From a virus: DNA of 64,000 nucleotides. The notes beneath the pieces are model-generated. The model made no database searches, had not been told where the DNA came from, and saw only the letters and a list, made by a program, of their open reading frames with translations. This document shows positions 1 through 64,000 of this stretch, piece after piece. The DNA lies in IMG/VR virus record IMGVR_UViG_3300024581_002882; one strand, 5' to 3'. How positions within the stretch are numbered: the first letter of the stretch is position 1; each line of letters starts with the position of its first letter. The translations under genes were made by a program, and so were the position numbers.

Positions 1-90
1 TATAACGGTAGATTTTAACATATCCACCAATGAGTATAAGGATAGATATTACACTACCTTACAAGCTTGGAAATTTGGTAATTCTGAAAA

Positions 91-477
91 TTGATTATTA
101 TGAAAGACGAATTTTCACTTTTACAAGATGATTTAAGCGATTTTGAAAAAAGATGCGTACCTGTAATTGTTAAAGGATTACAGGGTAAAATCGGTAAAGA
201 AAAAGCTGTTAGTAATCCTTATATAATTTCCAAAATGGAAAATTTAGGATATGATGGTTTGACACAGCCAAGAATTAGAAAAATAGTAAACTACATAAGA
301 AATAACGATTTGTTACTTCTTTTGTGTGCGAACTCAAAGGGATATTTTCTTCCTAAAAATTTAAAGGAATTAGACGAGTATCTTGATACAATGGAGAAAA
401 GAATCAACTCACAGATTAAAACTTTTGACAAACTCAAAGAGCAAAGACAAAAGTATTTGAACCACATGAACAACTAA
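91..477 (+). CDS. hypothetical protein, possible winged-helix DNA-binding protein
   Basis: 128-aa ORF; LTQPRIRKIVNYIR followed by CANSKGYF looks like a helix plus wing. Confidence 0.5.
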   Translation: MIIMKDEFSLLQDDLSDFEKRCVPVIVKGLQGKIGKEKAVSNPYIISKMENLGYDGLTQPRIRKIVNYIRNNDLLLLLCANSKGYFLPKNLKELDEYLDTMEKRINSQIKTFDKLKEQRQKYLNHMNN

Positions 478-478
478 T

Positions 479-814
479 ATGTCAAAGAAAAAAGTAAAAG
501 AACGTATCGAGATGTATTCTGAAATAAGCCGAATGAAAGAAGTTAAAATCTTTGGCTTTGATGTTTACTACCACCCTAAAGAAAAACTTTGGTTTCTTCA
601 TCTTAACTATTCAACAACAGAAAAAGACAAGGAAACAGAAAAAGACGTTATAGAGTTTCATGAGGAAATGGAGTGTTACGATGGTAAGGGTTGGCTAAAG
701 ATAAGTGCTGATTTTAAAGAAGAAGATTTTAAAAATGTTATTTCAGAGTGTAGAAAGTCTAAATTCAATATTAAAGGAATTAAGATGTACAGTAATAACC
801 TTAAAATTGTGTGA
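479..814 (+). CDS. hypothetical protein
   Basis: 111-aa ORF tightly coupled to its neighbours. Confidence 0.6.
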   Translation: MSKKKVKERIEMYSEISRMKEVKIFGFDVYYHPKEKLWFLHLNYSTTEKDKETEKDVIEFHEEMECYDGKGWLKISADFKEEDFKNVISECRKSKFNIKGIKMYSNNLKIV

Positions 815-1029
815 AACAAGTGCCTTTAACTGTTATAGAAGAATATTTTAAAGACGTGGAGTTCACAGACGACCACCTTGAATTAGACCAATGTACCACA
901 ATAACCAATATCAAAAAGTTTTACGAATCTCATTTGTCTATTCTAAAAGCCAATAGTGGCAAAAAATCTGTGATGCCTTATTATAAGCGAATTTTAAAAC
1001 TTTACTATATTTATAAAAATACAGTTTAA
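811..1029 (+). CDS. hypothetical protein
   Basis: 72-aa ORF with GTGA overlap with the upstream stop. Confidence 0.55.
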   Translation: MKQVPLTVIEEYFKDVEFTDDHLELDQCTTITNIKKFYESHLSILKANSGKKSVMPYYKRILKLYYIYKNTV

Positions 1030-1121
1030 GAAAACCGTAAGAAAATCGTAAGAAAAAATAATAATGATTTTCAGCAAGTTAGCTTATATCGTAAGAAAGC
1101 CATAAGAAAATCATAAGAAAA
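1027..1121. repeat. two triplets of TAAGAAA(A/G) direct repeats with 11-bp period
   Basis: copies at 1027, 1038, 1049 and 1092, 1103, 1114; intergenic. Confidence 0.85.
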
Positions 1122-1127
1122 TTTTAA

Positions 1128-1760
1128 ATGAAAAAAGAACAAAACCTTTGGCACGAACACTCAAAAAAAGAAAACTCTTTAGAGTACATATTACCTAAAC
1201 GTGATTACGATAGGTTTTGGGAAGAAGGAAAGCTACAAGCAGAACTTATACAGCCTCTCATCAAAGAAACTGATACAATTCTTGAATATGGTTGTGGCGT
1301 AGGTAGAATCTTAACAAACATTAAGTGTAAAAAGAAATATGGTGCTGATATTTCAAAATCTTATTTAGATAGAATAGAAGATGAAGAAATAATACCGCTA
1401 AATTCAAATGGAAAAAGATTAGAGTTAAAAAATGAAACAATAGATTTTATATACTCTATTATGGTTTTTCAGCACATTCCTTATGAATACCATAGAGAAA
1501 TTATTGTAGAACTTCTAAGGGTTCTTAAAAAGGGTGGCAGGATGTTTATTCAATTCCCAAAGAAAACAGATAAATACTTTGCTTACTATAAAGAAACAGA
1601 CTTTGTAAACACTTATTCAGTAGGGGATATTTATGAATATATCCATGAATTAGAAATAACAGATTTTAAAATTAAAGAAGGAAATTTGGTTGCCTACGGT
1701 GAAAACGGTAATTTTAAACCTGAAGAAAATTTAGAACTGTTTTTAAGCATTGTCAAATAA
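1128..1760 (+). CDS. class I SAM-dependent methyltransferase
   Basis: ILEYGCGVGR (motif I), GADIS, IDFIYSIMVFQH, LRVLKKGG. Confidence 0.9.
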   Translation: MKKEQNLWHEHSKKENSLEYILPKRDYDRFWEEGKLQAELIQPLIKETDTILEYGCGVGRILTNIKCKKKYGADISKSYLDRIEDEEIIPLNSNGKRLELKNETIDFIYSIMVFQHIPYEYHREIIVELLRVLKKGGRMFIQFPKKTDKYFAYYKETDFVNTYSVGDIYEYIHELEITDFKIKEGNLVAYGENGNFKPEENLELFLSIVK

Positions 1761-1856
1761 AGAAAGCACCTTATATAAAATTTTAGACTTCCTACTTTTT
1801 ATTGTTATAGTAGCAGATATTTATATTTTTTTAAAGTTGTTATTTTCTTTCTTACC

Positions 1857-2723
1857 TTAAAGAGAAACAAGCATATCCATTAACTCCTGTTGTGGAAAAC
1901 AATCAAACTTATCTTTACGAGTATTTGTGTGTGTCCAAATACCTTTTATACGACCATAGTACGCATCTTCATTAAATTCAAATGCCTTTGCACCCTTTTG
2001 TTTAATAAGTTCAGGAAGCCCTTTTCTAATATCAATTCCATCTCTTTCAGAAATAAACCTCAACAGTTTTTCTAATTTTTTAATTTGCCTATCAGAATAT
2101 TTGTGCCATTGCTTATAACCTCTAAATTCTTCATCTAATAAAACTCTTTGCCTTTCGTGTACATAACTCCCTGCATAAGTTTTTCCTGAATTTAGGTAAC
2201 CAAAATTATTAAGTTCTATTCCCACGCTGTTAGTGTGCATAGATTGATTTCCGTTTTTACCTAAATGCCAACCATAGTGTCCTGTTGGGAAAGCCTGAAG
2301 TAAAACCCCATCAAACGAGTTGTCATCATTTCGTATGCTTTGTCCACCCAACACAAATTCAGTAGCAATCATACCCCTTGTGTCTTTAGCCCAATTTTTA
2401 ATTGTGTTATAAGGGTTATGCCAACCTGCTGTATGGTGTATGAATATATATTCTTTTGGTGTTTTTCCTGATGAATATTCACCTGTTGGCAAATGAAACT
2501 TTTCATAAAGCCCTTTTACATGGTTTTTTTCATCTGTATCTAAATCGTTAAGCTTATTCCAAGTGTTAGTGCCTACTACACCATCTGCTTTAAGACCATT
2601 TGCTAATTGAAATTCTTTTACAGCGTTTTCTGTTTGTTTTCCAAAAACACCATCAGCTTCGATATTAAGGAGTTCCTGTAAGACACGAACATCACTTCCT
2701 TTGTCGTTTAATTTTATCAACAT
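1857..2723 (-). CDS. endolysin: N-terminal peptidoglycan-binding domain plus N-acetylmuramoyl-L-alanine amidase
   Basis: DVRVLQELL..ADGVFGKQTENAVKEFQ..L.ADGVVG (PG-binding); IFIHHTAG, SVGIEL, HTNT..KFDCFP (Amidase_2 zinc motifs). Confidence 0.9.
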   Translation of the reverse strand: MLIKLNDKGSDVRVLQELLNIEADGVFGKQTENAVKEFQLANGLKADGVVGTNTWNKLNDLDTDEKNHVKGLYEKFHLPTGEYSSGKTPKEYIFIHHTAGWHNPYNTIKNWAKDTRGMIATEFVLGGQSIRNDDNSFDGVLLQAFPTGHYGWHLGKNGNQSMHTNSVGIELNNFGYLNSGKTYAGSYVHERQRVLLDEEFRGYKQWHKYSDRQIKKLEKLLRFISERDGIDIRKGLPELIKQKGAKAFEFNEDAYYGRIKGIWTHTNTRKDKFDCFPQQELMDMLVSL

Positions 2724-2778
2724 ATAAATAGAATAAAAAAGGTAATTAGTTTCAAACCCTGTTTAATGTAAAGCTACA

Positions 2779-2985
2779 CTATATCTTTTTATCCTTATTG
2801 GATTTAATAAAAGATGATAGTGAATTTACTAATGTATCAGCACTAAAAAGCATCATAGTACCGAAAATTAATAGAATTACGAAAATCCACAACTGTGCGT
2901 GTTCAACTTTAAATAAGTAGTAAAAAGATACCGCAAAAGTCAACAAACCAATAAGTGTGGTTTTCCACTCTGATAATTTACCCAT
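2779..2985 (-). CDS. putative holin (2 TM)
   Basis: 68 aa, two hydrophobic helices, basic C-terminus, directly upstream of the endolysin. Confidence 0.55.
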   Translation of the reverse strand: MGKLSEWKTTLIGLLTFAVSFYYLFKVEHAQLWIFVILLIFGTMMLFSADTLVNSLSSFIKSNKDKKI

Positions 2986-3010
2986 AATTAAAATTTTAAG
3001 GTTAATGGCT

Positions 3011-3018
3011 CAAATTTA
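3011..3018 (-). promoter_or_regulatory. Bacteroidota-type -7 promoter box for the holin-endolysin operon
   Basis: reverse complement TAAATTTG matches TAnnTTTG, 26 bp upstream of the holin start. Confidence 0.5.
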
Positions 3019-3059
3019 AAATATTTCTATGTTTTTTATGGTATAAAAGAACTTTTTTT

Positions 3060-3067
3060 TATTTTTG
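3060..3067 (+). promoter_or_regulatory. Bacteroidota-type -7 promoter box
   Basis: TATTTTTG upstream of ORF 3091, divergent from the 3011 box. Confidence 0.45.
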
Positions 3068-3090
3068 AGTATAAAAATTTAGCCAAGAAA

Positions 3091-3303
3091 ATGATTAATA
3101 TAGAATTTGAAACTTTTGATGAAATATCTGAAACTCTCAATATTGTAGGAGACACAATCAATAATTCACTCAACGAAAACGAAAAAATAGTTACCATACA
3201 ACTTCATGGTAAGGAGTACACCATAAATACAAATTCGGACACTTTTAAAGCAGGACTTTTATATGGTCTGTCTATTTCAAAGGATTTAGCTGTACAAAGA
3301 TGA
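3091..3303 (+). CDS. hypothetical protein
   Basis: 70-aa ORF. Confidence 0.55.
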   Translation: MINIEFETFDEISETLNIVGDTINNSLNENEKIVTIQLHGKEYTINTNSDTFKAGLLYGLSISKDLAVQR

Positions 3304-3449
3304 GATTTGAAAAATACACACAGGTAGGGCAGATTAATTTAATTCCATCAATTTCTATTACATACGATAAAACTCTTTGGGGCGGTTATGAAATAGGTTT
3401 TGTTTGGCTAAATGTGTGGGTTGGAATACAATGGGGATATGAAAATTAG
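3300..3449 (+). CDS. small hypothetical protein (49 aa, MRFEKYTQVGQINLIPSISITY...)
   Basis: read by eye; ATGA overlap with the previous stop; below the ORF-track cutoff. Confidence 0.45.
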   Translation: MRFEKYTQVGQINLIPSISITYDKTLWGGYEIGFVWLNVWVGIQWGYEN

Positions 3450-3577
3450 AACAGGAAAATACCACAGTCAATTTTCGCTTGGAATATCTTACACCACCTT
3501 TAACAACACATACAAAGCCCTTGTTTTTGAATTTTTGTTCTTTTATATAGAAATTGTATTCAAAGATTACGAATAAG

Positions 3578-3635
3578 TTATTTTAGAAAATAATTTATTT
3601 ATTTTAAAAAATAATTTCTTTATTTTAAAAAATAA
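3578..3635. promoter_or_regulatory. three palindromic TTATTTT-N2-AAAATAA sites at 21-bp spacing (candidate operator or iterons)
   Basis: exact copies at 3578, 3599 and 3620, just upstream of the -7 box at 3639. Confidence 0.7.
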
Positions 3636-3638
3636 TTT

Positions 3639-3646
3639 TACATTTG
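3639..3646 (+). promoter_or_regulatory. Bacteroidota-type -7 promoter box for the HTH/replication operon
   Basis: TACATTTG, 25 bp upstream of the HTH gene. Confidence 0.65.
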
Positions 3647-3671
3647 CTTCATTGTAATTAAAAAGAAACTT

Positions 3672-3881
3672 ATGAAAATTACCAAACTACAACGTATTTT
3701 AAGGAGTAGAGGATTGACACAAACAGATTTGTTTCAAATAATAAATGATTCTACGCACAAAAACATTGGACAGGACAGAATTAATAAATTAGTTCTTGGA
3801 AAACAGAAAAATTACACTATTGAAACTGCAAAAACAATTGCAGATGTTCTTGGTGTTAAATTAGATGATTTTGTAGAGTAA
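3672..3881 (+). CDS. XRE/Cro-family helix-turn-helix regulator
   Basis: LQRILRSRGLTQTDL...INKLVLGKQKNYTIETAKTIADVLGVKLDDF. Confidence 0.85.
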   Translation: MKITKLQRILRSRGLTQTDLFQIINDSTHKNIGQDRINKLVLGKQKNYTIETAKTIADVLGVKLDDFVE

Positions 3882-4516
3882 TGGATTTATTGGAATTTAT
3901 AACACAGTTTTCTAATAAGCCAAAAGTTCATGGGGATATTTGGCTATATATTATTTCTCGTGTTAACAATAAAATCCATGTAAGTGAAATATTAAGGCTA
4001 TATAAAGTTTCTAAAGCAAGTTTATATAGGATTTTTAAAGAATATAATACTGAAATAGAATATAAATCTGAATATATAGTTTTTCAAATAAAAAACTCTT
4101 GTGTTTGTTCAAATACAATAACGAAAATAAATAGCCAAACTAAAAAGGTTTCTAATAAAGTAAAAGAAACAAAAGTAGAAGAAGCAAAAGAAGTAGATAT
4201 ATATAAAGAAATAATAGAATATCTTAATATGCAAAGCGGTAAACGTTATTCATATAAAACACAAACAACAAAGCGTTTTATAAATGCTCGTTTAAAAGAG
4301 GGATATATATTTTCAGACTTTAAAAAAGTAATAGATATAAAGTGTTCAAAATGGCTTAATTCTTCAATGGAAGATTATTTAAGACCACAAACATTATTTT
4401 CAAATAAATTTGAGGGTTATGTAAATGAAACTTTAAATGGTAAAAAAGATATAGTAGATAAAGCAAATGACACAATTAGTAAAGCAAAGCAATTCGATTG
4501 GCAATTTGATTCCTAA
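3881..4516 (+). CDS. phage replication initiator-like protein with conserved phage C-terminal domain
   Basis: EIIEYLN..SGKRY...INARLKEGY..SDFKKVID.K...W.....DYLRPQTLFSNKFEGYVNE resembles Phg_2220_C; position after the XRE gene is lambdoid. Confidence 0.75.
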   Translation: MDLLEFITQFSNKPKVHGDIWLYIISRVNNKIHVSEILRLYKVSKASLYRIFKEYNTEIEYKSEYIVFQIKNSCVCSNTITKINSQTKKVSNKVKETKVEEAKEVDIYKEIIEYLNMQSGKRYSYKTQTTKRFINARLKEGYIFSDFKKVIDIKCSKWLNSSMEDYLRPQTLFSNKFEGYVNETLNGKKDIVDKANDTISKAKQFDWQFDS

Positions 4517-5270
4517 GTTACCAAAGAAAACGGTAACGATATATGATGCCTATAAAACATCTGTACGCATAATGGATTTTAACACCAATGCACAGATGAA
4601 TAAATTAGTGGAAGTAATTGGGCAATGGTCTTTTTATTTAGGCTTGTCAGATAAAGTGTCTGAAAAAGAACTTATATTAATAGCACAGTTTATAAAAGAA
4701 AACTTTGGTAGCTTAAATATAACAGATATGCAAGAAGCTATAAAAATGTGTACAAATGGGGAATTGGATTCCGAAATTGAACACTTTGGTAAATTATCTC
4801 CGTTATATATTGGAAAAGTTTTAAATGCTTACAAATTAAAAAGAAGTAGCCTTATTGTTGATATAAATAAAAAAGTGGCTCAACTTGAATTTGAAGCAAA
4901 TAAAAAAGTTCCAACAGCAGAAGAAAACCTAAACAATATGAAAATAATTGTGCAAAATGCTTGGTTGGATGTAAATAGCGGAAAAACATTTTATGACTTT
5001 GGGGATTGCGTATATAACTACATAAAAGAAAAAAAGCTTATGGTTGTTGATGACGATATGATTGAAAGGGCTAAAAAATACGCTAAAAGAAACATAAAAG
5101 AAGAACAGCATCAATCCACAATGAAATCTGTTATTAATAATATGCGTTTTGAAAAAGTAGATGCTGAATCCATAAAAAGAAAAAAAGCAAGAGAATATAT
5201 TGTAAACGAGTGGCTTTCTTCTATGAACAAGAAACAAGCTGTTGATTTTGTAAAACAAATGAAATTATAA
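4467..5270 (+). CDS. hypothetical replication-module protein (possible helicase loader)
   Basis: position directly after the initiator; no diagnostic motif. Confidence 0.4.
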   Translation: MTQLVKQSNSIGNLIPKLPKKTVTIYDAYKTSVRIMDFNTNAQMNKLVEVIGQWSFYLGLSDKVSEKELILIAQFIKENFGSLNITDMQEAIKMCTNGELDSEIEHFGKLSPLYIGKVLNAYKLKRSSLIVDINKKVAQLEFEANKKVPTAEENLNNMKIIVQNAWLDVNSGKTFYDFGDCVYNYIKEKKLMVVDDDMIERAKKYAKRNIKEEQHQSTMKSVINNMRFEKVDAESIKRKKAREYIVNEWLSSMNKKQAVDFVKQMKL

Positions 5271-5618
5271 ATGAAGAAGTGTAACGTTTGTAAAAACAAA
5301 AAACCCAAAATGTTTTTTAAAGAGGGTAAAAAAACCTGTAAGACTTGTGAAAAAACTTTTTACAGGTCTTTTCTGCGTTTTTTAGTTTTGCAAAGAAAAC
5401 TTAGTCCTGCCGAAAGAATGGGGAACAGATTAGGGTATATGGGTACAGCTTTTATTATGATGTCGCCATATCTTTTACAGTATGATGGTTTTGGTGCATA
5501 CACCTATTTAACAGGTGCTGTTTTGTCAATACCTCAAGTTTGGATAGCAAAGCAATGGAACTTAGTTGTTGTAAACTTGAACCTATTGGTTGGATATGGA
5601 GTTTATATTTTTAATTAA
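5271..5618 (+). CDS. zinc-finger plus about 3-TM membrane protein
   Basis: CNVC...CKTC at the N-terminus; hydrophobic C-terminal half with an LSIPQV motif. Confidence 0.55.
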   Translation: MKKCNVCKNKKPKMFFKEGKKTCKTCEKTFYRSFLRFLVLQRKLSPAERMGNRLGYMGTAFIMMSPYLLQYDGFGAYTYLTGAVLSIPQVWIAKQWNLVVVNLNLLVGYGVYIFN

Positions 5619-5924
5619 ATGGTTATAGAGGGCTACATATTTGATAGGATAGATGTTTCTGAAAAAGTTACGCAAATAGTGATGCGTAAAAAACATAAGG
5701 AACGATATAACTATATATGCTTTGTAGCTTTTGGTTGGGTTAAAGACAGAATAAACGAACTTGATTTACAGCAAAAAGACAAAATCCGCATTGAGTATTA
5801 TATAAAAAGCAAAAAGTGGAATGAACGTTATTCTACTGATGCTATTATAGAAAAAATAGATTTAAAGGAAAGAAGAACAAATCAAATAGTAGTTGATTTT
5901 GAAACAGGAGAAATATTTGAATAA
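5619..5924 (+). CDS. possible OB-fold ssDNA-binding protein
   Basis: beta-rich pattern, ICFVAFG, IRIEYYIKSKKWNERYST, acidic tail DFETGEIFE. Confidence 0.4.
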   Translation: MVIEGYIFDRIDVSEKVTQIVMRKKHKERYNYICFVAFGWVKDRINELDLQQKDKIRIEYYIKSKKWNERYSTDAIIEKIDLKERRTNQIVVDFETGEIFE

Positions 5925-6580
5925 TGGGAAAAACAGATAAATATAATTTTTTGGTAGGAATACCAACAATAAACAGGGCAGACCTTTTGAATGAAGCCCT
6001 TGAAAAATATTTTATTGATTTTTATAAAAACGATATTTTTATAGTTGACAATGGGAATCAAGATATTTTAACTCGTGAAGAAAGGTTTGAAGTTTACAAG
6101 CCTAAAAAAAACTTAGGGGTTGCTAAAAGTTGGAATCTTATTTTAGATAAAGCTGTTGAATTGGGCTATCCGAGAGTTTTGATATTAAATGATGATGTTT
6201 ATTTAGGCAAACACAGAAAAGACATTGAACAGCTTATAGAAACGTATTATCACGCTGATTTGATACACTCTACTAAGAATTTTTGTTCTTTTATAATGAC
6301 AACATTTGCGTATAAAATGTATGGTGGTTTTGATGAGGGCTTTTTTCCTGCCTATTTTGAGGACAATGACTTTAAATATCGACTTAAAATTAATGGTGGA
6401 TATTCCACCGAAACAGAAGAATTAGACCCTGAAGTTTACAGAAACAGCATGAGCATCAAAAAAGACATAGACTTAAATAATAATTTTGAAAAAAATGAAA
6501 AAAGATATATCGAAAAGTGGGGTGGGTTGCCAAGTGAAGAAATTTTTAAAACGCCTTTCAACAATCAAGATAGGGCATAA
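5924..6580 (+). CDS. glycosyltransferase family 2
   Basis: VGIPTINR, IFIVDNG, NLGVAKSWN, LILNDD, GGFDEGFFPAYFEDND. Confidence 0.9.
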   Translation: MGKTDKYNFLVGIPTINRADLLNEALEKYFIDFYKNDIFIVDNGNQDILTREERFEVYKPKKNLGVAKSWNLILDKAVELGYPRVLILNDDVYLGKHRKDIEQLIETYYHADLIHSTKNFCSFIMTTFAYKMYGGFDEGFFPAYFEDNDFKYRLKINGGYSTETEELDPEVYRNSMSIKKDIDLNNNFEKNEKRYIEKWGGLPSEEIFKTPFNNQDRA

Positions 6581-6721
6581 AGAGATATTTTTAGGATTAA
6601 CTTTCTTTTGCGGAGTGTTAATTTTATGGGTAGATAATGTTTTTGTAGAAATTTTTTGGTTATTTTGTTATTCTGTATGGTTATTAATGTTTTATGACCT
6701 GCAAAAAGAAAAATTTATAGA

Positions 6722-7396
6722 ATGAAAAATTTAGCAAACAAAGTAATTATTTTAGCCCTGTTAGTGGTTGTTTGCTTGTTATTTTTACGTTCTTGTCAGT
6801 TAGAAAAAGATTATAACAGAGTTTCGAGTGCCTTAACGGTTGCTGATTTAAAAAATCAAAAATTTGAAACGGAATTAAACGAAAAAGGTGAGCAATTAGC
6901 TACCCAAAAACAACTTATCCTTTCACAGGAAGAAGCACTTGAAAATAATCTTATACAAATTGAAGAACTTAAAAAGTATAAGCGAATAAAAAGTAAAACA
7001 GAAATAGTTACAAAAACAAAAATTGATACTGTTTATGTGGCTTTTGACCCTGTAAATGAAAACGACAGCACTTATGTGCCTATCCCTGATGGATTTTTTA
7101 GAAATTTCAGTTATACCGAAAAAGATGATTGGTATAAGTTTTCAGGAAGTGTATCAGAAAAAGGGCTAACCATGAATAACATGGAAATTAAAAATAAATA
7201 TAGCCTTTTGATAGCCGATAAAAAATTGGGTTTATTTTCAAAACCCGAACCCCAAGTTATTCTAACTAATTCTAATCCGTACACAAATACAGTTTCGATG
7301 AATAATGTCCAAATCAAATTTGAAAAACCATTTTATAAGAAAGAGTGGTTTTGGTTTGTTTTGGGTGCTACCACAACAACTGTAATTTTAAAATAG
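6722..7396 (+). CDS. membrane or lipoprotein with C-terminal TM (possible unimolecular spanin)
   Basis: N-terminal hydrophobic helix ending FLRSC, coiled coil, beta region, C-terminal KPFYKKEWFWFVLGATTTTVILK. Confidence 0.45.
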   Translation: MKNLANKVIILALLVVVCLLFLRSCQLEKDYNRVSSALTVADLKNQKFETELNEKGEQLATQKQLILSQEEALENNLIQIEELKKYKRIKSKTEIVTKTKIDTVYVAFDPVNENDSTYVPIPDGFFRNFSYTEKDDWYKFSGSVSEKGLTMNNMEIKNKYSLLIADKKLGLFSKPEPQVILTNSNPYTNTVSMNNVQIKFEKPFYKKEWFWFVLGATTTTVILK

Positions 7397-7425
7397 TGTA
7401 CAATAATATAATTTTTAAAAACTTA

Positions 7426-8667
7426 ATGGATAGGTTAAATTTAAAAGGCAAAATTTCTTTAGCCATAGCTATTTTAATTATGCTATCATTTTTCATTGTT
7501 AAAACGCTACTTCTTTTTGGTTTTTTAGAATATTCAGAGTTTACAAATTGGTATGAATATCTGTCGGTTATATTTTTTATGCCACCATTTTTTATTGTTA
7601 TTTCACAATTTTTATATAGGTTAAAAAAAAGAGAAGAACTTATTGATTCACAGTTAAGGGCTGTAAATCAATCAAACCTTGTCGTTAATTTAACTATGGA
7701 TGGTCGTGTAATTAGTGCCAATAAAAACTTTTGTGATTTAGTTGGCTATGAAGAAAAAGAAATTTTAAATAAGCCTCATAAAAAATTAGTAACTCCTGAA
7801 TATCAAAACAGTAAGGAATATAAAATATTTTGGAAAAAATTAAATGATGGGGAAACTATAACAGAAAAATTTGAAAGAGTTTCTAAAAATGGAAAAAGTG
7901 TTTGGTTGTATGGAAATTACACTCCTATAAAAAATTCTAAGGGTGTATTTTACAAAGTTTTAAAAATAGCAAACGATGTAACAGAACAGCATATTGCAGG
8001 AGAATTAGTAAACCAAAAAAACACTTTTTTAGAACATTCTGCAAAGATTTTAAGACATGATATGCATAGCGGTATTAACACTTATATACCAAGAGGAATA
8101 AAATCTTTAAAAAGAAGGCTTACCGAACAGCAAATCAAAGATTTAAAAATAGAAGCACCATTAAAATTAATTGCTGATGGACTGCATCACACTCAAAAAG
8201 TTTATGAGGGCGTAAAAGAATTTACCAATCTTGTTCGGGAAGATGCTGTATTGAATTTAGAAGAACACAATTTAAAAGAAATTCTTTGTGAATATTTTGA
8301 CCTAACATCTTATAAGGAAAGCATTATTATTGATGATTTGCCAACAATAAGCGTAAATAAACCGCTTTTTTGTACTGCAATTGATAATCTTGTTAGAAAT
8401 GGTTTGCGTTATAACGATAGTAAAACTAAATTTGTTAAAATTTTTATGTTAAAAAATAATATTTTAGCAGTTCAAGATAATGGTAGAGGAATGAGCCAAA
8501 GAGATTTTTTGAGACTTTCAAAACCATATACAAGAAAAGAAGGACAAAAAGAAACAGGCACAGGGCTTGGTATAAACATTTGTAACGCTATTTTAGAGCA
8601 ACATGGTTTTACCATAAAATCAGAAAAAAAAGAATTAGGAACAATTTTAAAAATTAAAATAGCGTGA
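7426..8667 (+). CDS. membrane PAS/PAC sensor histidine kinase
   Basis: 2 TM; PAS-PAC (FWKKLNDG..FERVSKNGKSVWLYGNYTPI...KIANDVTE); H-box ILRHDMHSG; N-box IDNLVRNGLRYN; G1 VQDNGRGM; G2 GTGLGINIC; start placed at ATG 7426. Confidence 0.93.
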   Translation: MDRLNLKGKISLAIAILIMLSFFIVKTLLLFGFLEYSEFTNWYEYLSVIFFMPPFFIVISQFLYRLKKREELIDSQLRAVNQSNLVVNLTMDGRVISANKNFCDLVGYEEKEILNKPHKKLVTPEYQNSKEYKIFWKKLNDGETITEKFERVSKNGKSVWLYGNYTPIKNSKGVFYKVLKIANDVTEQHIAGELVNQKNTFLEHSAKILRHDMHSGINTYIPRGIKSLKRRLTEQQIKDLKIEAPLKLIADGLHHTQKVYEGVKEFTNLVREDAVLNLEEHNLKEILCEYFDLTSYKESIIIDDLPTISVNKPLFCTAIDNLVRNGLRYNDSKTKFVKIFMLKNNILAVQDNGRGMSQRDFLRLSKPYTRKEGQKETGTGLGINICNAILEQHGFTIKSEKKELGTILKIKIA

Positions 8668-9095
8668 TAAAAAGTATTTTATTAGTTGATGATGAAAGTT
8701 TATTTCATTTAGTATTTGAAGATGCGTGTTCACTTTTGGACATTGCACTAAACCTTGAATCTATTGATAGTTCGGATAAAGCCGAAGAAATGTTTAAAAT
8801 ATGGCAAAAACACCCTGAAAAAAAGCCTGAATGTGTTTTTGTGGACTTAAACATAATAGGAAGTAGCTTTGATGGTATCGAACTTATTAGAAAAATTAAC
8901 TTTGATTATGGCGATGGGGTTGTTATAGGCATTATATCCTCATCAAGCGATAAATCTGAACAAGCAAAAGCGATTCAATCGGGTTCGCAGTTTTGGATTG
9001 TGAAAAGTGATGATATTGAACCTCGTCTTGAAGAATTTAAAAAAGATTACGAGGGCTACAAGAACAAAACAGCACCGTTTAAAGTATATGAATAA
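8664..9095 (+). CDS. single-domain response regulator (CheY-like receiver)
   Basis: ILLVDD acidic pocket, VFVDLNI phospho-Asp, IISSS, WIVK conserved Lys; no output domain. Confidence 0.93.
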   Translation: MIKSILLVDDESLFHLVFEDACSLLDIALNLESIDSSDKAEEMFKIWQKHPEKKPECVFVDLNIIGSSFDGIELIRKINFDYGDGVVIGIISSSSDKSEQAKAIQSGSQFWIVKSDDIEPRLEEFKKDYEGYKNKTAPFKVYE

Positions 9096-9646
9096 TGATT
9101 AAAATATCTCAAGAAACTAAAGACACACTTAAAAACCTTGCTCAAGAAAACAATATATATCTTGAGGGAAATATCATTAAATTCATAGAAGTAGGTGATG
9201 ACGAGGAATTTCTTGCATATCTAAACGAAGCAACAAAACAAGACAAAGAAAACAGGAAAAAGAGGCTTCTTGTAACAAAACAAGTTCAACAACAAAACAA
9301 AGAACTTGTAAAACAAAAGGAAGAAAAAGAAGGTTTGTTAGACGAATTAGAACAAGCCCTTAAAAAAGCTGAAGTTTCAAAGGAAATTGCAGAGCAAGAT
9401 TTAACGCTTTTACAAAAGAAAACCCAAACAGAATTAGTAGGGAATATTGTAAAGGTTTCTCTTGTTTTAATTTGCGGTATAGCCCTTATGATAACCATTC
9501 TTTACTCTCTTGCACTTGTTTTTAATAAAGACACAGAGTTGCTTGGAAATACCTTTTCAAATATGTTAGGTATATTGCTTACTAACTCTTTTAGCATAAT
9601 TGGAACTATTATGGGTGTTAAGTATGCAACAAAAGACACAAACTAA
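9095..9646 (+). CDS. coiled-coil protein with two C-terminal TM helices
   Basis: Q/E/K-rich heptads then hydrophobic segments; TAATG-coupled to the response regulator. Confidence 0.7.
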   Translation: MIKISQETKDTLKNLAQENNIYLEGNIIKFIEVGDDEEFLAYLNEATKQDKENRKKRLLVTKQVQQQNKELVKQKEEKEGLLDELEQALKKAEVSKEIAEQDLTLLQKKTQTELVGNIVKVSLVLICGIALMITILYSLALVFNKDTELLGNTFSNMLGILLTNSFSIIGTIMGVKYATKDTN

Positions 9647-10238
9647 TGAAAAAACATAAAGAAACTATAAGTTTCACATTAAACATGATAATTTTAGAAT
9701 AGTGTACTTAAAATATTGTAAATTTAAAAACTTCGAATAATGAAAGTATTAAAAAAACCATTATTTATTTTTTCATCTGTAGTAGCGTTAGATTATTTGA
9801 TTTCAAAATTTAACACAAAACCAAATGTATTTTATTTAAACAAATTGCCAAAAAACTTTAATGCTCAATCAATACCGCCTTTTGGAATTTTTATATCTAA
9901 AAAAGAAAAGGACAATCAAATACTACTAAATCATGAAAAACAACATTGGAAACAATATAATAAAACAGGTGCTATACTTTTCTATTTAAGATACTTTTAT
10001 GAATATCTTGTTCATGGATATGATAATATGCCACTTGAAATAGAAGCAAGAAAAGAAGTAAAAGAAAGTAAATTTTGTCAACAAAACTATACTGATTGTG
10101 TAAGAACAAACAAAGCAATTACAGTACAAAACGATAAATTTCGACAATTATGATTTAAATATCTTTAGAAACTAAAGACACAAACTAATGAAAAAACATA
10201 AAGAAACTATAAGGTTTATATTACACATGACAATTTTA
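9632..10238 (+). repeat. 65-bp direct repeat pair (9632-9696 and 10174-10238) flanking one gene
   Basis: first 40 bp identical (AAAGACACAAACTAATGAAAAAACATAAAGAAACTATAAG), 5 mismatches in the next 25 bp. Confidence 0.9.
9740..10153 (+). CDS. HExxH zinc-metallopeptidase-like protein
   Basis: LNHEKQHWKQY...PLEIEAR. Confidence 0.65.
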   Translation: MKVLKKPLFIFSSVVALDYLISKFNTKPNVFYLNKLPKNFNAQSIPPFGIFISKKEKDNQILLNHEKQHWKQYNKTGAILFYLRYFYEYLVHGYDNMPLEIEARKEVKESKFCQQNYTDCVRTNKAITVQNDKFRQL

Positions 10239-10277
10239 TTAATTGTTTCGCTAATAATTGCCATTATAACCGAGTAA
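10188..10277 (+). CDS. 29-aa membrane peptide MKKHKETIRFILHMTILLIVSLIIAIITE
   Basis: read by eye; starts inside the second repeat copy; the first copy encodes a truncated 18-aa version from 9646. Confidence 0.45.
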   Translation: MKKHKETIRFILHMTILLIVSLIIAIITE

Positions 10278-10287
10278 ACTAATAGAC

Positions 10288-11478
10288 ATGAAAAATATTT
10301 TATTTTTTGGTGATTTTGATTGCACCACAGGGTTTGGTAACGTATCAAAAGAACTTGTAAGTGAATTTTCTAAAGAATATTTTGTAACAGTATTTGCAAC
10401 AAACAACTACAAAAAAGAACCATACAATTTTAGCGAAACAGTTTATGTAATCCCTGCACTTAATACAAGAGATGAAAACGACAAGGATTTATATGCTCGT
10501 AAGTCTTTTTTAAAACTACTATACAACGGAAGCTACGACCTTGTTTTTTGTCTTAATGACTTAGAGGTTATTAATGAGTTAGATGAGCATTTAAGAAATG
10601 TAAAAAACGCAAGGAAAAAAGCCAACAAAAAGTCTTTTAAGTCTATTTTTTACTTTCCAATAGACAGTCCTGTAAGAAAAAAAGATTTAAAAGTGCTTTC
10701 ATTTTTTGATGAAGCTGTTACATATACAGATTATGCAAAACAAGAAGTAAAACGTCTTTTAGGATTTAGCAACTCATATAAAAAACTAAAAGTTATTCCA
10801 CATGGTGTAAGTTTAGCTTATAAAAAAAATAATCAAACTAAGCGGAACAAAAACTTTACATTTGGTTGCGTAAACAGAAATTCAGTAAGAAAAGATTTTG
10901 GAACACTACTTTGTGCATTTGCTGATTTAAAAAAAGATGAGGATTTTAAAGATTGTGTTTTAAAACTACATTGTAACCCACAAGACCCATTTGGTTTAAA
11001 TTTATATCGTCTTTGTCAGCGTTTAGAACTTGAAATAGATAAAGATGTGTATTTCCCTGATGAATTTAACGAAAACAAGGGTGTAAGCGAAGAAGAACTG
11101 AATGGTTTTTACAACAGTATAGATTGTTTTATAACCACAACAACAGCAGAGGGGTGGGGTTTAACGGTACATGAAGCTATGGCTACAGAAACTTTGGTGG
11201 TTTGTCCTATGCACACTTCACTTAAAGAAATAACTGATAGTGGTAAATGCGTAGTTCCTATATATCATGTTTCAGAAAAAGTATTTAAAGATGACTTTGA
11301 AAAGATACGTTATGTGTCTGATACGTTTCAGGTTACGGAATCAATGAAATACGCTGTGGAGATTGACCCTTCAGTTAGGACAAAAAAAATTTTAGATGCT
11401 AAGTCAATAGCATCCAAATACAATTGGAAAAAAACAGCCGAAATGTTTAAAAGACTAATCCAAAAACAAATCGGCTAA
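10288..11478 (+). CDS. glycosyltransferase family 4 (GT-B)
   Basis: TTGFGNVSKEL, VIPHGV, VNRNSVRKD, ITTTTAEGWGLTVHEAMA. Confidence 0.9.
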   Translation: MKNILFFGDFDCTTGFGNVSKELVSEFSKEYFVTVFATNNYKKEPYNFSETVYVIPALNTRDENDKDLYARKSFLKLLYNGSYDLVFCLNDLEVINELDEHLRNVKNARKKANKKSFKSIFYFPIDSPVRKKDLKVLSFFDEAVTYTDYAKQEVKRLLGFSNSYKKLKVIPHGVSLAYKKNNQTKRNKNFTFGCVNRNSVRKDFGTLLCAFADLKKDEDFKDCVLKLHCNPQDPFGLNLYRLCQRLELEIDKDVYFPDEFNENKGVSEEELNGFYNSIDCFITTTTAEGWGLTVHEAMATETLVVCPMHTSLKEITDSGKCVVPIYHVSEKVFKDDFEKIRYVSDTFQVTESMKYAVEIDPSVRTKKILDAKSIASKYNWKKTAEMFKRLIQKQIG

Positions 11479-11484
11479 GTTCTT

Positions 11485-11604
11485 TTATCGTTTAAAAACT
11501 CCTACTTTCCAAGCAATTGCTAAAATTCCTGCAAGTGCTAAGGTGTTGTGTACATTGTTACCACCTAACCAATTTGGGCTTTTAATGTCGAAAATACCGT
11601 TCAT
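11485..11604 (-). CDS. 39-aa membrane peptide MNGIFDIKSPNWLGGNNVHNTLALAGILAIAWKVGVFKR
   Basis: read by eye; has its own -7 box at 11631-11638 on the minus strand. Confidence 0.5.
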   Translation of the reverse strand: MNGIFDIKSPNWLGGNNVHNTLALAGILAIAWKVGVFKR

Positions 11605-11630
11605 TTTACTTTTTTTTAAGGTTTAAAAAA

Positions 11631-11638
11631 CAAATCTA
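11631..11638 (-). promoter_or_regulatory. Bacteroidota-type -7 promoter box
   Basis: reverse complement TAGATTTG. Confidence 0.45.
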
Positions 11639-11764
11639 CACTCTATTTTTTGAATTTTATATTATTCAATAATTTTTATCTGCAATAATTGTGGATTATT
11701 GATTTTAGCATATAAAATAAAAAAAGATGAATTAACTTTGGATTTTAATATAAATGCAGAGATT

Positions 11765-11824
11765 TTATTTTATAAAATAAAAAATAATTTTTCTTTTGTT
11801 TCTCTGATTTTATATATATTTTTG
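11765..11824 (+). promoter_or_regulatory. palindromic site (11765-11780) and -7 box (11817-11824) upstream of the polyvalent-protein operon
   Basis: TTATTTTATAAAATAA and TATTTTTG. Confidence 0.55.
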
Positions 11825-11835
11825 TTAGTTTATAT

Positions 11836-13959
11836 ATGAGTAGAATTGATTTTTATAAAACATATTACGAGAATTTAACTCCATCTACTTTAAGCGTAAG
11901 CAAAAATGAAGATAAAATTCAAATAAGTGGTTTTGAAAATAAAAACAACCAATACTTTATGGAATCATACGAAAAGGGTGGAGAAACAGGTTTTAATCCT
12001 GATGGTGCTATAAAAGACAAGGTAGTCCATGCTTCAGGTAAAGCAGGGGGTATGCTTGTTGGTAAAAGACATAGTGAGGGCGGAATCAAAGCCATTAATA
12101 AATCTACAGGTCAGCCAATAGAAATGGAAGGTGGCGAAGTAGTTATTACACGAAACGCTGTATCTGACAATACTAAAAGAAGTTTTAACGGAAAAATGAT
12201 GACCAATCGTCAAATTCTTTCTGCAATCAATGAAAGTGGTGGTGGTGTTTCATTTGCAAATGGCGGTCAAGTTCCCAAAAATGTAACTTTTGACTGCAAT
12301 GCCGAGTATGAGTATGGCGGAAAAACCATGTGTGGAAAAGACTTAGCGAAAAGCATGGCTAAAGGTGGGGCTACTGATGATGATTTTAGCGATATAATTT
12401 CTGCTGTTCAGACAGTAGATGTTATGGAAGATGGGGGTGAAACTCCACAAGACACAGCTAAATTGATGCAAGAGGTTATTGATTTTGAAGGAAAAAACCC
12501 TTATAATTCATATTTATTTTTCTTTAATTCAAAGAATCCTTCTTTTAGTGAAATAAAAGGAGAATATGAAACAAAAGATGGTAGAATTTTAAAATTTAAA
12601 GCAAATACTTATTTTGAATTAATTTCTTATTTTAATAATATTTTAGATTATGGAAATACTAAAGTAGCTTTTTACAAAGGAAAGGAAATTGTTGGTTTTC
12701 CTATTGAAATTGATGATGAAATATATTTAGTAAGAATTTCAAACAAAGCGAGAAACAGTAAAAATATATTTAACCCAAAAACAGGTTCGCTTTACAATTT
12801 TTTAGTTCATCTTTATTTTAAAAATATAGAAGATTTTAAAAATAGTGAACTTTATAAAAAAGATTGGACTGAATTTATATTATATTCTGTTCCATCAAGC
12901 ACACAAACCACAGAAGAAGAAAGTAAAACAGAAACAGAAGTAAAAAGTAAAATAGATTACGATAAGCTAAAAAAGTATTTAAGAGCAAGAATAAACGCAT
13001 TATCTACTGAACTTAACATAAAGTCTGTTGCACTTTCTATTGATGAAATAGGAATTTACCAAAGAGAAATAAGAGAACTCATAACACGATACCGACAACT
13101 TCTTGAACAAGAAAGAGAAAATATATCGTTTTTAGATAGGCTAAAATCAGCTTATTCTGTAAAATGGGGTGATATAAATAAAAAATACACCCCTGCTGAT
13201 TTAGTTTCAATAAATGGCAAGAAAACAGAATTGACAGAGCAAGAATATCTTACGGTTAGAACTGAAAACTTTCAGTCATTCTTTGGAAATTGGGAAAAAG
13301 CCTATGAAACAAATAATTATACAGATGTTTCTAAGGTTATAAATGAAAAAACTAAAGAACCACTTGCTGTGTTTCATGGAACAAATGTTCTTTTTACAAA
13401 TTGGAAAACATACGAAACCAATAATGCTCACTATTTCACCAAAAAAAGAGAAATGGCAAACTTCTTTGCTACGTCTTGGGATTCAAGAGGGGATAAGGCA
13501 GGTGTAGATTCTCAAATTATAAAAAAACTTAATCCAAACAAAGGAGAATTTATATATAGATGTTTTCTTGATATTAAAAACCCTATTGATTTTTCAAGGT
13601 TTGGAGTAGAAAAAAGACCTGTTAAAGATTATCTTAATTTCTTAAAAATAAATTACAACATTCAGGATTTTGATTTTTGGAGTAATATAAACAAGGGGTT
13701 TGATGTAAAGCAAGAAACTTTGGTTTATGCGTGGCAAATAATTCGTGCATGGCAACAGTTTACGGTTTACGTTAAAATTTATACGCCCTATGATGGATAT
13801 ATTTTCTATGAGTTTATACCTGATTCTGCAAAGCAAGACATAAATGATGCTTCGCTTTCCTTTTGCACATTTGATAGTAACCAAGTGAAATTTGCTGATG
13901 CTGTTGAGTTTAACGCACTTTCAGACGATTCACGATTAAAATATGGTGGTTTATTATGA
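11836..13959 (+). CDS. polyvalent protein with xxGG motifs and a C-terminal ADP-ribosyltransferase-like (ART-PolyVal-type) domain
   Basis: VRTENFQSFFGNWE...SKVINEKTKEPLAVFHGT...HYFT...CFLDIKNP; N-terminal GKRHSEGGI...EMEGGEVVI; motifs YEKGG, FANGG, MAKGG, MEDGG, LKYGG. Confidence 0.7.
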   Translation: MSRIDFYKTYYENLTPSTLSVSKNEDKIQISGFENKNNQYFMESYEKGGETGFNPDGAIKDKVVHASGKAGGMLVGKRHSEGGIKAINKSTGQPIEMEGGEVVITRNAVSDNTKRSFNGKMMTNRQILSAINESGGGVSFANGGQVPKNVTFDCNAEYEYGGKTMCGKDLAKSMAKGGATDDDFSDIISAVQTVDVMEDGGETPQDTAKLMQEVIDFEGKNPYNSYLFFFNSKNPSFSEIKGEYETKDGRILKFKANTYFELISYFNNILDYGNTKVAFYKGKEIVGFPIEIDDEIYLVRISNKARNSKNIFNPKTGSLYNFLVHLYFKNIEDFKNSELYKKDWTEFILYSVPSSTQTTEEESKTETEVKSKIDYDKLKKYLRARINALSTELNIKSVALSIDEIGIYQREIRELITRYRQLLEQERENISFLDRLKSAYSVKWGDINKKYTPADLVSINGKKTELTEQEYLTVRTENFQSFFGNWEKAYETNNYTDVSKVINEKTKEPLAVFHGTNVLFTNWKTYETNNAHYFTKKREMANFFATSWDSRGDKAGVDSQIIKKLNPNKGEFIYRCFLDIKNPIDFSRFGVEKRPVKDYLNFLKINYNIQDFDFWSNINKGFDVKQETLVYAWQIIRAWQQFTVYVKIYTPYDGYIFYEFIPDSAKQDINDASLSFCTFDSNQVKFADAVEFNALSDDSRLKYGGLL

Positions 13960-15104
13960 TTATACAGGGAAACAATTTGAATATAAATCAAATAATGCAA
14001 AAGCTTTTTGGTGGGCAAACAAAAGTTAGCCAAGACCTTTCTAAGCTTAATCTTTTACCTACATATATTGATTTCGATAAGCTAAATGCTTTAAAATTTG
14101 TAAGTATTACAGAAAACACAAAAGATAAAGAGAGGGAAATTGTCGATATAAATATTACAAGCGAAAAGTACATGGGTATGTTTTCAATAAACGGTTTCAC
14201 TAAAGACGAACTTGTGGCTTTCATAGATGTTATTGGAGAAGATAAATCCGCATCTGACGAAAGGGTTTTTGAAAAAGAAAAGTCAATAGGCTACTTAGAT
14301 AATTTTACCGAACTCTTTTCAAAAGTAAATAACCTTTGGGAAGAATTTTCAGCAAAGTGGAATGAACTTCAAATGGAAGAACTTAAAAATGATTTAGATG
14401 AAAAGCAAGATAACCAAGAGCAAGAAACTGAATCAGAGCAAAGCCAAGAAGAACAAGAGCAACAAGACCAAGATGGAGACCAAGAAGGCGACCAAAACGG
14501 GGAAGAAGAACAAGATGGAGATGGAGATGGACAAGATGACAAAGGAGAGAAAGGCGAAAATGAAGGCGATAAAACAGACGATGGAAGCGATAGCGACAAT
14601 GGAGAGGAATCTGAAGAAGAAAACGCTTTAAAAGATTGGGTAAAAGAAAACTTTCCTGAACTTTTTGACAATAAAGAACCAAGTGGACAGTCTGAATATG
14701 GAGATGGCGATGACCTTGAAAAATTTATGGAACAAGTTGAAAAGGGTAATGTAGAAGGCGATTTTACCAATGAAGAAGAAAGGGAAAAAGCCAAAGAATT
14801 TATTGAAAGTGAAAGCGGTGATGGTGATGATGACTATGACGATGGTAAAAAGAAAAGAAAGCCACCAAAAATTGAAGATATTGAAATAAATGCCACACAA
14901 TTAATTGGGGCTTTATTAGGTGGATTAGATGAGGGGGAAGTCAAAAGACGTTTTCCAAATAAGCGTTCAGTAAATAACATTATTTCAAGTCTGACAAGAG
15001 ATGAAATTGAAGTGGGTAAAATGCTTATGAAATTAGAAGATATAAGTGTGCCACAGGCAAAAGACATTTTAAGAAAAAATTTAATAGAAGAATTAGAATT
15101 ATAA
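13956..15104 (+). CDS. hypothetical protein with a long acidic low-complexity linker
   Basis: D/E/Q/G-rich tract at about aa 145-300; directly upstream of the AAA+ gene. Confidence 0.7.
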   Translation: MIIQGNNLNINQIMQKLFGGQTKVSQDLSKLNLLPTYIDFDKLNALKFVSITENTKDKEREIVDINITSEKYMGMFSINGFTKDELVAFIDVIGEDKSASDERVFEKEKSIGYLDNFTELFSKVNNLWEEFSAKWNELQMEELKNDLDEKQDNQEQETESEQSQEEQEQQDQDGDQEGDQNGEEEQDGDGDGQDDKGEKGENEGDKTDDGSDSDNGEESEEENALKDWVKENFPELFDNKEPSGQSEYGDGDDLEKFMEQVEKGNVEGDFTNEEEREKAKEFIESESGDGDDDYDDGKKKRKPPKIEDIEINATQLIGALLGGLDEGEVKRRFPNKRSVNNIISSLTRDEIEVGKMLMKLEDISVPQAKDILRKNLIEELEL

Positions 15105-15107
15105 ACC

Positions 15108-16472
15108 ATGAAAAAAGAAGAACTATTAGAAATCATAAATAACCCTGATAATCCACAGGATATTATTAATGATGCACAGGAACAACTAAAAAAGTTGGAA
15201 GCCCTTGAAACAAGAGATGAAGCACAAGCTGTTGATAGCGATATTCAGTTTGCTGTTTCTGAATTTAGAAAATCTATTGATAAATTAGTTTCACAGGGAG
15301 TAGATAAAGGCGAAGTAACCAAAATTGTAGATGAAAGATTGGGTAAAGCTAAATTTGGTAAAAAGAATTTAGATGCCTCTGTTTTAGATTTAATTGGAAA
15401 AACCCAAACTGTACAAATTGTAAATTGGCAAAATGTTCCCGTTAAAACTTCCGATGGTAAAAAGCGTAAGATATTTGAACTTATTTTATCTGATTTAGAG
15501 GCAGGTAATAACGTATATCTTTACGGTGGTGCAGGAACAGGTAAAACTTTTATTGCAGGGCAAATCGCTAAGTCTATTAATTATAAACTTGTTACTCTTA
15601 ACTGTAACCAATTCACTTCTCCTTTAGATATAATAGGGGGTCAAACTATTGAGGGTTATCAAGAGGGGAGACTAACCGAAGCCTTTGGTAACTTGTTTTT
15701 GCCTGAAGTAAATCCTGCAACAGGAAAAGTTTATTCAGGTGCTGTTCTTCTATTAGACGAGTTGCCAAAACTTGACCCAAATACAGCAGGGGTGCTTAAC
15801 GATGGTTTATCTAAAATTAAAGACCCAATTGAAAAATCAGAGACAGGTGAAATTATACCACCTGTAATTACAAATGGTCGTGGACAACAAATACCAAAGA
15901 AAAACATATTTGTTATTGCAACGGGTAACTCTTTGTTAAATGAAGCTGATGTGGATTATGAAGCTAACTTTAAACAAGATTTGTCTTTACAAGACCGTTT
16001 TGCAGGAAGTACATACGAACTTATTATTGACCCACAATATGAATTAGACAACATTATGTCTAACATTAAGATTGAGGATAAAATTGCAAACTTTACTTTC
16101 ATCTTTAATTTCTTATTTAAACTTCGTGAAGCTGTAAACAGAAACAACTTCCAATCAAGGGCTTTTGTGTCTCAACGTCTCATGGTTTCGTTTAGAGATA
16201 CCTACATAGCTTATCGTTTAAATGAGCAAATGGGTACAAAAAAGATACCTAACCCAAAAACACTTGAAATTGCTACAAATACGTTCTTAGAGCTATTTAC
16301 AGAGCAACAAAGAGGAACTTTGGAAACGGAAGTAAATAAACAAGAGTTTTTTGATTTAATTAAAGTTAAAAACCAAAAACCACTTGATGAGTTAGATTCT
16401 CAAGAGGACAAAATGGAAGCAAATGCCTTAATAACAGCGTTTAACGAACAAAACAAAGACAAGATTAAATAA
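15108..16472 (+). CDS. MoxR/CbbQ/CobS-like AAA+ ATPase
   Basis: VYLYGGAGTGKT (Walker A), LLLDELPK (Walker B), VIATGNS (sensor 1), DLSLQDRF (Arg finger). Confidence 0.88.
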   Translation: MKKEELLEIINNPDNPQDIINDAQEQLKKLEALETRDEAQAVDSDIQFAVSEFRKSIDKLVSQGVDKGEVTKIVDERLGKAKFGKKNLDASVLDLIGKTQTVQIVNWQNVPVKTSDGKKRKIFELILSDLEAGNNVYLYGGAGTGKTFIAGQIAKSINYKLVTLNCNQFTSPLDIIGGQTIEGYQEGRLTEAFGNLFLPEVNPATGKVYSGAVLLLDELPKLDPNTAGVLNDGLSKIKDPIEKSETGEIIPPVITNGRGQQIPKKNIFVIATGNSLLNEADVDYEANFKQDLSLQDRFAGSTYELIIDPQYELDNIMSNIKIEDKIANFTFIFNFLFKLREAVNRNNFQSRAFVSQRLMVSFRDTYIAYRLNEQMGTKKIPNPKTLEIATNTFLELFTEQQRGTLETEVNKQEFFDLIKVKNQKPLDELDSQEDKMEANALITAFNEQNKDKIK

Positions 16473-18052
16473 TGCCAAGCCCTAACGGAAATAACACTTA
16501 TTTTCAATTTTCCTTTGACCCATATAAATGGATTGAAGAAGGAACTGCTATTGCAGAAAAAGAGGGCTTAGGTAAATCTGTTGAACTATCAAGGGTAACA
16601 AGAAATTCTGATAAACCAAGAGGCAAAGATTATAACAAGTATGGCTATAAAGCTGATAGCAATAGGTCAGTTGAAGAACAATTTGACTTAAATAGCGGAT
16701 TAGGTGCTTTTTTAGACCAAGACCTTTTAAATACAGTTGAATCTTTATACACCAACATAAATGCACAATTAGATTTAGGTGGAGATATAAAACCTGCCCG
16801 AATTAAATTTACAGACAAGCCTATTGGTGTTTTTGATTTTTCACAAGCATCTAAAGGGCTTATTAGACCTGTTGAATATTTTTCATTTGAAGATGATAAA
16901 ACAATAAATCCCGACCTTGTACAAAAAGGGGAACTTAACGGAAATGAATTTTATTATTACATGAAAAAAGAAAAACAGGTTGTTGTTGAAAGAAGGCAAG
17001 AGGGAACAACAGCAATAGCTAAAAACTGTGATAACGTTAAAGTTAAAAAGAATGAAAAATTAAAACTTTTTCTTCCATACAGAGATGGAGATGTATTGTT
17101 AAAATGTGGGGAATATAAATTAAGATTTACTTCAACCAACAAAAAGGTATATGCTGTAAGAGAAAAAAAAGGTGGCGGTATTGCACCTTATGTTGATTTG
17201 TATTTAGCCTGTGGAAACAATTGGAATCACGACCCTGAATCCATGCTTATTCAAATGATGCCAAATTTATTACTCGGAAGAATTTTAGAAAAAAGCGGTG
17301 TTCGTGTAAGGCTTTTTGGATTTTATGTTCAAGACATAAATTCTGATATTTATTTGAACTCCTTTTTTATGATGAAAAATTACGGAGAGCCAATAGATAT
17401 AAACAAAATTGCTGTCTTTACTTCTGATACAAGGTTTTTTAGATATTGGATGTGGAACGCAAAGCAGGGGTGGAACTACGAAATGACAAAACAAAGAACA
17501 TACGGTGGTTCTGATGGAAGTATGTATCAGCCCGAATCATGGACAAGAAATATAATGCCTATGGTAAGAAACTATGTATCTTATAAAATTCAAACAGGTG
17601 AATTTCCATCACAGGTTGTAAATAAAAGATTAATGCTTTTTGGTGGATTAAATTCTAATTCAGGCGAAAAACTTGATAGCCCCGAAACAGAACGCAAAAT
17701 AATTGATAAGTTTTATAAGCTGTTAGATTACATATCACTTCGCCTTTCAAATACACCTACACAGGTTATAAAAGATATTGTAAAGCGTGAAAGGGATAAC
17801 GGTAAAGACGATACGGATATTTTAAAAGATTTGAGAGATGCGATTACAGACATTTTAACTCCAACAAGAAGGCAGGAAAAAAGCATACAACAAATAAACG
17901 AGGAATATAAAAATGGCGAAATAATTAAAGAGTTTTACGAAAGGGCTATTGAAGTTAATAGCAAATTAGACACCGATGAAGAAATTAATGAAATTATAGA
18001 CGAAAGAATACGCTATGAAAACATAGCTAAAAAAGTTTTAGGTATATCATGA
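16472..18052 (+). CDS. probable VWA-like partner of the AAA+ ATPase
   Basis: TAATG-coupled to the AAA+ gene; VDLYLAC...LLLGRILEKSGVRVRLFG resembles degenerate VWA/CobT-like partners. Confidence 0.5.
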   Translation: MPSPNGNNTYFQFSFDPYKWIEEGTAIAEKEGLGKSVELSRVTRNSDKPRGKDYNKYGYKADSNRSVEEQFDLNSGLGAFLDQDLLNTVESLYTNINAQLDLGGDIKPARIKFTDKPIGVFDFSQASKGLIRPVEYFSFEDDKTINPDLVQKGELNGNEFYYYMKKEKQVVVERRQEGTTAIAKNCDNVKVKKNEKLKLFLPYRDGDVLLKCGEYKLRFTSTNKKVYAVREKKGGGIAPYVDLYLACGNNWNHDPESMLIQMMPNLLLGRILEKSGVRVRLFGFYVQDINSDIYLNSFFMMKNYGEPIDINKIAVFTSDTRFFRYWMWNAKQGWNYEMTKQRTYGGSDGSMYQPESWTRNIMPMVRNYVSYKIQTGEFPSQVVNKRLMLFGGLNSNSGEKLDSPETERKIIDKFYKLLDYISLRLSNTPTQVIKDIVKRERDNGKDDTDILKDLRDAITDILTPTRRQEKSIQQINEEYKNGEIIKEFYERAIEVNSKLDTDEEINEIIDERIRYENIAKKVLGIS

Positions 18053-18870
18053 ATTTAAGTAGATACATAGTAAAAAAGGGTAGCGGTGAGGCTTGTTATA
18101 TGTTAGGTAGAGTTTCTGAACTTTCTAACATTTATATTTCATTTATTTTCCCAATAGAAAGAAAACTTTATTTGGATAAAAACAAAGGCAGTTATTTTGT
18201 TGACCAAAACACGCTTTCTTCTTTTATTCAAAACATAAAGATTGTAATTGATAGAGATGAAAGTGATGCAATATCAAGAATTGCAGACTTAGATTTGTAC
18301 AATGAATTTGGGGTTGGTAGTGAAGTGCTATTTAACTTTAGAGGATATGTACACATAGGAAACCTTTTGAACACTTATGCTCAAATGAATTTACCTACTC
18401 CTATACTTTTTGACCCAACAAATCTCATCAACGATTACAGGTCATTGTTAGGCTCAAAACTTAAAGTTGGCGAAATAACAGATAAAATAAGAAAGTTTTT
18501 ATCTGATGGAAAATATAATGACGATTTCACAAATCCACTTATAAATCTTGCAGGTACTAAGCGTGAGGTTCAAGAGTTTTTAGAAGAACTTGAGCCACCT
18601 AAAACAAAAAGTGAATTAGAACTTCAATGGGCTTTGTACCAAAGCGATAAAGATGCTTTACCAAAAGCTGTTGAGGATATATTTATAAATTCTCTTTTAA
18701 CAAGTAGGGGAGAAAAAATAACAGAAATAACAGGAAAAAATGAGGACTTGTCAAAGTCATTTCAGGGTTTGTTGGTTGCCCTTAACAAATCAATAAATAG
18801 TAAATTAGAACAAACAGGGGGAGAAGATGAATTTGACTTCTTGTCCGAAATAGAAAACATAGAATTATAA
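18049..18870 (+). CDS. hypothetical protein
   Basis: 273-aa ORF in operon. Confidence 0.65.
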   Translation: MNLSRYIVKKGSGEACYMLGRVSELSNIYISFIFPIERKLYLDKNKGSYFVDQNTLSSFIQNIKIVIDRDESDAISRIADLDLYNEFGVGSEVLFNFRGYVHIGNLLNTYAQMNLPTPILFDPTNLINDYRSLLGSKLKVGEITDKIRKFLSDGKYNDDFTNPLINLAGTKREVQEFLEELEPPKTKSELELQWALYQSDKDALPKAVEDIFINSLLTSRGEKITEITGKNEDLSKSFQGLLVALNKSINSKLEQTGGEDEFDFLSEIENIEL

Positions 18871-18885
18871 ATTAAATAAATTAAA

Positions 18886-20817
18886 ATGGCACTTAAAAGT
18901 AAATTTGAGAGAATCGACCAATCCAAACTCAAGCAAGGTGCAAGAGATGTGTTGGCAAAAATGAAAGAGAAATCTGAAAACTTTACCAATGCAGAGGTAA
19001 ACAAAAAAATTGAACCTGCGATTGACAAACTAATCGAAAGGCTTAAAAAGGAAAACCCTGATGCACTAAAAAAGGCTTCGGCAACTCGAACCCGTAAACC
19101 AAAAGCAACAGCTAAAAAGAAAGCTACTAAAAAAGCACCTGCAAAAACAAGCGGTGCAAAGCGTGAAACTGTTATGACTGTTGCCAAGCGTATTCGTAAA
19201 GATGGCGAGAAGTGGCAAGATGCACTCAAAAGAGCAAAGTCTGAAATGGGTAAGGACACCAAAAAGAAAGTTAGTGCTGTTAAAACAGAGGTTGACAAGC
19301 TAAAAAAACTTATTGAAAAAGATGCTGTTTTAAAAGGGTTTGCTAACTCTGAACTACAAAGAGATGCTGTTCGCAAGGCAAAGCCAAGAGGGAAGCGTAA
19401 AACCACAACTAAAGGCGAAACTACTAACCAATATGGTACTTTTAAGAATAAAGTTGGTCGAACTTATTGGGAAAGTAGAGAGAATCGTTCTGATAGATAT
19501 GCACCTAAATATCCTAAGAATAAGCCATTTTTAGAAATGGGTGGAGATGTTACTGATGCTCAAGACTTGTCTATAGCAAATGCCGATTTTCTTGTAATGG
19601 CTAAAGGTGGTATGATAACATCTGCACCCGAATATCATAAGGTTAGAAATGCAGAGTATGACAGACGAGTTAAAAGTGGTAAAATAAAAGATACTGATGA
19701 AAACTTTGAAAAGTTTGATGAAATGTATTTTGATGAATTAGTCAAAAAGGGTAAGATAGATATTGATAATTATTTCGCTAAAGGTGGGGAGATTGATGCT
19801 TTCACAATGAGCATGGTAAAAGGTGTTGACGATGGTATTTCAGAAGTCGAAACCAAAGACCTAAAAGCCCGTATGGAAAAAGGTGGGAAACTTTATTATC
19901 AACAAGATGGGGTCGGAAAAGCAAAATACACTATTTCATATTATGATGGTAAAAAAACACATAAAGACGGAAGCCCTTTTTACGATATAGCAACTTTTAA
20001 AAACAAAAAAGACCTTAAATCATATATAGAAAAATTAGAATCAGAAGGTTATAAAAAAAGATTTGCTAAAGGTGGGGAGATTACCAAAACGGGCAATAAA
20101 GGTTCGGCTCGTTGGGAAATGAAAATTACTGATGAAGAAGGGAATACATCAAGTATCTATGCCGAAAAAAAATCTGATTTGCTACAATATAAAAAAATGT
20201 ACTTGGCTAAAGGTGGTACTTTAGAAAGTAAATTTGATGGCTATGAAACTATGTATAAATATGCTCTTGCAAACAATTTTACACCAAGACAATTAGCAGA
20301 AGAATTAAGATTTATGACTAATTTACAAAATAAAGGTGATAAAGAATTATATGATTTCCTAAATAATCTTTCTAATATGTTTCCTGACACTCCTATTTCT
20401 GAATTTAAAAAAGGTGGTTCAATCCCACAATCTGCAAAAGATGAATTTTATCAATTAAGATATGATGATGAAGATTTTGCAGACCAATATGGCGAAGATG
20501 ATTTGCAAGAATGGTATGAAGAACAAGGAAGATTTGCTAAAGGTGGTCGTTTAAAATCTGCTTTAATGCGTGATAGAAAATACTACAATAAAAATGAAGC
20601 TTGGGAACGTGCTTATAGCAAAGGTAAAAACCGTAGGGGCTACAAAGAAAATGGCGGTGTTATAGAAAACTCTATTCAAAGCTATCAAAACCACTACAAA
20701 GGTTTTCCAAGCTATGAAGATGGCGGTACAATAGCTGATTCAACGCAACACTTTAGAATTATGGAAACCGATACTCCTATTTACAAAGAGGGCGGTCAAA
20801 TAGATATGGATTTATAA
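18886..20817 (+). CDS. basic N-terminus plus a string of small modules separated by 11 xxGG motifs
   Basis: K/A/T-rich H1-like tract; LEMGG, MAKGG, FAKGG x3, MEKGG, LAKGG, FKKGG, KENGG, YEDGG, YKEGG. Confidence 0.8.
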   Translation: MALKSKFERIDQSKLKQGARDVLAKMKEKSENFTNAEVNKKIEPAIDKLIERLKKENPDALKKASATRTRKPKATAKKKATKKAPAKTSGAKRETVMTVAKRIRKDGEKWQDALKRAKSEMGKDTKKKVSAVKTEVDKLKKLIEKDAVLKGFANSELQRDAVRKAKPRGKRKTTTKGETTNQYGTFKNKVGRTYWESRENRSDRYAPKYPKNKPFLEMGGDVTDAQDLSIANADFLVMAKGGMITSAPEYHKVRNAEYDRRVKSGKIKDTDENFEKFDEMYFDELVKKGKIDIDNYFAKGGEIDAFTMSMVKGVDDGISEVETKDLKARMEKGGKLYYQQDGVGKAKYTISYYDGKKTHKDGSPFYDIATFKNKKDLKSYIEKLESEGYKKRFAKGGEITKTGNKGSARWEMKITDEEGNTSSIYAEKKSDLLQYKKMYLAKGGTLESKFDGYETMYKYALANNFTPRQLAEELRFMTNLQNKGDKELYDFLNNLSNMFPDTPISEFKKGGSIPQSAKDEFYQLRYDDEDFADQYGEDDLQEWYEEQGRFAKGGRLKSALMRDRKYYNKNEAWERAYSKGKNRRGYKENGGVIENSIQSYQNHYKGFPSYEDGGTIADSTQHFRIMETDTPIYKEGGQIDMDL

Positions 20818-20828
20818 AAAAAAGAAAC

Positions 20829-23531
20829 ATGAAGTACACACCTAAATACAAAATTAAAAGTGTAAAGTTTACACATAATGGAAAAGATTATGATGTAGAA
20901 GGCTCAAAAGTTCTTTCGGGGATTTATCAATATGCCAAAGGGGGAAAATTAGCCGATTACACTTATATACCAAAAAATAGAGTAAAAGAGTTTATAACAG
21001 ACGATGGTTCTGTTAAAAAACATTCAAATGGTGTTTGGGTGTTGTCAAGTGTTTTAAAATCCGCACCTACCAAAACAGCTAAAAAACCTGCCAAAGTCGG
21101 AAGTAAAACATCGCCAAAGTCGGAAGTTAAGAAAGGGGCTTTAGTACCACCATCTGTAAAGTATAAGGGTAAAAAGAATATGCCTGTTGATGCTTTTGAG
21201 GTTGCTGAAGAAATGGTGGCTATGAAAAAAGCTAAGGCAAAAATCAGTTCCATACGAAGTAAAACAATGCTTTTAGATATAGAACTACGAGACAATAAAG
21301 ATATGAAAGAGTGGCATGAACCATTGGCTTATACTGTTCTTTGGTATAACGCAAATATGCCCCTTAATTTAGCTTTTGAAATCTTAGGTAGGCAAGAATA
21401 CTATGGGGATGGTGTTATAAAAGCTTATAAAGAAGAATTTAAAAAAGCACCCGATGTAACAGGTAAAGTTTCTAAAATTAAAAGAGGAAGCTTTATGTCC
21501 AATAGTGCTGAACAAAAACTATCCAAAAGTTTTGTTTCAAAAGACACTTTAAGACCACAAATGATGCACACATACATAGACAATGGGTATGCTGTTTCTA
21601 CAAATGCACATATTTTATTGGCTATATATGATAAAACGTTGAAGGGAAAAGAAGAATTTTTAACAGACCCTAAAACAACAAGTAGCTATCCAAATTGGAG
21701 AGGGGTTGTTCCAAACACTTACTCCACTACAACTAAAAAAATAAATGCTCAAAGGCTTTATGACTTTTTGTTAAAGGCAAAAAAATACAACGCTTATGAC
21801 CCAACCGTAAAAGGAATTGTTATAAAAATAAATGATGACAATAATTTTGGATTTAACATAGATTACATAACACAATCTTTAAAAGCGATTATGTCTCTTG
21901 GCGATGATGTGTATATTCACTATCAAGACATGGTAACAAATCGTGCTGTAATTTTTACAAATATTGAAAATTGGGATTTAGACAAAGAAAATTCATCTTT
22001 TGCTCTAACCATGCCAATAATGGTTGACAGAACATACAGCGACTATATTTCCTATGACCTTGATGGAGATACAACTTTTGCTAAAGGTGGGAAAGTTTCT
22101 GATTTTGACAAACTTGCAAATAAAGTAGCAAAGCAATATAGTGGCAAAAAAGTTCCATCAAAGTACCGAAGCGAGTACGGAAAAATGTACAGCCCTGAAG
22201 AAGCACAAGAGGTAGGCAGAAAGGTTGCTTATAAAGTGATGATGATGCAAGAGGGAAAAAAGATGGCTAAAGGTGGAGATGTAGATTACAGATACTCATT
22301 AACAAATGATGTCCTTGAGGATATAATAGAAGAATTTGGCTCAAATGTTCAATATAGTAAATTAGACAGTTATACTGATGTTCATGGACAAAAGAGGGTT
22401 TTAGAAATTGTAAAAAATCGTTTAAAAGATGTTTACAATATAGATTCACAATTTCAGCCAAAGGGCAAAAGAATTGGTTTGAATGTATTAAGAGTTCCAA
22501 GCCAAGTTATTGAATACGCTAAAGGTGGTCGTACAATAAGCATAGTAAACGATGGTGTAAAATTTGACAAATCTAAATACAAAGCTGTATATGGAGATTT
22601 TGACAAAGATGGTACAGTAAATATTGACGATGCTAACCCACTTGATGCTACTAAAAATTCTAAGGTCGAGCAAGTCGAACTGAAAGACACTTTTGATAAG
22701 CTGTTAAGCGTAAAAGCTGAACTTGATGACATCATGTACGATGCTGTTGATACGCTTGACAAGAAAGCACCAAAAGATGCCGACATATATGCTCGTACAA
22801 AAACTCCATACTCTATTCTTAAAAAACTTGTAGAAAAAAGAATGTTAGACCCCAATAAAGGGCTTACAGATATGATTGGCACAACAATAGCTGTTGGAAA
22901 TCAAAAAGAACTTGAACAAGTTAGAGATGATATAGATGGTGGCTTGTTAGGTAAAGTCCTTGATAAAGACGATTACTATAAAAATCCAAAAGCAGGTTAT
23001 AGAGCATATCACTATATAGTAGAATATGATGGTGTACCTGTAGAAGTACAGCTTAAAACTAAGCGTATGAAAAAACTAAATGAGGTTTCTCATGATTTCT
23101 ATAAAAAGGGTACGTTAGATGCTAAAGGGCTTGATGCTGTTTCTAAAACATTTGAAAAAGCTGATAGAGGGGATAAAAAAGCACTTGCGGAAGTGAAAAA
23201 ACTTCTTTCCGACAAAAAAGCACTTGCATCTAAAATATCTACTTCTAAAATGGCTAAAGGCGGTGCAATAAAAGAACTTCGTAAAGAAAAGGATATTGAT
23301 ATTTATGAAAATGTTATGGAAATGGGTGGCGATGTAACAGATAGTCAAGACCTTACCATTGCAAACTCTGATAACCTTGTTATGAAAAAAGGTGGTAAAA
23401 CAAAGAAAAGAAAAACGGGAACTAAAAAGCCCAATAGCTTCTTTGCTGTTGTTAAGAGAAACCAAAGAAAAGGTGAAGCGTGGAAAGATGCAATCCAAAG
23501 AGTAAAAAAAGAAATGTCTAAAAACAAATAA
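20829..23531 (+). CDS. polyvalent protein: beta-clamp-like domain plus RelA/SpoT-like nucleotidyltransferase, delimited by 7 xxGG motifs
   Basis: clamp-like FVSKDTLRP...VSTNAHIL..YPNWRGVVP..GFNIDYI..LTMPI; RelA-like ARTKTPYSILKK..LTDMIG..DDYYKNPKAGYRAYH..VEVQLKT..HDFYK. Confidence 0.8.
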   Translation: MKYTPKYKIKSVKFTHNGKDYDVEGSKVLSGIYQYAKGGKLADYTYIPKNRVKEFITDDGSVKKHSNGVWVLSSVLKSAPTKTAKKPAKVGSKTSPKSEVKKGALVPPSVKYKGKKNMPVDAFEVAEEMVAMKKAKAKISSIRSKTMLLDIELRDNKDMKEWHEPLAYTVLWYNANMPLNLAFEILGRQEYYGDGVIKAYKEEFKKAPDVTGKVSKIKRGSFMSNSAEQKLSKSFVSKDTLRPQMMHTYIDNGYAVSTNAHILLAIYDKTLKGKEEFLTDPKTTSSYPNWRGVVPNTYSTTTKKINAQRLYDFLLKAKKYNAYDPTVKGIVIKINDDNNFGFNIDYITQSLKAIMSLGDDVYIHYQDMVTNRAVIFTNIENWDLDKENSSFALTMPIMVDRTYSDYISYDLDGDTTFAKGGKVSDFDKLANKVAKQYSGKKVPSKYRSEYGKMYSPEEAQEVGRKVAYKVMMMQEGKKMAKGGDVDYRYSLTNDVLEDIIEEFGSNVQYSKLDSYTDVHGQKRVLEIVKNRLKDVYNIDSQFQPKGKRIGLNVLRVPSQVIEYAKGGRTISIVNDGVKFDKSKYKAVYGDFDKDGTVNIDDANPLDATKNSKVEQVELKDTFDKLLSVKAELDDIMYDAVDTLDKKAPKDADIYARTKTPYSILKKLVEKRMLDPNKGLTDMIGTTIAVGNQKELEQVRDDIDGGLLGKVLDKDDYYKNPKAGYRAYHYIVEYDGVPVEVQLKTKRMKKLNEVSHDFYKKGTLDAKGLDAVSKTFEKADRGDKKALAEVKKLLSDKKALASKISTSKMAKGGAIKELRKEKDIDIYENVMEMGGDVTDSQDLTIANSDNLVMKKGGKTKKRKTGTKKPNSFFAVVKRNQRKGEAWKDAIQRVKKEMSKNK

Positions 23532-23533
23532 TT

Positions 23534-23728
23534 ATGAATACAGAAAATATTTCATCAGTTAGAGTAGTTTACCTATTCCTTGCTTTTATACTAACTTTTA
23601 GTTGGCTTGTACAGTCGTGGGGATTAGTCTTATTTGTATGTGCAATGTTATGCTTTGCGGTGCTTACAAAATTTTGCCCTTCAAAGTGGTTTTTTGAAAA
23701 AATAGGATTTAAGAAAACAGATATATGA
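23534..23728 (+). CDS. small 2-TM membrane protein (DUF2892/YgaP-like)
   Basis: two hydrophobic helices then TKFCPSKWFFEKIG. Confidence 0.6.
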   Translation: MNTENISSVRVVYLFLAFILTFSWLVQSWGLVLFVCAMLCFAVLTKFCPSKWFFEKIGFKKTDI

Positions 23729-24186
23729 AAAAAATAATAATTGGCGGTGCTTTCTTATTTGGTGGCTATTGGCTTATAAAAAACTTTCTAAATAAAGGTT
23801 TTGGCGATATTCAAAAGCCTGAATTGGTTTTTAAGCCTAAAGATACTGAACTTATTGGTACTTTAGAAGATGGTACTGAACTCCGAGCTACGTTAGAAGA
23901 TAGACAGCTTTCATACGATAAAATTAGGGATTTACAAGATAATGGTGTTTTTAGCCAAAGATTATTTAAAGATGATTTTACAGCAGAAAATACAAAAGGT
24001 CTTGTAAATAGCCCAATATTTAAACAGCTACAAGGTATAAAGCCATATAGCATTGATTATACAGCTTTAAATAATTTAGGCAAAGTAGGTACTTTGGATT
24101 TAGGTTTTCCAAGCCCTGAAGAAATGGCTTTAGCAATAGAAAAATATAAAACGGGAACACCAACACAACCAACATGGAGTAGGTAA
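23725..24186 (+). CDS. N-terminally anchored membrane protein (paralogue 1)
   Basis: MKKIIIGGAFLFGGYWLIKNFLNK. Confidence 0.75.
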   Translation: MKKIIIGGAFLFGGYWLIKNFLNKGFGDIQKPELVFKPKDTELIGTLEDGTELRATLEDRQLSYDKIRDLQDNGVFSQRLFKDDFTAENTKGLVNSPIFKQLQGIKPYSIDYTALNNLGKVGTLDLGFPSPEEMALAIEKYKTGTPTQPTWSR

Positions 24187-24521
24187 TGAAAACAAAAAAC
24201 TTAATATTAGGCGTTGCTTTCTTATTTGGTGGCTATTGGCTTATCAAAAACTTTTTGAATAAAAGGGTGGAAGCTGAAAAACCCGAAATTCAACTTCCTG
24301 AAACACCTGAAGAAGAAAAGAAAATGTTAAAGGTTAGAGAGTCTATTTATAAGTGGGATATGGATTATGGTGCTTGTTATGGGCAAATAAAGGGTTTGGG
24401 TGGTTGCGGAAACCCACTTGGCAATAACATAAAAATTGATTGGACTCAAAGTGATTTTAAGATTACACCTGAACAGCAAAAATTAATAAAAGAAGCTATT
24501 GAAAAAGCTAAGTTGAAGTAG
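24186..24521 (+). CDS. N-terminally anchored membrane protein (paralogue 2)
   Basis: MKTKNLILGVAFLFGGYWLIKNFLNKRVEAEKPEI. Confidence 0.75.
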   Translation: MKTKNLILGVAFLFGGYWLIKNFLNKRVEAEKPEIQLPETPEEEKKMLKVRESIYKWDMDYGACYGQIKGLGGCGNPLGNNIKIDWTQSDFKITPEQQKLIKEAIEKAKLK

Positions 24522-24524
24522 ATT

Positions 24525-24827
24525 ATGAAAAAAAAGAATTTAATTTTTGGCAGTTTATTTCTTATTGGCGGATTTTGGCTTGTCAGAAACTTTTTAAATA
24601 AAAAAGTGGAAGCTGAAAAACCCGAAATAGAATTACCCGAAACATCCGAAGAAGAATTAAAATCTAAAAAATCAAGAGAAAACCTGTATAGAATGTACCT
24701 TGTAGATGCAACACCAACGCATAGCGGTGGCACATTAAACCCATATCAAGGTGAGGTAACAAACCAAATGGTAAATAATTGGCTCATGCACCTAAGTCAG
24801 GGTGGCGGTACAGGATTTGTCGGATAA
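24525..24827 (+). CDS. N-terminally anchored membrane protein (paralogue 3)
   Basis: MKKKNLIFGSLFLIGGFWLVRNFLNKKVEAEKPEI. Confidence 0.75.
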   Translation: MKKKNLIFGSLFLIGGFWLVRNFLNKKVEAEKPEIELPETSEEELKSKKSRENLYRMYLVDATPTHSGGTLNPYQGEVTNQMVNNWLMHLSQGGGTGFVG

Positions 24828-24841
24828 CTAAAACATATATT

Positions 24842-25102
24842 ATGAAAAAAATAATTTTAATACTTTCACTTTTCGCAATTACAAGTTGTGGCAGTTCAAA
24901 AGTCATACACGAAAAAGACATAACCAAACAAGCCCAATGGTTAGAATCTACAGAGGACAACCCAATAATTAATGTAATTCAGAAAGCTTATAAAAATCAC
25001 GATGTAGAAATTGTGATTAAAAAAAAACTAACAACCGATTACGTTAAATTAAGGTTAAGAAATGGTAAACGTATCATAAAGAAAACTACAGAAAAGAATT
25101 AA
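24842..25102 (+). CDS. lipoprotein
   Basis: MKKIILILSLFAITSC lipobox; start reassigned to ATG 24842. Confidence 0.7.
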   Translation: MKKIILILSLFAITSCGSSKVIHEKDITKQAQWLESTEDNPIINVIQKAYKNHDVEIVIKKKLTTDYVKLRLRNGKRIIKKTTEKN

Positions 25103-25116
25103 TTCGATTAAAATTA

Positions 25117-25144
25117 TTATTTATTAAAATAATAATTATATTTG
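25117..25144 (+). promoter_or_regulatory. near-palindromic site (25117-25132) and -7 box TATATTTG (25137-25144)
   Basis: intergenic, 33 bp upstream of ORF 25178. Confidence 0.55.
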
Positions 25145-25177
25145 TATCATACATAAATTTTATAACTTTTAAACTAA

Positions 25178-25687
25178 ATGGACACAATTTTAACATTAGA
25201 GGGCGAGATTGGTAGAGAAAATTTATCAACTCAAGGAAAAAAACGTATTTCAACTTATCATGGCTTAAAAAAGCAAGTGGCAAGTTTAGAACGTGCTTAT
25301 CAGGGTGCTGAAGATGACGAAAAGGATAATTATGCCAATGAGTTAGACGAAGCAACTGAATATCTAAATAACTTTAGAAAAGCTACTATTGATTTTCTGC
25401 AAGACGAGTTGGATGACCTGAAAGCCAAACAAAAAGCCAAAGAAGAAAAACTAAGGCTAAAAAAAGAAAGAGAAGAAAAGGCAGAAGCAGAAGCAAAAGC
25501 AAAAGCAAAAGCTGAAGCTGAAGCAAAGAAAAAAGAGGAATCAAATGATAACCCTACTGATATTAATAACCTTGCAAAACCATCTAAAGAAGATGACAAA
25601 AAAAGTGGTGGAATAACAGGTATTTTATTTGGTGGGTTAGTTTTGGTTGCAACACTTGGTGCTGTAAATTATTTTAGAAATAAATAA
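25178..25687 (+). CDS. coiled-coil protein with C-terminal TM anchor
   Basis: AEAEAKAKAK tract; GGITGILFGGLVLVATLGAVNYFRNK. Confidence 0.75.
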   Translation: MDTILTLEGEIGRENLSTQGKKRISTYHGLKKQVASLERAYQGAEDDEKDNYANELDEATEYLNNFRKATIDFLQDELDDLKAKQKAKEEKLRLKKEREEKAEAEAKAKAKAEAEAKKKEESNDNPTDINNLAKPSKEDDKKSGGITGILFGGLVLVATLGAVNYFRNK

Positions 25688-25695
25688 ATGAATGA

Positions 25696-26112
25696 ATGAA
25701 GCGTAGCGGAAGGAAAAGTAAAGCACAAACACCTGCCCCTAAAAAGGACAGGATAAAGGGTTCAAAAATAAACCCAAAGGGTAGTGCTAAAAGTCGAACC
25801 TCTGCTCGTTCAATTTCATTTTCAGCAACAACTTTAGATAAAATTAAATCTAAGGTAAAAGAATATAACTCCAAGAACTCTAAAAAGATAACAGTACCAA
25901 CTGCAAAAGCGGTTGTTCGTAGGGGTATGGGTGCTTATTCAACATCTTATAGACCTACAATTAAGGGTGGCAAACCAAATAGCAGAACAGCGTGGGGCTT
26001 GGCAAGGCTTAACGCTTTTATGCGTAAAAAAAGTGGTTCTGAAACAGCAAATGGTGTTGTTTCTAAAAGTAGAATAAAAAAAGCATATACACAGGATAAC
26101 GACCTTTTATAA
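25696..26112 (+). CDS. highly basic putative DNA-binding/core protein
   Basis: K/R/S-rich; KAVVRRGMGAY...AWGLARLNAF resembles a small family I recall from giant viruses (DUF5824-like, unverified). Confidence 0.5.
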   Translation: MKRSGRKSKAQTPAPKKDRIKGSKINPKGSAKSRTSARSISFSATTLDKIKSKVKEYNSKNSKKITVPTAKAVVRRGMGAYSTSYRPTIKGGKPNSRTAWGLARLNAFMRKKSGSETANGVVSKSRIKKAYTQDNDLL

Positions 26113-26405
26113 TGGCTTATAGAATAACAGATTATACCAAAGCACAAGCAAAAAAACTTGGTGTTGAAGTAAAGCCCTCAAAAACAAAGGGTAAAAAAAT
26201 TGATGTATTCAAAAAAGGTAAAAAAGTTGCTTCTGTTGGTGCTATTGGATATAAAGACTACCCAACTTATATGAACCTTGAAAAAAGGGGATATTATGAT
26301 AAGGGTTATGCAAGTAAAAGGAGAAGGCTTTACAAAATTAGACATAAAAAAGACAGGAATGTAAAAGGTAGTGCAGGTTATTACGCAGATAGATTATTAT
26401 GGTAG
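26112..26405 (+). CDS. highly basic putative DNA-binding/core protein
   Basis: SVGAIGYKDYPTY...RRRLYKIRH...SAGYYADRLLW resembles a family I recall from giant viruses (DUF5754-like, unverified). Confidence 0.55.
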   Translation: MAYRITDYTKAQAKKLGVEVKPSKTKGKKIDVFKKGKKVASVGAIGYKDYPTYMNLEKRGYYDKGYASKRRRLYKIRHKKDRNVKGSAGYYADRLLW

Positions 26406-26770
26406 AAGTTACAAATGAAATTCCAAGTATAATTAAAAGGTGGGCGAAAGCAATTTCGTTACAGAAACCAAGACTTATGTCTAATTTTTATTGCAGAAAT
26501 GCAGTTTTAGTTGGAACTTATAGTGAGCCATACGAAGTGGGGATAAATCAAATTTATAAATATTTCACAGATTTTTTATCAGCAAAAAATATGTCTTGTA
26601 GGATTGTTGAGCAAACCTGCCAACATATTGGTGAATTAAAAGTCTCAAGTGGAGTTTATGAATTTACTGCAAATGGAGAAATAATTAAGGCAAGATTTAC
26701 CTATACCATAATACCAAGAAACGGAGAAGATAAAATTTTAAATCATCACTCGTCAGTTTATGAAGGATAG
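26399..26770 (+). CDS. NTF2/SnoaL-like protein
   Basis: W..AI.....MSNFY..NAVLVGT...IYKYFTDF...SGVYEF...ARFTY...ILNHHSS. Confidence 0.75.
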   Translation: MVEVTNEIPSIIKRWAKAISLQKPRLMSNFYCRNAVLVGTYSEPYEVGINQIYKYFTDFLSAKNMSCRIVEQTCQHIGELKVSSGVYEFTANGEIIKARFTYTIIPRNGEDKILNHHSSVYEG

Positions 26771-26969
26771 TCAAATAGTAGCATTAACAACGTTTTTGTT
26801 TTTTACAGCAGAAGCATACGGTCATTACCTTATTGCAAAAAATGAAGGTAGTGAAAAGTTTAAGTTTTATGTACCTGATACAGAAACGACAGTTAAAAAT
26901 TTAATGCTTGTTGGAACTTTTTCATTACTAAATGGGTTTGCTGTTTCATACTTAAAAAAGGTCTTATAA
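26760..26969 (+). CDS. small membrane protein
   Basis: two hydrophobic segments. Confidence 0.6.
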   Translation: MKDSQIVALTTFLFFTAEAYGHYLIAKNEGSEKFKFYVPDTETTVKNLMLVGTFSLLNGFAVSYLKKVL

Positions 26970-27115
26970 TGGTTTTAAGAGAAAAAAACGGAGAAGAAAC
27001 TAAAAAAGAAAAGATACATAAGAACCTATTGCTTGTATTTACAGCAGTAGGTATAATAAGTTTTAGTTTAGGTGCATTGGTTAATTACCATACACTAAAA
27101 AAAATTGCTAAATAA
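26969..27115 (+). CDS. 48-aa membrane protein MVLREKNGEETKKEKIHKNLLLVFTAVGIISFSLGALV...
   Basis: read by eye; TAATG-coupled at both ends. Confidence 0.6.
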   Translation: MVLREKNGEETKKEKIHKNLLLVFTAVGIISFSLGALVNYHTLKKIAK

Positions 27116-27501
27116 TGATTATTTCGGGTAACATAAAAGATAACACAGGTGAGCCTTTAATGGGTGCAAACATCTATGCAACGCTTTCTTCGGGGGGCAA
27201 GATTGGTGGAATATCTGATTTTGATGGAAATTTTAATATAGATTTAGGAGACAAAGAACTTTCAAGCCCTGTAACTATATCTTATTTAGGTTTTAAAAGC
27301 AAAACATTTGAACCCTCACAGCTAAATAACGCAAATGTAGTTCTTAGTGAAGGGGAAGAAATGTTAGACGAAGTTGTTGTAATAGCAAAAAAAAAACCAA
27401 AAAGTAAAAAGGGAATAGAAAAAAATAACCTAATAGGCATTGCGAGTTTAGGTGTAGGTGTCTTAGCTTTAGGGATAATTTTAGTAAATATTAAAAAATA
27501 A
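27115..27501 (+). CDS. carboxypeptidase-regulatory-like (SusC N-terminal type) domain with C-terminal TM
   Basis: ISGNIKDNTGEPLMGANI...SDFDGNF...ISYLGF...L.E..EMLDEVVV. Confidence 0.85.
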   Translation: MIISGNIKDNTGEPLMGANIYATLSSGGKIGGISDFDGNFNIDLGDKELSSPVTISYLGFKSKTFEPSQLNNANVVLSEGEEMLDEVVVIAKKKPKSKKGIEKNNLIGIASLGVGVLALGIILVNIKK

Positions 27502-27839
27502 TGGAAAATCAAGCTACAAATCAAGGTGCAGAAACTAATGGTGCTGAAGCAGTATCAACTCAAGACACAGCAGGGGTGGTAGAAAATACCAACCCATCTG
27601 AAACCTCATCAAACTTTGAGGAAGGCGGAGAGTTAAAAAAGGGCGGAGAATATAGCCTTGTTTATCTTTTAACCTTTGCTCTTTTGATTTCAGCTTCTGC
27701 ATATAGCATTTACTATCATCGTCAAGCCATGAATAAGCTAATGGATGATGACAACGATGAACTAAAAAGACAAGTTAGAGAAGTGAAAACAAATCTTAAA
27801 AAATTGATGGGAAATAAGTATGAAATTATCTCTAAATAA
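27501..27839 (+). CDS. single-pass membrane protein
   Basis: acidic N-terminus with FEEGG/LKKGG, TM, short coiled coil. Confidence 0.7.
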   Translation: MENQATNQGAETNGAEAVSTQDTAGVVENTNPSETSSNFEEGGELKKGGEYSLVYLLTFALLISASAYSIYYHRQAMNKLMDDDNDELKRQVREVKTNLKKLMGNKYEIISK

Positions 27840-28470
27840 TATTACTTACGGAAATCCAACGCTAAAGCAAAAGGAGTTTTTATCTAAAACTTGCCTTGTT
27901 AGTGATTTATACCCAAAACTTAAAGATTTTCCATGTCCTGAAAATGAAAGCGACAGCACAAAACAGGAATTAAACGAACTAATGGAATTTGCGAAAGACA
28001 TTCAGCTTGATGACAACGAAAAATTCAAGAAAAGATTTGTCTTTTATGATAAAAACTTATTTCAGGCAATTTCAAACTCTTTTAAAACCGAAAAAGCAGA
28101 TATAGACCAACTAATTAAAGATATTGATGAGGATATAACCCCGTTAATTGTTAGGCTTAAATACAACTATCAAAGACCAAGACCTTATCAACTTGCACAA
28201 TATTACAAGCTAAAATTGTTTCCGTTTAGTTCAACATCAGCACATTCACCATCTTATCCGAGTGGACATACGATACAGGCTTATGTTATGCTTACTGTAA
28301 TTGGTAATCTAATACCTGAATTTTACGAAAAAGCAAAAAAAATGATTGAAGATGTGGCATATAGTAGATGCTATATAGGTGTACACTATCCCACAGATAA
28401 TGACTTTGCTTATCAAGTAGCCCAAGAAATACTAAAACACCCTGATTTTGCAAAAAAATATGGAATATGA
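27820..28470 (+). CDS. PAP2-superfamily phosphatase / haloperoxidase-like protein
   Basis: KYNYQRPRP, YPSGH and SRCYIGVHYPTD, the three canonical PAP2 motifs. Confidence 0.88.
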   Translation: MKLSLNNITYGNPTLKQKEFLSKTCLVSDLYPKLKDFPCPENESDSTKQELNELMEFAKDIQLDDNEKFKKRFVFYDKNLFQAISNSFKTEKADIDQLIKDIDEDITPLIVRLKYNYQRPRPYQLAQYYKLKLFPFSSTSAHSPSYPSGHTIQAYVMLTVIGNLIPEFYEKAKKMIEDVAYSRCYIGVHYPTDNDFAYQVAQEILKHPDFAKKYGI

Positions 28471-28864
28471 TGAAATAATTTTTCCTATTGTACCATTTCC
28501 TAAACCAAGAATGACACAAAGGGATAAGTGGAAAAAAAGACCCGTAGTGGTTAAGTATCATCTTTTTAAAGATGGCTTAAAACACTATGCTTGTGAAAAT
28601 AAATATGAAGTTGGTGGCGAGTTAAGTCTAACTTTCGTCATGCCATTCCCCAAATCTTATTCTAAAAAGAAAAAAGAATCTTTAAGAGGTAAACCTCATC
28701 AGATAAGACCTGACTTAGATAATTTAGTTAAGGCTTTTAAAGATGCGTTGTGCTTAGAAGATTCTTATGTGTACAAATACAATTGTGTTCAAAAAATTTG
28801 GGGTGATGAGGGGAAAATAATTATTAAAGAACCAAAAAACTATTTAGATGACACAAGTATCTAA
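28460..28864 (+). CDS. rusA: RusA-family Holliday junction resolvase
   Basis: PKPRMT...RPDLDNLVKAFKDAL..EDSYV. Confidence 0.85.
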   Translation: MEYDEIIFPIVPFPKPRMTQRDKWKKRPVVVKYHLFKDGLKHYACENKYEVGGELSLTFVMPFPKSYSKKKKESLRGKPHQIRPDLDNLVKAFKDALCLEDSYVYKYNCVQKIWGDEGKIIIKEPKNYLDDTSI

Positions 28865-29444
28865 TTTATCAAAGACACAGTATCAAAATCTATTTAAAGA
28901 GTTTGCTTACTTTACCAAAGATTATGGCATGAAGCCATTACTTTATCAGCTTTATGTTTTAAATAATTCAAGAGAAAACTTTGACACGAAAGGTGTTGAA
29001 GATGAGTTACTTATGTTAGAACTAAGCAAATCATTTCAGAATTATGGAGTTGAATTTACCACACTTTTTTTTCAAACAAATAAAACTAAAATGTTTAACT
29101 TTGAATCAGAAAGTAACTCGGCATTAAACGAAAAGGTTTTTGAAATTGTTTGTAGAGTTTTTAAAACAACAAAAGATGCTATTCTTGAAAAGTTTGACAG
29201 AGATGGAATACGGGTTTACGCAAGTGGAAGTTTGTTTAAATTGTTTATAGATACTTGCGGTTATAGTGTGGATGAGGTTGTTTCTTTAACAGGGAAGCCT
29301 AAAAGCATTATTAGTCGCCATAAAAACATTATAACAAATTTGGATTACAAACATATACATGACAAAAAAGTTGTTGTGAAATTTATAAACGCTAAAAAAC
29401 AATTAATTAAATATATATTAGATGAGTACCGACAAGAAAACTAA
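28848..29444 (+). CDS. hypothetical protein, possible C-terminal HTH
   Basis: SVDEVVSLTGKPKSIISRH helix-turn-helix-like pattern. Confidence 0.4.
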   Translation: MTQVSNLSKTQYQNLFKEFAYFTKDYGMKPLLYQLYVLNNSRENFDTKGVEDELLMLELSKSFQNYGVEFTTLFFQTNKTKMFNFESESNSALNEKVFEIVCRVFKTTKDAILEKFDRDGIRVYASGSLFKLFIDTCGYSVDEVVSLTGKPKSIISRHKNIITNLDYKHIHDKKVVVKFINAKKQLIKYILDEYRQEN

Positions 29445-30411
29445 TTCAGACGTAGAAGAAGTAGAATTTGAAGAAGTAAATTCTATAGATTCAGACCCTT
29501 TATTTTCTCCCTTTGACGAGCCTGTCAAAGAAAGGGAATACACCAAGCCAAATATAGATACCTCACAGATTGAGGGGGAGTTGGAAGAACCAACATTTAC
29601 ACCGCCAAGCTTTTCAGACTTTGAAGATGAAGAAGTTGAAGAAAAACCTTTTAATCCAAGCTACAATGAGTTAGGTAAAAAGGAAAAGAAGATGGGTGCT
29701 GAAATGATTGCTGATGTTGTCATTGATGGATATTCTCGCTTAAAAAAGGGAATGGGTTCACTTTCTTCTATTAGCGAAAACAAATTAGAAAGAGAATTTG
29801 CAGAGGGCAATATAAACCCAAACATTCAATTGCCAATTGATGAACATGGAAATACTGCATCAATTAGAGAATTTGTAAAAGAGTTTAACGAAACAGGCAA
29901 AGAAGCTTTTGACACCCCTGAAGATTTCAAAGAAAAAGTAAAACCGCCTCTTGTTCGTGTTTTTGAAAAACGTGGAGTAGGCATGACAGATGAACAGCTA
30001 CTTTTGTACTATTTTGGTACTGACTTTGCAACAGCAGGTGTTACAGCTTTTGGTCTTAAAAAATCAGCAGATGGTATTTTGAAACAATTAAGAGAGCAAA
30101 CAGACTTAATGCGTTCTCCAATGACACCACCACCTGCACCTAAAAAAGAACAAACACAGGCATCAACAGATGTTTCTGAAAATGAAACAGAATTTGAAGA
30201 ACCTGAAGAAGTTTTTGAGGTTCAGCCCGATATAGTTGCACCTAAAAAGCAAAGCAATTCTAACTTCACAAGTGATGCTGAAGTTCCAAGCAATATGCCT
30301 GAATTTGGAGACCCAAGCACACTAAAAGAGATTGAAAAAATTGCATCTAAAGAAGCCAACTCTAACCCTAAGCCAAAAGGTAAAAGAGGGCGACCAAGAA
30401 AAAATAAATAA
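29422..30411 (+). CDS. acidic, Pro-rich protein upstream of the packaging ATPase
   Basis: 329 aa, central weakly hydrophobic helix, basic tail KPKGKRGRPRK. Confidence 0.65.
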   Translation: MSTDKKTNSDVEEVEFEEVNSIDSDPLFSPFDEPVKEREYTKPNIDTSQIEGELEEPTFTPPSFSDFEDEEVEEKPFNPSYNELGKKEKKMGAEMIADVVIDGYSRLKKGMGSLSSISENKLEREFAEGNINPNIQLPIDEHGNTASIREFVKEFNETGKEAFDTPEDFKEKVKPPLVRVFEKRGVGMTDEQLLLYYFGTDFATAGVTAFGLKKSADGILKQLREQTDLMRSPMTPPPAPKKEQTQASTDVSENETEFEEPEEVFEVQPDIVAPKKQSNSNFTSDAEVPSNMPEFGDPSTLKEIEKIASKEANSNPKPKGKRGRPRKNK

Positions 30412-30423
30412 TATTTTTTTTTA

Positions 30424-30588
30424 ATGGCTAATAAAAAACATGAGTATATATCAGATATAACTTCTATGGATTTTATATTCTTAAGAACTATAACAAAATC
30501 AGATGATTGCATAACTTTTAATGCAATTACATTAGATAATCAGGAGTTTTACGGAGAAGAAACTTCTATAAAATATGAAACAAAATGA
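30424..30588 (+). CDS. 54-aa hypothetical protein
   Basis: read by eye; ATGA overlap with the ATPase start. Confidence 0.45.
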   Translation: MANKKHEYISDITSMDFIFLRTITKSDDCITFNAITLDNQEFYGEETSIKYETK

Positions 30589-31397
30589 GAGAACCAAAAT
30601 TAGGAGTAGCAGTAGGTAAAAAGGGTGTTGGAAAAACATACACAACTAATCAGGTTATTGATAGTTACGTTAAGGGAAATCCCCAAAAAGGTGTTAAACC
30701 AAGAAGGGCTTTAATTCTTGATGTGAACGATGAATTTGAGCATATTAAAGCGTTAAGCCTTAAAGACGTAATGAAGTTTTCAGTACACCCAACTATTGAG
30801 GCGAGAAGAATAAGACCTTTTATGGAAGATGGTCAAAGAATGACAATAAGGGAAATTCAAGAAACACTTTTTGCTATTCTTAAAGATTACAGGGGTGGGC
30901 TTTTATTAATTGAGGACATAAATAGATATATTTCTGACCAATTACCAAACGATGTTGTAGGTGCAATATGCACAAACAGACACGCTGATACAGACATAAT
31001 TCTTCACTTTCAATCTATTGGTAGGGTAACAACTAAAATTTGGCAAAACTTAAATTGGTTGCGTTTTCACAAAAACACAGATAGTGTTGATAGACATAAA
31101 CATAAGTTTGAAGATAAGTTTGAATATCTTAAAATTGCTGAAATTTTAGTAAACCATAAATACTATAATGGAGATGAAAGATATTACCTATATGTAGATA
31201 TAGATAGTGAAAAGATTATGGGAAATGTAAGCAAAAAAGATTTAGACTTTGCTATTGAAGAATACATTTCAAAATACTACAAAAAAATCGTAACACCCTT
31301 GCTTAACCAAATGGGTATGGATGGAAAGAAAAAATATACACCCGAAAAGGCGATAAAAGAGATAAAAAGTAAGATTTATAAGAATTTTACACGATAA
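30585..31397 (+). CDS. FtsK/HerA-superfamily (A32/P9-like) genome-packaging ATPase
   Basis: VAVGKKGVGKT (Walker A), ALILDVNDEF, LLLIED (Walker B), TNRHADTDIILHFQS (RH...Q motif); about 270 aa; adjacent to the capsid candidate. Confidence 0.75.
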   Translation: MREPKLGVAVGKKGVGKTYTTNQVIDSYVKGNPQKGVKPRRALILDVNDEFEHIKALSLKDVMKFSVHPTIEARRIRPFMEDGQRMTIREIQETLFAILKDYRGGLLLIEDINRYISDQLPNDVVGAICTNRHADTDIILHFQSIGRVTTKIWQNLNWLRFHKNTDSVDRHKHKFEDKFEYLKIAEILVNHKYYNGDERYYLYVDIDSEKIMGNVSKKDLDFAIEEYISKYYKKIVTPLLNQMGMDGKKKYTPEKAIKEIKSKIYKNFTR

Positions 31398-31463
31398 ATG
31401 CGATAATCGTCAATTATTGCAGATATTTTTATTCTTTGCAATAAAAATTATTTTAAAACACAA

Positions 31464-31471
31464 TATATTTG
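31464..31471 (+). promoter_or_regulatory. -7 promoter box for the capsid transcript
   Basis: TATATTTG. Confidence 0.6.
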
Positions 31472-31507
31472 AAGCGTAAATGGTTCTGTAACCGTTTGCG
31501 TTTTTTT
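31472..31507 (+). terminator. intrinsic terminator-like hairpin after the ATPase
   Basis: AAGCGTAAATGGTT-CTGT-AACCGTTTGCGTTT (14-bp stem with G-U pairs) plus T tract. Confidence 0.6.
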
Positions 31508-31533
31508 ATTTATTAACTTTTAATCATTCTGTA

Positions 31534-31662
31534 ATGAATACCAAAGTGCTTTTAGAGTTTGGAAAGCAAGTTTTAACTGTCGCTGTTGGAGTTGCTGTGT
31601 ATAACGCAGTAAAACCAATGCTCGATAAGGCTAAACTTTCTGCACCAAGTTCAGACGAATAG
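31534..31662 (+). CDS. 42-aa membrane protein co-transcribed with the capsid gene
   Basis: MNTKVLLEFGKQVLTVAVGVAVYNAVKPMLDKAKLSAPSSDE; read by eye. Confidence 0.65.
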   Translation: MNTKVLLEFGKQVLTVAVGVAVYNAVKPMLDKAKLSAPSSDE

Positions 31663-31710
31663 TCAAACAAATTTCAAATTATTTATTAAACATTTAAAAA
31701 TTTATTTATC

Positions 31711-32400
31711 ATGTCAAATGTACGCAGATATTTAGCAAACGCACAGAGAATGGCTAACGAATCTTTCTCTAATGCCGATGGTTTCATTGATGATGATTTG
31801 TCTTTCACAGGCGATGACTTTTTCAATGCTCAAGGTGGAGGGGCTTCAGCACCTACATCACAGCCATACATCGTAACAGTAACATCTACTTCAGGTAGTG
31901 CTGTTTCAGATTTCGAAGTACTCGGTTCTTACGAGTACATTAACAACGCAGGGTTCACAGCAGGTGGCGACCTTGTAATCGGTTCTATCACTATTTCAAG
32001 TGGTATTGCAGGTATTACATATCGTGAAATGTTGTATCAGTTTATGAACAACCCTTATAGCGTAGGACTTACTTATGTACAGTCAGCTACAGCTAACCAA
32101 ATTTTGGAGACAATTTCAGTTAACACGAGAGATGCTAACGGTAACGAGGCTCAAAAAACACTTGTGCCAACAATCGACCCGTATCAGCAACAATCTACAG
32201 TATTGGCTATGAAATATGCTTACCGAATTGATGGTTTCACAAAACTTATCATTCGTCAAGTATTAGCCAACGCTACTGTTAAATTGTACTTCTACCCATC
32301 TGACAACATTAATCTTGCTCGTGGACTTGCAGGACAAAATGTTTCTCGTCAGTACGGAAATCCCGGCATTGTAAAAGCACAAACCATCAAATTATCATAA
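31711..32400 (+). CDS. candidate major capsid protein (single vertical jelly-roll type) with acidic N-terminal propeptide
   Basis: next to the packaging ATPase; own promoter and terminator; visibly enriched TTC/TAC/AAC/ATC codons; alternating beta-strand pattern; paralogue at 52937. Confidence 0.6.
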   Translation: MSNVRRYLANAQRMANESFSNADGFIDDDLSFTGDDFFNAQGGGASAPTSQPYIVTVTSTSGSAVSDFEVLGSYEYINNAGFTAGGDLVIGSITISSGIAGITYREMLYQFMNNPYSVGLTYVQSATANQILETISVNTRDANGNEAQKTLVPTIDPYQQQSTVLAMKYAYRIDGFTKLIIRQVLANATVKLYFYPSDNINLARGLAGQNVSRQYGNPGIVKAQTIKLS

Positions 32401-32438
32401 TTAGAGGTTAGTGTTTAACAGAGTTGGATAACTTAACT

Positions 32439-32474
32439 AAAGGGGCGTTTGGTTTTTCCAAATTCCCCTTTTTT
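32439..32474 (+). terminator. intrinsic terminator after the capsid gene
   Basis: AAGGGG-CG-TTTGG/loop/CCAAA-TT-CCCCTT then T tract. Confidence 0.75.
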
Positions 32475-32490
32475 ACTTAAAAATTAACAC

Positions 32491-32874
32491 ATGGATGTAT
32501 ATAACTACATAGCAAATACAAACCCCCACAAGGCTCAAGATATTATAAACAGCTTTGGGTATAAGGTTGTAGATAAAAAGAACATGGGTGGTAACTTAAA
32601 ATCACTTGTTGCTAAAGAAGGCGAACCTGCCCTTAAAATGGTTTTAGAAAATCATCCTGACAAAGAAGTTATTTTAGAACTATATAGCCCAACAGCAGAT
32701 GGCAAACACTATTCTTGTGGCTGTAATGAATGTAATGAAAAAAGAATGGTAGAAAAATTCTTAAACGCAAGTGGAAAAGAAAGTTCAGAAGCTAAAAAAG
32801 TGGACAGCAACTTTTCTTTAGTTTTTCTTGCAGGGGTTTTAGTTTTATCATTTGCAATATTATCAAAAAATTAA
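32491..32874 (+). CDS. C-terminally anchored membrane protein (NAxG family)
   Basis: helical N-domain, FLNASG, TM, KN tail. Confidence 0.7.
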   Translation: MDVYNYIANTNPHKAQDIINSFGYKVVDKKNMGGNLKSLVAKEGEPALKMVLENHPDKEVILELYSPTADGKHYSCGCNECNEKRMVEKFLNASGKESSEAKKVDSNFSLVFLAGVLVLSFAILSKN

Positions 32875-32879
32875 AAACA

Positions 32880-33479
32880 ATGGCTCGATTTGACGATTTA
32901 GGAAAAGCAATTGGAATGGCTGTTTCAAAAGATGAGCAAGGAATAAGAGCCTTGTTACAAAGAAATGGTGTTTCAACTACAAACATTAAAACAAAACAAC
33001 AACTTTCAGACGTATTTGTTGAATCTCTTGTGCGTTCAAAAGGATTAGGACAAGATTTCGCTAACTATATTAAATCAAAGGACAACGCTAATATGAGTGG
33101 TTCTATGAAATATGTTGGTGGCGAAGCAAACCTAATTGGAGATTATGTACCTGAAGCATATAACATGACAGGTTCACAATACATGAACGCTGAAGGAGAT
33201 GAAGAAGCAGATGCAAAAACAAAAAAAGGTGGCTTCTTTTCAGGTCTTAATCTTGCAGACCTAATTAATACAGCAACTACAATTTATCTTGCGGAACAAC
33301 AAGGTAGGGTTTCTGAAAACGAAACAGAACAAATAAAAATTGCTTCTAATACGCAATTAAATAACGATTTTAACCCAACACCACCAAAAAAATCAAACAC
33401 AGGTACTATTGTGGTATTTAGTGTTTTAGGTTTAGCTGTTGTGGGTGCTGTCGTATTTTTTGCACTTAAAAAGAAATAA
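32880..33479 (+). CDS. C-terminally anchored membrane protein (NAxG family)
   Basis: GKAIG..D..GIRALL..NGV N-domain; YMNAEG; GGFFSGLNLADLIN; TM plus KKK. Confidence 0.75.
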   Translation: MARFDDLGKAIGMAVSKDEQGIRALLQRNGVSTTNIKTKQQLSDVFVESLVRSKGLGQDFANYIKSKDNANMSGSMKYVGGEANLIGDYVPEAYNMTGSQYMNAEGDEEADAKTKKGGFFSGLNLADLINTATTIYLAEQQGRVSENETEQIKIASNTQLNNDFNPTPPKKSNTGTIVVFSVLGLAVVGAVVFFALKKK

Positions 33480-33480
33480 A

Positions 33481-34125
33481 ATGGCAAATCAACAACAACT
33501 ACAAAACTTAGGTAATGCAATAGGATATATTGCTGTTGCAGACATTAATGGACTTCGCAATTTGCTTTCAAAATATGGCGTTGTAAATGTAGGTAGTGAT
33601 TCTAAAACTCTTATTACTGAAACAACAAACTTAGTGTCGAACTCACGTTTCTACAATGAATTTGTTGCTTTAGTTCAAAAAAACTTAGGCGAAGCTTCAT
33701 TTTCAGGTTATAATAATATTGGTGGAGACTATGGCTCTTGGCAACCTTCAAGTGATAGCCTTTTAAATTCAAATACTTTAAACCAAAAACTAACCGATGT
33801 TAAATCACCCTCAAATAGTGGTGGCGGATTTTTTAGTGGAATAAATTTAGGTTCATTAATAAATACGGGGGCATCAATTTATGGAAGTGTAACTGCGGAT
33901 AAAAGACAAAAAGACCTATTAAACGCACAAGCAAATCAACAAGCACAGCAAACACAAAGTCAAATATTGGCAGGACAATTAGCTTTAGAACAAGAAAAGC
34001 TTAAACTTGCTCAAATACAAGCACAAAACGAAAAAGGGGGTTCTAATACACTTCTTTATGTTGGTTTAGGTCTTGTAGGACTTCTTGTTGTTGGTGGTGT
34101 TATTTATGCAGTTACTAAAAAATAA
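33481..34125 (+). CDS. C-terminally anchored membrane protein (NAxG family)
   Basis: GNAIG..D..GLRNLL..YGV N-domain; YNNIGG; GGFFSGINLGSLIN; coiled coil; TM plus KK; start reassigned to 33481. Confidence 0.75.
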   Translation: MANQQQLQNLGNAIGYIAVADINGLRNLLSKYGVVNVGSDSKTLITETTNLVSNSRFYNEFVALVQKNLGEASFSGYNNIGGDYGSWQPSSDSLLNSNTLNQKLTDVKSPSNSGGGFFSGINLGSLINTGASIYGSVTADKRQKDLLNAQANQQAQQTQSQILAGQLALEQEKLKLAQIQAQNEKGGSNTLLYVGLGLVGLLVVGGVIYAVTKK

Positions 34126-34131
34126 TAAATT

Positions 34132-34365
34132 ATGAGTGTAAAAAGCCCAAAAGAAATAGTTGCCGAAGTGTCAGGACTTACTGATGACAAAAAAAGGAAA
34201 GCGTTTATGCTGAAAGCACAGTCAAGCGTTCATGGTGCTTTTTGGGGTGGTGCTTTTGGTCTTTTATTTGCATTTTATAAAAGTAAAAACAAATATGTTA
34301 GCACTCTAATAGGTGCAGGTGTTGGTGCTTTAGTATCTAATATTTTAACAGTAGAAAAAAAATAA
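34132..34365 (+). CDS. 2-TM glycine-zipper membrane protein
   Basis: GAFWGGAFGLL; LIGAGVGAL. Confidence 0.7.
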   Translation: MSVKSPKEIVAEVSGLTDDKKRKAFMLKAQSSVHGAFWGGAFGLLFAFYKSKNKYVSTLIGAGVGALVSNILTVEKK

Positions 34366-34370
34366 AAGCT

Positions 34371-34775
34371 ATGAATTATAATAATTTTGCAGAACCACCT
34401 CAATATATTTTTTTTAAACCAAATAAAGGTAGCCTTTTAGATAGTGCTACATTAGACCAAAGGCTTAAAGAAATAAAATCAGGTTCAGGTGGTTTTAATA
34501 GCCCTGTTGGTGTTACACCCGATAAATATAAAGGATTAAATAATAATAGTACAGCATCTGATAACAGTCAAAAACAACCTGTAGATGCAGATGTTTTGGG
34601 TTCTTATGCAAAACAAGGTGCATGGGTTGGAAACGCATTAGGAGATGTTATAGCTTTAGCTTATGCTTTTAAAACAAAGTCAGGCTTTTGGAAGGGCTTT
34701 GGATATGTCCTTTTAGGTGGATTAACAGGTGGGGCTTTAGGCTTCGGTGTTGGTTCTCTAATAAAGAAAAAATAA
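34371..34775 (+). CDS. 2-TM glycine-zipper membrane protein
   Basis: starts MNYNNF; LLGGLTGGALGFGVG. Confidence 0.7.
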   Translation: MNYNNFAEPPQYIFFKPNKGSLLDSATLDQRLKEIKSGSGGFNSPVGVTPDKYKGLNNNSTASDNSQKQPVDADVLGSYAKQGAWVGNALGDVIALAYAFKTKSGFWKGFGYVLLGGLTGGALGFGVGSLIKKK

Positions 34776-34780
34776 CAGTT

Positions 34781-35044
34781 ATGAATTATAATAATTTTGT
34801 ACCAAAAGAGAATCGTTTCGGTATTAATATACCCTTTGATATGATGCCCGATAAAGGTTACAATCCTGTTCAACCTAAAAAGGAATTGATGGATGAAATG
34901 GAAGAAAAAGCTAAACGCAATGCAGAAGAAACTATAAAATTTTTTAAAGCAAAAAAAGATAAAGAAAAAAATAAAAAAATTATTTTATACGTTGCTATTG
35001 CAGTAACAGGTTTTTTTGCTTATAAAAAACTCTTTAAAAAATAA
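34781..35044 (+). CDS. C-terminally anchored membrane protein
   Basis: starts MNYNNF (start reassigned to 34781); TM plus KKLFKK. Confidence 0.7.
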   Translation: MNYNNFVPKENRFGINIPFDMMPDKGYNPVQPKKELMDEMEEKAKRNAEETIKFFKAKKDKEKNKKIILYVAIAVTGFFAYKKLFKK

Positions 35045-35080
35045 AACTAAGTTCAATTAAATTAATATAAATTATAAATT

Positions 35081-35209
35081 ATGAAAACTATGAAAATGGA
35101 TGTTAAGTCTTTAGTAGGTGTAGCTGTATCAATTGCAGTTCTTTACGCAACAGTTTATTACGCAGGTCGTGGGTGGAAGCGTTCACAGTCAGGCGAAAAA
35201 CTTGTATAA
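35081..35209 (+). CDS. 42-aa membrane protein
   Basis: MKTMKMDVKSLVGVAVSIAVLYATVYYAGRGWKRSQSGEKLV; read by eye. Confidence 0.6.
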   Translation: MKTMKMDVKSLVGVAVSIAVLYATVYYAGRGWKRSQSGEKLV

Positions 35210-35212
35210 TAA

Positions 35213-35314
35213 ATGAATACGAAAACTTTAACAGGAATAGTATTACTTGTTGTTGGTGTTGGCGGTCTTTCTTACTTATACAATTTGTACTTTAAGGAGA
35301 CCGACACACAATAA
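35213..35314 (+). CDS. 33-aa membrane protein
   Basis: MNTKTLTGIVLLVVGVGGLSYLYNLYFKETDTQ; read by eye. Confidence 0.55.
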   Translation: MNTKTLTGIVLLVVGVGGLSYLYNLYFKETDTQ

Positions 35315-35335
35315 CAGCATAAAAATTTATTAAAC

Positions 35336-35599
35336 ATGGAGAAATCAGCTAATCAGCTTTGGAGAGAAAGCGGAACTTCTCTTTCTTTTAAGGATTGGAT
35401 TCAAAGAGAGAAAGATAAAGGAGTACAAATTAAAAATAAACTTCTCGAAGATGTGGTTGGTTCTGTAAAAGAAACTAATCAAAAAGACACAAATACAATA
35501 AAAAGATTTGATTTTGGAGTGCCAAAGTGGGTTATTTACACAGGTGCTTCGGTTTTAACTTTTGCTATTGTATATAAATTATATAAAGCCAAAAAATGA
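35336..35599 (+). CDS. C-terminally anchored membrane protein
   Basis: TM plus YKLYKAKK. Confidence 0.7.
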   Translation: MEKSANQLWRESGTSLSFKDWIQREKDKGVQIKNKLLEDVVGSVKETNQKDTNTIKRFDFGVPKWVIYTGASVLTFAIVYKLYKAKK

Positions 35600-36384
35600 A
35601 CCTAAGAGTAACAACGAGATATGAAGAACTTTCGTTGGCTGTTTACGTTCAAACCCTTACTCCTTGTAAAATAAGAATTAAGGTTTTTGATGCGGAACAA
35701 CCAAAAACTGTTTTTACAGACAGGTATAAAACCGTAAAAGGAAGCGAAGTTTTTTATGTTCGTATGCCTTTAAGTTCAAATCAGGTTATTGTAAGCGTTT
35801 ACAATGAAGCTGTAGGCAACAGACGTAAAGGAGAGGACAGTAGCTTTACCATAACACAGGTAAAGAAATTGCCTTTAGAAAAAAGAACAGATGTGGGGGA
35901 TATTCGTGATTATACGGTTTCCTCTTTTGTGGATTTTGCACAAAGGTTTTCTTTTAACGCATCTTATTTAGATGCTGATAAAACCTATCAGAGTTCAAGT
36001 GGTGAATTTCTTATTGAGTATTTACCATACATAACAAGTTCTAAAACGGGTCAAAAATTAAAAACACCTGCCCGTATTTCTAAGGTAAATGGTAGGATTC
36101 AGGTTTCAAAAGAAGCCTTTGATAACTATACTGTGCCTATGCGTATGGCTATTTTGCTACATGAGTTTTCTCATTTTTATCTAAATGATAATATGGATGA
36201 CGAAGTAGAGGCTGACCTTAATGGGCTTTTAATTTATTTAGGGTTGGGTTATCCTCGAATTGAGGGTTATCAAGCGTTTTTAGAAGTGTTTCAGGACACA
36301 CCTTCGCAACAAAATAAAAACCGTTATGATATAATTAATAAGTTCATAAGGGATTTTGAAAAGAATAAAATGGTAATGAACTAA
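35596..36384 (+). CDS. zincin metalloprotease (HExxH plus downstream E) with N-terminal beta domain
   Basis: AILLHEFSHF...DEVEADLNG, an M48/gluzincin-like arrangement. Confidence 0.8.
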   Translation: MNLRVTTRYEELSLAVYVQTLTPCKIRIKVFDAEQPKTVFTDRYKTVKGSEVFYVRMPLSSNQVIVSVYNEAVGNRRKGEDSSFTITQVKKLPLEKRTDVGDIRDYTVSSFVDFAQRFSFNASYLDADKTYQSSSGEFLIEYLPYITSSKTGQKLKTPARISKVNGRIQVSKEAFDNYTVPMRMAILLHEFSHFYLNDNMDDEVEADLNGLLIYLGLGYPRIEGYQAFLEVFQDTPSQQNKNRYDIINKFIRDFEKNKMVMN

Positions 36385-36395
36385 AAATTTTAATT

Positions 36396-36524
36396 ATGGC
36401 AAATGCATATATGACAGCACTAAACAAAGCCCGTAAAAGCGGTGCTTCTTCTTTTAAGTATAACGGAAAAACTTATAAAAGGGCGAAAACTAAAACAGGT
36501 ATGGTAATCTATAAAGCAGGATAA
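36396..36524 (+). CDS. 42-aa basic protein (possible DNA-binding core protein)
   Basis: MANAYMTALNKARKSGASSFKYNGKTYKRAKTKTGMVIYKAG; read by eye. Confidence 0.6.
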   Translation: MANAYMTALNKARKSGASSFKYNGKTYKRAKTKTGMVIYKAG

Positions 36525-36525
36525 A

Positions 36526-36966
36526 ATGAAAAAGAACAAAATATTTATTGGTTTAGCTGTAGGTATAGGTGTTTACTTACTTTGGAATCTCAAAAGAAAA
36601 AAATCATCAGGTGTTGTTGAACAGGTTAAAGAAACTGTAAAACAAACAGTACAGCCAAGCAGTAAACCAAGCAGTAAAATGGTATATAGAGGTATTGTGA
36701 AACATTCTGCCCCCGCAGGTGTAAACACTTATCTTTATGGGTTTCAATCATTAATGTCTATAACTCGTGGAAAAGCAGAATATAGCGATATTTTTGCAAC
36801 AAGTAGTAGATTAAAAGCAACACAAACTGATAATTTCTTTTTAAGAGATTCAAAAGGAAATGATTACACAATTATAGGTGTAAATAATTCAGGTGTTTAT
36901 ATAAAAGGAAATAAAAAAGCAGATTTCCCAATTGGTTCACAATTTGAAATTAGAAAAATAGCATAA
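36526..36966 (+). CDS. N-terminally anchored membrane protein
   Basis: IFIGLAVGIGVYLLWNLKRKK. Confidence 0.7.
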   Translation: MKKNKIFIGLAVGIGVYLLWNLKRKKSSGVVEQVKETVKQTVQPSSKPSSKMVYRGIVKHSAPAGVNTYLYGFQSLMSITRGKAEYSDIFATSSRLKATQTDNFFLRDSKGNDYTIIGVNNSGVYIKGNKKADFPIGSQFEIRKIA

Positions 36967-36967
36967 A

Positions 36968-37990
36968 ATGAAAAATAAAGCCTTAATATATGGTGCTTTA
37001 GGTATTGTGGGTTACTTCGGTTATAAAAAATATACTGAAAAAACACCTATCAAAGGCACTTCAGATAAAACGACTGATGATTTGAAGGAACGTATTAAAA
37101 TGTTAGAAAATACGGCAAGAGAATTAGACAGTAAATCGAAATCAGAACTTTCTAAACTTAAAAAAGAAATTGAAAGACGAGAAGCAGAAAAACAAAAACG
37201 TCTTGCAGAAATAGAAAGATTAAAAGGTTCTAAAACTTCTGATGATATTTTAAAACAACAAAATGCTGATTTGTTGCGTAAGATTGCTCAACTTGAAAAG
37301 GAAATGGGCTTGAGAGATGCAGAAAACAAAAGGATTCTATCAGACAAAGAAAAAGAATTAAGAGACCAAATTGCAAAATTAAAAGCTACAATAACAACTA
37401 AAGAAGATTTGATTGAATCTATAAATGCTAAAAGAGAAGCAAAGGTTGAAATGGAAAGATTAAGAACTCTTGAAGATTTCATCGGAAATGAACAAGATGT
37501 TATAGATAGACTAACCAAAACACTTGATGGAATTGACACTTCAACTAAATCAGGTCAAGAAAGAGCAAAAGTATATATTGACCTTATCAAAAAAACAGAA
37601 GATAGAAAAGTCAAGAAAGCCACAGATACACGAACTATACTTGAATTAGGTTTGGGTAGAACGGGGTATCAACAATTATTGCCAAAAGCAAATTGGACTT
37701 TAAATGATTTGTTAGACGATTCTAAACACATTCAAGTTTTTGATAGATTTTCAAAATATGGAGAAAGGGCTTATTATGAGTTTTATCCCGTTGATGCAAA
37801 TGTAGAATTAGCTAAGAAAGGTAATTGGACTTCTATGCTTGTACATGAAGATGTCGTAACTAAAAAATTAAGCCCACCTAAAATTGTAAATGTTTGGAAT
37901 GACACAAAAGAAAAAGCTATTCTTTCAACTGTAGCAAGAGACCCAAGACGTTATGAGGTAAGGATATTTGGTAAAACTTTAGATAAATAA
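36968..37990 (+). CDS. N-terminally anchored long coiled-coil protein
   Basis: TM then about 180 aa of heptads. Confidence 0.7.
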   Translation: MKNKALIYGALGIVGYFGYKKYTEKTPIKGTSDKTTDDLKERIKMLENTARELDSKSKSELSKLKKEIERREAEKQKRLAEIERLKGSKTSDDILKQQNADLLRKIAQLEKEMGLRDAENKRILSDKEKELRDQIAKLKATITTKEDLIESINAKREAKVEMERLRTLEDFIGNEQDVIDRLTKTLDGIDTSTKSGQERAKVYIDLIKKTEDRKVKKATDTRTILELGLGRTGYQQLLPKANWTLNDLLDDSKHIQVFDRFSKYGERAYYEFYPVDANVELAKKGNWTSMLVHEDVVTKKLSPPKIVNVWNDTKEKAILSTVARDPRRYEVRIFGKTLDK

Positions 37991-37996
37991 AGCGGT

Positions 37997-38566
37997 ATGA
38001 AAAATAAAAAATTAATTATTGGGTTAGGATTGGGAGTAGGTGCTTACCTACTTTGGAAGCTTAATAGAAAGAAATCAATAGATGCTGTTGAAGAAGTAAA
38101 AGAAACAGTTGAATCCATCTCTGAAACAGGTGAAACAAAAACTTATTTCAAATCAAAAGATGGTAGAGTTTTGCAATGTGCAAATGGCACAATTGGTGGT
38201 ACAAAAGAAAATCCAACAGATAGCTGTTATCAAACAGGTGGTGTTAAGCCATCAAAAACCACATTATCAAACGAACAAGTTGTAGCCCTATTTAAAAGAG
38301 CAAATAACTATTACAGGGGTGGTGCAAGACCTACTCAAGCACTTATTGACAGAATAAATAAGGATAGAATGGAAGCCTTAAAAGAGGTTGAGCAGAGAGG
38401 TCTTATGTCAGGTTTTAAGTCTTGGAAAGCGGGTGAAGATGCTAAAAATAAATATAATTTATATCCATCAGCACCATCAAAATCTACTGCTGTTTTAATA
38501 AAAAACAAAGAATTATCAACTATGCCTTATGGGAAACCCATAATGTTAGGAATAAATAGAATTTAA
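37997..38566 (+). CDS. N-terminally anchored membrane protein (anchor paralogous to 36526)
   Basis: LIIGLGLGVGAYLLWKLNRKKS..VE.VKETV. Confidence 0.7.
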   Translation: MKNKKLIIGLGLGVGAYLLWKLNRKKSIDAVEEVKETVESISETGETKTYFKSKDGRVLQCANGTIGGTKENPTDSCYQTGGVKPSKTTLSNEQVVALFKRANNYYRGGARPTQALIDRINKDRMEALKEVEQRGLMSGFKSWKAGEDAKNKYNLYPSAPSKSTAVLIKNKELSTMPYGKPIMLGINRI

Positions 38567-38576
38567 TTTTAAAAAC

Positions 38577-38825
38577 ATGAAAAAAGATGCAGTATTAACG
38601 CTGTTGGCAGGACTAACGATTTTCTTGCTATTTAAACAGTACGGAAAAAAGAAGCCATGTGGTTGTAAAGATAAAGCTAAAGTCGAACCCGAAAGCGAAG
38701 ATGACAAGGCTTGTGAAGAAGCGGTGGATATGATTATCAATGAAAGAACAAAAACAATGAGAATTACATCTGAAGCGTTAGAAAAAATGAGAGCAGAAGA
38801 ATTAGAAAAATGTAAAAACGCTTAA
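38577..38825 (+). CDS. N-terminally anchored membrane protein
   Basis: TM then KKKPCGC. Confidence 0.65.
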   Translation: MKKDAVLTLLAGLTIFLLFKQYGKKKPCGCKDKAKVEPESEDDKACEEAVDMIINERTKTMRITSEALEKMRAEELEKCKNA

Positions 38826-38827
38826 AT

Positions 38828-39262
38828 ATGTCTTTTGAAAGCATAAGAAATTTACCGAATAGCAATAGTTCTGATGTTGCGTGGTTGAATTGGTACAAAG
38901 ACCTACGTTCTACGTTAGGTAAAAAAAACGCCAATCAGCTATTTATACAACATTGGGAAGCTGAAGATGGGTTTGGTTCTGATGCCAACACAACATATTT
39001 AAGGGAAGAATTAGATAAATACAATCTAAAAATTAGTGGTGGAACTTTAGGTTCTGTAGCTGATTTTGGAAATGATGTTAGTAGTTTTTTTGGAGATTTA
39101 TTTACAGCAGGGAAATGGCTAACAATAGGGATGGGAACTGTTGTTGTTGTTGCGGTAGGCGGTTTGTTAATACAAATAGCATTTAATAAAAAAGTTCGTG
39201 GAGAAGCAATTAGAGTTGGGGGTGCGGTAGCGACAAGAGGTGCAACTGAAATTGGAAAATAA
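38828..39262 (+). CDS. membrane protein with near-C-terminal TM
   Basis: WLTIGMGTVVVVAVGGLLIQI. Confidence 0.65.
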   Translation: MSFESIRNLPNSNSSDVAWLNWYKDLRSTLGKKNANQLFIQHWEAEDGFGSDANTTYLREELDKYNLKISGGTLGSVADFGNDVSSFFGDLFTAGKWLTIGMGTVVVVAVGGLLIQIAFNKKVRGEAIRVGGAVATRGATEIGK

Positions 39263-39268
39263 ACAGAT

Positions 39269-39754
39269 ATGACAAGACAACAAAAAATATTGGTTTATAG
39301 TTTTCTAAGCTTAACGGGGGTTTCTTATTTTGTTTATAGGGGTGTAAGAAGAAGGCAATCTTTTAATGAGTTGATGGCAATAATATCAAAATCAAGTGGT
39401 GGCACATCTTCTAAAACAAAACTTCGTGATGCGTTAGAGGGTAAGTTAGAGGAAAAAATATCTATACAAAACCCTAATAAAAATTATTTCAGACTTTCTG
39501 ATGGGCTTGTTCAAAGCTATTCTTCAGAACTTAATGATGCCATGAGTGGGTGGGGTACTGATGAAGATAAAATAGAATCTGTTTTATCAGGCTTAAAAGA
39601 TAAAGTTCAGGTAAGCCAAATTGCATCATATTACAAATCTGTTTATAACAAGACACTTTATACTCATTTGCTAAGTGAACTTTCAACAACAGATTTTAAT
39701 AATATTGTAGTTCAACAAATAACAAAAATACCCGATGTAAGATGGAAAGCATAA
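39269..39754 (+). CDS. membrane-anchored protein with an annexin repeat
   Basis: LNDAMSGWGTDEDKIESVL...IASYYKSVYNKTLYTHLLSELS. Confidence 0.75.
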   Translation: MTRQQKILVYSFLSLTGVSYFVYRGVRRRQSFNELMAIISKSSGGTSSKTKLRDALEGKLEEKISIQNPNKNYFRLSDGLVQSYSSELNDAMSGWGTDEDKIESVLSGLKDKVQVSQIASYYKSVYNKTLYTHLLSELSTTDFNNIVVQQITKIPDVRWKA

Positions 39755-40242
39755 TTAAAAAAAATAAATCACTTGCATATACTTTAGGTGCTGTTGCCTT
39801 AGTTTCAGTTTCCTATATGGTATATAAGCTAATCAAGGGTAAAAAACAACTTGGCTTTGCTCAAGGTAGTTTTGAACAAAATATTCAATCCGATGATACT
39901 GAAAATACAGGAGTAGATGTTGTAAAAGGCGGTTCTAAACTTGTTTCAAACGATTCTTACCCATTAAAAAAAGGTATGCAAGGACAAAAAGTTTATGTAA
40001 TGCAATCTGCAATGAAACACTTGGGTAGTTCAGTAAATCCTTCAGGTAGATTTGATTCTAACACCTATAATGCACTTCAGGATGGCGGATATTTTACATA
40101 TTTTGGGTTAAATTGGGCTTGTTCTGTAGGGGGCTGTTCCATGACTTATAACGAAATAAACAATAGGATATTACAACCTGCGAAAGAGAAAGGTTGGAAT
40201 GTAAATAAAGCATGGACAGAAGCAAAAAAACTTTATAGTTAA
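39742..40242 (+). CDS. membrane-anchored protein with a peptidoglycan-binding-like domain
   Basis: YPLKKGMQGQKVYVMQSAM..LG...GRFDSNTYNAL. Confidence 0.6.
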   Translation: MESIIKKNKSLAYTLGAVALVSVSYMVYKLIKGKKQLGFAQGSFEQNIQSDDTENTGVDVVKGGSKLVSNDSYPLKKGMQGQKVYVMQSAMKHLGSSVNPSGRFDSNTYNALQDGGYFTYFGLNWACSVGGCSMTYNEINNRILQPAKEKGWNVNKAWTEAKKLYS

Positions 40243-40656
40243 ATGGGTTACTATGATTACATAAAGGGTAAAAACAAGGCTACACAGGAGTTAAGGACAA
40301 TCTCCCCAAAATATAAGCCTACTAAAGCCTGTGAAACAGCAAGAAAATACAAAGAAGAACTTGCTGTAATTGTTCCTGATTTATCTAAAAAGGCAATAAA
40401 TAATGATTATTGGAGTGGCTACTTAGAGGTTTATAAAAAAAGAAAAGGAGATGTAGATGCTTATTACAATTTTGGAGACTGTGATAATTATTTTGACAGA
40501 AAAAAATTAAAAGAAGTTGGAAAAATTGTAGATGCTGAATCTAAAAAATATGAAGAAATAGTTTCTGCACAAACAAGTAAACAAAATAAAACTGTTCTAT
40601 TTGTTGGAACAGCAATAATGTTAGTCGGATTGGTAATTATTCTTAAAAAGAAATGA
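40243..40656 (+). CDS. C-terminally anchored membrane protein
   Basis: Cys pair, TM plus KKK. Confidence 0.65.
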   Translation: MGYYDYIKGKNKATQELRTISPKYKPTKACETARKYKEELAVIVPDLSKKAINNDYWSGYLEVYKKRKGDVDAYYNFGDCDNYFDRKKLKEVGKIVDAESKKYEEIVSAQTSKQNKTVLFVGTAIMLVGLVIILKKK

Positions 40657-41084
40657 GTTTTTTTAAAGACATAAGGGATGAATTTGAGTATAAGAAACAG
40701 GCTCAAAGAAACGAATCTGTGTTAGCTTCGGCAACAGTTAGAACTGACAGCGTTACCAACAGGTGTATTGATATAGACAGAAAAATAAAAGACTATGATG
40801 TTCTTATTGCTGATTTAAGTAAAAGAAACATAAAAAGAAATATTTACGGAGATTTAATAAGGCAATACTCCGATAAAAGAAAAGCCTTACAGCTTGATTT
40901 TATTAATCTTAAATGCGTTGATAAAATTGAGCAAAAAAAACTATTAGAAAGTGCTGATGTTTTAGGAACAGGTTTTTCTCAATACGAGCAAGACGTTCTT
41001 GAAAAATCAAGAAAAGAACAAAATAAACTTTACTTCATTGGGGGTGGGGCTTTATTATTAGGATTATACCTTATTGTAAAATGA
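40653..41084 (+). CDS. C-terminally anchored membrane protein
   Basis: Cys pair, helical, C-terminal TM. Confidence 0.65.
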   Translation: MSFFKDIRDEFEYKKQAQRNESVLASATVRTDSVTNRCIDIDRKIKDYDVLIADLSKRNIKRNIYGDLIRQYSDKRKALQLDFINLKCVDKIEQKKLLESADVLGTGFSQYEQDVLEKSRKEQNKLYFIGGGALLLGLYLIVK

Positions 41085-41290
41085 AAGAAAGTTATAGATA
41101 TAGAGGAATTTACGATGAAGGTGAATTAGGAAGAATAAACGATGTGCTTAAAACACAGAGGGAATTATTCCTTGAAGAAGAAGAAAAACAAGATACAACA
41201 AAAGACAAAGTTGGTAAATACTTTTTAGTTTTAGTTGGTCTTGGAACAATTATACTATTAACAAAATTAGTTTCAAAATGGAAGAAGTAA
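41081..41290 (+). CDS. C-terminally anchored membrane protein
   Basis: 69 aa, TM. Confidence 0.6.
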   Translation: MKESYRYRGIYDEGELGRINDVLKTQRELFLEEEEKQDTTKDKVGKYFLVLVGLGTIILLTKLVSKWKK

Positions 41291-41586
41291 ATAACATTTT
41301 AAATCCACCACAAAATAACGATTGGGCTGAAAACGACAATTTTGCACAAAAAACTGTTGCTAAAGGCGAGGGTATTGTAAAAGAAGTTATTGATGGTGCT
41401 AAAGAAACAGTAAATCTTGCTGTTGAAGAAGTAAAAACTATTGCACCTGATGTTGCTGATGTATTTGAGGAATCTTCAGAACGTCTTAATGCAAAACCAA
41501 GAGTTGTAGATGCTATACCAAACAATTTATTAATTTTTGGTGTTTTAGCTTTAACGGGGTATGTAATAGTTAAGAAAGTTTTATAG
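41278..41586 (+). CDS. C-terminally anchored membrane protein
   Basis: acidic body, TM plus KKVL. Confidence 0.65.
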   Translation: MEEVNNILNPPQNNDWAENDNFAQKTVAKGEGIVKEVIDGAKETVNLAVEEVKTIAPDVADVFEESSERLNAKPRVVDAIPNNLLIFGVLALTGYVIVKKVL

Positions 41587-42149
41587 TGAAAAAACTCTTA
41601 GTGCTTGGTGGTTTAGCTTCAATAGGCTATGCTTTTTATTATTATTTTAAAAAGCAAGTTTCCCTTGTAATGAATTTTGATTACAGGATAAAAGATGCTA
41701 AAATTCTAAATCTAACAAAAGATGGTGCTAAATTAGATGTGGCTGTTCAGGTTACAAATAAATCATCTTTAGGCGTTGATATATTAGGATATGACTTAAC
41801 ATTCAAGTACAAGGGCGTTGAACTTGGTAAAACACAAAGCAATCAATCATTTAGGGTAAATCCTGATAGTAGTTTTATTGTACAAGCTTTGGGTGATGTA
41901 AGTTTTAAAAACGCAAAAACTGTTTTACTTCCATTTGTAAAAGATATAATTAACAGGAAACCAATACAAATAGAGCTTCAAGGGTTTTTAAATGTTGAGT
42001 TTTCAGGATTAAGCCGAAAGGTTGAGTTCAATAATGAGCAAATAACTTATTCAAAGGATTTGTTAGTAGATGTAGGTCTTGATGATGAATTTGAAAAAGG
42101 TAAAACAAAAATAGGCGATATTTTAGGTAAAATTGGAATAAAAATTTAA
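41586..42149 (+). CDS. LEA_2/WHy-domain protein with N-terminal TM
   Basis: LDVAVQVTNKSSLGVDILGYDLTFKYKGVELGK...VNPDSSFIV. Confidence 0.75.
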   Translation: MKKLLVLGGLASIGYAFYYYFKKQVSLVMNFDYRIKDAKILNLTKDGAKLDVAVQVTNKSSLGVDILGYDLTFKYKGVELGKTQSNQSFRVNPDSSFIVQALGDVSFKNAKTVLLPFVKDIINRKPIQIELQGFLNVEFSGLSRKVEFNNEQITYSKDLLVDVGLDDEFEKGKTKIGDILGKIGIKI

Positions 42150-42173
42150 TTTTACAAAAGAAACTTTTTACAC

Positions 42174-42569
42174 ATGGTACAACAGATAACAAGTAAAATT
42201 ATGCTTGGTGGAATATGTAAATATGCAAATTTATATCAAGCAGAAGAAAAAGAAGTTCAAATCAGGGTTACAAAAGACCAAAATAGCGGTCTAAATTATG
42301 AAATTTGTCAAGATTGGCAACCAAAAGAAAAGGTTACTTTCAAAGACATTTTGAATAAAAAAATTGACATTCTTGGCTATGAGCAATTAGCAACGCCCTT
42401 TTTAATTAAGTCAATAGACTTATACCAAAAGGAATTTAGCTTAGAAGATGGTAAAACGAGTATATTTCTCTTTAACAGAAACAACAAAGTTGGTTTAGCT
42501 GTTTTTGAAGAAAAAAAGAATTTAAAATTAATAACATTGTCAAAACATTTTGAGCAATTAGGTTTATAA
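42174..42569 (+). CDS. hypothetical protein
   Basis: 131-aa ORF. Confidence 0.6.
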   Translation: MVQQITSKIMLGGICKYANLYQAEEKEVQIRVTKDQNSGLNYEICQDWQPKEKVTFKDILNKKIDILGYEQLATPFLIKSIDLYQKEFSLEDGKTSIFLFNRNNKVGLAVFEEKKNLKLITLSKHFEQLGL

Positions 42570-42570
42570 C

Positions 42571-42849
42571 ATGGCGACTACAAGACGAAAAACAGTAAAT
42601 GTAAGCAATGATGACATAAATTGGATTAAAGACCAATTACTTGAACAGCACACCGTTTTGATGAAGCTGAATCAAACCATCATTGGAGACAAGGAATACG
42701 GTCAAAAAGGTCTTGTAGAGCAGGTAAATGAACACAGGCATTATATCCGTAAAGACCAAAATTTAAAAGCTAAATTTGTTGGTGGTACTACTGTTGTTGG
42801 TGTTGTTTGGACTTTATTGTTAAAATTTTGGGATAAAATATTTGCATAA
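42571..42849 (+). CDS. coiled-coil plus C-terminal TM protein (XhlA/holin-like architecture)
   Basis: helical body, GQKGLVEQV, C-terminal hydrophobic helix. Confidence 0.45.
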   Translation: MATTRRKTVNVSNDDINWIKDQLLEQHTVLMKLNQTIIGDKEYGQKGLVEQVNEHRHYIRKDQNLKAKFVGGTTVVGVVWTLLLKFWDKIFA

Positions 42850-42852
42850 AAA

Positions 42853-45800
42853 ATGGCTATACAGACAAGTTGTTCAAATGATATTTGTGTTGTTACAGGT
42901 AATGAATTAAAATTATTCATTGATTCCTGTACAAATCTTATTTCAGTAAAAGATTCTAATGGTAATGTTCAAACCTTAGATAATTTTATTGTAGATGAAG
43001 GAATTACAAGGGTAATTGCAGGAGAGTGCTTAACAGGTGGTGGTACATCCTCAACTGTTACTCTTAACCATGCTTGTACTTCAACTCTTTCGGGAACTTA
43101 TGGACAGCCACTTTTACAAGATGGATGTTATATAAAGTCTATTACTGTTGATGAGTTTGGTCATCTAACAGAAGTTACAACGGATAACTTTAATACACAA
43201 TATTTGGGCATAAATGCCTGTGCTGTTGATTCAGCACTTTTAAATAATCAGGCAGGTTCATATTATTTAGACTTTTGTAATTTCACAAATGTTCCTGACT
43301 TAGGAGATATTTGTGGGGTTTGTGCAGGTGATGGATTAGGTGGCGGTGGAGACACAGGTGTAGTAACATTGTGTAACACAGATAAGGGTAGTTCTCAAAA
43401 TATAATAAAAAATATTTGTGGAAACTTAGGTGGATATACTTCTTCGACAAATAATGATTTATTTTGCATTAAAGGTGTTGGTACTGTAAGCACCTCTATT
43501 ACAGGAAATACACTTACTATTTCATCATCAAATACTGTAAACGATTCTTTAATTACTTTGTCAACGAGTAGTGGTGTTGGCGGTGGTGGTTCTTTTACCC
43601 TAAATCAAACAGGTAGTTGCACAATCTCATTTTCTAACACAGACAAGGGGTCTGACCAAAGTATATTTAAAAACTTTTGTGTAAGCGGAGAGGGTACTGT
43701 TACAGCAAACAATAATAATGATACGCTAAGTTTTATAAAGGGTACGGGGATTGATTTAACAACAAATCCAACGAACCAAACGATTACGATTTCATCTACA
43801 ATTTCATCCGCAAATAACTGTCAAATACAGATAACAGGTGGAGATGGTTTAAGCGGAAGTGCCACTTTTACTTTAAATCAAAATAGTAATGGCTCTTTTA
43901 CGATAACAAACTCTGATAAAGGCTCAAGTCAAACTTTTTTCCAAAGTATTGAAGTAATAGGCTCTTGCACAGTAACAGCAGACCAAAATAACGACACGCT
44001 TTGTTTGTCAGCAGGTACAGGAATCACCCTTACTTCTGACAACACCCAAGACTTAATTACAATTGGAACAACAGCAACTTCTTGTACAGGAACGGTAACA
44101 AGTGTTGGTGCAACTACAGGTACAACAGGAACTGATTTTAATATTTCAGGAAGCCCTGTTACAACAAACGGAACAATAACTTTTAATTTACCTTCTGCAA
44201 GTGCAACCAATAGAGGTGCTTTAACAAGTGCAGATTGGTCAACTTTTAACAGTAAAACTTCATGTGTAGGAACAGTAACGAGTGTAGGTGTAACAACAGG
44301 AGAAACGGGAACAGATGTAAGTGTTTCAGGAAGCCCAATTACAACAAGCGGTGTAATAACACTAAACATACCGATTGCAAGTGCAACAAACACAGGAAAG
44401 CTATCCTCGACTGATTGGTCAGACTTTAACAATAAAGTAGATGACGTAACAGCAGGTACAGGTATTTCTGTAAGCGGTACAGATACTATTGAGGTTACAA
44501 ATACAGACTTAGGTTCTTCGCAATGTATATTTAAAAACATTGCTGTTTCGGGGCAAAACACTATTGTCGCTGATACAAATAATGATACTTTGACTTTCGC
44601 AGGTTCAGGTATAACAATTGAAACTGATGACACCACAGACACAGTTACTTTTACAGTTACAGATGCAGGTGGAACAGTAACAAGCGTTGGATTAGATACG
44701 GGTACAACAGGAACAGATATAAATGTTTCAGGAAGCCCCGTAACAACAAGTGGTAACATAACATTAAATATACCCGATGCAAGTGCTTCTTCAAGAGGTG
44801 CTTTAACGAGTGCAGACTTCAACACATTTAGTAATAAAACTTCATGTGTAGGAACTGTATTTAGTGTAGGGGCTACAGGTGGCGAAGGAATTGTTGTAAC
44901 AAATAGCCCAATTACCACAAGTGGTAGCTTTGGAATTTCAGTTTGTTTAAATGAATTAACAACATCTATAGACAATGGAGATGGATGTTTCTTTGCTGTT
45001 GTAGATGCTTCGGGTGTTCAAAACAAACTAACTAAATCCAATATAAATATATCAGGATTTAACAACGATGAAAACTTTACAACTTGTACGGGTACTGTTT
45101 CAAGTGTTGCGGTAAGCGGTGGAACAGGAATATCTGTTTCAGGAAGCCCAATTACAGGTTCAGGAACAATAACAGTTACTAATTCTGATAGGGGTTCTTC
45201 GCAATGTATATTTAAAAATGTGGCTGTTTCAGGTCAAACTACAATAGTTGCCGATAGTAACAACGACACCCTTACACTTGCTAATGGAAGCAATATTTCT
45301 ATTACAACCAACGCAACAAGTGATACGGTAACAATTTCTACTTCAGCTACAACCTGTACGGGTACAATAACAGGTGTAACAGCAGGAACAGGACTTTCAG
45401 GTGGTGGAACATCGGGAAGTGTAACACTAACTAATGCCGACAAAGGTTCAGACCAAAATATATTTAAAACTATATGTGTTTCGGGTCAAAATGATATTGT
45501 TGCAGATAGTAATAATGACATATTAACATTTGTTGCGGGTACAGGAATTACAATTACAACAGATGATACAACTGATACTATAACAATAAATTCTCCTGAT
45601 GCAGGTGGAACGGTAACAGAGGTTTGTGCAACTACAGGTACAACGGGAACAGACTTTAACGTTTCAGGAAGCCCTATAACTACAAGTGGCACACTAACTT
45701 TTAATTTACCTACAGCAAGTGCTACAAACACAGGTAAACTTTCATCAACAGATTGGAGTACATTTAATTCAAAAACAGATTGCACAGGTACTGTTACAAG

Positions 45801-48504
45801 TGTTTCGGGTGGAACGGGGCTAACAGGTACTGTAACAACTTCAGGAAGCATAAGTGTAGATTATTCAGGTGCAGATAATATAATTGATAGTGCTACAGAT
45901 TGCACAACTATTGCTGTTGCAGGTGGTGATAGAATTATGACTACAAATAATTCCACAAGCATTGTGGAGTTTCATAAGGTTTCAGATTTACCATTCACAA
46001 GCTGTACGGGTAGTGTAACAAGCGTTGGTGCTACCACAGGAACTTCAGGAACAGACTTTAATATTTCGGGTAGCCCAATTACAGGAAGTGGCACAATTAC
46101 ATTTAATCTACCTACTGCAAGTGCTATTAACACAGGGAAACTATCAAGTACAGATTGGAGTACATTTAACTCAAAAACCACTTGTACAGGTACAGTTACT
46201 TCGGTTGCTGTAACAGGTGGTGTTGGAATTGATGTTTCGGGAAGCCCGATTACAGGGAGTGGCACGATTGACTTAACAATTGACCTAAACGAATTAACTA
46301 CATCTACAAGTGATGCAGATGGAGACTTTTTTGCTGTTGTAGATTCACTTGGCAATCAAAATAAAATAACAAAAGCTTGTGTAAATCTTTCAGGGTTTAA
46401 TAACAATTGCGGATGGACAGATTGTGTTGGAACTATTACGGGGGTTACAGCAAGTACAGGTCTTTCAGGTGGCGGTTCTTCAGGTTCTGTAACACTTACA
46501 AATACCGACAGAGGTTCTTCACAAAACATATTTAAAAACGTAGCGGTTTCGGGTCAATCTACAATTGTTGCTGACAGTAATAATGATACACTTACGCTTG
46601 TTGGTTCAGGTTTATCTATTACAACAGATGCCACAACAGACACAGTTACTTTTACAGTAACAGATGCAGGTGGAACAGTTACAGAGGTGTGTGGTGCTGT
46701 TGGTACTTCAGGCACAGATTTTAATGTTTCGGGTAGTCCGATTACAACAAATGGAACATTAACATTTAATTTACCTGTAGCAAGTGCAACTAATACAGGA
46801 AAGTTATCTAATACTGATTGGAGTACATTTAATTCTAAAACTACTTGCGTTGGTACAATTACAGGTGTAACAGCAGGTGCAGGTATGTCGGGTGGTGGAA
46901 CTTCAGGAAATGTAACTTTAACAAATGCTGATAGAGGTTCATCGCAAAATATATTTAAAAATGTTGCAGTTTCAGGTCAAAGCACAATTGTAGCTGATAA
47001 CAATAACGACACACTAACTTTAGCAAATGGTAGTAATATAACAATTACAACAAATGCTACAACTGATACAGTTACAATTTCTTCTTCAGCTACAACCTGT
47101 ACGGGTACTGTAACGGGTACAGGTACTGCAAATATTTTACCCAAGTGGTCATCAACTACAGCACTTACAAATTCATGTATTGGCGATGATGGTACTTTAG
47201 TATGTATAAACGCTAATTTAAGAACGGGTGCTACTGATAATGTTTCAACGGGTGGATTAAGTTTTGCAGGTGGAGAAATATCTTGTGCAACAGGTTGTCA
47301 AAGTATTGCGTATGGTTTTTGTAATAACTCAAGTGGTGGTGCATCTGCTACTTTTGGTGCAATAAATACAACTTCAGGGGCAAACTCTATGATTGGTGGC
47401 GGTGCTAATAACTGTATTTCGGGACTTGAATCATTTATTGGTGGTGGAAATTCTAATAATGTTTCAGGGTGGTATTCATCGGCATTTGGTTTAGGTAATG
47501 TGGGTTTTGGCGGTGGAACACTTACGAGTGGTTCAAATAATACCAATAATGGAGAAAATTCAATTATTCACAGTTTAAACTCTGCAACAGTTAATGCTGC
47601 TTGTAGAAGTGCTATTATTGGTGGAATTGGAAATACAGCTTGGGCGAAAGAATCTTTTATAAGCGGGTTTGCAAACCAAGTTTCTACAAATGCTTTTGGT
47701 GGAAATGTTATTTTTGGGGGTGCAAATGTAATATGTCATGGTCATAATAGTGCAGTTTTTGGTGGCTCAAACTGTGTGATACTTCAATGTGCAGGTTCAA
47801 GTTCTTGTAATGGTTATGCTACGATTCTTGGTAAGTGTAATAGAACTTGTGGTAATGCTTATTACTCATTAACAGGTGGTGAACTTTCTACAAACTTCTC
47901 ATGTGCAGGTATTTCTTTTGGGTGTGGTGCTACAGCGAGTACAGGAATTGCACAATTCAGTTTCGGCAGGGGAACTGCAAACCCAAATAACGGAACTACT
48001 GCAAATATTGAAGGCTCTTTTGTTGTTGGTAGATATAACGTAGAAAGCACAACAGCTTGTCATCTTTTTGCTGTAGGTACGGGTACTTCAGATTCTTCAA
48101 GATATACCACACTTAATGTAGATGCTAATTGTAGAGTAGGAATACGCACATTAACGCCAACAACAGAACTTCAGGTAGTTGGAACAACAACTACAACTAC
48201 ATTAGTTGAAACTTCTGCATTTAGATTTAAAGAAAATATTTCCCCAATAGATAGTCAAATTGAAATAATAAAACAACTTAGACCTGTTGAGTTTGATTGG
48301 AAAGACACCAAAAAACACGATTTCGGACTTATTGCAGAAGAAGTAGAAAATCTTTTACCAACTTTTGTGGAACATGACGATGATGGCGAATTGATTGGTG
48401 TTAAATACTCTAAATTAACAGCTATTTTAATTAAGGGTATGCAGGAACAACAAAAAGAAATAGAATACCTTAAAAAAGAATTGCAAATTTTAAAAAATAA
48501 CTAA
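42853..48504 (+). CDS. 1883-aa modular Cys-rich fibre with C-terminal S74-type intramolecular chaperone
   Basis: T/G/S repeat modules; SAFRFKENI...LRPVEFDWK...GLIAEEV...VKYSKLTAILIKGMQE. Confidence 0.88.
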   Translation: MAIQTSCSNDICVVTGNELKLFIDSCTNLISVKDSNGNVQTLDNFIVDEGITRVIAGECLTGGGTSSTVTLNHACTSTLSGTYGQPLLQDGCYIKSITVDEFGHLTEVTTDNFNTQYLGINACAVDSALLNNQAGSYYLDFCNFTNVPDLGDICGVCAGDGLGGGGDTGVVTLCNTDKGSSQNIIKNICGNLGGYTSSTNNDLFCIKGVGTVSTSITGNTLTISSSNTVNDSLITLSTSSGVGGGGSFTLNQTGSCTISFSNTDKGSDQSIFKNFCVSGEGTVTANNNNDTLSFIKGTGIDLTTNPTNQTITISSTISSANNCQIQITGGDGLSGSATFTLNQNSNGSFTITNSDKGSSQTFFQSIEVIGSCTVTADQNNDTLCLSAGTGITLTSDNTQDLITIGTTATSCTGTVTSVGATTGTTGTDFNISGSPVTTNGTITFNLPSASATNRGALTSADWSTFNSKTSCVGTVTSVGVTTGETGTDVSVSGSPITTSGVITLNIPIASATNTGKLSSTDWSDFNNKVDDVTAGTGISVSGTDTIEVTNTDLGSSQCIFKNIAVSGQNTIVADTNNDTLTFAGSGITIETDDTTDTVTFTVTDAGGTVTSVGLDTGTTGTDINVSGSPVTTSGNITLNIPDASASSRGALTSADFNTFSNKTSCVGTVFSVGATGGEGIVVTNSPITTSGSFGISVCLNELTTSIDNGDGCFFAVVDASGVQNKLTKSNINISGFNNDENFTTCTGTVSSVAVSGGTGISVSGSPITGSGTITVTNSDRGSSQCIFKNVAVSGQTTIVADSNNDTLTLANGSNISITTNATSDTVTISTSATTCTGTITGVTAGTGLSGGGTSGSVTLTNADKGSDQNIFKTICVSGQNDIVADSNNDILTFVAGTGITITTDDTTDTITINSPDAGGTVTEVCATTGTTGTDFNVSGSPITTSGTLTFNLPTASATNTGKLSSTDWSTFNSKTDCTGTVTSVSGGTGLTGTVTTSGSISVDYSGADNIIDSATDCTTIAVAGGDRIMTTNNSTSIVEFHKVSDLPFTSCTGSVTSVGATTGTSGTDFNISGSPITGSGTITFNLPTASAINTGKLSSTDWSTFNSKTTCTGTVTSVAVTGGVGIDVSGSPITGSGTIDLTIDLNELTTSTSDADGDFFAVVDSLGNQNKITKACVNLSGFNNNCGWTDCVGTITGVTASTGLSGGGSSGSVTLTNTDRGSSQNIFKNVAVSGQSTIVADSNNDTLTLVGSGLSITTDATTDTVTFTVTDAGGTVTEVCGAVGTSGTDFNVSGSPITTNGTLTFNLPVASATNTGKLSNTDWSTFNSKTTCVGTITGVTAGAGMSGGGTSGNVTLTNADRGSSQNIFKNVAVSGQSTIVADNNNDTLTLANGSNITITTNATTDTVTISSSATTCTGTVTGTGTANILPKWSSTTALTNSCIGDDGTLVCINANLRTGATDNVSTGGLSFAGGEISCATGCQSIAYGFCNNSSGGASATFGAINTTSGANSMIGGGANNCISGLESFIGGGNSNNVSGWYSSAFGLGNVGFGGGTLTSGSNNTNNGENSIIHSLNSATVNAACRSAIIGGIGNTAWAKESFISGFANQVSTNAFGGNVIFGGANVICHGHNSAVFGGSNCVILQCAGSSSCNGYATILGKCNRTCGNAYYSLTGGELSTNFSCAGISFGCGATASTGIAQFSFGRGTANPNNGTTANIEGSFVVGRYNVESTTACHLFAVGTGTSDSSRYTTLNVDANCRVGIRTLTPTTELQVVGTTTTTTLVETSAFRFKENISPIDSQIEIIKQLRPVEFDWKDTKKHDFGLIAEEVENLLPTFVEHDDDGELIGVKYSKLTAILIKGMQEQQKEIEYLKKELQILKNN
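43370..47110 (+). repeat. interleaved coding repeats in the long fibre (6 A, 8 B and 2 C modules)
   Basis: A = GTVTSVG..TGT.GTD...SGSP.TT.G.IT.N.P.ASAT..G.L...DW..FN.K; B = D(K/R/L)GS.Q.IFK...V.G...I.AD.NND.L; C = LNELTTS...DG.FFAVVD. Confidence 0.85.
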
Positions 48505-48506
48505 TT

Positions 48507-50099
48507 ATGGCTACTTTATCAAGCACACAAATTTGCGGAACTTATACTTCAAAATATACTGTTACAGAGGGAACAGCGTGTACTTTTGTTAAAGCAGATA
48601 ATAGCACCGCCTGTGAAATTTTCGGTTGCTGTTCGGCAATTACAAGGGGTACACAAGGGGCTATATACAACCCTTTAAGAGAATTTTGTTATTATAGTTC
48701 ATCATATAGTCCATCAGGGCTTCTTTTTAATGTAGATGGTTGGTCAGATTTATCAAATATTACCACAAGAAATTATGGTAATTTTGTTGAAGTTTTAGGG
48801 GGTAGTGTAGGAAATTATGTTGTTGGAACAGAGATGATAATGTGGGATGTAAACAACGACAACTACCATAAAATATGCTTCACAGCATGGACACAAGGCG
48901 GTCAAGGTGGTGGATTTACTTATGTAAGAACACCATTAACACTTTCTGACGATAGACTTACCGTATCATCGTTAACTGTTGGCGATGAAGTTGTTTTTCC
49001 TACAGATATTAGTATAAAAGCACAAAATTTTTATTCTTCATGTAGTGGAACAATATGTAATAATGGTGAAATTTCATTAAGTAGCTGTAATCTAAATATA
49101 GGTATTGGTTACAATATTGCTACCTGTGGTTTCAGCACCACAACTCCATTGACAAGACCCGTAAATCAAAATGTTTTTATTGGAAATGCTATTCTTTGTA
49201 GAAATGCAAGTAGTGTTCTAAATTCAATTACTTTTGGAAATGTATTTATTGGGCGTTCTATTGCAAGTTCACTTCCCCAATCTACAGCAACAAATATGTG
49301 TTATAATGTTGGGATAGGTCAATCTGCTCTTTCGTGGTTGGGCTGTTGTTATCAAGGTAATTTTAACACCGCAATAGGAACTAATTCCTCTGCGTTATTA
49401 AAATGTGGATGCCTTAACACATCTATAGGTTATTATTCTTTAAGAGGCAACTGCTTAGGTTCTTGTAATACAGGATTAGGGGCTTGTGCTTTGTGTACTA
49501 CTTCAAGTAATTATAACAACACTACAGGCGTTGGTTATTGTGCTTTAGTTACAGGAAGCAATCAGGTTCAAATTGGAAATTCATCAACAACAACTTACGT
49601 TTACGGAACGGTTCAAAACAGGTCTGATGAAAGAGATAAAACAGAAATAAGAGACACCCTACTCGGATTAAACTTCATAAATTGCCTAAGACCCGTTGAT
49701 TTTAAATGGGATATGAGAGATGATTATTTTTCCGAAGCACCAACAATGCCCGAAATATCTGATGATATGTCAGATGAAGAAATACAGTCAATAAACGCAC
49801 AACATGAGGCTGATTTAGAGCAATGGAAAAATGAAAATAATTTAGGTGTAGTTTCTTCAGATGGCACACACAAACGAAACAGATTTCATCATGGGCTTAT
49901 TGCTCAAGAGGTAAAACAGGTTATTGATGATTTAGGCATAGATTTTGGGGGCTACCAAGACCACAGTATTGCAGATGGAGACAGCACACTAACAATAGGT
50001 TATGATGAACTTATAGCCCCCCTTATAAAGGCTGTTCAGGAATTAAAATCTACAATAGACAATTTAGAAAGCAGAATACAAACTTTAGAATCTAATTAA
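48507..50099 (+). CDS. 530-aa Cys-rich fibre/spike with S74-type chaperone
   Basis: N..IG..AL repeats; RSDERDKTEI...LNFINCLRPVDFKW...HGLIAQEV...IGYDELIAPLIKAVQEL. Confidence 0.88.
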   Translation: MATLSSTQICGTYTSKYTVTEGTACTFVKADNSTACEIFGCCSAITRGTQGAIYNPLREFCYYSSSYSPSGLLFNVDGWSDLSNITTRNYGNFVEVLGGSVGNYVVGTEMIMWDVNNDNYHKICFTAWTQGGQGGGFTYVRTPLTLSDDRLTVSSLTVGDEVVFPTDISIKAQNFYSSCSGTICNNGEISLSSCNLNIGIGYNIATCGFSTTTPLTRPVNQNVFIGNAILCRNASSVLNSITFGNVFIGRSIASSLPQSTATNMCYNVGIGQSALSWLGCCYQGNFNTAIGTNSSALLKCGCLNTSIGYYSLRGNCLGSCNTGLGACALCTTSSNYNNTTGVGYCALVTGSNQVQIGNSSTTTYVYGTVQNRSDERDKTEIRDTLLGLNFINCLRPVDFKWDMRDDYFSEAPTMPEISDDMSDEEIQSINAQHEADLEQWKNENNLGVVSSDGTHKRNRFHHGLIAQEVKQVIDDLGIDFGGYQDHSIADGDSTLTIGYDELIAPLIKAVQELKSTIDNLESRIQTLESN

Positions 50100-50100
50100 T

Positions 50101-50460
50101 ATGACAAGCACATGGACAGTTTTGGGTATTAAATCACACACAAGTAACGGTGGTGTTTTTTATGCTGATTTACAATATTCTATAACAGATTTAGAATTAA
50201 TGATATTTGCATCAAAAAACGTTTCTGTAGAATTTACCTATGACGACACAGATGAAAATTTTATCCCGTTTAACGAACTTACAGAAGAAAATATTGTAAC
50301 TTGGGCTAAAGAAATAATTGACTATCAAACAATAGAATCAGATGTTTTAGAAGATTACAACAATCAGGTAAGTGAAGCTGAACAAACAAACGAGGTGTCA
50401 GATAGTTTTCCCGAAAACTTTAGACCTTTGCCACCACCTTTTGACACTTCGGGAATATAA
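50101..50460 (+). CDS. fibre-associated hypothetical protein
   Basis: FIPFNELTEENIVTWAK; directly after the fibre. Confidence 0.55.
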   Translation: MTSTWTVLGIKSHTSNGGVFYADLQYSITDLELMIFASKNVSVEFTYDDTDENFIPFNELTEENIVTWAKEIIDYQTIESDVLEDYNNQVSEAEQTNEVSDSFPENFRPLPPPFDTSGI

Positions 50461-50481
50461 AAAGAAAAACTAATTACTCAA

Positions 50482-51354
50482 ATGAACATAATTTTAAATA
50501 TTCAAGGTGGACTTGGAAAAAATATTTTAGCCACCGCACTCACAAGAGGAATAAAAAAGCGTTATCCAAATTCTTATCTAATAGTTGTTAGTGGCTATCC
50601 TGATGTTTTTTTAAACAACCCAACAGTAAATAAAACGCTAAAACATGACCAACAAATTGGTATTTATGAAAAATACATTAAAAATCAAGATGTAAAATTT
50701 TTTATTATTGACCCATACTTAACAGATGATTTTCAGAAGAATAACGGTCATTTATTAAATATTTGGTTTAATTTATGTGGTTTAAAATACAAAGGGGAAC
50801 AGCCTGAATTTTTCTTATCTAACGCAGAAAAGCAATTTTATCACACAGCATATAAATCGGAAAAACCGATTTTAGTAATTCAGCCTAATGGTGGTGCAAT
50901 TAATCAAGGTATGTACTATAATTGGGCAAGAGATATTCCTGAAGCTATAGTAAATAAAGTTATTAAAGACTTTAAAAAAGACTACGAAATAATTCATGTT
51001 AAAAGACAAGACCAAATAAGCTATAATGACACAAAACAAGCCCTTGATGGCTTTAGAAGTGTTTCTTATTTATTGTCTATTTCTGAAAAATGTTTGCTCA
51101 TTGATAGCTTTGCACAGCACTTAGCAAAGGCTATGAATAAAAAGGCTGTTGTCCTTTGGTCTGCAACATCGCCTGAAATGTTTGGATATAACACCCATAT
51201 AAACATAAAAGCCAATAAGCACACCAAACAACCCAATATAAATCACCCCCACTACCAACAATTTCAGCTTGTAGAAGCAATAGAACATTGCCCATATAAA
51301 GATTTAAGTGAAATTTTTAATTATAATCAAGTTTATAAGGCATTAAAGTCGTAA
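50482..51354 (+). CDS. GT9-like glycosyltransferase
   Basis: IQGGLGKNI..T, GYPDVFLNNP, ILVIQPNGG, CLLIDSFAQHLA.A. Confidence 0.8.
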   Translation: MNIILNIQGGLGKNILATALTRGIKKRYPNSYLIVVSGYPDVFLNNPTVNKTLKHDQQIGIYEKYIKNQDVKFFIIDPYLTDDFQKNNGHLLNIWFNLCGLKYKGEQPEFFLSNAEKQFYHTAYKSEKPILVIQPNGGAINQGMYYNWARDIPEAIVNKVIKDFKKDYEIIHVKRQDQISYNDTKQALDGFRSVSYLLSISEKCLLIDSFAQHLAKAMNKKAVVLWSATSPEMFGYNTHINIKANKHTKQPNINHPHYQQFQLVEAIEHCPYKDLSEIFNYNQVYKALKS

Positions 51355-51398
51355 ATTTCATTTATTTTTGTTTTAATTTTATAAAATAATTTATTATC

Positions 51399-51707
51399 AT
51401 GTCAAAAAAGAATCAAGAAACACCAAAAATTACAAAAGAAGAACTTGAAGGGCTTAGAAAAATTGTTAATTCAAACAATGAAATCAACAGCAAAAGGGCT
51501 TCAATTTGTTTACAAAAAGAAGTTGCTATTCGTCAATTAGAAAAAGAATTTGACGAGACTTGGGAAATGTTAGATTTGCAATCTAATAAAGGTCAAGAGG
51601 AACAAAAAAATTACTTAGCTGATTTAGACACAAAATATGGTCAAGGTAAAAGCTATGACCTTTCCACAGGGGAAATAAAAGATGTGGAAAAAAATGAACA
51701 GAATTGA
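51399..51707 (+). CDS. coiled-coil hypothetical protein
   Basis: heptads, tail KYG..YDLSTGEI. Confidence 0.6.
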   Translation: MSKKNQETPKITKEELEGLRKIVNSNNEINSKRASICLQKEVAIRQLEKEFDETWEMLDLQSNKGQEEQKNYLADLDTKYGQGKSYDLSTGEIKDVEKNEQN

Positions 51708-52230
51708 CCCAACGGATAAAATAATACAATCCGCTATTTATGAGAACCCTGACGTAGTTGTTAAAATTCTCAAGGATAGCGGTTATCGTGTTTCTAACAA
51801 TCCTACTCTACAAGAGATTACCTCTAAAACTTTTACAGCCTTATACGAAAAAAAAGATGAGGCTTTTGCGAATAGGCTTGATAGCTTAATTACGACAGGG
51901 GAATACAATAATGCAATAGGTATTGCTATAGGGATTGCATCAAGTATTTTTTCGGGAATCATGGGTTCTCGACAGGCAAGAAAGCAAAGGCAATTACAAA
52001 TGCGTATTGCTGTTGCAAACCTTGAAAACGAAAAGTTACTTGCTGAAGAAGAACTTAGGGTTTATGGAGAAACGGAGAGAACTAAAATATTAGCAAACTC
52101 TTTGCTTTCTTATAGAACAGCTTTACAGGGAGAAAGCACAGCAAGACAAAAAAACGTATATCTTTATCTTATTGCAATAGGATTAGGTATATCTATAATT
52201 TACGGTACTAACTTATTACTTTCTGAATAA
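51694..52230 (+). CDS. C-terminally anchored membrane protein (NAxG family)
   Basis: N-domain like 32491; YNNAIG; GIAIGIASSIFSGIMG; coiled coil; TM; start reassigned to 51694. Confidence 0.7.
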   Translation: MNRIDPTDKIIQSAIYENPDVVVKILKDSGYRVSNNPTLQEITSKTFTALYEKKDEAFANRLDSLITTGEYNNAIGIAIGIASSIFSGIMGSRQARKQRQLQMRIAVANLENEKLLAEEELRVYGETERTKILANSLLSYRTALQGESTARQKNVYLYLIAIGLGISIIYGTNLLLSE

Positions 52231-52583
52231 TGGCAACACCAAGCACACCAAAAGGGGGAATTTCAGGCGGAGATATTGCGGGTCAATTAATAAGCACATT
52301 TATTGGTATTGGTTTTGCTAAGGACAATGCCAAGCAACAACGTAAATTACAAGAGAAAATTGCAAAAATGTCTTTGGAAAATCAAAGGCAAATTCAAGAA
52401 CGTTTGGCACAGGCTCAAACAGATATAGAAAGGCAACGAATAGCTTTTCAAATTTTAGCACTTGAAAAAAACGAACAGTTAGTTGAACGTTTAGAGAAAG
52501 ACAAATATAAATCAATGGTTATTGTTGGGGTAGGTGCAGTTGCACTTGCTGTTGTAATTGTTTTAGCAAAAAGAAAAAAATAA
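52230..52583 (+). CDS. amphipathic helix plus coiled coil plus C-terminal TM protein
   Basis: GGDIAGQLISTFIGIG; Q-rich heptads; TM plus KRKK. Confidence 0.7.
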   Translation: MATPSTPKGGISGGDIAGQLISTFIGIGFAKDNAKQQRKLQEKIAKMSLENQRQIQERLAQAQTDIERQRIAFQILALEKNEQLVERLEKDKYKSMVIVGVGAVALAVVIVLAKRKK

Positions 52584-52933
52584 TGGATAATCAGACAAAA
52601 AAATTACTTACTGTTGTTGGTATAGCTGTTTTGCTATTATGGGTTACAAGACCCAAAAACAACATGATTGAGGGTGGTTCTAAAAAGCTGAAAGGAAAAG
52701 GTAAACTATCCGCACCAAAAGAAGCTGATTCAGGACTTGCTCAAGACCAACACAATGGTACTGTTGGTATTCAGGCAATGAGAGAAGCTATCGAAAGCGG
52801 TGAAACTAAAAAAGAACTTGATAAACTTAATCGTATGCTATTAAACGAAAATGGCATAAAAGTTTATGTGATGAGTAACGGTAAATTGTGTGCAAGAAAC
52901 AGAAAGGGTAAAACAGTTGCAAAAGAAAAGTAA
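52583..52933 (+). CDS. N-terminally anchored membrane protein
   Basis: LLTVVGIAVLLLWV. Confidence 0.65.
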   Translation: MDNQTKKLLTVVGIAVLLLWVTRPKNNMIEGGSKKLKGKGKLSAPKEADSGLAQDQHNGTVGIQAMREAIESGETKKELDKLNRMLLNENGIKVYVMSNGKLCARNRKGKTVAKEK

Positions 52934-52936
52934 AAA

Positions 52937-53461
52937 ATGGCTACACATTCCCCTACATCAACATCTTATCCAAATGGAGTTGTAACAATTGAAAGCGAAG
53001 ATGCTACTACTTACAATTCCATACAGGAATCTGTTGTAGGTTCTCACAACTACAAGATAAATAAAGTTTACCTTAAAACAAACGATGTTTCACAGATTTT
53101 AGAGCCTATAACATTTAGAAAATTCGATTCAAATGGTAACGTACAAGAGGACAAAACAGTTCCTACCGTTGACCCATTTAGCTTTCAGCCATCAATAGAT
53201 ATAGATTTTAAAGGAAAAGAAAATATTTTAGATGGAAGAACCGAAATAATATATAACGTAAAGGCGAATGAAAATGTATATTTTTACCTTGACACAACAG
53301 TTATAGACAATGGTTCTTTATTAGGAGAACAAAAAGGATTTGATAAAGATTTTTTAGAAACATACGACTTTTTTCAAGAGTATGATGACCAAATAGTAAT
53401 TGATTTTAATTATGACCAAGACAGAGTACCTCAATGCACAGACGAAACACCGAGTGATTGA
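52937..53461 (+). CDS. paralogue of the capsid candidate (minor capsid or penton-like)
   Basis: QILEPITFRKFDSNGNVQEDKTVPTVDPFSFQ vs QILETISVNTRDANGNEAQKTLVPTIDPYQQQ; LDGRTEII.NVKAN vs IDGFTKLII.QVLAN. Confidence 0.75.
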   Translation: MATHSPTSTSYPNGVVTIESEDATTYNSIQESVVGSHNYKINKVYLKTNDVSQILEPITFRKFDSNGNVQEDKTVPTVDPFSFQPSIDIDFKGKENILDGRTEIIYNVKANENVYFYLDTTVIDNGSLLGEQKGFDKDFLETYDFFQEYDDQIVIDFNYDQDRVPQCTDETPSD

Positions 53462-53861
53462 TGGTCTTAAAACGGGTGATTTAATTAAATTCAAAGCTGA
53501 CACATTTTTACCTTTTTTATACCATTATGGTATAATTAGTATTGAAAATGGCAAAAAATATATTTATCATTTACAAACTGATAAGGAAAACAAACATGGC
53601 GGAAATTTAGTTAGAGATAACTTTTTAGATTACGCAAAAGGCAGAGAAATACTTGAAGTTCAAAACCTTAAATTGAATAGGGAAGAATTTCAAGAAGTTT
53701 TAGAGAGTATTAAAAAAGAAAAGTATAATGTGTTCACAAATAATTGTGAGCATTTTGTACATTATTTAAAAGACAAAAAAGCTATTTCCCCACAGTTAAA
53801 AGCTTGGGGCTTGGCTGTTTCATTAGGTATTATAACATACCTTTTTATAAATAAAAAATGA
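53412..53861 (+). CDS. LRAT/NC-type permuted papain-like enzyme with C-terminal TM
   Basis: LKTGDLI..HYGI..YIYHL...YNVFTNNCEHFV; TM plus KK. Confidence 0.85.
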   Translation: MTKTEYLNAQTKHRVIDGLKTGDLIKFKADTFLPFLYHYGIISIENGKKYIYHLQTDKENKHGGNLVRDNFLDYAKGREILEVQNLKLNREEFQEVLESIKKEKYNVFTNNCEHFVHYLKDKKAISPQLKAWGLAVSLGIITYLFINKK

Positions 53862-54106
53862 AAGAAAACAAGGGTTTATTTATTTTTTTTGGTGTAAGCA
53901 TGACTGCATTAGCCCTTTATACCTTTTACTTTCACGACAAATATTTCAGTAAACAAGCTAAGGAAAGAATTAAAAAAGCTAAAGATAAAAAAGAAGCCGA
54001 AGAATTTATTGAAAGGCTTAAAACTGAAGGTGTTACTATTTTTGAAAAGCCATTATTTACTAAAAATGAAAAAGGGCTATATTGCATACAGCCACCATGT
54101 TTTTAA
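53858..54106 (+). CDS. N-terminally anchored membrane protein
   Basis: GLFIFFGVSMTALALYTFYF. Confidence 0.6.
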   Translation: MKENKGLFIFFGVSMTALALYTFYFHDKYFSKQAKERIKKAKDKKEAEEFIERLKTEGVTIFEKPLFTKNEKGLYCIQPPCF

Positions 54107-54109
54107 ACT

Positions 54110-55594
54110 ATGAGTTACGCAGAAAGCATATCGTTAAAATTAGTGAATAACACTTCTGTTGACCAACCTGTTGGTTTGCTCGGTGGCACATCCTCTACAT
54201 ACGCAAACGCCAATAATACGGTTTTAGTAGAATGGGATTTAGCAACAGAGGACTTTACGGGAACAACCGTTACCTTAGAAACAACTGTACCCGTTACTGT
54301 TGATTTAGCAACACAAAGTGTTAAGGGTGTAGTAGATGCTTTAAACACCACAAACAAGGCTACTTTTACTTATTCAGGAACAATTATTTATGCAACAGCA
54401 CTTTTAGACAATAGCGTTGAAAGTGCCGATATAGTGGTTGGAACAATTACTTCTGTACCTGTTTCTTTAGGTTATTTAGCGGATGGGGTTGGTATTTCAA
54501 GTTTAAGCCCTGCTGAAATGTGGAGAATTTGGCAAAGTTCTACTACAAGAGGTGGTTTAACAGAATACATAAGTTCATCAGATTCAGTAGAGGTTGGCAC
54601 ACAATTTTATCAAAATGAGGAATTAACAAACCCATCAAATCGTATTGATTACTTTTTTCAGGGTATTTCTGCTTCGCCAACAAATATTTTAAAATTTAGT
54701 GGAAGTGGTGGTATTCTTACAGACATTATACCTACAGCAGACTTGCCAACAGATTTTAGCCCAACAGTTTCAGGGTTTACAAACTTTTCGAGTACAAATA
54801 TTTTTTCAGGAAATAATGGTCTTGGTCAGAATTTAATAGCATATAATATTTCTGCAAATGGTAAATATTTATTTGGGATTGATAGTATAAATGCAGTAAT
54901 TTATAGGTTTTCTTTTACAACAGCATGGGATTTTTCTACTTTAAATACAACTTCAGACCAAAATTTTGATATTTTAGCAAGTGTTCCATCAGCAGGAGTA
55001 CAGGCAGGATTTACATTAGACCCCACAGGGCAAAAGTTTTATTTTAATGATAATGGAAATGGCGGATATAGAACCATTTTCCTGTCAACAGCTTGGGATT
55101 TGACAACAGGTACTGTTGGTGCGTTTAGTTCAAATGCCACAAATACTTTCAATAGATTTACTTGGAACGCTAATGGAGATTATATAGTTGGGCTTTTAAC
55201 CGATATTAACATAAGTAATTACAGTACCGCATTTGGAAGATTTAATTTAGCACAATACCAATCAGAACAATTTGAACCAAATATTGCCACATATATCAAC
55301 CCTGTTGGAGTAACAAGCCCTAATTTAAATCAGCTAATCACATCAACTGATGGTTCTAAGTGGTATGTTTTATATAGCGGAGTACAAGGTAGTGATGATG
55401 TTTATCAAATCGTAGAAGTAGATATAAGCGACTATTCAGATATAACAACTATTTCTCAAAATACTGAAAGCACACAATTTAGTAATACTGCTTTTACATC
55501 ACCTGTAGGTTTGTGGTGGAATCAGGATAATACTAAACTTTATGTAATAGAAGGGCAGTCTAACGGTGATATTTATATAGATGAAATAGGATAA
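54110..55594 (+). CDS. spike/receptor-binding protein 1 (conserved N-domain plus beta-propeller)
   Basis: blades ISANGKYLF, LDPTGQKFY, WNANGDYIV, STDGSKWY, WNQDNTKLY; AWD.(S/T)T repeats. Confidence 0.7.
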   Translation: MSYAESISLKLVNNTSVDQPVGLLGGTSSTYANANNTVLVEWDLATEDFTGTTVTLETTVPVTVDLATQSVKGVVDALNTTNKATFTYSGTIIYATALLDNSVESADIVVGTITSVPVSLGYLADGVGISSLSPAEMWRIWQSSTTRGGLTEYISSSDSVEVGTQFYQNEELTNPSNRIDYFFQGISASPTNILKFSGSGGILTDIIPTADLPTDFSPTVSGFTNFSSTNIFSGNNGLGQNLIAYNISANGKYLFGIDSINAVIYRFSFTTAWDFSTLNTTSDQNFDILASVPSAGVQAGFTLDPTGQKFYFNDNGNGGYRTIFLSTAWDLTTGTVGAFSSNATNTFNRFTWNANGDYIVGLLTDINISNYSTAFGRFNLAQYQSEQFEPNIATYINPVGVTSPNLNQLITSTDGSKWYVLYSGVQGSDDVYQIVEVDISDYSDITTISQNTESTQFSNTAFTSPVGLWWNQDNTKLYVIEGQSNGDIYIDEIG

Positions 55595-55595
55595 A

Positions 55596-56711
55596 ATGAG
55601 TTACGCAGAAAGCATATCGTTAAAATTAGTGAATAACACTTCTGTTGACCAACCTATTGGTTTGCTTGGGGGTACATCTTCTACATACGCAAACGCCAAT
55701 AATACGGTTTTAGTACAATGGGATTTAGCAACAGAAACGTTTGCGGGTAATCAGGTTACGCTAAATACCACAACACCTATAACAAGGGATTTGTTGGGGC
55801 AAAACATATCAGGTCTTGTTAAAACCCTAAACACCATGAATGTGGCTACTTTTACGTTTGAGGGTACAACGGTCTATGCAAGTGCCTTGTTAGACAATAG
55901 TGTTGAAACAGCCGATATGATTATTGATTTGGCAGATGGTACTTGGAATATTTCAGGGTATTCTTTATCTCAAACAGACCCTTATGCTTCAGGTCAAATT
56001 CAAGATTGGTTTATTTCTCATGATGGAAATTGGCTATTTATATCAAATGTTTCTGTAAATCAACTTCAAAAGTTCCCAATAACAACCGCTTGGGATATGA
56101 GTACGCTTAGTGGGTTTGCTTCACAAGTTAATACGGGTATTCTCTCAAGATTTACATTTGCAGATGAGGGTAACTATTTGTATCAACAAATAGGTGCTAC
56201 ATTGCAACGATTCCCTTTAGTTGCACCTTATGATATTAGCACTACCATACAAGACCAAAGTGGCTCTGTTACAAGTGGTACAATGGAATTTAGCCCTGAT
56301 GGAACTAAAGTGTTTTCAACAGGCGGAACTGCGGTTCTTCAGTATAGCTTATCAGCACCATTTGATGTTACAGCTTCATCATTTATAAATACAACTGATG
56401 TTTTAACAATGGGAATAACGCTACCTGCAAACGCCTTTTTAAGAAGCTTAACATTTAGCCCTGATGGAACTAAATTGATGATTTTTGCATCAAAAACCTC
56501 ATCAGCTTTTGTTTCATTTACATATCAATGTACTTGCTCAACACCATTTGACCCATCAACAGCAACGTATGATGGTGTATCAGTTGATACAACAGGTACT
56601 TCTCCAAATTATGGCGGACATTTTAAAGCCGATGGAAGTTTATTTGTAAACATCTATCTTCAGGGAAGTATTGGAAGTTCAATTATTAAAGAATTTAGAA
56701 CATTCAGCTAA
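55596..56711 (+). CDS. spike/receptor-binding protein 2 (same N-domain plus a different beta-propeller)
   Basis: first 60 nt identical to 54110; blades ISHDGNWLF, FSPDGTKVF, FSPDGTKLM. Confidence 0.7.
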   Translation: MSYAESISLKLVNNTSVDQPIGLLGGTSSTYANANNTVLVQWDLATETFAGNQVTLNTTTPITRDLLGQNISGLVKTLNTMNVATFTFEGTTVYASALLDNSVETADMIIDLADGTWNISGYSLSQTDPYASGQIQDWFISHDGNWLFISNVSVNQLQKFPITTAWDMSTLSGFASQVNTGILSRFTFADEGNYLYQQIGATLQRFPLVAPYDISTTIQDQSGSVTSGTMEFSPDGTKVFSTGGTAVLQYSLSAPFDVTASSFINTTDVLTMGITLPANAFLRSLTFSPDGTKLMIFASKTSSAFVSFTYQCTCSTPFDPSTATYDGVSVDTTGTSPNYGGHFKADGSLFVNIYLQGSIGSSIIKEFRTFS

Positions 56712-57508
56712 ATTTCATCATCAATATCCAATGATTTTGTCAGATTTGTATAAAGGGGGTTTTTCCCAACCATTTTTCCTCGTATCAAATTTACATTGTC
56801 CGATTCGTCAACTACTATATAGTCTCCGCCCTCAACATGGTCGTCAAGAGAAATAGCTTTTTGTAGCTTTAAATCTTCTTTAGGAAGCGTTTTAGATAGC
56901 TGTTTAAGTACAATTTTTTTTATCATCCAATGCTGTGGGTCTTTGCTGTCATTAAAGTAAAGATGATTTGGTGTTTTTTGCATCTTAATTATTTCAGAAA
57001 TCTCACTTCTACTTAAAACCTTAAAAACAGTTTCGCCACCCTCTAATTTAACACAGGCGTACACATATTTAATAAACTCTGATTTTTTTACAGCTTTGTC
57101 GCTTGGTATATGTGTGAGTTTTGGATTTAACCCTAACTCATATTCAAAATCATCGCCATCGTAAACTACCTCTGTCCAAATATTTTTAATCTTATTGCTT
57201 CTATAAAGGAGTGTGATAAGCCCTTTGTAGCCTATAATTGGAGTGATTATGTTTTTAAAAGGTATAAAATAAAACTCCCCAACGAGTTCGCTTGGATTTA
57301 GCCCCAACTCGGCACAATGCAGAATAGAAGCAAATAAAGAGGCAGGGTTTTTTTGAAAAGCACTCTGAAGCTGTGGACTACGCTTTAGTTCGGTAATCAT
57401 AATTTGCTTAAATTTTGCAGGACTTATAGAACCATCAAGCAATTCAGTGAAATTTTGTTTTTCGTATTTTTCTATTGTATTTTGGAAGTTTGTAATTAGT
57501 TCTTTCAT
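56708..57508 (-). CDS. recT: RecT-family ssDNA annealing protein
   Basis: PASLFASILHCAELGLNP...YFIPF....IIGYKGLITL.YRS...EVVYDGDDFEYELG...M.KK.VLKQL.KTLP. Confidence 0.92.
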   Translation of the reverse strand: MKELITNFQNTIEKYEKQNFTELLDGSISPAKFKQIMITELKRSPQLQSAFQKNPASLFASILHCAELGLNPSELVGEFYFIPFKNIITPIIGYKGLITLLYRSNKIKNIWTEVVYDGDDFEYELGLNPKLTHIPSDKAVKKSEFIKYVYACVKLEGGETVFKVLSRSEISEIIKMQKTPNHLYFNDSKDPQHWMIKKIVLKQLSKTLPKEDLKLQKAISLDDHVEGGDYIVVDESDNVNLIRGKMVGKNPLYTNLTKSLDIDDEI

Positions 57509-57527
57509 TTTAATTTGATTTACACAG

Positions 57528-57752
57528 TTAATTTATTTTTTTTACATCAAGACGAAGCCAATCGGAAATTATTTTTGTTTTAATCTTTATTTCTTTATCT
57601 ATTGCACGAATTTCACACAATATTTTTCTACCATCTTTTTTTGACAGCTTTTCAGAAAACATAAAGTCCTCTAAACTTTTCTTATATCTTTCAAGTGCTA
57701 AAACACACAATTCATGCTTGTGCATTTTTGCACTTACTTTCTCTAAGCACAT
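57528..57752 (-). CDS. hypothetical protein
   Basis: 74-aa ORF in operon. Confidence 0.5.
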   Translation of the reverse strand: MCLEKVSAKMHKHELCVLALERYKKSLEDFMFSEKLSKKDGRKILCEIRAIDKEIKIKTKIISDWLRLDVKKIN

Positions 57753-58546
57753 TAATAGTAAACTTTTTCAATTAAAGGATATTTTGTAGCATACTCACAA
57801 GATTCATTTAACGGACAATTAGAGCAGTTTTTAAGACTTGGCTTGGCTTTAAATATTTTTTCTAATGGTACAGAGTTTATTTGATTATAAACAAACTCTA
57901 CGTTGTTCCTGTGAAGTTCTATGGTGTCTTTATCTATTTCTTGCTTTATTATTTTAGCATTTTTTGGGTCTGATTGAGAAAACACAAAGTAATAGAAATC
58001 AAAATCCTCATATTCGTGTTTTAAGCAGTCTTTAGCGAGGATGGTATATTGAACCCCCTGTATCATGAGTTTATGCTTTTCAGGTAGTGAATTTGTCTCC
58101 CAACCACGTTCATCCCACTTGTTTTCTATAAGACCGCTATACTTTAAATCTATAAAACAGTATCTACCATTCCACTTAGCATAAATATCGGCTATACCAT
58201 TCATGGTTTCATTTTTTAGCTTAACACCAACATCTATAATTTCTATACCGTAAGCATCTATTATTTCTTTGAAGTATTCAGCACTTTCGTCTGCCCTTTT
58301 ATATGGTGCAGATAGCGTTTCTCTTGCTGTACCCTTATAACTTAGTTTCGGTTCAGGTGCTACTCCATTTCTCGGCAAACAGCCTGTGGCTACATATTCA
58401 AAATAATTTCCTAAATCCATTGCTTCGGTGCTTGGAAATTCAACACCATCAAAGAACTTTGCTTTTATTTGTAATCCACAAATATCTACAAAATCACTTT
58501 TGTAATCTGAAAAATCCTTTAAAAAGGACTGACTAATTTTATACAT
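57752..58546 (-). CDS. PD-(D/E)xK exonuclease (RecE/Cas4-like partner of RecT)
   Basis: GIADIYA...FIDLKYS, QGVQY, C-terminal CSNCPLNESC; start placed at MYKISQ. Confidence 0.8.
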   Translation of the reverse strand: MYKISQSFLKDFSDYKSDFVDICGLQIKAKFFDGVEFPSTEAMDLGNYFEYVATGCLPRNGVAPEPKLSYKGTARETLSAPYKRADESAEYFKEIIDAYGIEIIDVGVKLKNETMNGIADIYAKWNGRYCFIDLKYSGLIENKWDERGWETNSLPEKHKLMIQGVQYTILAKDCLKHEYEDFDFYYFVFSQSDPKNAKIIKQEIDKDTIELHRNNVEFVYNQINSVPLEKIFKAKPSLKNCSNCPLNESCEYATKYPLIEKVYY

Positions 58547-58832
58547 CGTTTCTTGTTTTAAATTCTGATTCTTCCATCCAACCATCTGTGCTATAATCCT
58601 CTCCTACCCAAATGTATTGTTTACCTAATCTTTTTCTTTTAGAAACACCACGAATAGGCATTTCAATCCTCACATCTTCAAGCTGTGTAAAGTCTATTGC
58701 GTTTGTTTTCTCATTAAGTTGATTTAACATTCTATCAGCTTCTTCTTTGCTGTATGCTTCCATTATTACAGGCTTTTTCTTACCAATGAAATAAAACTTA
58801 TAAAACTTTATTTTAGGCTTATTCCATTCCAT
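58539..58832 (-). CDS. hypothetical protein
   Basis: 97-aa ORF. Confidence 0.6.
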   Translation of the reverse strand: MEWNKPKIKFYKFYFIGKKKPVIMEAYSKEEADRMLNQLNEKTNAIDFTQLEDVRIEMPIRGVSKRKRLGKQYIWVGEDYSTDGWMEESEFKTRNDV

Positions 58833-59052
58833 TTGTGTTAACTAAGGTGTTTTCATAGGTTTTATTTAAACGTTTATGTAGTATATAGGTTAATATACCC
58901 GTTTCTTTGAACTTGTCTTTTTCCGAATCCTTAATGTGAAAATTGTAAAAATTATCAATTAAACGAACTAAAGCCCCTTTATGATGCAAACAATTACGAT
59001 TTGATTGAATTATTGCAGATATTTTTTCAAAATGTTGTACAAGTTCTTCCAT
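58819..59052 (-). CDS. hypothetical protein
   Basis: 77-aa ORF. Confidence 0.55.
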   Translation of the reverse strand: MEELVQHFEKISAIIQSNRNCLHHKGALVRLIDNFYNFHIKDSEKDKFKETGILTYILHKRLNKTYENTLVNTNGME

Positions 59053-59113
59053 TTCATCTTAATTTTGATTTAACCCTGTATTGTGTCTAATTAGGGTAAT
59101 TAGTTTCTTGGAT

Positions 59114-59144
59114 AAGGGGGGTGCAATCGCACCTCTCTTTTTTT
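59114..59144 (+). terminator. GC hairpin with T tract on the + strand (antisense to local genes)
   Basis: AAGGGGGGTGC-AATC-GCACCTCTCTT-TTTTT. Confidence 0.5.
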
Positions 59145-59541
59145 AAACATATAGTTCATAATTTTTTTCATAGTACTTTTTTATACCGTATGTAAGAAGT
59201 AGCCTTTTAATAAGCACATAAAGAAAATCTTTATCTTCTGATTTTAGGTTTTTAAAAACTTCTTTTACACCAACATCTTCGCTTTGCTTAATTCCCTTAT
59301 AAAAAATATCCATAAGTTCAAAAGCTACGTTTTGGTCTTTTTCATGTAAATTTTCTGTAAGGTATTCAGACATAATAACGTCTTTAAAAAAATACATGAA
59401 ATTAGCATCACGCAAAAGTTCATCAACAATTGTAGTTTTGTCAAAGTCTTTTTCGTCAGTAGCTACATGAAGTAGTGAGTAGTGTGCCTTATCATCAATT
59501 TCTTTAAAAAACATCTCCCAATCCGAATTTGTAAGCATCAT
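59143..59541 (-). CDS. hypothetical protein
   Basis: 132-aa ORF. Confidence 0.6.
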   Translation of the reverse strand: MMLTNSDWEMFFKEIDDKAHYSLLHVATDEKDFDKTTIVDELLRDANFMYFFKDVIMSEYLTENLHEKDQNVAFELMDIFYKGIKQSEDVGVKEVFKNLKSEDKDFLYVLIKRLLLTYGIKKYYEKNYELYV

Positions 59542-59837
59542 AAATCTTTAAAGGCAAATGGCTTACCTAAAGAATTTTGTCTGCAATAGTTTAAAAGTGC
59601 GTTATACGTTTTTAAGGCATCTAATCTATTTTTAGCGACAACTTTTCCGTAGAAAAACCAATGGTATTTGCCATAGTTATCCAATAACCCAAATTTATAA
59701 TTTGTTTTTGAATTAAGGAAGAAATTATCGTCAATAATATTTAAAATTGCCATAGGATAGCCCCTCTCAATAAATTCTGAATACTCAAATTTATAAGACA
59801 GTTCTTCTTCTGAAAAAGGAGTGAGTTTAAATTCCAT
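59538..59837 (-). CDS. hypothetical protein
   Basis: start reassigned to MEFKL at 59837, downstream of the -7 box. Confidence 0.6.
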   Translation of the reverse strand: MEFKLTPFSEEELSYKFEYSEFIERGYPMAILNIIDDNFFLNSKTNYKFGLLDNYGKYHWFFYGKVVAKNRLDALKTYNALLNYCRQNSLGKPFAFKDL

Positions 59838-59864
59838 TCCAATTTTATTTTTTGTTACACAGGG

Positions 59865-59932
59865 CAAATATATAAAAATTATTTTCAGAAACAAAAATTA
59901 TTTTCTAAAATAAATTTTATTTTTTAAAATAA
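59865..59932 (-). promoter_or_regulatory. -7 box (59865-59872) with three TTATTTT-N2-AAAATAA-type sites (59879 imperfect, 59898, 59917)
   Basis: reverse complement TATATTTG; 19-bp spacing of the palindromes; drives the recT/exonuclease operon. Confidence 0.65.
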
Positions 59933-59937
59933 AATGG

Positions 59938-60663
59938 TTAAAATTCTAACTGTTTGAATAGCATATCTTTAGACTTAAAATATGCTTGTACTTTAGATGT
60001 ATTTTCAGGGGTGTTTCTATAGTATATGCAATCAGTTTTCCAACAATCAAAATCATCTCCGAGTAAAACAGAACACTCATACATCATTTGATAACAAAAA
60101 TATCTAATGTATTTATAAATCATTCTTTTATTCTCATCGCCCTCGTCAATACAAACCCTCTCACCCATGTACCCTTCATCATATCTTGTAAAGTGTTTTT
60201 TTCTACCTAAAACAGATAAAGTGGCTAATCGAAGTGCTTTTGATGGGCTTTTAAGCCCTTTCTCGTATGTATCTTGACTGATTATACCTTTTATCATAGC
60301 TATTCTCCAATAAGCATGGTCAAGGTCAGTTCCTGTTATTTCGCCTTTGTTATGGTCATAATCAAGGTTGTACTTAGTTACATCATGTTTTGGTGGTAGT
60401 GCTACATGGGTTCTTCCACTTAGCCATTTAGTTACATCTCTATCTACGTTCTTAAACATAAATAAGTAATTACGAGGAAAGTTTTTAGAGTGAGGAAAAT
60501 AAAACATCGTGTTTTCAAAAAGAACCTGTGTTGATTCTGTTGTTCTTTTTAAAAAGAATTTTTTCTTTGCATTTTTTAACCTTGATATTAACCTATCAGG
60601 GTTTGAGAATAACATTTTCTGTACATCAACCTGATAATTTTCCACCCTTTTCAAATTTAGCAA
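59938..60663 (-). CDS. miniature family-B DNA polymerase-like protein (palm only)
   Basis: ITGTDLDHAYW (motif A-like), KALRLATLSVLG (motif B-like), CWKTDCIYY (motif C-like); 241 aa, no exonuclease. Confidence 0.5.
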   Translation of the reverse strand: MLNLKRVENYQVDVQKMLFSNPDRLISRLKNAKKKFFLKRTTESTQVLFENTMFYFPHSKNFPRNYLFMFKNVDRDVTKWLSGRTHVALPPKHDVTKYNLDYDHNKGEITGTDLDHAYWRIAMIKGIISQDTYEKGLKSPSKALRLATLSVLGRKKHFTRYDEGYMGERVCIDEGDENKRMIYKYIRYFCYQMMYECSVLLGDDFDCWKTDCIYYRNTPENTSKVQAYFKSKDMLFKQLEF

Positions 60664-61513
60664 TTAGTTTCTCTCTTTCTTTCTTGTATTCTTCTTTTGT
60701 AAATATACCATCCTTATAGTCCTCTTTCAAAAGTTCTAAGGCTCTTACAATGTCAGGTCTTGGTTCTTTAGTTGCTTTAGGCTTCTTTTCTTTTTTTGTT
60801 GCGGTTGGTCTTTTTTGGGTTTTTGCCTTTTTCATTTTCTCTCTTTTTGAAACCCGTTTTTTACGTTCTTTTTCTTTTTGTCTTTGAACCCTTTCTGTGT
60901 CTTTCTCTGTTGGAACTACTTTTGTGGTAGCTTCTTCTTCTACTACAACCATTGTACCATCAGGAAGTGTTAATACGAAATCTATAAAATAAGAACAATT
61001 TGAGCCATCGTCTTTTTTATTTGGAACAACCTTTATTATACCCTGAAAATAAAAACCACTTTTATTGTCTGCGTACTCTCTAATTTTTTCCACAATAGGC
61101 ATTATATCCACTTCAGGGCTTATACTTATTCTTTGGTCTATTCTTGTACTACCAAATTGGTCTGAACCGTTTACTCGTATTTGAACGTTAGGTGGCAAAC
61201 CCTCAACTGTGTTTGCTATTTCCCACCAATCTGAAAATATAAAATCAGCCTCATTAACAGCAAATGGGCTAAAGCATGGGGATTTCTTTTGTGGCTTTTG
61301 CCCTTGTGTTACAGATTTAATTTCTGCAACTATATCCTTAACTAAAACTTTATTAACAGATTGACCCTTGAATTTTGGGTACACATTAGCCGAAGTCCAT
61401 TTTTGGATTTCATTCCATTTTTCGGGTCTCCCTTGTTTCTCAAATTCCTTCTTTACCTGCTTTGCACATTTATTAAATAAACGCAAACCATTATTTTTTG
61501 GAAGTCTCGGCAT
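60626..61513 (-). CDS. hypothetical protein with basic coiled tail ending in an FEKGG motif
   Basis: 295 aa; C-terminus AKFEKGGKLSG. Confidence 0.65.
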   Translation of the reverse strand: MPRLPKNNGLRLFNKCAKQVKKEFEKQGRPEKWNEIQKWTSANVYPKFKGQSVNKVLVKDIVAEIKSVTQGQKPQKKSPCFSPFAVNEADFIFSDWWEIANTVEGLPPNVQIRVNGSDQFGSTRIDQRISISPEVDIMPIVEKIREYADNKSGFYFQGIIKVVPNKKDDGSNCSYFIDFVLTLPDGTMVVVEEEATTKVVPTEKDTERVQRQKEKERKKRVSKREKMKKAKTQKRPTATKKEKKPKATKEPRPDIVRALELLKEDYKDGIFTKEEYKKEREKLIAKFEKGGKLSG

Positions 61514-61627
61514 TTTTACCTTTTGTAGTTAGGAATTAATAAAAGATTTTTGTTACTTTGTCTATCCAACGTATCATTCATTCCATTCATCATCGTTGGT
61601 TTTTGATTACACACTTAAAGCCATCTG

Positions 61628-61912
61628 TTATTCAATAGGTGGCTTTTTATATTTCTTAATAGTTGATTTTGAAACTCCAAAATGCTTCACCGCATCTGCA
61701 ACAGAATTGTGTTTGCAAAATTCATAAATTTTTTCGGCTGTATCGCTATCTATACGCACATTTTTTAGCCCAATATCAGTTAAATCATACTTTTTACAAT
61801 GATAGTTTATGGTACTTTTAGCACACTCTAATTCTTTTGCTATTTCATTGTAAGTTTTACCTTGTTCTCTTAAAGATAATATTTGACTTTTTATTTGTCG
61901 TGGTCTTGCCAT
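61628..61912 (-). CDS. double HTH DNA-binding protein
   Basis: GKTYNEIAKELECAKSTINYHC and VADAVKHFGVSKSTI. Confidence 0.8.
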   Translation of the reverse strand: MARPRQIKSQILSLREQGKTYNEIAKELECAKSTINYHCKKYDLTDIGLKNVRIDSDTAEKIYEFCKHNSVADAVKHFGVSKSTIKKYKKPPIE

Positions 61913-62038
61913 TTGTAAAAATTTAAGCGTTCATAAAAGTGAGGACTAAAGTACGACTTTTATAGAATTGAGCAAAAAAAAATAGAATTAATTTTCTATT
62001 TTATTTAATTTTAAAAGTGCATCTTAAAGCACTCTGAA

Positions 62039-62710
62039 TTAATAGTCTTGAACCAAAGTAGCGTATTGACTTTGAATACTGTTGTCAACATTAGCATCTC
62101 CCCATTCCGCAGTAACTGAAAGAGTTTGTGAAACAGTAGTGTCAAAATTCGTGTTTTCTAAAGTTCTAAACTCAAATCCCTCTATACTTCCTGAAGAAGA
62201 TTTTGCATAAAGCATAGTTCCATAAGTCAAAATAGATGCAGTACCCTGACCGCCTATTTGTCTTATAGTGAAGTTTAAATCTAAAAAAAATGTTTCGTCT
62301 GATAAATTTGGCATATCCTGTACCCCACTATCTGCTAAAGCCACAGGAGAACCGCCATTTATAGCTTCAACTCTAATTCTTATTGTTTCACTACCACTAT
62401 TATTTGAAACAATACCACCCATTTTAAAGTTATATGAATTACCCACCTGAAAACTATTGGCAGGTACACTTAAAGAACCCTCTCCCGTTCCAATAAGGCT
62501 TGTTTCATCTGTTGTATTTGTAATATCTGTTCCATCGGCTGTTTGAGAAAAAAGCCTTCTATTAAAAGCTGAAATACTATCTGTTAATGGAGAAATAATA
62601 CCATTAATATCTTTTAAATATAGTATATTACTTGTGCTGTCTTTATAAATAGCTAAACTGTTGCCACTTGGAGACGTTATGTTTTGGGGATGAGATTTTG
62701 TTATAGACAT
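62039..62710 (-). CDS. beta-rich structural protein sharing an N-terminal motif with the long fibre
   Basis: LAIYKDSTSNILYLKDINGIISPL vs LKLFIDSCTNLISVKDSNGNVQTL. Confidence 0.55.
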   Translation of the reverse strand: MSITKSHPQNITSPSGNSLAIYKDSTSNILYLKDINGIISPLTDSISAFNRRLFSQTADGTDITNTTDETSLIGTGEGSLSVPANSFQVGNSYNFKMGGIVSNNSGSETIRIRVEAINGGSPVALADSGVQDMPNLSDETFFLDLNFTIRQIGGQGTASILTYGTMLYAKSSSGSIEGFEFRTLENTNFDTTVSQTLSVTAEWGDANVDNSIQSQYATLVQDY

Positions 62711-62712
62711 GA

Positions 62713-63381
62713 CTAAATATTTGTTTTAATAACCGCAAACCAATTGTATTTCTTATCTGTTAAAACCCCTCTGTTATCTGTTGAAAGTATTTTTTTCGTT
62801 ACAGCGTTGTTTACATTGCCACCAATAACCTCAATTTCATTTTTTCTTTTCTTAACAACTAAATCGCAATGAGATTTATATCTTCCTGTTGTGTCATAAT
62901 CTATACCGCCCTGTCTTGAATAGCAAACTAAATCGCCTACTTTTGGGGCTATTTCATTTACTTTATATCCTACAAACGCTTCATTAGTTTTACCTTGTTT
63001 TCTGTTAGCAATACTATCAGTTATATATTTTGAGTGTGAGGGGCTATACACAAACTTTTTACCTGCACCTGCCTTTTTCATAATATAAGAAATAAAGGCA
63101 CTTGACCATGCAACATCAGTATCTCTACCATCATAAGGTTGCCCCGTTCCTATTCTCCAATATTCACCAACTCTTTCGGCATAGCCTCTATTTGCTTCAA
63201 AGCCACCCTTTTTTGTTTGAGTTCCATTTTTTTGAATAGTGGGTTCGCCCCAACCTTGCCACTCATAATTAGCAACAGAAATTACTCTGTATTTAACTAA
63301 AAGTTTTCTTACAAGCAAAGCTAAAGCTGTTCCACCAACAGCTAAACCTATCCCATAGTAAACCCAAGCACTTTTTTTCAT
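62713..63381 (-). CDS. membrane-anchored DUF2272-like (NlpC/P60-CHAP-related) cell-wall hydrolase
   Basis: N-terminal TM; AWSSAFISYIMKKAG, HSKYI, PKVGDLVCYSR, SHCDLVV, VIGGNV. Confidence 0.75.
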   Translation of the reverse strand: MKKSAWVYYGIGLAVGGTALALLVRKLLVKYRVISVANYEWQGWGEPTIQKNGTQTKKGGFEANRGYAERVGEYWRIGTGQPYDGRDTDVAWSSAFISYIMKKAGAGKKFVYSPSHSKYITDSIANRKQGKTNEAFVGYKVNEIAPKVGDLVCYSRQGGIDYDTTGRYKSHCDLVVKKRKNEIEVIGGNVNNAVTKKILSTDNRGVLTDKKYNWFAVIKTNI

Positions 63382-63387
63382 GGGATT

Positions 63388-64000: not shown

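Follow-up and report, generated by a model that had tools for sequence, protein, structure and literature searches.

A viral histidine kinase, lone receiver and membrane hairpin protein as a candidate phosphorelay with a possible role in lysis timing

Organisation and conservation of the trio

The window, by which we mean the whole analysed stretch of 64,000 nucleotides, comes from an uncultured marine virus. Three intact open reading frames follow one another on its plus strand: a sensor histidine kinase of 413 aa at 7426-8667, a single-domain response regulator of 143 aa with a GTG start at 8664-9095, and a third protein of 183 aa at 9095-9646. The genes are coupled through the overlaps GTGA (kinase and receiver) and TAATG (receiver and third gene). 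The preliminary description, which had reported an intact and coupled kinase, lone receiver and coiled-coil protein with two transmembrane (TM) segments, agrees with the frames, overlaps and motifs that are present. Promoter scans gave no excess over shuffled sequence. All viral loci with sufficient flank show the order kinase-receiver-third gene, whereas the genes around it vary. Unrelated genes for patatin-like, membrane and unknown proteins were observed within the trio at L012, L030, L035, L053, L066 and L071, with all three core genes kept.

Complete kinase-receiver pairs had been described as uncommon in phages. This is true of cultured phages, among which the trio had no match, but not of aquatic metagenomes, where clustering at 90% identity gave 3,504 clusters of the third protein and 3,860 of the receiver. 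The Atlas clusters of the third protein are all viral. Counting the relay trio together with a fused sensor-hairpin form, described below, the system was found in hundreds of viruses.

An assembly chimera, or a recent and decaying capture from a host, is hardly credible as an explanation of the trio. A few Bacteroidota contigs do contain a homologous pair, whose receiver is as much as 80% identical, but in independently assembled data from other samples the trio has the same neighbour on each side, and its GC content (0.294) is close to that of the flanks (0.299 and 0.301). Compared with relatives at dS near 1, the receiver has a dN/dS of 0.018, the third gene one of 0.06-0.07 and the kinase one of 0.15-0.17; the trio is under purifying selection. 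These values, together with the thousands of viral homologues, speak against decay and host capture. The synteny proposed earlier as a check is there, both as trio order in related viral loci and as a shared site between assemblies, and the reading of the trio as virus-encoded holds.

The kinase and its exchangeable sensor

The kinase matches the Pfam families PAS_3 (E 2.6e-14) and HATPase_c (E 8.7e-13, 49.1 bits against a cut-off of 26.4), and its hydropathy shows two TM segments, aa 4-36 and 45-64, with a very short loop between them. The N box (320-329), G1 box (351-355) and G2 box (378-382), as well as His211 in the motif HDMHSG, are invariant in 36 homologues. The ATP-binding domain has the N, G1, F and G2 boxes of the GHKL type, and its best match among solved structures is CpxA. 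The H, N, G1 and G2 boxes reported earlier as intact are all found, but the H box, although invariant, lies in a divergent region that matched neither Pfam HisKA nor a canonical DHp profile. Since the pair His211-Asp212 is invariant, with the Asp directly next to the His, and lies in a conserved segment 109 residues before the N box, we infer that His211 is the phospho-acceptor. His204 and His214 are likewise invariant.

The PAS domain (about aa 77-189; 7654-7992, plus strand) appears to be of the FAD type. An F-alpha Trp and a His are FAD determinants of PAS sensors (PMC10468136), and the window PAS keeps both as Trp136 and His118, aligned with those of MmoS and Aer. The FAD-type pattern of F-alpha Trp plus His and/or Asn is found here through Trp and His, with the Asn absent. 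The Asn of Aer, NifL and MmoS corresponds to Glu150, which we read as an AerC-type pattern. The FAD-binding sensors MmoS (3EWK), Aer (8DIK) and NifL (2GJ3) are among the solved structures closest to this domain (E 4e-10, 1e-5), and the likeness to them and to AerC (PMC10468136) lies in the F-alpha Trp and the His. Across 29 PAS-bearing homologues the F-alpha position is Trp in 22 and Tyr in seven. Because the FAD-determinant residues are kept, redox sensing is plausible, and it is likely that the PAS of the window strain senses flavin redox.

The PAS is also the fastest-evolving part of the kinase, with dN/dS of 0.27-0.30. A different PAS, MmoS-like and with Tyr where the window has Trp, is found in the near-identical strain L085 (95-97% nucleotide identity beginning at 8014), and the break falls just before the His helix. 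In other phages the sensor region has GAF-PAS, GAF-PAS-PAS or no PAS at all. Since the PAS is optional and swappable, the input signal is not fixed: the input of the relay varies, and the receiver and its partner do not. The earlier suggestion that the virus senses host redox or energy state is therefore plausible as far as the FAD-type residues go, but it does not extend to one signal for the whole system.

The receiver

The receiver matches Response_reg above the Pfam cut-off (E 5e-9). The residues D9, D10, D61, S92 and K114 are invariant in 78 homologues, Trp111 occupies the aromatic switch position, and helix 1 and the face formed by beta5 and helix 5 are nearly invariant. There is no output domain; homologues were searched for at lengths of 78-251 aa, and all of them were 143-148 aa long. 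The previous description of a receiver with all catalytic residues and no output domain was correct. The receiver has an invariant acidic face (110-130, net -3) and the N-terminal module of the third protein an invariant basic stretch (48-66, net +5), charges that would suit a contact between them. When the receiver was modelled in complex with residues 1-110 of the third protein, the median was 0.31 against a mark of 0.32, a value that we weigh neither for nor against such a contact.

The third protein and its relatives

The third protein has no Pfam family above cut-off. Its hydropathy shows two TM segments, 112-145 and about 157-175, and the AlphaFold model (pLDDT 85.6, pTM 0.37) consists of two short helices, one helix of 105 residues and a C-terminal hairpin. 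The hairpin carries an invariant polar strip and a GxxxG motif (LTNxFSIIGTIMG). Fold searches returned only generic helical matches in the PDB, and only the protein's own viral family in the Atlas. We divide the protein into an N-terminal module (N-module; about aa 1-68, 9095-9298, plus strand), which would be an input domain that reads the receiver, and a coiled-coil linker with the C-terminal 2TM hairpin (9299-9646, plus strand), which would be the output. Divergent family members with altered hairpins were also seen (P0501, P0505, P0528 and P0532, at L101), with the receiver still upstream in the one context observed.

Profile searches revealed longer relatives of two kinds, N-module kinases and hairpin fusions. 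In the fusions the coil and 2TM hairpin lie directly behind PAS-PAS, PAS or GAF, and there is no other output domain. The PAS-PAS-2TM form occurs in at least 80 viral loci. The fused forms have at least two origins, since the PAS-PAS proteins form one clade and the GAF protein falls outside it. PAS-PAS-2TM and GAF-2TM phage proteins (L093:4911-6026, L102-L181, L097:5843-6925) are very common in IMG/VR, usually beside an endolysin gene.

The two halves of the third protein differ in the company they keep. Where the N-module is present, the trio receiver lies immediately upstream in all 165 loci having enough flank, and where the hairpin occurs without the N-module there is no receiver in any of 66 loci; at 85% identity these loci collapse to 58 and 11 groups, respectively. 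Four records rated complete and carrying the hairpin-only form had no receiver anywhere in a search that included a positive control. The strict co-occurrence and the two kinds of domain fusion are most simply explained by an N-module that reads the receiver and a hairpin that serves as output. We consider it very probable that the wiring runs from sensor to receiver to N-domain to hairpin. Domain co-occurrence lends strong support to the earlier proposal that the system signals to the third protein; no support was found for signalling to host machinery.

The flow could also be reversed, with the 2TM protein acting as a membrane sensor or auxiliary regulator, which would tune the kinase or dephosphorylate the receiver, and the output lying elsewhere. 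Small membrane partners often regulate kinases, this kinase is almost without a periplasmic domain, and PAS-less versions exist. A membrane protein of 62-66 aa (L001:2762-2950 and similar) with a conserved Cys-Pro and a weak likeness to YgaP/DUF2892 (E 0.017) is absent from the window and never adjoins the fused form, and as a 62-aa Cys protein it precedes the kinase immediately in 11 of 24 relay groups, which would suit such a reversed flow. Reversal is nevertheless very improbable, because the PAS-PAS-2TM and GAF-2TM proteins, in genomes without the kinase or receiver, are sensible only if the hairpin is the output, and because in cells the N-module stands at the input end of a kinase.

Cellular relatives

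Rare Bacteroidota operons encode a canonical HisKA-HATPase kinase whose N-terminal part consists of the N-module (first 70 residues) and coil. The order is kinase-receiver-kinase; the first kinase has the same HDMHSG box, and the receiver is 70-80% identical to that of the window. One contig with an N-module kinase is a Bacteroidetes MAG, where the operon lies among ordinary chromosomal genes. Operons with a kinase, a receiver and an N-module kinase were seen at L090:3088-6463, L094:3669-7050, L098:179-2523 and L087:164-1608, and one cellular N-module kinase (L089) has no receiver directly upstream. A YceI-like gene lies 5' of the kinase in a cellular operon (L099:601-1134) and in one phage group (L056:2217-2747). 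Its domain order makes the Bacteroidota operon a candidate for a kinase cascade: the lone receiver would regulate the second kinase through an undescribed domain.

Homologues of this kind, which place the kinase-receiver pair in some Bacteroidota chromosomes, raise the alternative that the viral receiver or kinase mainly cross-talks with two-component systems of the host, as a phosphate sink or donor, and that the third protein is an accessory anchor. Single-domain receivers can indeed serve as hubs (PMC5964349). Such cross-talk is improbable all the same: the receiver subfamily was found in only one of 401 Bacteroidota genomes and in one of 301 within the family of the seed, in both cases the seed itself, and the receiver was never seen without an N-module gene downstream. 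A peptide-pattern search of GTDB genomes found no match to the trio.

In a FastTree phylogeny of the kinase core, receiver and N-module the cellular operons form one clade (0.999) near the clade of the window. The tree comprises 64 dereplicated rows, rows with truncated domains being left out, and is midpoint-rooted only, and therefore we claim no direction of transfer. Phages may have captured the system from a kinase cascade of cells, or cells may have received it from phages.

An accessory cassette, apparently in two kinds of virus

A related record of 79 kb (G723), whose capsid candidate is 95% identical, is colinear with window positions 1-7366 and resumes at 10281, with about 100 bp between and no trio. 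There the stop of the gene for a DUF6549-like protein overlaps the gene of a short TM peptide, the homologue of which in the window is a 29-aa single-TM ORF at 10188-10277 (plus strand). This peptide gene, which is coupled to the third gene in relatives, is the right border of the insertion. The junction therefore indicates that the trio either entered between the genes for the DUF6549 protein and the TM peptide or was cleanly lost. The cassette is absent from G723 and from most of the 29 family records, and the trio is a dispensable accessory cassette.

The window has a 542-bp insert of its own (9628-10238, plus strand), absent from close relatives and with a 69-nt direct repeat (91%) at its borders. 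It contains the gene for a 137-aa HExxH protein (9740-10153). The start of the insert is a copy of sequence preceding the kinase (9689-9734), and at its end (10146-10187) the start of the third gene is seemingly joined to its end via a 9-nt microhomology. The insert could represent a tandem second allele of the slot, or an assembly product that merges two alleles. Genes for glycosyltransferases of families GT2 (5924-6580) and GT4 (10288-11478) lie on either side of the DUF6549 gene and cassette. Further on, 11836-13959 encodes a 707-aa protein with an ART-PolyVal ADP-ribosyltransferase domain, the first of several large polyvalent-like proteins.

The carrier viruses appear to be of two kinds. 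Among the top PHROG families of the 67 window ORFs there was no clear match to terminase, portal or HK97 capsid. A P-loop ATPase is encoded at 30585 (weak match to a terminase-family PHROG), and at 31711 a highly conserved protein of 229 aa (1,660 clusters), a capsid candidate that models as one beta-sandwich with middling matches (pLDDT 54; best Z 6.8, rmsd 3.9, 127 aligned). This candidate is absent from the large tailed phages that carry the trio. The terminase family PF03237, the one terminase family compared, was found in four of five of those phages as against none of nine records of the window family. Relatives in the window family that share the ATPase and capsid region (30585-32400) are 69-102 kb long, two of them with inverted terminal repeats. 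The trio appears to be common to tailed viruses and, to judge from these genes, a candidate tailless group. Many carriers probably infect Bacteroidota, to go by the cellular homologues.

The lysis neighbourhood and a proposed mechanism

Of the groups flanked by at least 2.5 kb on each side, 14 of 24 with the relay and eight of nine with the fused form have an endolysin gene inside that distance; counting holins too raises the relay figure to 16. By chance such proximity would be about 3-17%, a contrast that the shared ancestry of the groups inflates. The neighbouring endolysins are of unrelated types: PG-binding GH19 or amidase, lysozyme, and M15 peptidase. The window has a PG-binding amidase (1857-2723, minus strand) 4.7 kb upstream of the trio, which belongs to the same protein cluster as endolysins adjoining the trio in other phages. 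Its distance, beyond the 2.5 kb used above, and its opposite strand weigh against a lysis role in this virus. In three records of the window's own family the order is a small 2TM gene, an M15 endolysin, PAS-PAS-2TM, and then either a DUF6549 homologue or a weakly Rz-like pair.

The gene directly upstream of the cassette (6722-7396, plus strand), for a DUF6549-like protein with TM and coiled-coil segments, had been called spanin-like. It lies outside the cassette and matches DUF6549 and phrog_14010, both of unknown function, and it is kept in the cassette-less G723. The support for a spanin role is indirect, namely that a weakly Rz-like pair takes the slot of this gene in a relative (L148).

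In the proposed mechanism the inner-membrane kinase would read the state of the infected cell, here probably flavin redox via the PAS domain, and elsewhere via GAF, other PAS domains or a TM hairpin alone. The kinase would autophosphorylate on His211 and then phosphorylate Asp61 of the receiver, which would bind the N-module of the third protein, and the signal would run along the coiled coil to the 2TM hairpin. The divergent DHp without a HisKA match and the L089 kinase without an adjacent receiver count against this relay. The last step is the least certain: the hairpin may change membrane permeability or holin triggering, either as a gated holin-like pore or as an antiholin-like regulator, and lysis would come earlier or later. 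Since the cassette is dispensable, the hairpin is not the essential holin and is at most a modulator. We lean slightly towards lysis timing as the controlled process, on the strength of the gene neighbourhood, and the reading of the trio as a self-contained, virus-encoded phosphorelay with a membrane output that times lysis has, in our estimate, a little better than an even chance.

The same wiring might have another job at the inner membrane of the host, such as superinfection exclusion, tuning of the proton-motive force or ion leak in the course of infection, or countering membrane-based host defences. The cassette is accessory and patchy, a third of the relay lineages (8/24 groups) lack both an endolysin and an annotated holin gene within 2.5 kb, and in one family member (L173) the fused gene has small membrane-protein genes around it and is remote from lysis genes. 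Effectors commonly take the form of 2TM hairpins with a polar strip. Accessory membrane genes accumulate in lysis regions, and the closeness to lysis genes may only reflect late expression and an insertion-tolerant region. We regard such another job as unlikely, if still worth weighing, in view of the repeated placement beside unrelated endolysin families, with both architectures and in two unrelated virus types. Nor was there any convincing match to a defence system. With PADLOC and Pfam models of 2TM effectors (SLATT, Cap15, CBASS/Pycsar TM) the window protein had no PADLOC match, and 113 homologues gave scattered weak PADLOC matches, probably caused by the coiled coil. No lysis or holin family in Pfam or PHROG matched the third protein or the fused form, which weighs against the lysis reading.

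Lysis timing also enters a broader, more tentative reading, which we place somewhat below even chances. According to it, tailed jumbo phages and a tailless lineage would have one family of cassettes in common, in interchangeable two-component and one-component forms, and these would turn the redox or energy state of the host into post-translational gating of a new hairpin that sets the time of lysis. As part of the same reading, and as tentatively, the N-module would be an undescribed receiver-reading domain, which bacteria would use to chain two kinases.

Comparison with known systems

CheY-FliM is a system with a single-domain receiver. The trio resembles it in having a His kinase and a receiver with all catalytic residues whose output would work by protein contact. 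MrrA is the response regulator of another such single-domain system (PMC5964349). In the DivK-DivL system, phosphorylated DivK binds DivL (PMC4211667), a second kinase-like protein that reads receiver phosphorylation, as we infer for the cellular kinase-receiver-kinase operon. Unlike the CheY, DivK and MrrA systems the trio is virus-borne, its DHp lies outside Pfam HisKA, the putative reader is a small unclassified helical domain and not a DHp, and the output would be a 2TM hairpin. Apart from the divergent DHp, the sequence features checked are those of a two-component system, and by its sequence the trio falls in none of the described families of holins and defence effectors.

The cues known to set lysis timing are holin build-up, superinfection and quorum signals. 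If the lysis reading holds, the trio shares with lysis inhibition in phage T4 (holin T with the antiholins RI and RIII; PMC8385771) a signal-dependent timing control at the inner membrane. T4, however, senses superinfection through an antiholin that binds directly in the periplasm, and uses neither a phosphorelay nor a metabolic sensor, and we found no sequence or fold link between its holin or antiholins and the trio. VqmA-Phage/Qtip of Vibrio phage VP882 (PMC7790227) is likewise encoded by the phage, responds to a host cue and times lysis, but it is a one-component transcription factor acting on the lysis-lysogeny switch, whereas the trio relay would be post-translational and has no DNA-binding part. 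Clostridioides phage phiCDHM1 has a histidine kinase gene within agrD-agrB-agrC (PMC3901668), a recently host-derived quorum-sensing peptide system with no response regulator; the trio would be a complete relay with its own effector, and is found much more often in viruses than in cells. Jumbo phages have a divergent cREC domain (PMC7824862), which was considered and rejected as a counterpart, since it never occurs with kinases. No description of the trio system was found in the literature searched, most subscription journals lying outside the search. New here are the cassette indel, the sensor swap, the cellular kinase-cascade relative and the occurrence in a candidate tailless virus.

If the interpretation is right, a phage phosphorelay reading host physiology and acting at the membrane would be a new layer of control, present in thousands of aquatic viral protein clusters, and it could influence the timing of lysis in bloom bacteria. 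It would also make the N-module a new adaptor between receiver and output. Being small and modular, the system lends itself to direct testing, with near-identical strains that have a different PAS or no cassette as natural controls. The window also encodes a RecT and PD-(D/E)XK nuclease pair (56708-58585, minus strand), a possible driver of the sensor swaps.

What the first reader, a model, noticed from the sequence alone, without database searches (positions are those of the whole stretch)
11836..23531. About 25 copies of a (F/Y/M/L)xxGGx(I/L/V/T) motif divide three large proteins into modules: possible protease-processed polyproteins
Seen: 11 copies in 18886-20817, 7 in 20829-23531 and about 6-7 in 11836-13959, plus copies in 27501 and at the C-terminus of 60626. 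In the 900-aa protein the motifs fall on domain boundaries: YAKGG (about 20931) and FAKGG (about 22077) enclose the clamp-like region, and YAKGG (about 22515) and MAKGG (about 23250) enclose the RelA-like domain. Established: adenovirus protease cleaves (M/I/L)xGG|x and ASFV S273R cleaves GG|x polyproteins. Inference: these are cleavage sites releasing many small effectors from packaged precursors, or a repeated packaging/docking tag.
Basis: partly seen in the sequence, partly recalled or inferred. Interest (0 to 1): 0.88.

Follow-up and report, generated by a model that had tools for sequence, protein, structure and literature searches.

The report
Gly-Gly junction motif in phage effector polyproteins
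Three large proteins of an uncultured bacterial virus are strings of swappable mini-domains, each joined by the same seven-residue Gly-Gly signal; the signal is real and under protein-level selection, is probably a protease cutting site, but cutting has not been shown.

Summary
The motif [FYML]xxGGx[ILVT] occurs 6, 10 and 7 times in the three genes. That is 10.2 per 1000 aa, against 0.68 in the rest of the window and about 0.14 per protein in shuffles.

About 270 metagenomic homologues carry it at the same density. Cutting them at the motif gives modules of constant length that recur in many orders. Near relatives differ by whole cassettes, with DNA breakpoints 4-17 nt from the Gly codons. The RelA-like module is framed by the motif in 95 of 117 unrelated architectures.

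Selection acts on the protein, not the DNA. Against an orthologue, motif codons change synonymously as often as other codons, but change amino acid 3.6-fold less. Proline is excluded from the free positions of the core.

These are polyvalent proteins in the sense of Iyer et al. 2017. The junction motif was not found in that paper or in a search for the motif strings.

Cleavage is plausible but unproven (about 0.45). No adenain/Ulp1-like protease was found. The best candidate is a lineage-wide M48-like zincin at 35596-36384.

This scan noted the same motif earlier on other DNA; those are AI notes, not publications.

The parts
11836..13959 (+). Polyvalent protein 1 (707 aa). The N-terminal 200 aa are cut into small pieces by the motif, followed by a 504-aa segment ending in an ART-PolyVal ADP-ribosyltransferase domain. 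The motif starts at nt 11968, 12253, 12307, 12355, 12424 and 13936; the last copy, LKYGGLL, is followed directly by the stop codon.
   Evidence: Translation. Pfam PF18760, E 2e-8, aa 508-689. Motif list. The orthologues in L001 and L003 also end with the motif plus stop.
18886..20817 (+). Polyvalent protein 2 (643 aa). It has a conserved Lys-rich N-terminal module c0 (aa 1-220), then ten small cassettes of 22-67 aa. The motif starts at nt 19531, 19597, 19774, 19873, 20062, 20203, 20404, 20533, 20713 and 20782, with a near-match at about 20644.
   Evidence: c0 is N-terminal in all 71 homologues that have it. The middle cassettes differ between relatives that are 94-99% identical in the shared parts.
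20829..23531 (+). Polyvalent protein 3 (900 aa). Its modules are 39 aa, 382 aa (PHROG 6615 match, a family annotated as DNA polymerase), 62 aa, 84 aa, 245 aa (RelA/SpoT-like), 22 aa, 22 aa and a 44-aa basic tail. The motif starts at nt 20931, 22077, 22263, 22515, 23250, 23316 and 23382.
   Evidence: The RelA module boundaries coincide with the motif in 95 of 117 internal occurrences in other proteins.
35596..36384 (+). Candidate processing protease (262 aa): an N-terminal beta-sandwich (aa 1-96) and a C-terminal M48-like zincin domain (aa about 124-257) with HEFSH (189-193) and EVEAD (203-207).
   Evidence: AF2 pLDDT 92, pTM 0.90. Best structural matches of the C-terminal domain: BepA 6sar_A Z 8.7, 3c37 Z 6.8, Ste24 4il3 Z 6.7, ZMPSTE24 Z 6.3. 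H189, E190, H193, E203, A206 and D207 are invariant in 121 sequences. 1398 homologues. Present in every long contig that carries motif-rich arrays. That it cuts the motif is inference.
13956..18870 (+). Conserved genes interleaved with the polyvalent genes: a 382-aa protein, a MoxR/CobS-like AAA+ ATPase (15108-16472), a 526-aa protein and a 273-aa protein. Their role is unknown and they carry essentially no motif.
   Evidence: Pfam AAA_5/AAA, PHROG 249. The same gene order is found in L001 and L003. Motif counts are 0-1.
56708..58585 (-). RecT-family annealing protein (56708-57508) and a weak PD-(D/E)XK nuclease match (57752-58585): a possible virus-encoded recombination system that could drive cassette exchange.
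   Evidence: Pfam RecT E 1e-32; PDDEXK_1 E 0.006, below the curated cut-off. The link to cassette shuffling is inference.
60626..61513 (-). A 295-aa protein with one canonical copy of the motif (FEKGGKL) four residues from its C-terminus.
   Evidence: A single copy, so significance is uncertain.
27501..27839 (+). A 112-aa protein with one copy (FEEGGEL) followed by KKGGEY.
   Evidence: A single copy, so significance is uncertain.

Best explanation
The three genes encode polyvalent (multi-effector) proteins built from autonomous cassettes. Every junction carries the same peptide signal: an aromatic residue, Met or Leu; then Ala or Glu; one free residue; Gly-Gly; one free residue; then Ile, Val, Leu or Thr; then a non-hydrophobic residue.

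Shown:
- The signal marks module boundaries.
- It is kept by selection on the protein, not on the DNA.
- It is where relatives gain, lose and swap cassettes.

Inferred, and my preferred mechanism: the signal is the recognition site of a processing protease. The protease would cut the precursors into their modules after they are made as one chain, in the particle or on entry. One carrier module, such as the always N-terminal Lys-rich module c0, could then bring many small effectors along. The best candidate enzyme is the lineage's conserved M48-like zinc metalloprotease at 35596-36384.

On this reading, cassette shuffling at the junctions is a consequence. Any in-frame join at a junction yields a working array because the modules act independently.

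The confidence given is for cleavage. The structural reading, a junction signal in modular polyvalent proteins, I hold at about 0.95.
For: Enrichment is 15-fold over the rest of the window and about 50-fold over shuffles. It is repeated in the same three genes of two related genomes.

The logo is 7 residues long with nothing conserved outside it. In 1619 unique contexts, Pro is absent from the free positions -2, -1 and +3 (0.0-0.1x background). It is enriched just outside, at -6, -5 and +5 (2.0-2.6x). Position +5 avoids hydrophobic residues. This is the pattern of a peptide bound in extended form in a groove.

Against orthologue L001, motif codons differ synonymously at 27.5% (22.5% elsewhere) but in amino acid at 4.4% (15.9% elsewhere).

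Modules cut at the motif have fixed lengths and many different neighbours. Cluster c7, for example, is 32-35 aa long, with 18 different left and 12 different right neighbours.

The RelA module is framed by the motif in 95 of 117 internal cases. In several stand-alone versions the start Met falls on the GG position.

Many modules are conserved peptides of 19-40 aa with no hydrophobic core. That fits released peptides better than folded domains.

The zincin has an intact catalytic signature and an M48-like fold. It is present in all 11 long IMG/VR contigs with motif-rich RelA arrays. It is absent from two complete phages whose RelA homologue stands alone without the motif.

The other peptidase-like genes of the window are not conserved in relatives that carry 18-26 motif copies: CHAP/DUF2272 in 0 of 20, the LRAT-like gene in 7 of 20.

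Processing of polyvalent proteins by zincins was already proposed on other grounds (PMC5512222).
Against: There is no direct evidence of cleavage or of packaging.

The co-occurrence of zincin and motif is confounded by shared descent, since it concerns one virus lineage.

From memory, M48 peptidases are not known for Gly-Gly specificity. The scissile bond cannot be placed.

In protein 1 the last motif is followed by only two residues. In protein 2 it is followed by six. Cutting there would release almost nothing.

The -1 residue flips from Lys here to Asp or Asn in more distant relatives. A recognition pocket would have to tolerate that change or co-evolve with it.

The AF2 model of protein 2 was too poor (pLDDT 44.5) to show whether the sites are exposed.
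Confidence: 0.45

Rival explanations
1. The motif is not cut. It is a docking or handling signal, or a fixed hinge, recognised by a virion, packaging or chaperone partner. Examples would be the capsid interior or the neighbouring MoxR-type ATPase system. Many copies would give avidity, or would let the chain be threaded module by module.
For: The same evidence for a recognised extended peptide applies. Complete motif copies at or near C-termini (GGLL-stop; GGQIDMDL-stop) make more sense as tags than as cleavage sites. A MoxR-like ATPase and partners are always interleaved with the polyvalent genes.
Against: A tag need not sit at every module boundary. Only about 10% of 250 homologues have a motif within 12 residues of the C-terminus. 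No partner with a known peptide-binding domain was identified.
Confidence: 0.28
2. The motif is only a recombination connector. A short conserved DNA word lets the virus's own RecT system exchange cassettes in frame, and the peptide has no function of its own.
For: DNA breakpoints between the window and L001 lie 4-17 nt from the first Gly codon. The c7 cassette is 94.8% identical inside flanks that are 84% identical. The Ala codon in the motif is GCT in 19 of 25 cases, against 33 of 86 AK dipeptides elsewhere. RecT is encoded at 56708-57508. An earlier scan note on a related genome read it this way (e1-5324824).
Against: Motif codons diverge synonymously as fast as other codons, while amino-acid change is suppressed. 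In more distant relatives the codons vary freely (TTC GCA GAT GGC GGA; TAT GCT AAT GGT GGT...) but the peptide pattern stays. Avoidance of GGA at the first Gly holds for all GG dipeptides in the window (1 of 131), so it is not specific to the motif.
Confidence: 0.07
3. The sites are cut by an adenain/Ulp1-like or other Gly-Gly-specific cysteine protease, as in adenovirus and ASFV. The enzyme would be encoded outside the window or supplied by the host.
For: The GG core and a nearby hydrophobic residue resemble (M/I/L)xGG|x (established knowledge). Relatives have inverted terminal repeats, as protein-primed viruses do.
Against: No C5, C48, C39 or OTU hit in about 75 of 90 window ORFs. The hydrophobic residue is one position further from GG than in adenain sites. 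The only cysteine-peptidase-like genes are absent from most relatives with large arrays.
Confidence: 0.05

Closest known systems
Polyvalent proteins of phages and conjugative elements (Iyer, Burroughs, Anand, de Souza, Aravind 2017, PMC5512222)
   Same: Large multi-domain proteins that combine anti-host domains. Here these are ART-PolyVal and RelA/SpoT, with ArdA, zeta-toxin and Eco57I-type domains in homologues. Architectures are extremely variable, and processing by a zincin peptidase is proposed.
   Different: That paper's text holds no mention of a linker, glycine or GG motif. Here every junction carries one defined 7-8-residue signal. Many modules are only 19-70 aa. The zincin is a separate M48-like gene among genes for small membrane proteins, not an MPTase domain within the chain.
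Adenovirus adenain and ASFV pS273R precursor processing
   Same: Virion precursor proteins are cut at Gly-Gly sites that have a nearby hydrophobic residue. The polyprotein strategy is used by a DNA virus.
   Different: Those enzymes are clan CE cysteine proteases, and none was found here. Their hydrophobic residue is at P4, whereas here it is one position further out. Cleavage here is not shown.
T4 gp21 and phiKZ gp175 head maturation, with capsid-targeting sequences on internal proteins
   Same: Cargo proteins are loaded into the head as precursors and trimmed by a virion protease at a short consensus. A terminal carrier segment is used.
   Different: Those proteases are of another class (serine, prohead type) and use other motifs (LxE; S/A/G-x-E). 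Those precursors are not long arrays of swappable modules.
M48 zinc metallopeptidases (BepA, HtpX, Ste24/ZMPSTE24)
   Same: The protein at 35596-36384 shares the catalytic-domain fold (Z 8.7 to 6.3) and the HExxH plus ExxAD signature.
   Different: It is soluble, with an N-terminal beta-sandwich. The Pfam M48 score is below threshold (12.8 bits against 20.3). It has no TPR or membrane domains, and its substrates are unknown.

Membership tests
Polyvalent proteins (Iyer et al. 2017) | Several unrelated effector-type domains in one polypeptide of a phage or mobile element, including signature domains of the class | tested here: met
   ART-PolyVal PF18760 in protein 1 and RelA_SpoT PF04607 in protein 3. 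Homologues add ArdA, zeta toxin, Eco57I and PF18905.
Polyvalent proteins (Iyer et al. 2017) | Highly variable domain architecture between related elements | tested here: met
   The homologues yield 414 module clusters, with many different neighbours per module. Close relatives differ by cassettes.
Polyvalent proteins (Iyer et al. 2017) | Delivered into the host together with the DNA (packaged or escorted) | not testable with these tools
   No virion proteome exists, since there is no cultured relative: tblastn of protein 3 against 50,697 phage records gave no match.
Polyvalent proteins (Iyer et al. 2017) | Zincin (MPTase) domain within the polypeptide as the predicted processing enzyme | tested here: not met
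   No peptidase domain was found in the three proteins. A zincin is encoded separately at 35596-36384.
Adenain/Ulp1-type (clan CE) processed precursors | A clan CE cysteine protease encoded by the virus | tested here: inconclusive
   No Pfam hit in about 75 of 90 window ORFs. About 14 kb of the roughly 78-kb genome lies outside the window, and divergent enzymes could be missed.
Adenain/Ulp1-type (clan CE) processed precursors | Site consensus (M/I/L)-x-G-G|x, with the hydrophobic residue at P4 | tested here: not met
   Here the hydrophobic residue is three residues before the first Gly, which is P5 if the cut follows GG.
Peptidase M48 | HExxH zinc site with a downstream Glu (ExxAD; recalled from memory for Ste24/HtpX) | tested here: met
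   H189, E190, H193, E203, A206 and D207 are invariant in 121 sequences.
Peptidase M48 | Catalytic-domain fold | tested here: met
   The best VIA-align matches of the C-terminal domain are BepA (Z 8.7, 117 residues aligned), 3c37, Ste24 and ZMPSTE24. The Z values are moderate.
Peptidase M48 | Score above the Pfam gathering threshold | tested here: not met
   PF01435: E 0.11, 12.8 bits against a cut-off of 20.3. It is therefore called M48-like, not a member.
Double-glycine leader peptides / C39 peptidase export | A single N-terminal leader ending in GG, and a C39 peptidase-ABC transporter | tested here: not met
   The motifs are internal and repeated, and no C39 or ABC transporter was found in the window (Pfam calls above).

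The most novel reading that the evidence does not exclude
A widespread, uncultured lineage of bacterial viruses makes its anti-host arsenal as polyproteins. The genomes are 60-102 kb, several with inverted terminal repeats and lipid-handling genes. A virion M48-like metalloprotease would cut the polyproteins at [FYM]-A-x-G-G sites into dozens of small effectors and peptides. That would be a polyprotein strategy not described for prokaryotic dsDNA viruses, and convergent with adenovirus and ASFV core maturation.
Probability: 0.3. Interest if true: 0.85.

Novelty: new variant of a known kind. Interest (0 to 1): 0.62.

Why it matters
If the junctions are cleavage sites, one short motif would let the borders of hundreds of unknown small phage effectors be read straight from sequence. 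In the homologues collected here that gave 414 module clusters, most without any family. It would also identify a protease and site pair usable as a tool.

Even if the junctions are not cut, the motif is a practical parser for polyvalent proteins. It is also a clear case of Lego-like protein evolution that can be studied by comparing near-identical metagenomic relatives.

The question is directly testable by co-expression, or by re-searching marine metaproteomes for peptides that begin or end at the motif.

Tried and rejected
- **Complex prediction.** The zincin (alignment A3) with Zn and protein 2 residues 284-318 gave no verdict (score 0.01). It is not evidence either way.
- **AF2 of protein 2.** With eight collinear homologues the model was poor (pLDDT 44.5). 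All 11 GG sites fall in predicted coil between secondary-structure elements, but Gly-Gly predicts coil anyway, so this was not used.
- **Fragment alignment A1.** A MAFFT alignment of module fragments meant to deepen that model misaligned the fragments and was dropped.
- **Gapped BLAST of whole proteins.** It chained through the repeated motif and gave uninformative boundaries. Module clustering replaced it.
- **Public phage collections.** Protein 2 found nothing in IMG/VR by pattern scan. Protein 3 found nothing in the phage collection.
- **Whole genome.** None is held for the window, and ENA loci cannot be searched as whole records.
- **Other searches that gave nothing:** PDB sequence searches, NCBIfam, PHROGs on structural candidates and the ESM Atlas.
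- **Foldseek on the whole zincin model.** The N-terminal beta-sandwich dominated the hits.
- **Codon bias at the first Gly.** GGT is preferred and GGA is absent there, which looked like DNA-level conservation. It proved to be a window-wide codon-pair effect.
- **Ideas considered and dropped without a test:** internal translation starts at MAKGG (most copies have F or Y), a Shine-Dalgarno-like role for AAAGGTGG, and 2A-like skipping.

Full report
**What is there**

The window is AT-rich (about 31% G+C). Almost all its genes lie on one strand up to about 56.7 kb. Its own contig is about 77.8 kb.

The finding concerns three ORFs: 11836-13959 (707 aa), 18886-20817 (643 aa) and 20829-23531 (900 aa).
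- Pfam finds ART-PolyVal (PF18760) in the first and RelA_SpoT in the third.
- These are signature domains of the polyvalent proteins described by Iyer et al. 2017 (PMC5512222).
- The second protein has no family at all.

The pattern [FYML]xxGGx[ILVT] occurs 6, 10 and 7 times in the three proteins. That is 10.2 per 1000 aa.
- The other 87 ORFs of the window hold 12 loose matches in 17755 aa (0.68 per 1000).
- Shuffles give 0.12-0.16 per protein.
- In two related metagenomic genomes the motif is confined to the same three genes. L001 is 84-87% identical in DNA; L003 is more distant.

**It is general**

A search with the 643-aa protein returned 120 proteins with patchy, mosaic coverage and different Pfam content: ArdA, RelA, zeta toxin, Eco57I and PF18905. 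They carry 961 motif copies in 95 kaa.

A logo built from every GG dipeptide in them, not pre-filtered, gives [FYML]-[AE]-[KD]-G-G-x-[IVLT]. Nothing is conserved outside these seven positions.

**The motif delimits autonomous, shuffled modules**

Cutting all 123 proteins after each motif gave 1170 segments in 414 clusters.
- 61% of significant pairs match end to end.
- Modules have almost fixed lengths: 28, 27, 32-35, 59-61, 67-69 aa.
- They recur with many different neighbours.

Relatives that are 94-99% identical to the 643-aa protein in the shared parts keep the N-terminal 240 aa and the C-terminal 90 aa. They carry different cassettes in between, joined exactly at AKGG.

At DNA level, the ends of homology between the window and L001 lie 4-17 nt from the first Gly codon. 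One 33-aa cassette is 94.8% identical inside flanks that are 84% identical.

The exhaustive search with the 900-aa protein found 1057 relatives. Among 147 of the listed representatives retrieved for analysis, 141 carry the RelA-like module.
- 95 of 117 internal module starts have the motif within 6 residues, 75 of them within 1.
- 69 of 84 internal ends are followed by a motif within 25 residues.
- 15 proteins start with the module, and in several the start Met falls on the GG position.

**Protein-level selection, not DNA-level**

In orthologous codons of the window and L001, motif codons differ synonymously in 27.5% of cases, against 22.5% elsewhere. They differ in amino acid in 4.4%, against 15.9% elsewhere.

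In more distant relatives with giant arrays (2267-2781 aa, 18-26 motifs) the codons vary freely. The consensus there shifts to [FY]A[DN]GG.

The apparent codon bias at the first Gly is shared by all GG dipeptides of the window: GGA is used in 1 of 131. Only the Ala codon shows a modest motif-specific bias. The motif is therefore not merely a recombination word, although recombination does happen at it.

**It looks like a recognised peptide**

In 1619 unique contexts:
- Proline is absent from the unconstrained core positions (-2, -1, +3).
- Proline is enriched just outside the core, at -6, -5 and +5.
- Position +5 avoids hydrophobic residues.

A passive linker would not show this.

Many modules are conserved peptides of 19-40 aa rich in Pro, Gly, Gln and Asn.

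**Search for a protease**

Pfam scans of about 75 of 90 ORFs found no adenain, Ulp1, C39, OTU or prohead protease. Three peptidase-like genes exist.

(a) 35596-36384 is the best candidate.
- The AF2 model is confident (pLDDT 92).
- It shows a beta-sandwich plus a zincin domain whose best structural matches are M48 peptidases: BepA Z 8.7, Ste24 Z 6.7, ZMPSTE24 Z 6.3.
- HExxH and ExxAD are invariant in 121 sequences.
- It has 1398 homologues of constant length.
- It occurs in 72 IMG/VR contigs, mostly of 35-102 kb.

(b) 53400-53861 has an NCEHF motif and a C-terminal membrane helix (LRAT/PLAAT-like). It is found in 7 of 20 relatives.

(c) 62713-63381 is DUF2272/CHAP-like and sits next to a peptidoglycan-binding protein. 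It is found in 0 of 20 relatives.

Relatives with 25-26 motif copies lack (b) and (c) but have (a).

Of the 15 IMG/VR contigs found through the RelA module:
- 11 carry the zincin, among them all the motif-rich arrays found.
- Two complete phages with direct terminal repeats (92.7 and 242.6 kb) have a stand-alone RelA homologue, no canonical motif and no zincin.

This association fits the zincin as the enzyme, but it is confounded by common descent.

**Verdict**

The structural reading is secure: a junction signal in modular polyvalent proteins.

The functional reading is inferred: processing sites, probably for the M48-like zincin. I put cleavage at about 0.45, an uncleaved docking or hinge signal at about 0.28, and a pure recombination connector at about 0.07.

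The adenovirus/ASFV analogy is only loose, because the protease class differs and the hydrophobic residue is offset by one position.

**Prior record**

Iyer et al. 2017 propose zincin processing of polyvalent proteins. Their text holds no hit for linker, glycine or GG motif. The literal motif strings are not found in any phage paper of the library.

This scan had already noted the same junction motif on other genomes (e1-5324824, e1-3279085, e1-5381433, e1-3475747). First readers had flagged the homologous zincin in related windows. Those are AI notes. I re-tested cassette exchange at the motif here and confirm it. I did not find the junction to be kept identical at DNA level in this lineage.

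Noticed in passing
IMG/VR relatives G002, G011, G018, G019, G021 (loci L006, L039, L070, L071, L107): IMG/VR classes several 63-84-kb relatives that carry the zincin as having inverted terminal repeats. That suggests protein-primed replication in this lineage. The 20 records chosen for long contigs (66-102 kb) are rated up to 100% complete.
   Followed up: no
window 27820-28470, 39269-39754, 41586-42149, 53400-53861: The window holds a cluster of lipid- or membrane-related genes: a PAP2 phosphatase, an annexin-repeat protein, a LEA_2 protein, and an LRAT/PLAAT-like NCEHF protein with a C-terminal membrane helix. Nearly all structural candidates lack any PHROG or Pfam match.
   Followed up: partly
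window 30585-31397: This 270-aa P-loop ATPase matches only the ATPase part of a PHROG terminase family (E 4.5e-7). No portal, large terminase nuclease domain or HK97 capsid protein was detected in the window.
   Followed up: partly
window 42853-48504 and 48507-50099: An 1883-aa Gly-rich protein and a 530-aa protein both end in a Peptidase_S74 intramolecular-chaperone domain, as fibre or spike proteins do.
   Followed up: no
window 19522-19611 versus 23307-23396; and about 19170-19254 versus about 23430-23519: Proteins 2 and 3 share two segments in swapped order. The FLEMGG-DVTDAQDLSIANADFLVMAKGG unit lies near the N-terminus of protein 2 and near the C-terminus of protein 3. The RKDGEKWQDALKRAKSEM helix does the same. 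This suggests a circularly permuted carrier module.
   Followed up: partly
loci L112, L113, L114 (giant ORFs of 2781, 2267 and 2575 aa): In more distant relatives the junction consensus is [FY]A[DN]GG instead of [FYM]AKGG, so the charge at -1 is reversed. The change is lineage-wide. It points to co-evolution with a trans-acting reader or to concerted evolution of the junctions.
   Followed up: partly
window 7345-9095: The virus encodes a PAS histidine kinase followed by a stand-alone receiver domain. The pair is conserved in relative L001.
   Followed up: no
whole window: GG dipeptides almost never use GGA for the first Gly (1 of 131 outside the three genes). This presumably avoids GGAGG.
   Followed up: yes
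Neither has any family match. A terminal-protein role was not tested.
   Followed up: no

Follow-up and report, generated by a model that had tools for sequence, protein, structure and literature searches.

Why does an uncultured aquatic virus, probably of Bacteroidota, encode a long run of small membrane proteins around a packaging ATPase and a capsid gene, and are these proteins part of its particle? We analysed this question in a 64,000-nt stretch of DNA (the window; GC 32%), in which the run occupies positions 23534-42849.

Composition of the block and types of anchor

The block consists of 46 abutting genes on the plus strand (18,927 of 19,316 nt coding), with 35 of 45 junctions within 15 nt, and 45 of them were also found by a second, independent gene caller. 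The first-pass annotation had counted 33 small membrane proteins here and about 40 in the window. Using a hydrophobicity predictor (Zhao-London scale, 15-residue window), we found 30 TM proteins in the block at a threshold of 0.8 and 33 at 0.7; at 0.72 there were 32, the capsid gene being left out, and the weak but conserved 42-aa product of 31534 (genes are named by the first coordinate in Table 1) brought these to 33. Residue-shuffled block proteins gave 4.6 +/- 2.0 calls, with a maximum of 11. Of the 102 genes in the window as a whole, 44-45 encode TM proteins, and 34 of these proteins are small with a single terminal anchor; both earlier counts were thus confirmed. The 32 TM proteins have a median length of 120 aa, and 13 genes within the block are soluble.

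Each protein had been described as having one terminal helix flanked by Lys clusters. The basic flanks held up, with at least two K/R residues on one side of the helix in 31 of 32 proteins and on both sides in 25, but the uniform architecture did not: 24842 is a lipoprotein and not a single-pass protein because it has a lipobox, 23534, 34132 and probably 34371 are hairpins of two helices, and the helix is internal or near-terminal in 27501 and 38828. The tiny ORFs 26969, 31534, 35081 and 35213, which the annotation had added, are genuine genes, conserved and under purifying selection (pN/pS of 0.15-0.51 against the closest genome; Table 1). With a strict heuristic pattern and host proteins as control, a cleavage site (AxA/Q) or lipobox after the helix was detected in 1% of 307 N-anchored proteins from related loci compared to 49% of 74 host proteins; in the block it was present in one of ten (24842). 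This pattern supports Gly-rich anchors rather than Bacteroidota signal peptides at the N termini, so that the objection anticipated earlier, cleaved signal peptides, does not apply. About half of the array anchors are C-terminal. Tail-anchored proteins, which are rare and poorly understood in bacteria (PMC6794478), make up approximately 30% of genes, in comparison to 0.3% (1/372) in the host control, and each genome of the lineage has 18-24 of them.

The array has a two-tier organisation. About 13 families form a conserved, mostly tail-anchored core (31534, 32491, 32880/33481, 34132, 35081, 35336, 26969, 27115, 27501, 40653, 41586, 42571), and the remainder reuses one anchor on variable cargo; about half of the membrane proteins are strain-variable, and 34781, for example, is absent from a close strain. 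The paralogues 23725, 24186 and 24525 are 76-78% identical over the first 90 nt and 24-40% over nt 180-270; similarly, 36526 and 37997 share 77% identity in their anchors and 27% in their cargo. Cargo on the reused anchor includes annexin, peptidoglycan-binding and LEA_2 domains and, in relatives, a tail-anchored transglycosylase; recognised envelope-directed cargo comprises peptidoglycan binding, transglycosylase, GH108 and collagen. Searches of Pfam and PHROGs assigned neither the capsid nor the core TM proteins to a family (domain matches are in Table 1). A single superfamily of core proteins is unsupported, because the 32491 profile did not match 32880, 33481 or 51682, and the modelled 32491 had no clear fold relative, its SAP/LEM likeness being below significance.

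Table 1. Features of the block and of related genes elsewhere in the window.
Feature	Position	Strand	Evidence
Two-helix membrane protein, 64 aa, accessory; no homologue found	23534..23728	+	Gene absent in close strain (contig skips 23524-23725)
Three paralogous N-anchored proteins: common anchor, divergent cargo	23725-24186, 24186-24521, 24525-24827	+	
Lipoprotein with lipobox, 86 aa	24842..25102	+	
Tail-anchored, charged helical stalk, 169 aa	25178..25687	+	pN/pS 0.20
C-anchored protein, 69 aa	26760..26969	+	
C-anchored core protein, 48 aa	26969..27115	+	28 loci; pN/pS 0.15
Tail-anchored core protein, CarboxypepD_reg-like domain, 128 aa	27115..27501	+	Pfam PF13715 E 1e-12; 28 loci
Core protein, internal helix then coiled coil, 112 aa	27501..27839	+	31 loci
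Soluble PAP2-superfamily phosphatase	27820..28470	+	33 loci
Acidic soluble protein, 329 aa, always upstream of ATPase	29422..30411	+	34 loci; also L096, L097
FtsK/HerA (A32/P9-like) packaging ATPase	30585..31397	+	Walker A, Walker B, Arg finger, Gln sensor
TAnnTTTG Bacteroidota-type -7 promoter element	31464..31471	+	36/36 loci vs 12% background
15-bp hairpin, 3' of promoter element	31471-31504	+	
Hydrophobic protein, 42 aa, immediately 5' of capsid gene	31534..31662	+	pN/pS 0.19
Single-jelly-roll major capsid protein candidate, 229 aa	31711..32400	+	AF2 pLDDT 87.8; pN/pS 0.07
Tail-anchored core protein, 127 aa: 5-helix domain, invariant NxxG, anchor	32491..32874	+	36/36 loci
Two paralogous tail-anchored core proteins	32880-33479, 33481-34125	+	
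Two-helix (Gly-zipper-like) core protein, 77 aa	34132..34365	+	31 loci
Two accessory C-anchored proteins, N-terminus MNYNNF in both	34371-34775, 34781-35044	+	
Single-pass core protein, 42 aa	35081..35209	+	24 loci; pN/pS 0.21
Single-pass protein, 33 aa	35213..35314	+	8 loci by BLAST; pN/pS 0.51
Tail-anchored core protein, 87 aa	35336..35599	+	31 loci
Soluble HExxH zincin-like protein, 262 aa, highly conserved	35596..36384	+	31 loci; pN/pS 0.08; also L095-L097
Four variable N-anchored proteins: 36526, 36968, 37997, 38577	36526..38825	+	
Near-C-terminal anchor, 144 aa	38828..39262	+	
N-anchored protein with annexin repeat, 161 aa	39269..39754	+	Pfam PF00191 E 2e-7
N-anchored, weak peptidoglycan-binding domain, 166 aa	39742..40242	+	PF01471 E 0.04; clusters with 63388
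Four tail-anchored proteins: 40243, 40653, 41081, 41278	40243..41586	+	
N-anchored LEA_2-domain core protein, 187 aa, GTG start	41586..42149	+	PF03168 E 2e-8; 6/6 genomes; L097
Tail-anchored core protein, 92 aa, strongly conserved	42571..42849	+	pN/pS 0.06; 6/6 genomes
Second, smaller anchored block: 51682, 52230, 52583, 53454, 53858	51682..54106	+	Around short capsid paralogue
53454: tail-anchored LRAT/NlpC-P60-like	within 51682..54106	+	PF04970 E 7e-7
Short capsid paralogue	52937-53461	+	E 1e-12
N-anchored DUF2272/CHAP-like envelope-acting protein	62713-63381	-	
N-anchored peptidoglycan-binding envelope-acting protein	63388-63807	-	PF01471 E 4e-7

The packaging ATPase, the capsid candidate and their lineage

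The array was said to flank an ATPase-capsid pair, and this arrangement, the array around a packaging ATPase and a jelly-roll gene, was recovered in 36 of 36 IMG/VR loci and also in three distant relatives. The lineage has genomes that are 79-132 kb long when complete, with 51-82 TM proteins. Terminase (PF03237, PF04466) was found in none of four IMG/VR genomes nor on a 132-kb contig, and did turn up on another contig of the same MAG; portal (PF04860) was absent from the same five genomes, and, as to an HK97-fold capsid protein, no capsid family was among the PHROG/Pfam matches listed for 67 window proteins. The ATPase motifs are invariant across 24 sequences. Its best profile relative was P23-77 ORF13 (hhalign probability 87.5, E 3.6e-6, 144 columns), with 44.6% for PM2 P9 and only 6.5% for PRD1 P9.

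The capsid candidate was modelled by AF2 as one beta-sandwich (residues 47-200; one profile domain), preceded by an N-terminal helix and a flexible arm with two FxNAxG motifs. Its 229 residues thus have the single-jelly-roll fold of Helvetiavirae/Singelaviria, and not the double jelly roll of Tectiviridae (PRD1 type). The gene is the most conserved (72-95% identity), has the strongest codon bias in the window and its own promoter, and is the one full capsid gene in the operon; the shorter 52937 paralogue, without the first strands, lies 21 kb away in 6 of 6 genomes. A 37-64-aa hydrophobic ORF stands 5' of the capsid gene in all 36 relatives. Against VP16 and VP17 of P23-77, both single-sequence targets, hhalign detected no profile similarity (probabilities of 0.1 and 0.5), and VP16/VP17-type chains were absent among the best 50 of either VIA list. 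PDB sequence searches gave nothing significant, and Foldseek PDB/BFVD and the Atlas returned for the capsid only generic jelly-roll or low-TM matches, in which no Helvetiavirae capsid chain was listed, though such a relationship may exist. Complex prediction for capsid and 32491 scored 0.05 (mark 0.32) and gave no verdict either way. A Sigma-70 promoter scan was below shuffle expectation and uninformative, and the distant tandem jelly roll P0181/L099 was set aside as it lies outside any TM array.

Comparison with known internal-membrane viruses

By the same method, PRD1, PM2, FLiP, P23-77, SH1 and SSIP-1 have 5-14 TM proteins, compared to 44 in the window and 51-82 per genome here, three to six times as many as in PRD1. 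The earlier suggestion that characterised internal-membrane viruses are exceeded therefore stands for number but not for density: TM proteins account for 43% of genes in the window and 45% genome-wide in PRD1 (Fisher p=1), and for 65% both in the array (30/46) and in the PRD1 late block (13/20). 'Denser than PRD1' was rejected, and only the number is exceptional. In tailed phages, TM proteins are 10-19% of genes, few as had been stated.

PRD1 (Tectiviridae) resembles this virus in having small TM genes (P7/P14, P11, P16, P18, P20, P22, P32, P34) packed just as densely into its late block, a tiny hydrophobic gene immediately before the capsid gene (P20; here 31534), Gly-rich anchors between basic residues (P11, P16), a membrane-anchored transglycosylase (P7; here in relatives) and an FtsK-type packaging ATPase. 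In PRD1, however, the capsid protein is a double jelly roll of 395 aa, the genome measures 15 kb, and almost all of the 13-16 TM proteins have their anchor at the N terminus; here a 229-aa single jelly roll is combined with 79-132 kb, paralogous anchor cassettes and 51-82 TM proteins, 18-24 of them tail-anchored. We found no sequence homology to PRD1. Tectiviridae have genomes of ~15 kb with a protein-primed PolB and terminal protein; the relatives here reach 79-132 kb, and the best 25 Pfam/PHROG matches listed for the window included no PolB, while a replication initiator and RecT were found there. P23-77 (Matshushitaviridae; Helvetiavirae, realm Singelaviria) has the closest packaging ATPase, a single-jelly-roll fold and, behind its capsid genes, a series of small TM genes (14/37), but two adjacent major capsid proteins, where here one major gene has its shorter paralogue 21 kb away, and a 17-kb circular genome. 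The nearest anchor style is that of a 44-kb tailless internal-membrane virus of a hypersaline host, with eight Gly-rich tail-anchored proteins with basic tails and possibly a single-jelly-roll capsid (PMC6260650); it differs in having 13 TM proteins in all and a circular genome, and its gp44/gp40 showed no detectable homology beyond Walker A. PM2 (Corticoviridae), with tail-anchored capsid-membrane linkers P3 and P8, and FLiP (Finnlakeviridae), which infects Flavobacterium, are also aquatic internal-membrane phages, but with double jelly rolls, 9-10 kb genomes and 5-7 TM proteins.

A putative particle-building operon

The block is probably the operon that builds the particle of a tailless virus infecting aquatic Bacteroidota, with a large (~80-130 kb), apparently linear dsDNA genome; the anchored proteins would sit in the virion, as protein component of a lipid membrane inside the shell and as entry apparatus. 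The scheme proposed here is modelled by analogy on PRD1. The proteins would enter the inner membrane of the host with no signal peptide being cleaved off, most soluble domains remaining cytoplasmic, those of tail anchors because of their construction and those of N-anchors because more Lys follows the helix than precedes it. A virus-specific membrane patch would pinch off, with the single-jelly-roll protein assembling on its cytoplasmic face. The ~13 core families may supply capsid-membrane tethers, an ATPase packaging pore and membrane-remodelling parts; the product of 31534 is a candidate major membrane protein and that of 29422 a candidate packaging accessory. In the variable remainder, one Gly-rich, Tyr/Lys-capped anchor would serve as a cassette showing exchangeable cargo (peptidoglycan-binding, lytic, annexin, collagen) that helps the virus to penetrate the envelope and adapt to its hosts. 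From its HExxH motif, 35596 is a candidate maturation protease, and, more speculatively, an F/Y-x-N-A-x-G motif that the capsid arm shares with some membrane proteins could be a cleavage or docking site, possibly for this zincin.

It is rather unlikely that the conserved core alone forms the virion membrane and that the variable N-anchored half stays unpackaged, acting in the inner membrane of the infected cell (superinfection exclusion, counter-defence, membrane remodelling for assembly). High turnover, gene loss and average codon use of this half would fit, PRD1 P10 is a precedent as a non-structural membrane protein (PMC6356626), and T4 and crAss001 encode 22-28 TM proteins without a virion membrane; however, the variable genes lie between core genes of the late operon and are translationally coupled to them, their products carry the core anchor signature (Tyr at -4, basic exit), and their recognisable cargo is envelope-directed. 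It seems improbable that a jelly-roll nucleocapsid is wrapped in an outer envelope or a pleomorphic vesicle, in which case the cytoplasmic domains would face capsid or DNA from outside instead of lying between the shell and an inner membrane.

We consider it very unlikely that a tailed phage or plasmid-like element with unrecognised head genes is involved, in which the jelly roll would serve as a decoration protein or lectin and the membrane proteins would be accessory. The window does contain S74-chaperone fibre genes, RecT and a lambdoid-type replication initiator, the ATPase weakly matches a terminase PHROG (E 4.5e-7), and feature neighbours in the Atlas are labelled Uroviricota. Against this stand the matchless terminase (PF03237, PF04466) and portal (PF04860) searches in five genomes, which did detect these families on the other MAG contig, the conservation, codon bias and own promoter of the jelly-roll gene, and the 270-aa ATPase itself, which has FtsK-type Arg finger and Gln sensor motifs and no space for a nuclease domain. 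Practically negligible is the chance that short ORFs arising at random in AT-rich sequence produced the array, or that it consists of ordinary secreted proteins whose signal peptides are cleaved; the GC content and the lipobox of 24842 could be read that way, but seamless tiling, purifying selection, conservation in 36 loci, the shuffle control and the C-terminal position of half of the anchors argue against it.

Beyond the particle-building operon, we propose only tentatively an abundant, hitherto undescribed lineage of large tailless viruses of aquatic Bacteroidota with linear genomes, outside current Varidnaviria/Singelaviria taxa, with one single-jelly-roll protein over a membrane of 40-70 different proteins, a portable anchor cassette with exchangeable cargo and its own zinc protease, which would mature the capsid arm as well as membrane proteins at an FxNAxG site common to both; if true, poxvirus-like virion-membrane complexity would exist in a bacterial virus. 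Few internal-membrane phages have been characterised, and they are small (9-44 kb). Should the proteins described here belong to the virion, the PRD1-type design would reach genomes of 80-130 kb and a membrane proteome of several times the size, and a bacterial virus would employ ~20 tail-anchored proteins. Non-tailed particles may outnumber tailed ones in aquatic samples (PMC13552765), and the analysis gives targets: Bacteroidota as hosts, particles that are sensitive to chloroform, and a list of predicted virion peptides to look for by environmental proteomics. We found no description of this lineage in the literature, the moraphages (PMC12619734) being unrelated T4-like tailed phages. The lineage is common; tblastn with capsid and ATPase gave no match among the 50,697 phage records of INPHARED. 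The RNA runs hold contigs only, are unfit to rank genes, and gaps in their cover prove nothing. The stretch was present in estuarine, freshwater and marine runs, and the capsid sequences formed 1,660 clusters at 90% identity and 562 at 50%.

The membrane protein gene array

The stretch at 23534-42849 (+) holds 46 tiled genes and is 98% coding, and 45 of the genes (named by start coordinate) were recovered unaided by a simple independent gene caller. Transmembrane (TM) helices were called with the Zhao-London hydrophobicity scale in a 15-residue window; a TM-like helix was found in 30 genes at a threshold of 0.8 and in 33 at 0.7, compared to 4.6 ± 2.0 (maximum 11) in residue-shuffled array proteins. 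As a control, the predictor was run on the 31 annotated proteins of PRD1; it called 16 of them, among which were P7/P14, P11, P16, P18, P20, P22, P32 and P34, and passed over the capsid, penton and spike proteins. At least two K/R residues flanked 31 of 32 array helices on one side and 25 on both. The tiny ORFs 26969, 31534, 35081 and 35213 had uncorrected pN/pS values of 0.15, 0.19, 0.21 and 0.51 against a relative with a 94% identical capsid, and a 31534-like ORF lies upstream of the capsid gene in 36/36 relatives; all four are genes. The dense array of small membrane proteins described in the first-pass annotation was thus confirmed by tiling, helix counts and pN/pS, and there is next to no chance that it is an artefact. 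The lipoprotein 24842, the hairpins 23534 and 34132, and probably 34371, also a hairpin, depart from the single-pass pattern.

Full-length 20-kb capsid loci of relatives contained 25-39 TM genes among 42-52, and the layout was repeated at loci of capsid homologues with 44, 38 and 30% identity, in the order small hydrophobic gene, capsid, tail-anchored 32491 and 32880 homologues, hairpin protein, zincin and N-anchored run. The array is a trait of the lineage. Between the ATPase and capsid genes many relatives (including genomes G002-G004 and G006) carry a variable 1.5-3.5-kb insert, absent in the window, with lysis-like genes (holin-like, GH108 or peptidase, anchored proteins).

Anchors, shared motif and cargo

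N-terminal anchors of 307 proteins from related loci were compared to 74 Sediminibacterium proteins (host sample, 400 kb). Gly content was 0.16 versus 0.05, a Y/F four residues ahead of the basic exit occurred in 55% versus 14%, and a cleavage or lipobox pattern in 1% versus 49%; K/R excess lay after rather than before the helix in 224 versus 25 N-anchors (host, 33 versus 17). These features indicate that the N-anchors are not signal peptides. Tail-anchored proteins accounted for 30% of array genes and 28% of those at related loci, compared to 1/372 host genes, 0-1% in tailed phages and 11-14% in SSIP-1, PM2 and FLiP. The N- and C-anchors had a signature in common (Lys, Gly-rich aliphatic core, Tyr, Lys cluster), and the anchors of PRD1 P11 and P16 and the tail anchors of SSIP-1 resemble them. 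In bacteria, tail-anchored proteins form a small class about which little is understood, and their insertion is possible without Sec or YidC (PMC6794478).

The motif [FY]x[NS][AV]xG was counted 79 times in TM proteins (5.3 when shuffled); the 31 capsid proteins had 47 occurrences (0.8 when shuffled), and the remaining proteins showed no excess (12 versus 8.9). Across the 32491 family, the disordered linker is variable apart from the invariant residues N92 and G95. Since the motif is present in only 2-4 TM proteins per genome, it does not characterise the array as a whole. More speculatively, it could be cleaved by the conserved zincin 35596 or dock on the capsid.

Clustering of 1,231 TM proteins with their anchors masked gave 495 clusters, of which 372 were singletons. 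In each genome, 12-14 genes, mostly tail-anchored, belonged to families found in at least five of six genomes, and 19-38 TM genes were unique among the six, the largest class being N-anchored. Window paralogues were 76-78% identical over the first 90 nt and 24-40% over the cargo, and close strains lack the whole genes 23534 and 34781. Among the cargo domains, the annexin repeat is best known from eukaryotes. Genes with lipid-related functions (see table) lie together with those for membrane proteins. Relatives additionally carry collagen, GH108 and a lytic transglycosylase (PDB 9udh, E 7e-32), the last tail-anchored in 16/16 loci. Such a muralytic domain would lie in the cytoplasm of the cell that makes it and could work only when carried by a particle; PRD1 P7 is likewise a transglycosylase with a TM helix.

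Features of the window and its relatives (G, genomes; L, loci)
Position	Strand	Feature	Reading
7426-9646, 11836-23531		Upstream of array: polyvalent proteins (ART-PolyVal, RelA/SpoT), two-component system	
25696-26405, 36396-36524	+	Three small soluble proteins, all very basic and conserved in relatives (26112, 26 loci; 36396, 23 loci)	Candidate DNA-condensing core proteins
27115		CarboxypepD_reg-like cargo, TM-anchored	
27820-28470		PAP2 phosphatase	Lipid-related
31464-31504	+	TAnnTTTG, then directly 15-bp hairpin with T run, at expected capsid mRNA 5' end	Candidate mRNA stabiliser or attenuator
39269-39754	+	Annexin repeat, membrane-anchored; also in relatives	
39742 (weak match), 63388		Peptidoglycan-binding cargo	
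41586-42149		LEA_2 cargo	Lipid-related
42571-42849	+	92-aa tail-anchored coiled coil; pN/pS 0.06, constraint like capsid's	Could be holin-like or core virion protein
52937-53461	+	Shorter paralogue of the capsid, covering profile positions 88-189, in 6/6 genomes; adjoins a pair of spike-like genes	Candidate penton or vertex protein
53454-53861		Tail-anchored LRAT/NlpC-P60-like cargo	Lipid-related
62713		DUF2272/CHAP-like cargo	
G002 63107-69576; L028:357-2651; L014:14882-16752		3-8 tandem genes, near-identical N-terminal anchors, differing cargo	Anchor cassette amplified locally
G004 17225-18418; L094:10001-11194		397-aa gene, two tandem capsid jelly rolls (E about 1e-45 to 1e-47 each half); in some members additional to normal capsid gene; more short paralogues in G004	Possibly independent single-to-double jelly-roll duplication
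L097:3043-3291 (distant relative)		Acyl-carrier-like protein	Lipid-related

Comparison with known viruses and proposed role

Under a single method, TM genes numbered 44/102 in the window and 54/131, 59/156, 51/189, 62/155 and 82/255 in related genomes. Internal-membrane viruses gave 13/29 (PRD1), 14/37 (P23-77), 7/18 (FLiP), 5/21 (PM2), 8/48 (SH1) and 13/69 (SSIP-1), and tailed phages 28/284 (T4), 22/115 (crAss001) and 10/99 (phi38:1). The window fraction differed from tailed phages (p 6e-12). It did not differ from PRD1 (p 1), and the late block of PRD1 has the same density (13/20) as the array (30/46). The suggestion of more membrane proteins than in internal-membrane bacterial viruses therefore held for number (44 in the window, 51-82 per genome) but not for density. 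The accompanying reading as a virion membrane is partly supported.

Virus-encoded membrane proteins of PRD1 insert into the cytoplasmic membrane of the host; a pinched-off patch of it becomes the support on which the capsid forms, and DNA is packaged by the ATPase (PMC6356626). About half of the PRD1 membrane is protein; P16 links it with the vertices, P20 and P22 act at the packaging vertex, and the delivery tube takes its shape from P7/P14, P18 and P32 (PMC3782422). By analogy, the array would work like the membrane module of PRD1, P23-77 or SSIP-1. Probably, core families would serve tethering, pore formation and remodelling and variable cassettes entry and host adaptation, with lysis left to a separate holin-amidase pair (1857-2985). 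Action of the variable proteins in the host membrane is unlikely; an outer envelope is less likely still, and an unrecognised tailed phage is very improbable.

Tectivirus or corticovirus identity was ruled out by the single jelly roll and genome size. Singelaviria are defined by vertical single-jelly-roll capsids (PMC12714852), and capsid fold and ATPase make the virus a candidate member. On capsid homology, hhalign gave prob 0.1 and 0.5 against single VP16- and VP17-type sequences; on paired capsid genes, the operon has one full gene, and the shorter paralogue lies 21 kb away. Our literature search found no description of this lineage. In the 132,486-bp viral contig G006:C9 (JBBAJS010000009.1), binned in a Sediminibacterium MAG, tandem repeats of the 11-nt GTGGGAATTTC are confined to the two ends (locus L065, 1-400; locus L071, last 400 nt), inverted in orientation with 3 and 7 copies, as in telomere-like ends of a linear genome. 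G-rich repeats also terminate genomes G001, G002 and G003.

Follow-up and report, generated by a model that had tools for sequence, protein, structure and literature searches.

A short motif, (F/Y)xN(A/I/M)xG, recurs in the likely capsid protein and in many unrelated small membrane proteins of an uncultured marine bacterial virus and is a real signal, conserved in hundreds of relatives. We propose, at odds slightly below even (roughly 45%), that it is a short linear recognition signal that is read and cut by a virus-encoded zincin (ORF 35596) during maturation of the particle. The stretch of DNA that was analyzed (64,000 nucleotides; hereafter, the window) belongs to a group of large (60–130 kb) phages with a putative jelly-roll capsid and inner membrane. 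This group, of which no member has been cultured, is very abundant in ocean metagenomes (>1,600 capsid clusters at 90% identity), and a literature search for a described lineage of this kind found only general papers on jelly-roll viruses. Jelly-roll phages that contain a membrane (PRD1, PM2, and relatives) are not known to use proteolysis in the maturation of their particles.

The motif and the proteins that carry it

Six full copies of [FY]-x-N-[AIM]-x-G occur in the window, spread over five proteins of the virion module, and translations and coordinates confirmed all six where they had originally been placed. Overall, the window proteins (~20,400 residues) contained seven matches, six of them in the virion module, compared to 1.08 ± 1.05 in shuffled sequences. 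The codons differ from copy to copy and a DNA-level repeat was therefore rejected, placing the conservation at the level of protein. The carriers and related genes are as follows.

30585..31397, + strand: P-loop ATPase upstream of the capsid gene, with weak Pfam matches to AAA_22 and Zot and a match to phrog_2666 at 4.5e-7
31711..32400, + strand: putative major capsid protein (ORF 31711, 229 aa), with an amphipathic N-terminal helix (aa 2–17), a disordered acidic arm (aa 18–43), and a jelly-roll body (aa 50–215)
31765..31782, + strand: motif copy 1, ES-FSNADG-F (aa 19–24), in the capsid arm directly behind the N-terminal helix
31819..31836, + strand: motif copy 2, DD-FFNAQG-G (aa 37–42), in the capsid arm ~9 residues ahead of the conserved TSQPYI strand
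32491..32874, + strand: ORF 32491, tail-anchored membrane protein (127 aa), with a conserved N-domain containing a Cys cluster, FLNASG, a spacer, and a C-terminal transmembrane (TM) segment
32880..33479, + strand: ORF 32880, membrane protein (199 aa), with an N-domain, a linker with two motif forms, the Gly-rich hydrophobic segment GGFFSGLNLADLIN, a C-terminal TM segment, and KKK
33481..34125, + strand: ORF 33481, membrane protein (214 aa), with an N-domain, YNNIGG, GGFFSGINLGSLIN, a Q/A-rich coiled-coil-like stretch, a C-terminal TM segment, and KK
34371..34775, + strand: ORF 34371, membrane protein with an MNYNNF start, which is a degenerate motif copy at the N-terminus that lacks the Gly
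34781..35044, + strand: ORF 34781, small tail-anchored protein with an MNYNNF start (half motif without the Gly) and only five homologous matches in three loci
51682..52230, + strand: ORF 51682, membrane protein (182 aa), with an N-domain, YNNAIG merging into a Gly-rich hydrophobic segment, a coiled coil, and a C-terminal TM segment
52230..52583, + strand: ORF 52230, same type as ORF 51682 without the N-domain (BLASTP 7e-6)
52937..53461, + strand: capsid paralogue (174 aa) that lacks both the N-terminal arm and the motif (BLASTP 38% identity over 82 aa, E 2.8e-7)

Conservation among homologues had been set beforehand as the test on which the motif could fail, and it is clear. Counting of the exact original pattern across 66 related loci, with the window left out, yielded 186 matches against 14.9 ± 3.8 expected, and the motif was present in at least 30% of members for six families (0.11 families expected). 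The 44 distinct orthologues of ORF 32491 all have Y or F at position 1; position 3 holds N (37) or G (7), position 4 holds A (34), V (6), F (3), or M (1), and position 6 holds G (42) or A (2), such that the pair formed by Y/F and Gly is retained in 42/44. The core form of the motif was also identified in the N-terminal arm of 80 of 119 divergent capsid homologues (15.8 in shuffles); in these it lies 6–11 residues ahead of the jelly roll, with the last copy ending a median of 9 residues ahead.

The motif can be refined to [ED]-x-[FY]-x-[N>G]-[A>V,F,M]-x-G. The acidic residue two positions before the motif is present in 111 of 199 contexts and extends it in the way expected for an enzyme subsite pattern. 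The motif is present in at least 10 unrelated families, with a TM segment in 79% of carriers other than the capsid protein, and is placed in disordered linkers adjoining membrane anchors. The occurrence of the same signal in so many unrelated families, mostly of TM proteins, calls for a single trans-acting reader. The motif can further be used as a marker for virion proteins that lack other annotation in these genomes.

The AlphaFold2 model of ORF 31711 (pLDDT 81) is a jelly roll preceded by an arm with pLDDT < 50 (aa 18–43). VIA-align matched this model at Z 5–6 to the PR772 vertex protein and to the FLiP, phiCjT23, PBCV-1, and PM2 capsid proteins, mixed with other beta-sandwiches (lectins, CBMs), and a BFVD search returned generic beta-sandwich matches only. 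Foldseek against the PDB gave no match below 1e-3, and searches of PDB sequences with the capsid profile and with the ATPase gave none below E 0.3. Pfam and PHROGs yielded no useful match for the capsid protein or the membrane proteins, and neither megablast of the DNA nor tblastn of the capsid gene matched any of 50,697 phage records. We infer from the modeled fold that ORF 31711 is probably the capsid protein. Its homologues form 1,660 clusters at 90% identity (562 representatives at 50%), and the order ATPase, capsid, and ORF 32491 homologue is retained in a distant locus (L067).

Both capsid copies of the motif are conserved. In copy 1, F19, A22, and G24 are invariant among 24 close homologues and an FxxxDG consensus is retained in 90 divergent homologues. 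In copy 2, the same close homologues show no variation at F37 and F38 and at least 90% conservation at A40 and G42; A40 reaches at least 90% in the divergent alignment as well. Capsid homologues that lack the motif and have a basic N-terminus are extra paralogues in the same kind of virus (L067) or are encoded on contigs < 2 kb.

In the membrane proteins, the full copies are FLNASG in ORF 32491 (aa 90–95, nt 32758–32775), YMNAEG in ORF 32880 (aa 101–106, nt 33180–33197), YNNIGG in ORF 33481 (aa 77–82, nt 33709–33726), and YNNAIG in ORF 51682 (aa 75–80, nt 51904–51921), the last of which had been assigned a start at 51694 that is an internal Met in the same frame. Two further elements that had been counted as the motif are less than full copies: YNMTG in ORF 32880 (33159–33173) is a five-residue variant, and MNYNNF is half a motif, although orthologues of ORF 34371 (L002:10358-10774, L045:10277-10702) carry a full copy at this position (MHHSDYMEDFNNAMG), with EDFNNAMG at residues 8–15.

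The original prediction also described a shared N-domain that the motif separates from a Gly-rich amphipathic helix. ORFs 32880 and 33481 are paralogues (BLASTP 9e-13) and their N-domains are homologous to that of ORF 51682 (hhalign probability 91%, E 1e-6), whereas for ORF 32491 the similarity to these domains is limited to a stretch of ~26 residues (hhalign E 1.6e-4 and 0.023). Hydrophobic but not amphipathic describes the Gly-rich segments, since their hydrophobic moment (0.14–0.17) equals that of shuffled sequences. The view of ORF 52230 as ORF 51682 without its N-domain held, in that it matches the C-terminal part of the latter (hhalign 97.8%, E 1.3e-12); one of its orthologues (L063:6247-6618) begins MSDCKGYLNADG. 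The motif copy of ORF 51682 is poorly conserved within its own family, and two orthologues begin at the motif position. Such natural variants without an N-domain show that the downstream part can work alone.

A soluble zincin as candidate reader and protease

The candidate enzyme is encoded a short distance downstream of these genes.

35596..36384, + strand: soluble zincin (ORF 35596), candidate reader and protease, with an N-terminal beta-sandwich (aa 1–96) and an M48/minigluzincin-like catalytic domain (aa 109–258) with HEFSH

The model of ORF 35596 (pLDDT 90) has a zincin alpha/beta fold with an HExxH helix and a third acidic ligand on a later helix, the features by which M48 and minigluzincin proteins are recognized, and H189, E190, H193, E203, and D207 are invariant among 25 homologues. 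VIA-align superposed it on BepA (6sar; Z 8.5, rmsd 4.3 Å over 122 residues), a Z that is just above the band that the tool terms ‘common,’ and on 3c37 (Z 7.0), Ste24 (Z 6.5), and abylysin (Z 6.0). The substrates of M48 enzymes are membrane or envelope proteins. ORF 35596 resembles these enzymes in the superpositions of its catalytic domain and in pairing HExxH with a downstream acidic ligand, but differs in being soluble, virus-encoded, and lineage-specific and in having the extra beta-sandwich. It had no Pfam match at E up to 0.001 and no PHROG match, and its profile matched no PDB sequence below E 0.88.

The zincin gene lies within the same gene block in 47 loci, and its homologues, all unnamed, form 2,168 clusters, a spread about equal to that of the capsid gene (1,660 clusters). 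The gene is thus virus-encoded and conserved with structural genes, as is looked for in a viral maturation protease. From sequence and model, ORF 35596 is a credible protease. It could also serve another job, for example at entry, and a second peptidase-like gene, of the LRAT/PPPDE papain-like type, is present in the window at 53400–53861; both points weigh against the zincin as the reader. A Pfam scan, which covered part of the ORFs, identified no C5/Ulp1-like cysteine protease.

Prediction of a complex between the zincin and capsid residues 1–60 gave a score of 0.59 (best control, 0.02) with no interface reported, in a band (≤0.60) that holds just 7 of 80 solved complexes along with both passing mismatches and is more often wrong than right. 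The mark applied to this score is reached by 58 of 80 solved complexes and by 2 of 110 mismatched pairs. At least 51% of the contacts recur between runs, with a partner pLDDT of at least 46. The modeling thus weakly suggests that the zincin pairs with the capsid N-terminus.

Cutting, docking, and other readings of the motif

The motif was originally taken to be a maturation cleavage signal that trims the capsid propeptide and unmasks membrane-active helices. Unmasking cannot be the general logic, since the motif (i) lies close to the start codon (15 residues away or less) in five or more families, in proteins without an N-domain, (ii) occurs downstream of N-terminal TM anchors in some proteins and (iii) in tandem arrays in others, (iv) has been gained and lost among members of one family (35336, whose copy in the window lacks the motif), and (v) is 10–35 residues away from a Gly-rich segment that is not amphipathic. 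The cleavage part of the claim is partly supported: it is favored by the conserved common motif, by an M48-like zincin nearby, and by the weak complex prediction, and is set against features that fit docking without a cut about equally well.

The motif has one hallmark of a maturation signal, namely one short consensus in several unrelated virion precursors that is kept in relatives. The capsid copies are situated between the predicted amphipathic N-terminal helix and the jelly roll and the membrane-protein copies between anchors and soluble or Gly-rich parts. The charge distribution suggests that all copies would face one compartment, which would lie between the shell and the inner membrane. 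Under the cleavage reading that we prefer, the zincin would bind the motif there and, during particle maturation, make a cut within or beside it, which would free the N-terminal helix of the capsid protein and part anchors from domains. That the zincin reads the motif, that it cuts, and where it would cut are the parts that we infer.

It is quite possible, if on balance doubtful, that the motif is instead an uncut docking motif. It would then act as a multivalent tether or ‘virion address’ through which the capsid arm and membrane proteins are brought to the particle during assembly, and the structural partner that it binds could be an assembly factor, the zincin-like protein (through its beta-sandwich domain), or the capsid lattice (on its underside). 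Copies at the extreme N-terminus have nothing upstream to remove, and a cut at start-proximal copies would remove just a few residues, which counts against cutting. Tandem arrays suit avidity, as in L020:8231-8950 (YFKMSG-NAQ-YFRMSG-NAQ-YFKMSG-KG-YMNSTG) and L032:8176-9228 (about five repeats); likewise, orthologues of ORF 32880 carry one to five copies in the same linker. Tandem arrays of 3–5 copies and the gain and loss in the 35336 family, which takes place in indel-prone linkers, are more typical of docking motifs. With respect to N-terminal copies, arrays, and gain and loss, docking without cutting therefore fits about as well as cutting. In the inferred topology, the motif faces the capsid whether a protein is anchored at its N- or its C-terminus, and the weak zincin-capsid signal is equally compatible with binding alone. 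However, the sole partner examined is an enzyme with invariant catalytic residues, which makes binding without cutting less economical, and the capsid monomer model shows its own arm undocked.

The two functions may also be combined. In this more tentative and rather unlikely scenario, a marine phage lineage with an inner membrane would run a zincin-based maturation in which one signal is both an address, by which dozens of membrane proteins gather with the capsid arm at the interface of shell and membrane, and the cutting site through which they are later released.

A structural or compositional feature without any reader, such as a helix cap or turn (aromatic...Asn...Gly) in the N/G/A/D-rich linkers of an AT-rich genome, is improbable. 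Capsid copy 1 does directly follow the predicted helix 2–17, and A, N, D, and G abound in the linkers, but composition-keeping shuffles of each protein yield 6- to 12-fold fewer matches, and such a feature leaves the ordered conservation in at least 10 unrelated families unexplained, along with arrays outside of helices.

Asn-dependent self-cleavage at N↓A that releases membrane-active peptides is still less probable. Nodaviruses and tetraviruses carry out Asn autoproteolysis at N↓A or N↓F with a membrane-active product, as in Flock House virus, where the cut at N363↓A364 yields the lytic gamma peptide. An Asn-Ala dipeptide in a capsid protein arm, and an Asn-Ala core in most copies, recall these systems. 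In contrast to the invariant scissile Asn that defines them, the Asn here is replaced by Gly in 7 of 44 members of the ORF 32491 family and by Arg, Lys, or Ser in array copies (e.g., YFRASG, YFKMSG, YASG), the sites are in disordered linkers outside of a folded catalytic environment, and many carriers are not capsid proteins.

An N-glycosylation sequon (N-x-S/T), as suggested by the many copies that read N-A-S, N-A-T, or N-M-T, can practically be dismissed, given that position 5 is S or T in just 28 of 44 members of the ORF 32491 family and D, Q, E, N, V, or G elsewhere, including the capsid family, and that the conserved aromatic residue and Gly fall outside of the sequon. A sortase-, exosortase-, or rhombosortase-type signal was likewise rejected: the TM segment and basic tail do not immediately follow the motif (the spacer varies from ~12 to >100 residues), and the motif also occurs downstream of N-terminal TM segments and in the capsid protein, which has none.

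Relation to known maturation systems

Adenain cuts at (M/I/L)-x-G-G↓x and (M/I/L)-x-G-x↓G in pVI, pVII, pVIII, pIIIa, and other proteins, and cleavage of adenovirus pVI frees a membrane-lytic helix. The motif described here is similar in that one short signal, with a hydrophobic residue first and Gly last, is common to unrelated virion precursors of a jelly-roll virus. It differs in reading aromatic-x-N-A-x-G, in a candidate enzyme that is a zincin rather than a C5 cysteine protease, in cutting that is putative, and in a bacterial host. An adenain-type site was rejected, since F/Y at position 1 (44/44), N/G at position 3, and A/V/F/M at position 4 amount to another register and other residues.

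Poxvirus I7 cuts A-G↓x and African swine fever virus pS273R cuts G-G↓x in core proteins; both are cysteine proteases with signals of two or three residues, and the poxvirus metalloprotease G1 belongs to another zincin family (M16-like). Common to these systems and the one proposed here are a short Gly-containing signal and the maturation of a large membrane-containing virus, and poxviruses also have a metalloprotease; signal length, the use of cysteine proteases, and the family of G1 set them apart, as does the lack of any relatedness in sequence.

Class I viral fusion proteins are primed by cleavage beside a Gly-rich fusion peptide. ORFs 32880 and 33481 share with them the succession of a cap domain, a linker, a Gly-rich hydrophobic segment (GGFFSGLNLADLIN), a coiled-coil-like stretch, and a TM segment. 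Here, however, the motif is 10–35 residues upstream of the Gly-rich segment, and the proteins would belong to the inner membrane of a phage rather than to an envelope.

If the combined reading, with address and cutting site in one signal, is true, proteolytic maturation would be described for the first time in a jelly-roll virus of prokaryotes that contains a membrane, with a mechanism independent of the adenain-type proteases in the eukaryotic counterparts. One conserved signal in a capsid arm and many membrane proteins, near a conserved zincin, offers a testable handle on maturation and on how membrane proteins are selected into the particles of membrane-containing jelly-roll phages.

Distribution and form of the repeated motif

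The original prediction described a recurring six-residue motif, [FY].N[AIM].G, as a maturation cleavage signal that trims the propeptide of a capsid protein and unmasks membrane-active helices. All six full copies that it named lie where it had placed them; YNMTG is a variant of five residues; MNYNNF (ORFs 34371 and 34781, named like all ORFs here by start nucleotide) is half a motif. The ~20,400 residues of the window's proteins hold seven matches (1.08 in shuffles), six of which fall in five virion-module proteins. Because the pattern was defined after being seen in the window, the test on 66 other loci (62 IMG/VR loci and four others, window excluded) outweighs this count, and there 186 matches were observed versus 14.9 ± 3.8 in shuffles. 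In six families, 30% or more of the members had the motif (0.11 such families in shuffles). Codons differ between the window's copies, so what is repeated is protein and not DNA sequence. The sole strict match outside the virion module, FSNMLG (nt 9554-9571), may be due to chance; its carrier is:

9095-9646 (+), membrane coiled-coil partner of a phage two-component system

Clustering of all genes of the loci placed the motif in at least 10 unrelated families, and a TM was predicted in 79% of carriers other than the capsid protein. The carriers include:

31711..32400 (+), ORF 31711, putative capsid protein
32491-32874 (+), ORF 32491, and its family
ORFs 32880 and 33481, one family of paralogs (9e-13)
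ORF 35336, part of its family; the window's own copy is without the motif
Several families with an N-terminal TM, the motif 10-30 residues past the anchor

Conservation in homologs, which the original prediction required, was borne out. Among 44 distinct orthologs of the 32491 family, the copies align at a single site, preceded by a conserved N-domain and followed by the C-terminal TM, with Y (24) or F (20) at position 1, N (37) or G (7) at position 3, A (34), V (6), F (3), or M (1) at position 4, S, T, D, or N at position 5, and G (42) or A (2) at position 6. Glu usually lies two residues upstream, and an acidic residue occurs two positions ahead of the aromatic in 111 of 199 distinct contexts. 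Judged from these sequences, the refined motif is [E/D]-x-[F/Y]-x-[N>G]-[A>V,F,M]-x-G. Nearly all 32491 orthologs also keep a Cys cluster, C-x-C-x2-3-C (e.g., CGCNEC; aa 74-81 of ORF 32491), 8-15 residues upstream of the motif, perhaps for metal binding or as a disulphide knot.

In 32880/33481 orthologs the linker contains between one and five copies, which in some cases form regular arrays:

L020:8231-8950, ortholog in a related locus
L027:8226-8948, the same in a second locus
L032:8176-9228 (+), 350-aa ortholog in a third locus

In the last of these, the linker has grown to about five repeats of ~45 aa, with the motif once in each (GFSNADGNF, RFSNTSGNF), together with an ‘MDTQSGGF’ box. At least five families have a copy close to the start codon, at a distance of up to 15 residues. 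Short paralogs of this kind begin MQDLYNNYSGF or MESYNNLTGSEY, and 34371 orthologs begin MHHSDYMEDFNNAMG, which shows the MNYNNF of the window to be a decayed copy. A second, C-terminal signal is common to many unrelated small proteins in many loci and in the window (32880-35599 and 52230-52583): [S/G]-[N/T]-T, a Gly-rich TM helix, and two to three Lys (e.g., KSNTGTIVV...ALKKK and GSNTLLYVGLG...AVTKK).

The putative capsid protein and the membrane proteins

The family of ORF 31711 (229 aa; its upstream neighbor is a small P-loop ATPase) comprises 1660 clusters at 90% identity, mainly from contigs (up to ~100 kb) of marine metagenomes, and 562 representatives at 50% identity. Its AlphaFold2 model (pLDDT 81) has an amphipathic N-terminal helix (aa 2-17; hydrophobic moment 0.56, p ~0.013), a disordered arm (aa 18-43), and then a jelly roll. 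Structural matches reach just Z 5-6, and among them lectins and CBMs stand beside capsid proteins (FLiP, phiCjT23, PBCV-1, and PM2) and the vertex protein of PR772, so that ORF 31711 is reasonably taken as a putative capsid protein. In close homologs F19, A22, G24, F37, and F38 never vary, and A40 and G42 hardly do. Among 119 representatives, reaching down to ~25-30% identity, 80 have the core motif in their N-terminal arm, against an expected 15.8, and often with two or three copies; the last copy ends a median of nine residues ahead of a conserved TSQPYI strand. Paralogs were found in the window and, with a jelly roll, in a distant relative (L067, NCBI GCA_040384165.1 contig):

52937-53461, truncated paralog in the window (BLASTP 2.8e-7)
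L067: 8092-9367 (+), 3622-4098, and 6242-6760, extra paralogs

Those of L067 are membrane-anchored capsid-like proteins, with an N-terminal helix that is basic and, at the C-terminus, a TM with a Lys tail; they adjoin the ATPase, the capsid gene, and the 32491 homolog, which form a conserved trio.

A proposed N-domain common to the membrane proteins holds for ORF 51682 (the YNNAIG protein), which profile comparison linked to 32880/33481 (91%, E 1e-6). For ORF 32491 it holds weakly, through its first 26 residues versus the 51682 N-domain (50%, E 1.6e-4; E 0.023 versus 32880/33481). ORF 52230 indeed equals the C-terminal part of 51682 (97.8%, E 1.3e-12), lacking the N-domain, and two 51682 orthologs begin at the motif position, likewise without it. 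The Gly-rich segments, described as amphipathic, are moderately hydrophobic and not amphipathic, with moments (0.14-0.17) the same as in shuffles.

A candidate zincin and possible readings of the motif

An ordered signal that recurs across many unrelated proteins must have a single reader, for which the candidate is:

35596..36384 (+), ORF 35596, soluble putative zincin

It is kept in 47 loci inside the membrane-protein block, and its family, which has no name, comprises 2168 clusters. Sequence profiles gave no match to known peptidases. The model (pLDDT 90) combines an N-terminal beta-sandwich with a catalytic domain whose best matches are M48/minigluzincin zincins (BepA, Z 8.5, rmsd 4.3 Å over 122 residues; 3c37, Z 7.0; Ste24, Z 6.5; abylysin, Z 6.0), and H189, E190, H193, E203, and D207 are invariant.

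We put the probability that this zincin recognizes and cuts the motif at maturation at roughly 0.45. Cutting would remove the capsid's amphipathic helix and would separate anchors from domains. In its favor are the zincin's intact catalytic residues and its place in the gene block, an extension of the motif that resembles a subsite pattern, natural variants without the N-domain, and a weak complex signal: zincin with capsid residues 1-60 scored 0.59 (best control 0.02). Of 80 solved complexes 58 reached that mark, as did 2 of 110 mismatched pairs; at scores ≤0.60 only seven of those complexes reached it, together with both of the passing mismatches. Runs share at least 51% of contacts, with a partner pLDDT of 46 or more; no interface is reported.

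Possible, with a lower probability, is that the motif is left uncut and serves for docking, tethering proteins to the interface of shell and membrane or addressing them there, as its N-terminal copies, tandem arrays, and gain and loss within families suggest. Docking can also be combined with cutting, the former preceding the latter. Unmasking of membrane-active helices is not a general logic, given that the Gly-rich segment lies 10-35 residues from the motif, which is also found where no helix is there to unmask. Asn autoproteolysis, a glycosylation sequon, a sortase-type sorting signal, and a mere compositional effect each fit the alignments poorly.

Maturation signals common to several proteins are known in adenovirus, poxviruses, and ASFV. 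Here, in contrast, a different shared signal, with a zincin as candidate reader, occurs in an uncultured, probably membrane-containing bacterial jelly-roll virus lineage; this is what is new, the kind of signal itself being already known.

Other genes of the window

The window is gene-dense and low in GC (0.28-0.38), and as far as 56.7 kb nearly every gene lies on the + strand. It encodes a peptidoglycan amidase, RecT, large polyvalent proteins, and fiber proteins that bear Peptidase_S74 chaperone domains, and is therefore from a bacterial virus. Neither its DNA nor the candidate capsid protein matched any of 50,697 deposited phage records. Further genes are:

53400-53861 (+), 153 aa, Pfam LRAT (9.4e-7) and PPPDE/Peptidase_C97 (2.4e-6)
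39269-39754 (+), Annexin repeat (2.1e-7)
41586-42149 (+), LEA_2 (2.2e-8)
50101-50460 (+), DUF7936 (5.3e-10), directly after two fiber genes with Peptidase_S74 chaperone domains

The first, a permuted-papain enzyme between the capsid paralog and spike genes, is a second candidate peptidase, which may act on the Gly-Gly junction motif found in the polyvalent proteins; alternatively, it is a lipid acyltransferase. Annexin and LEA_2, found in small structural-block proteins, are membrane-associated folds, both unusual for phages.
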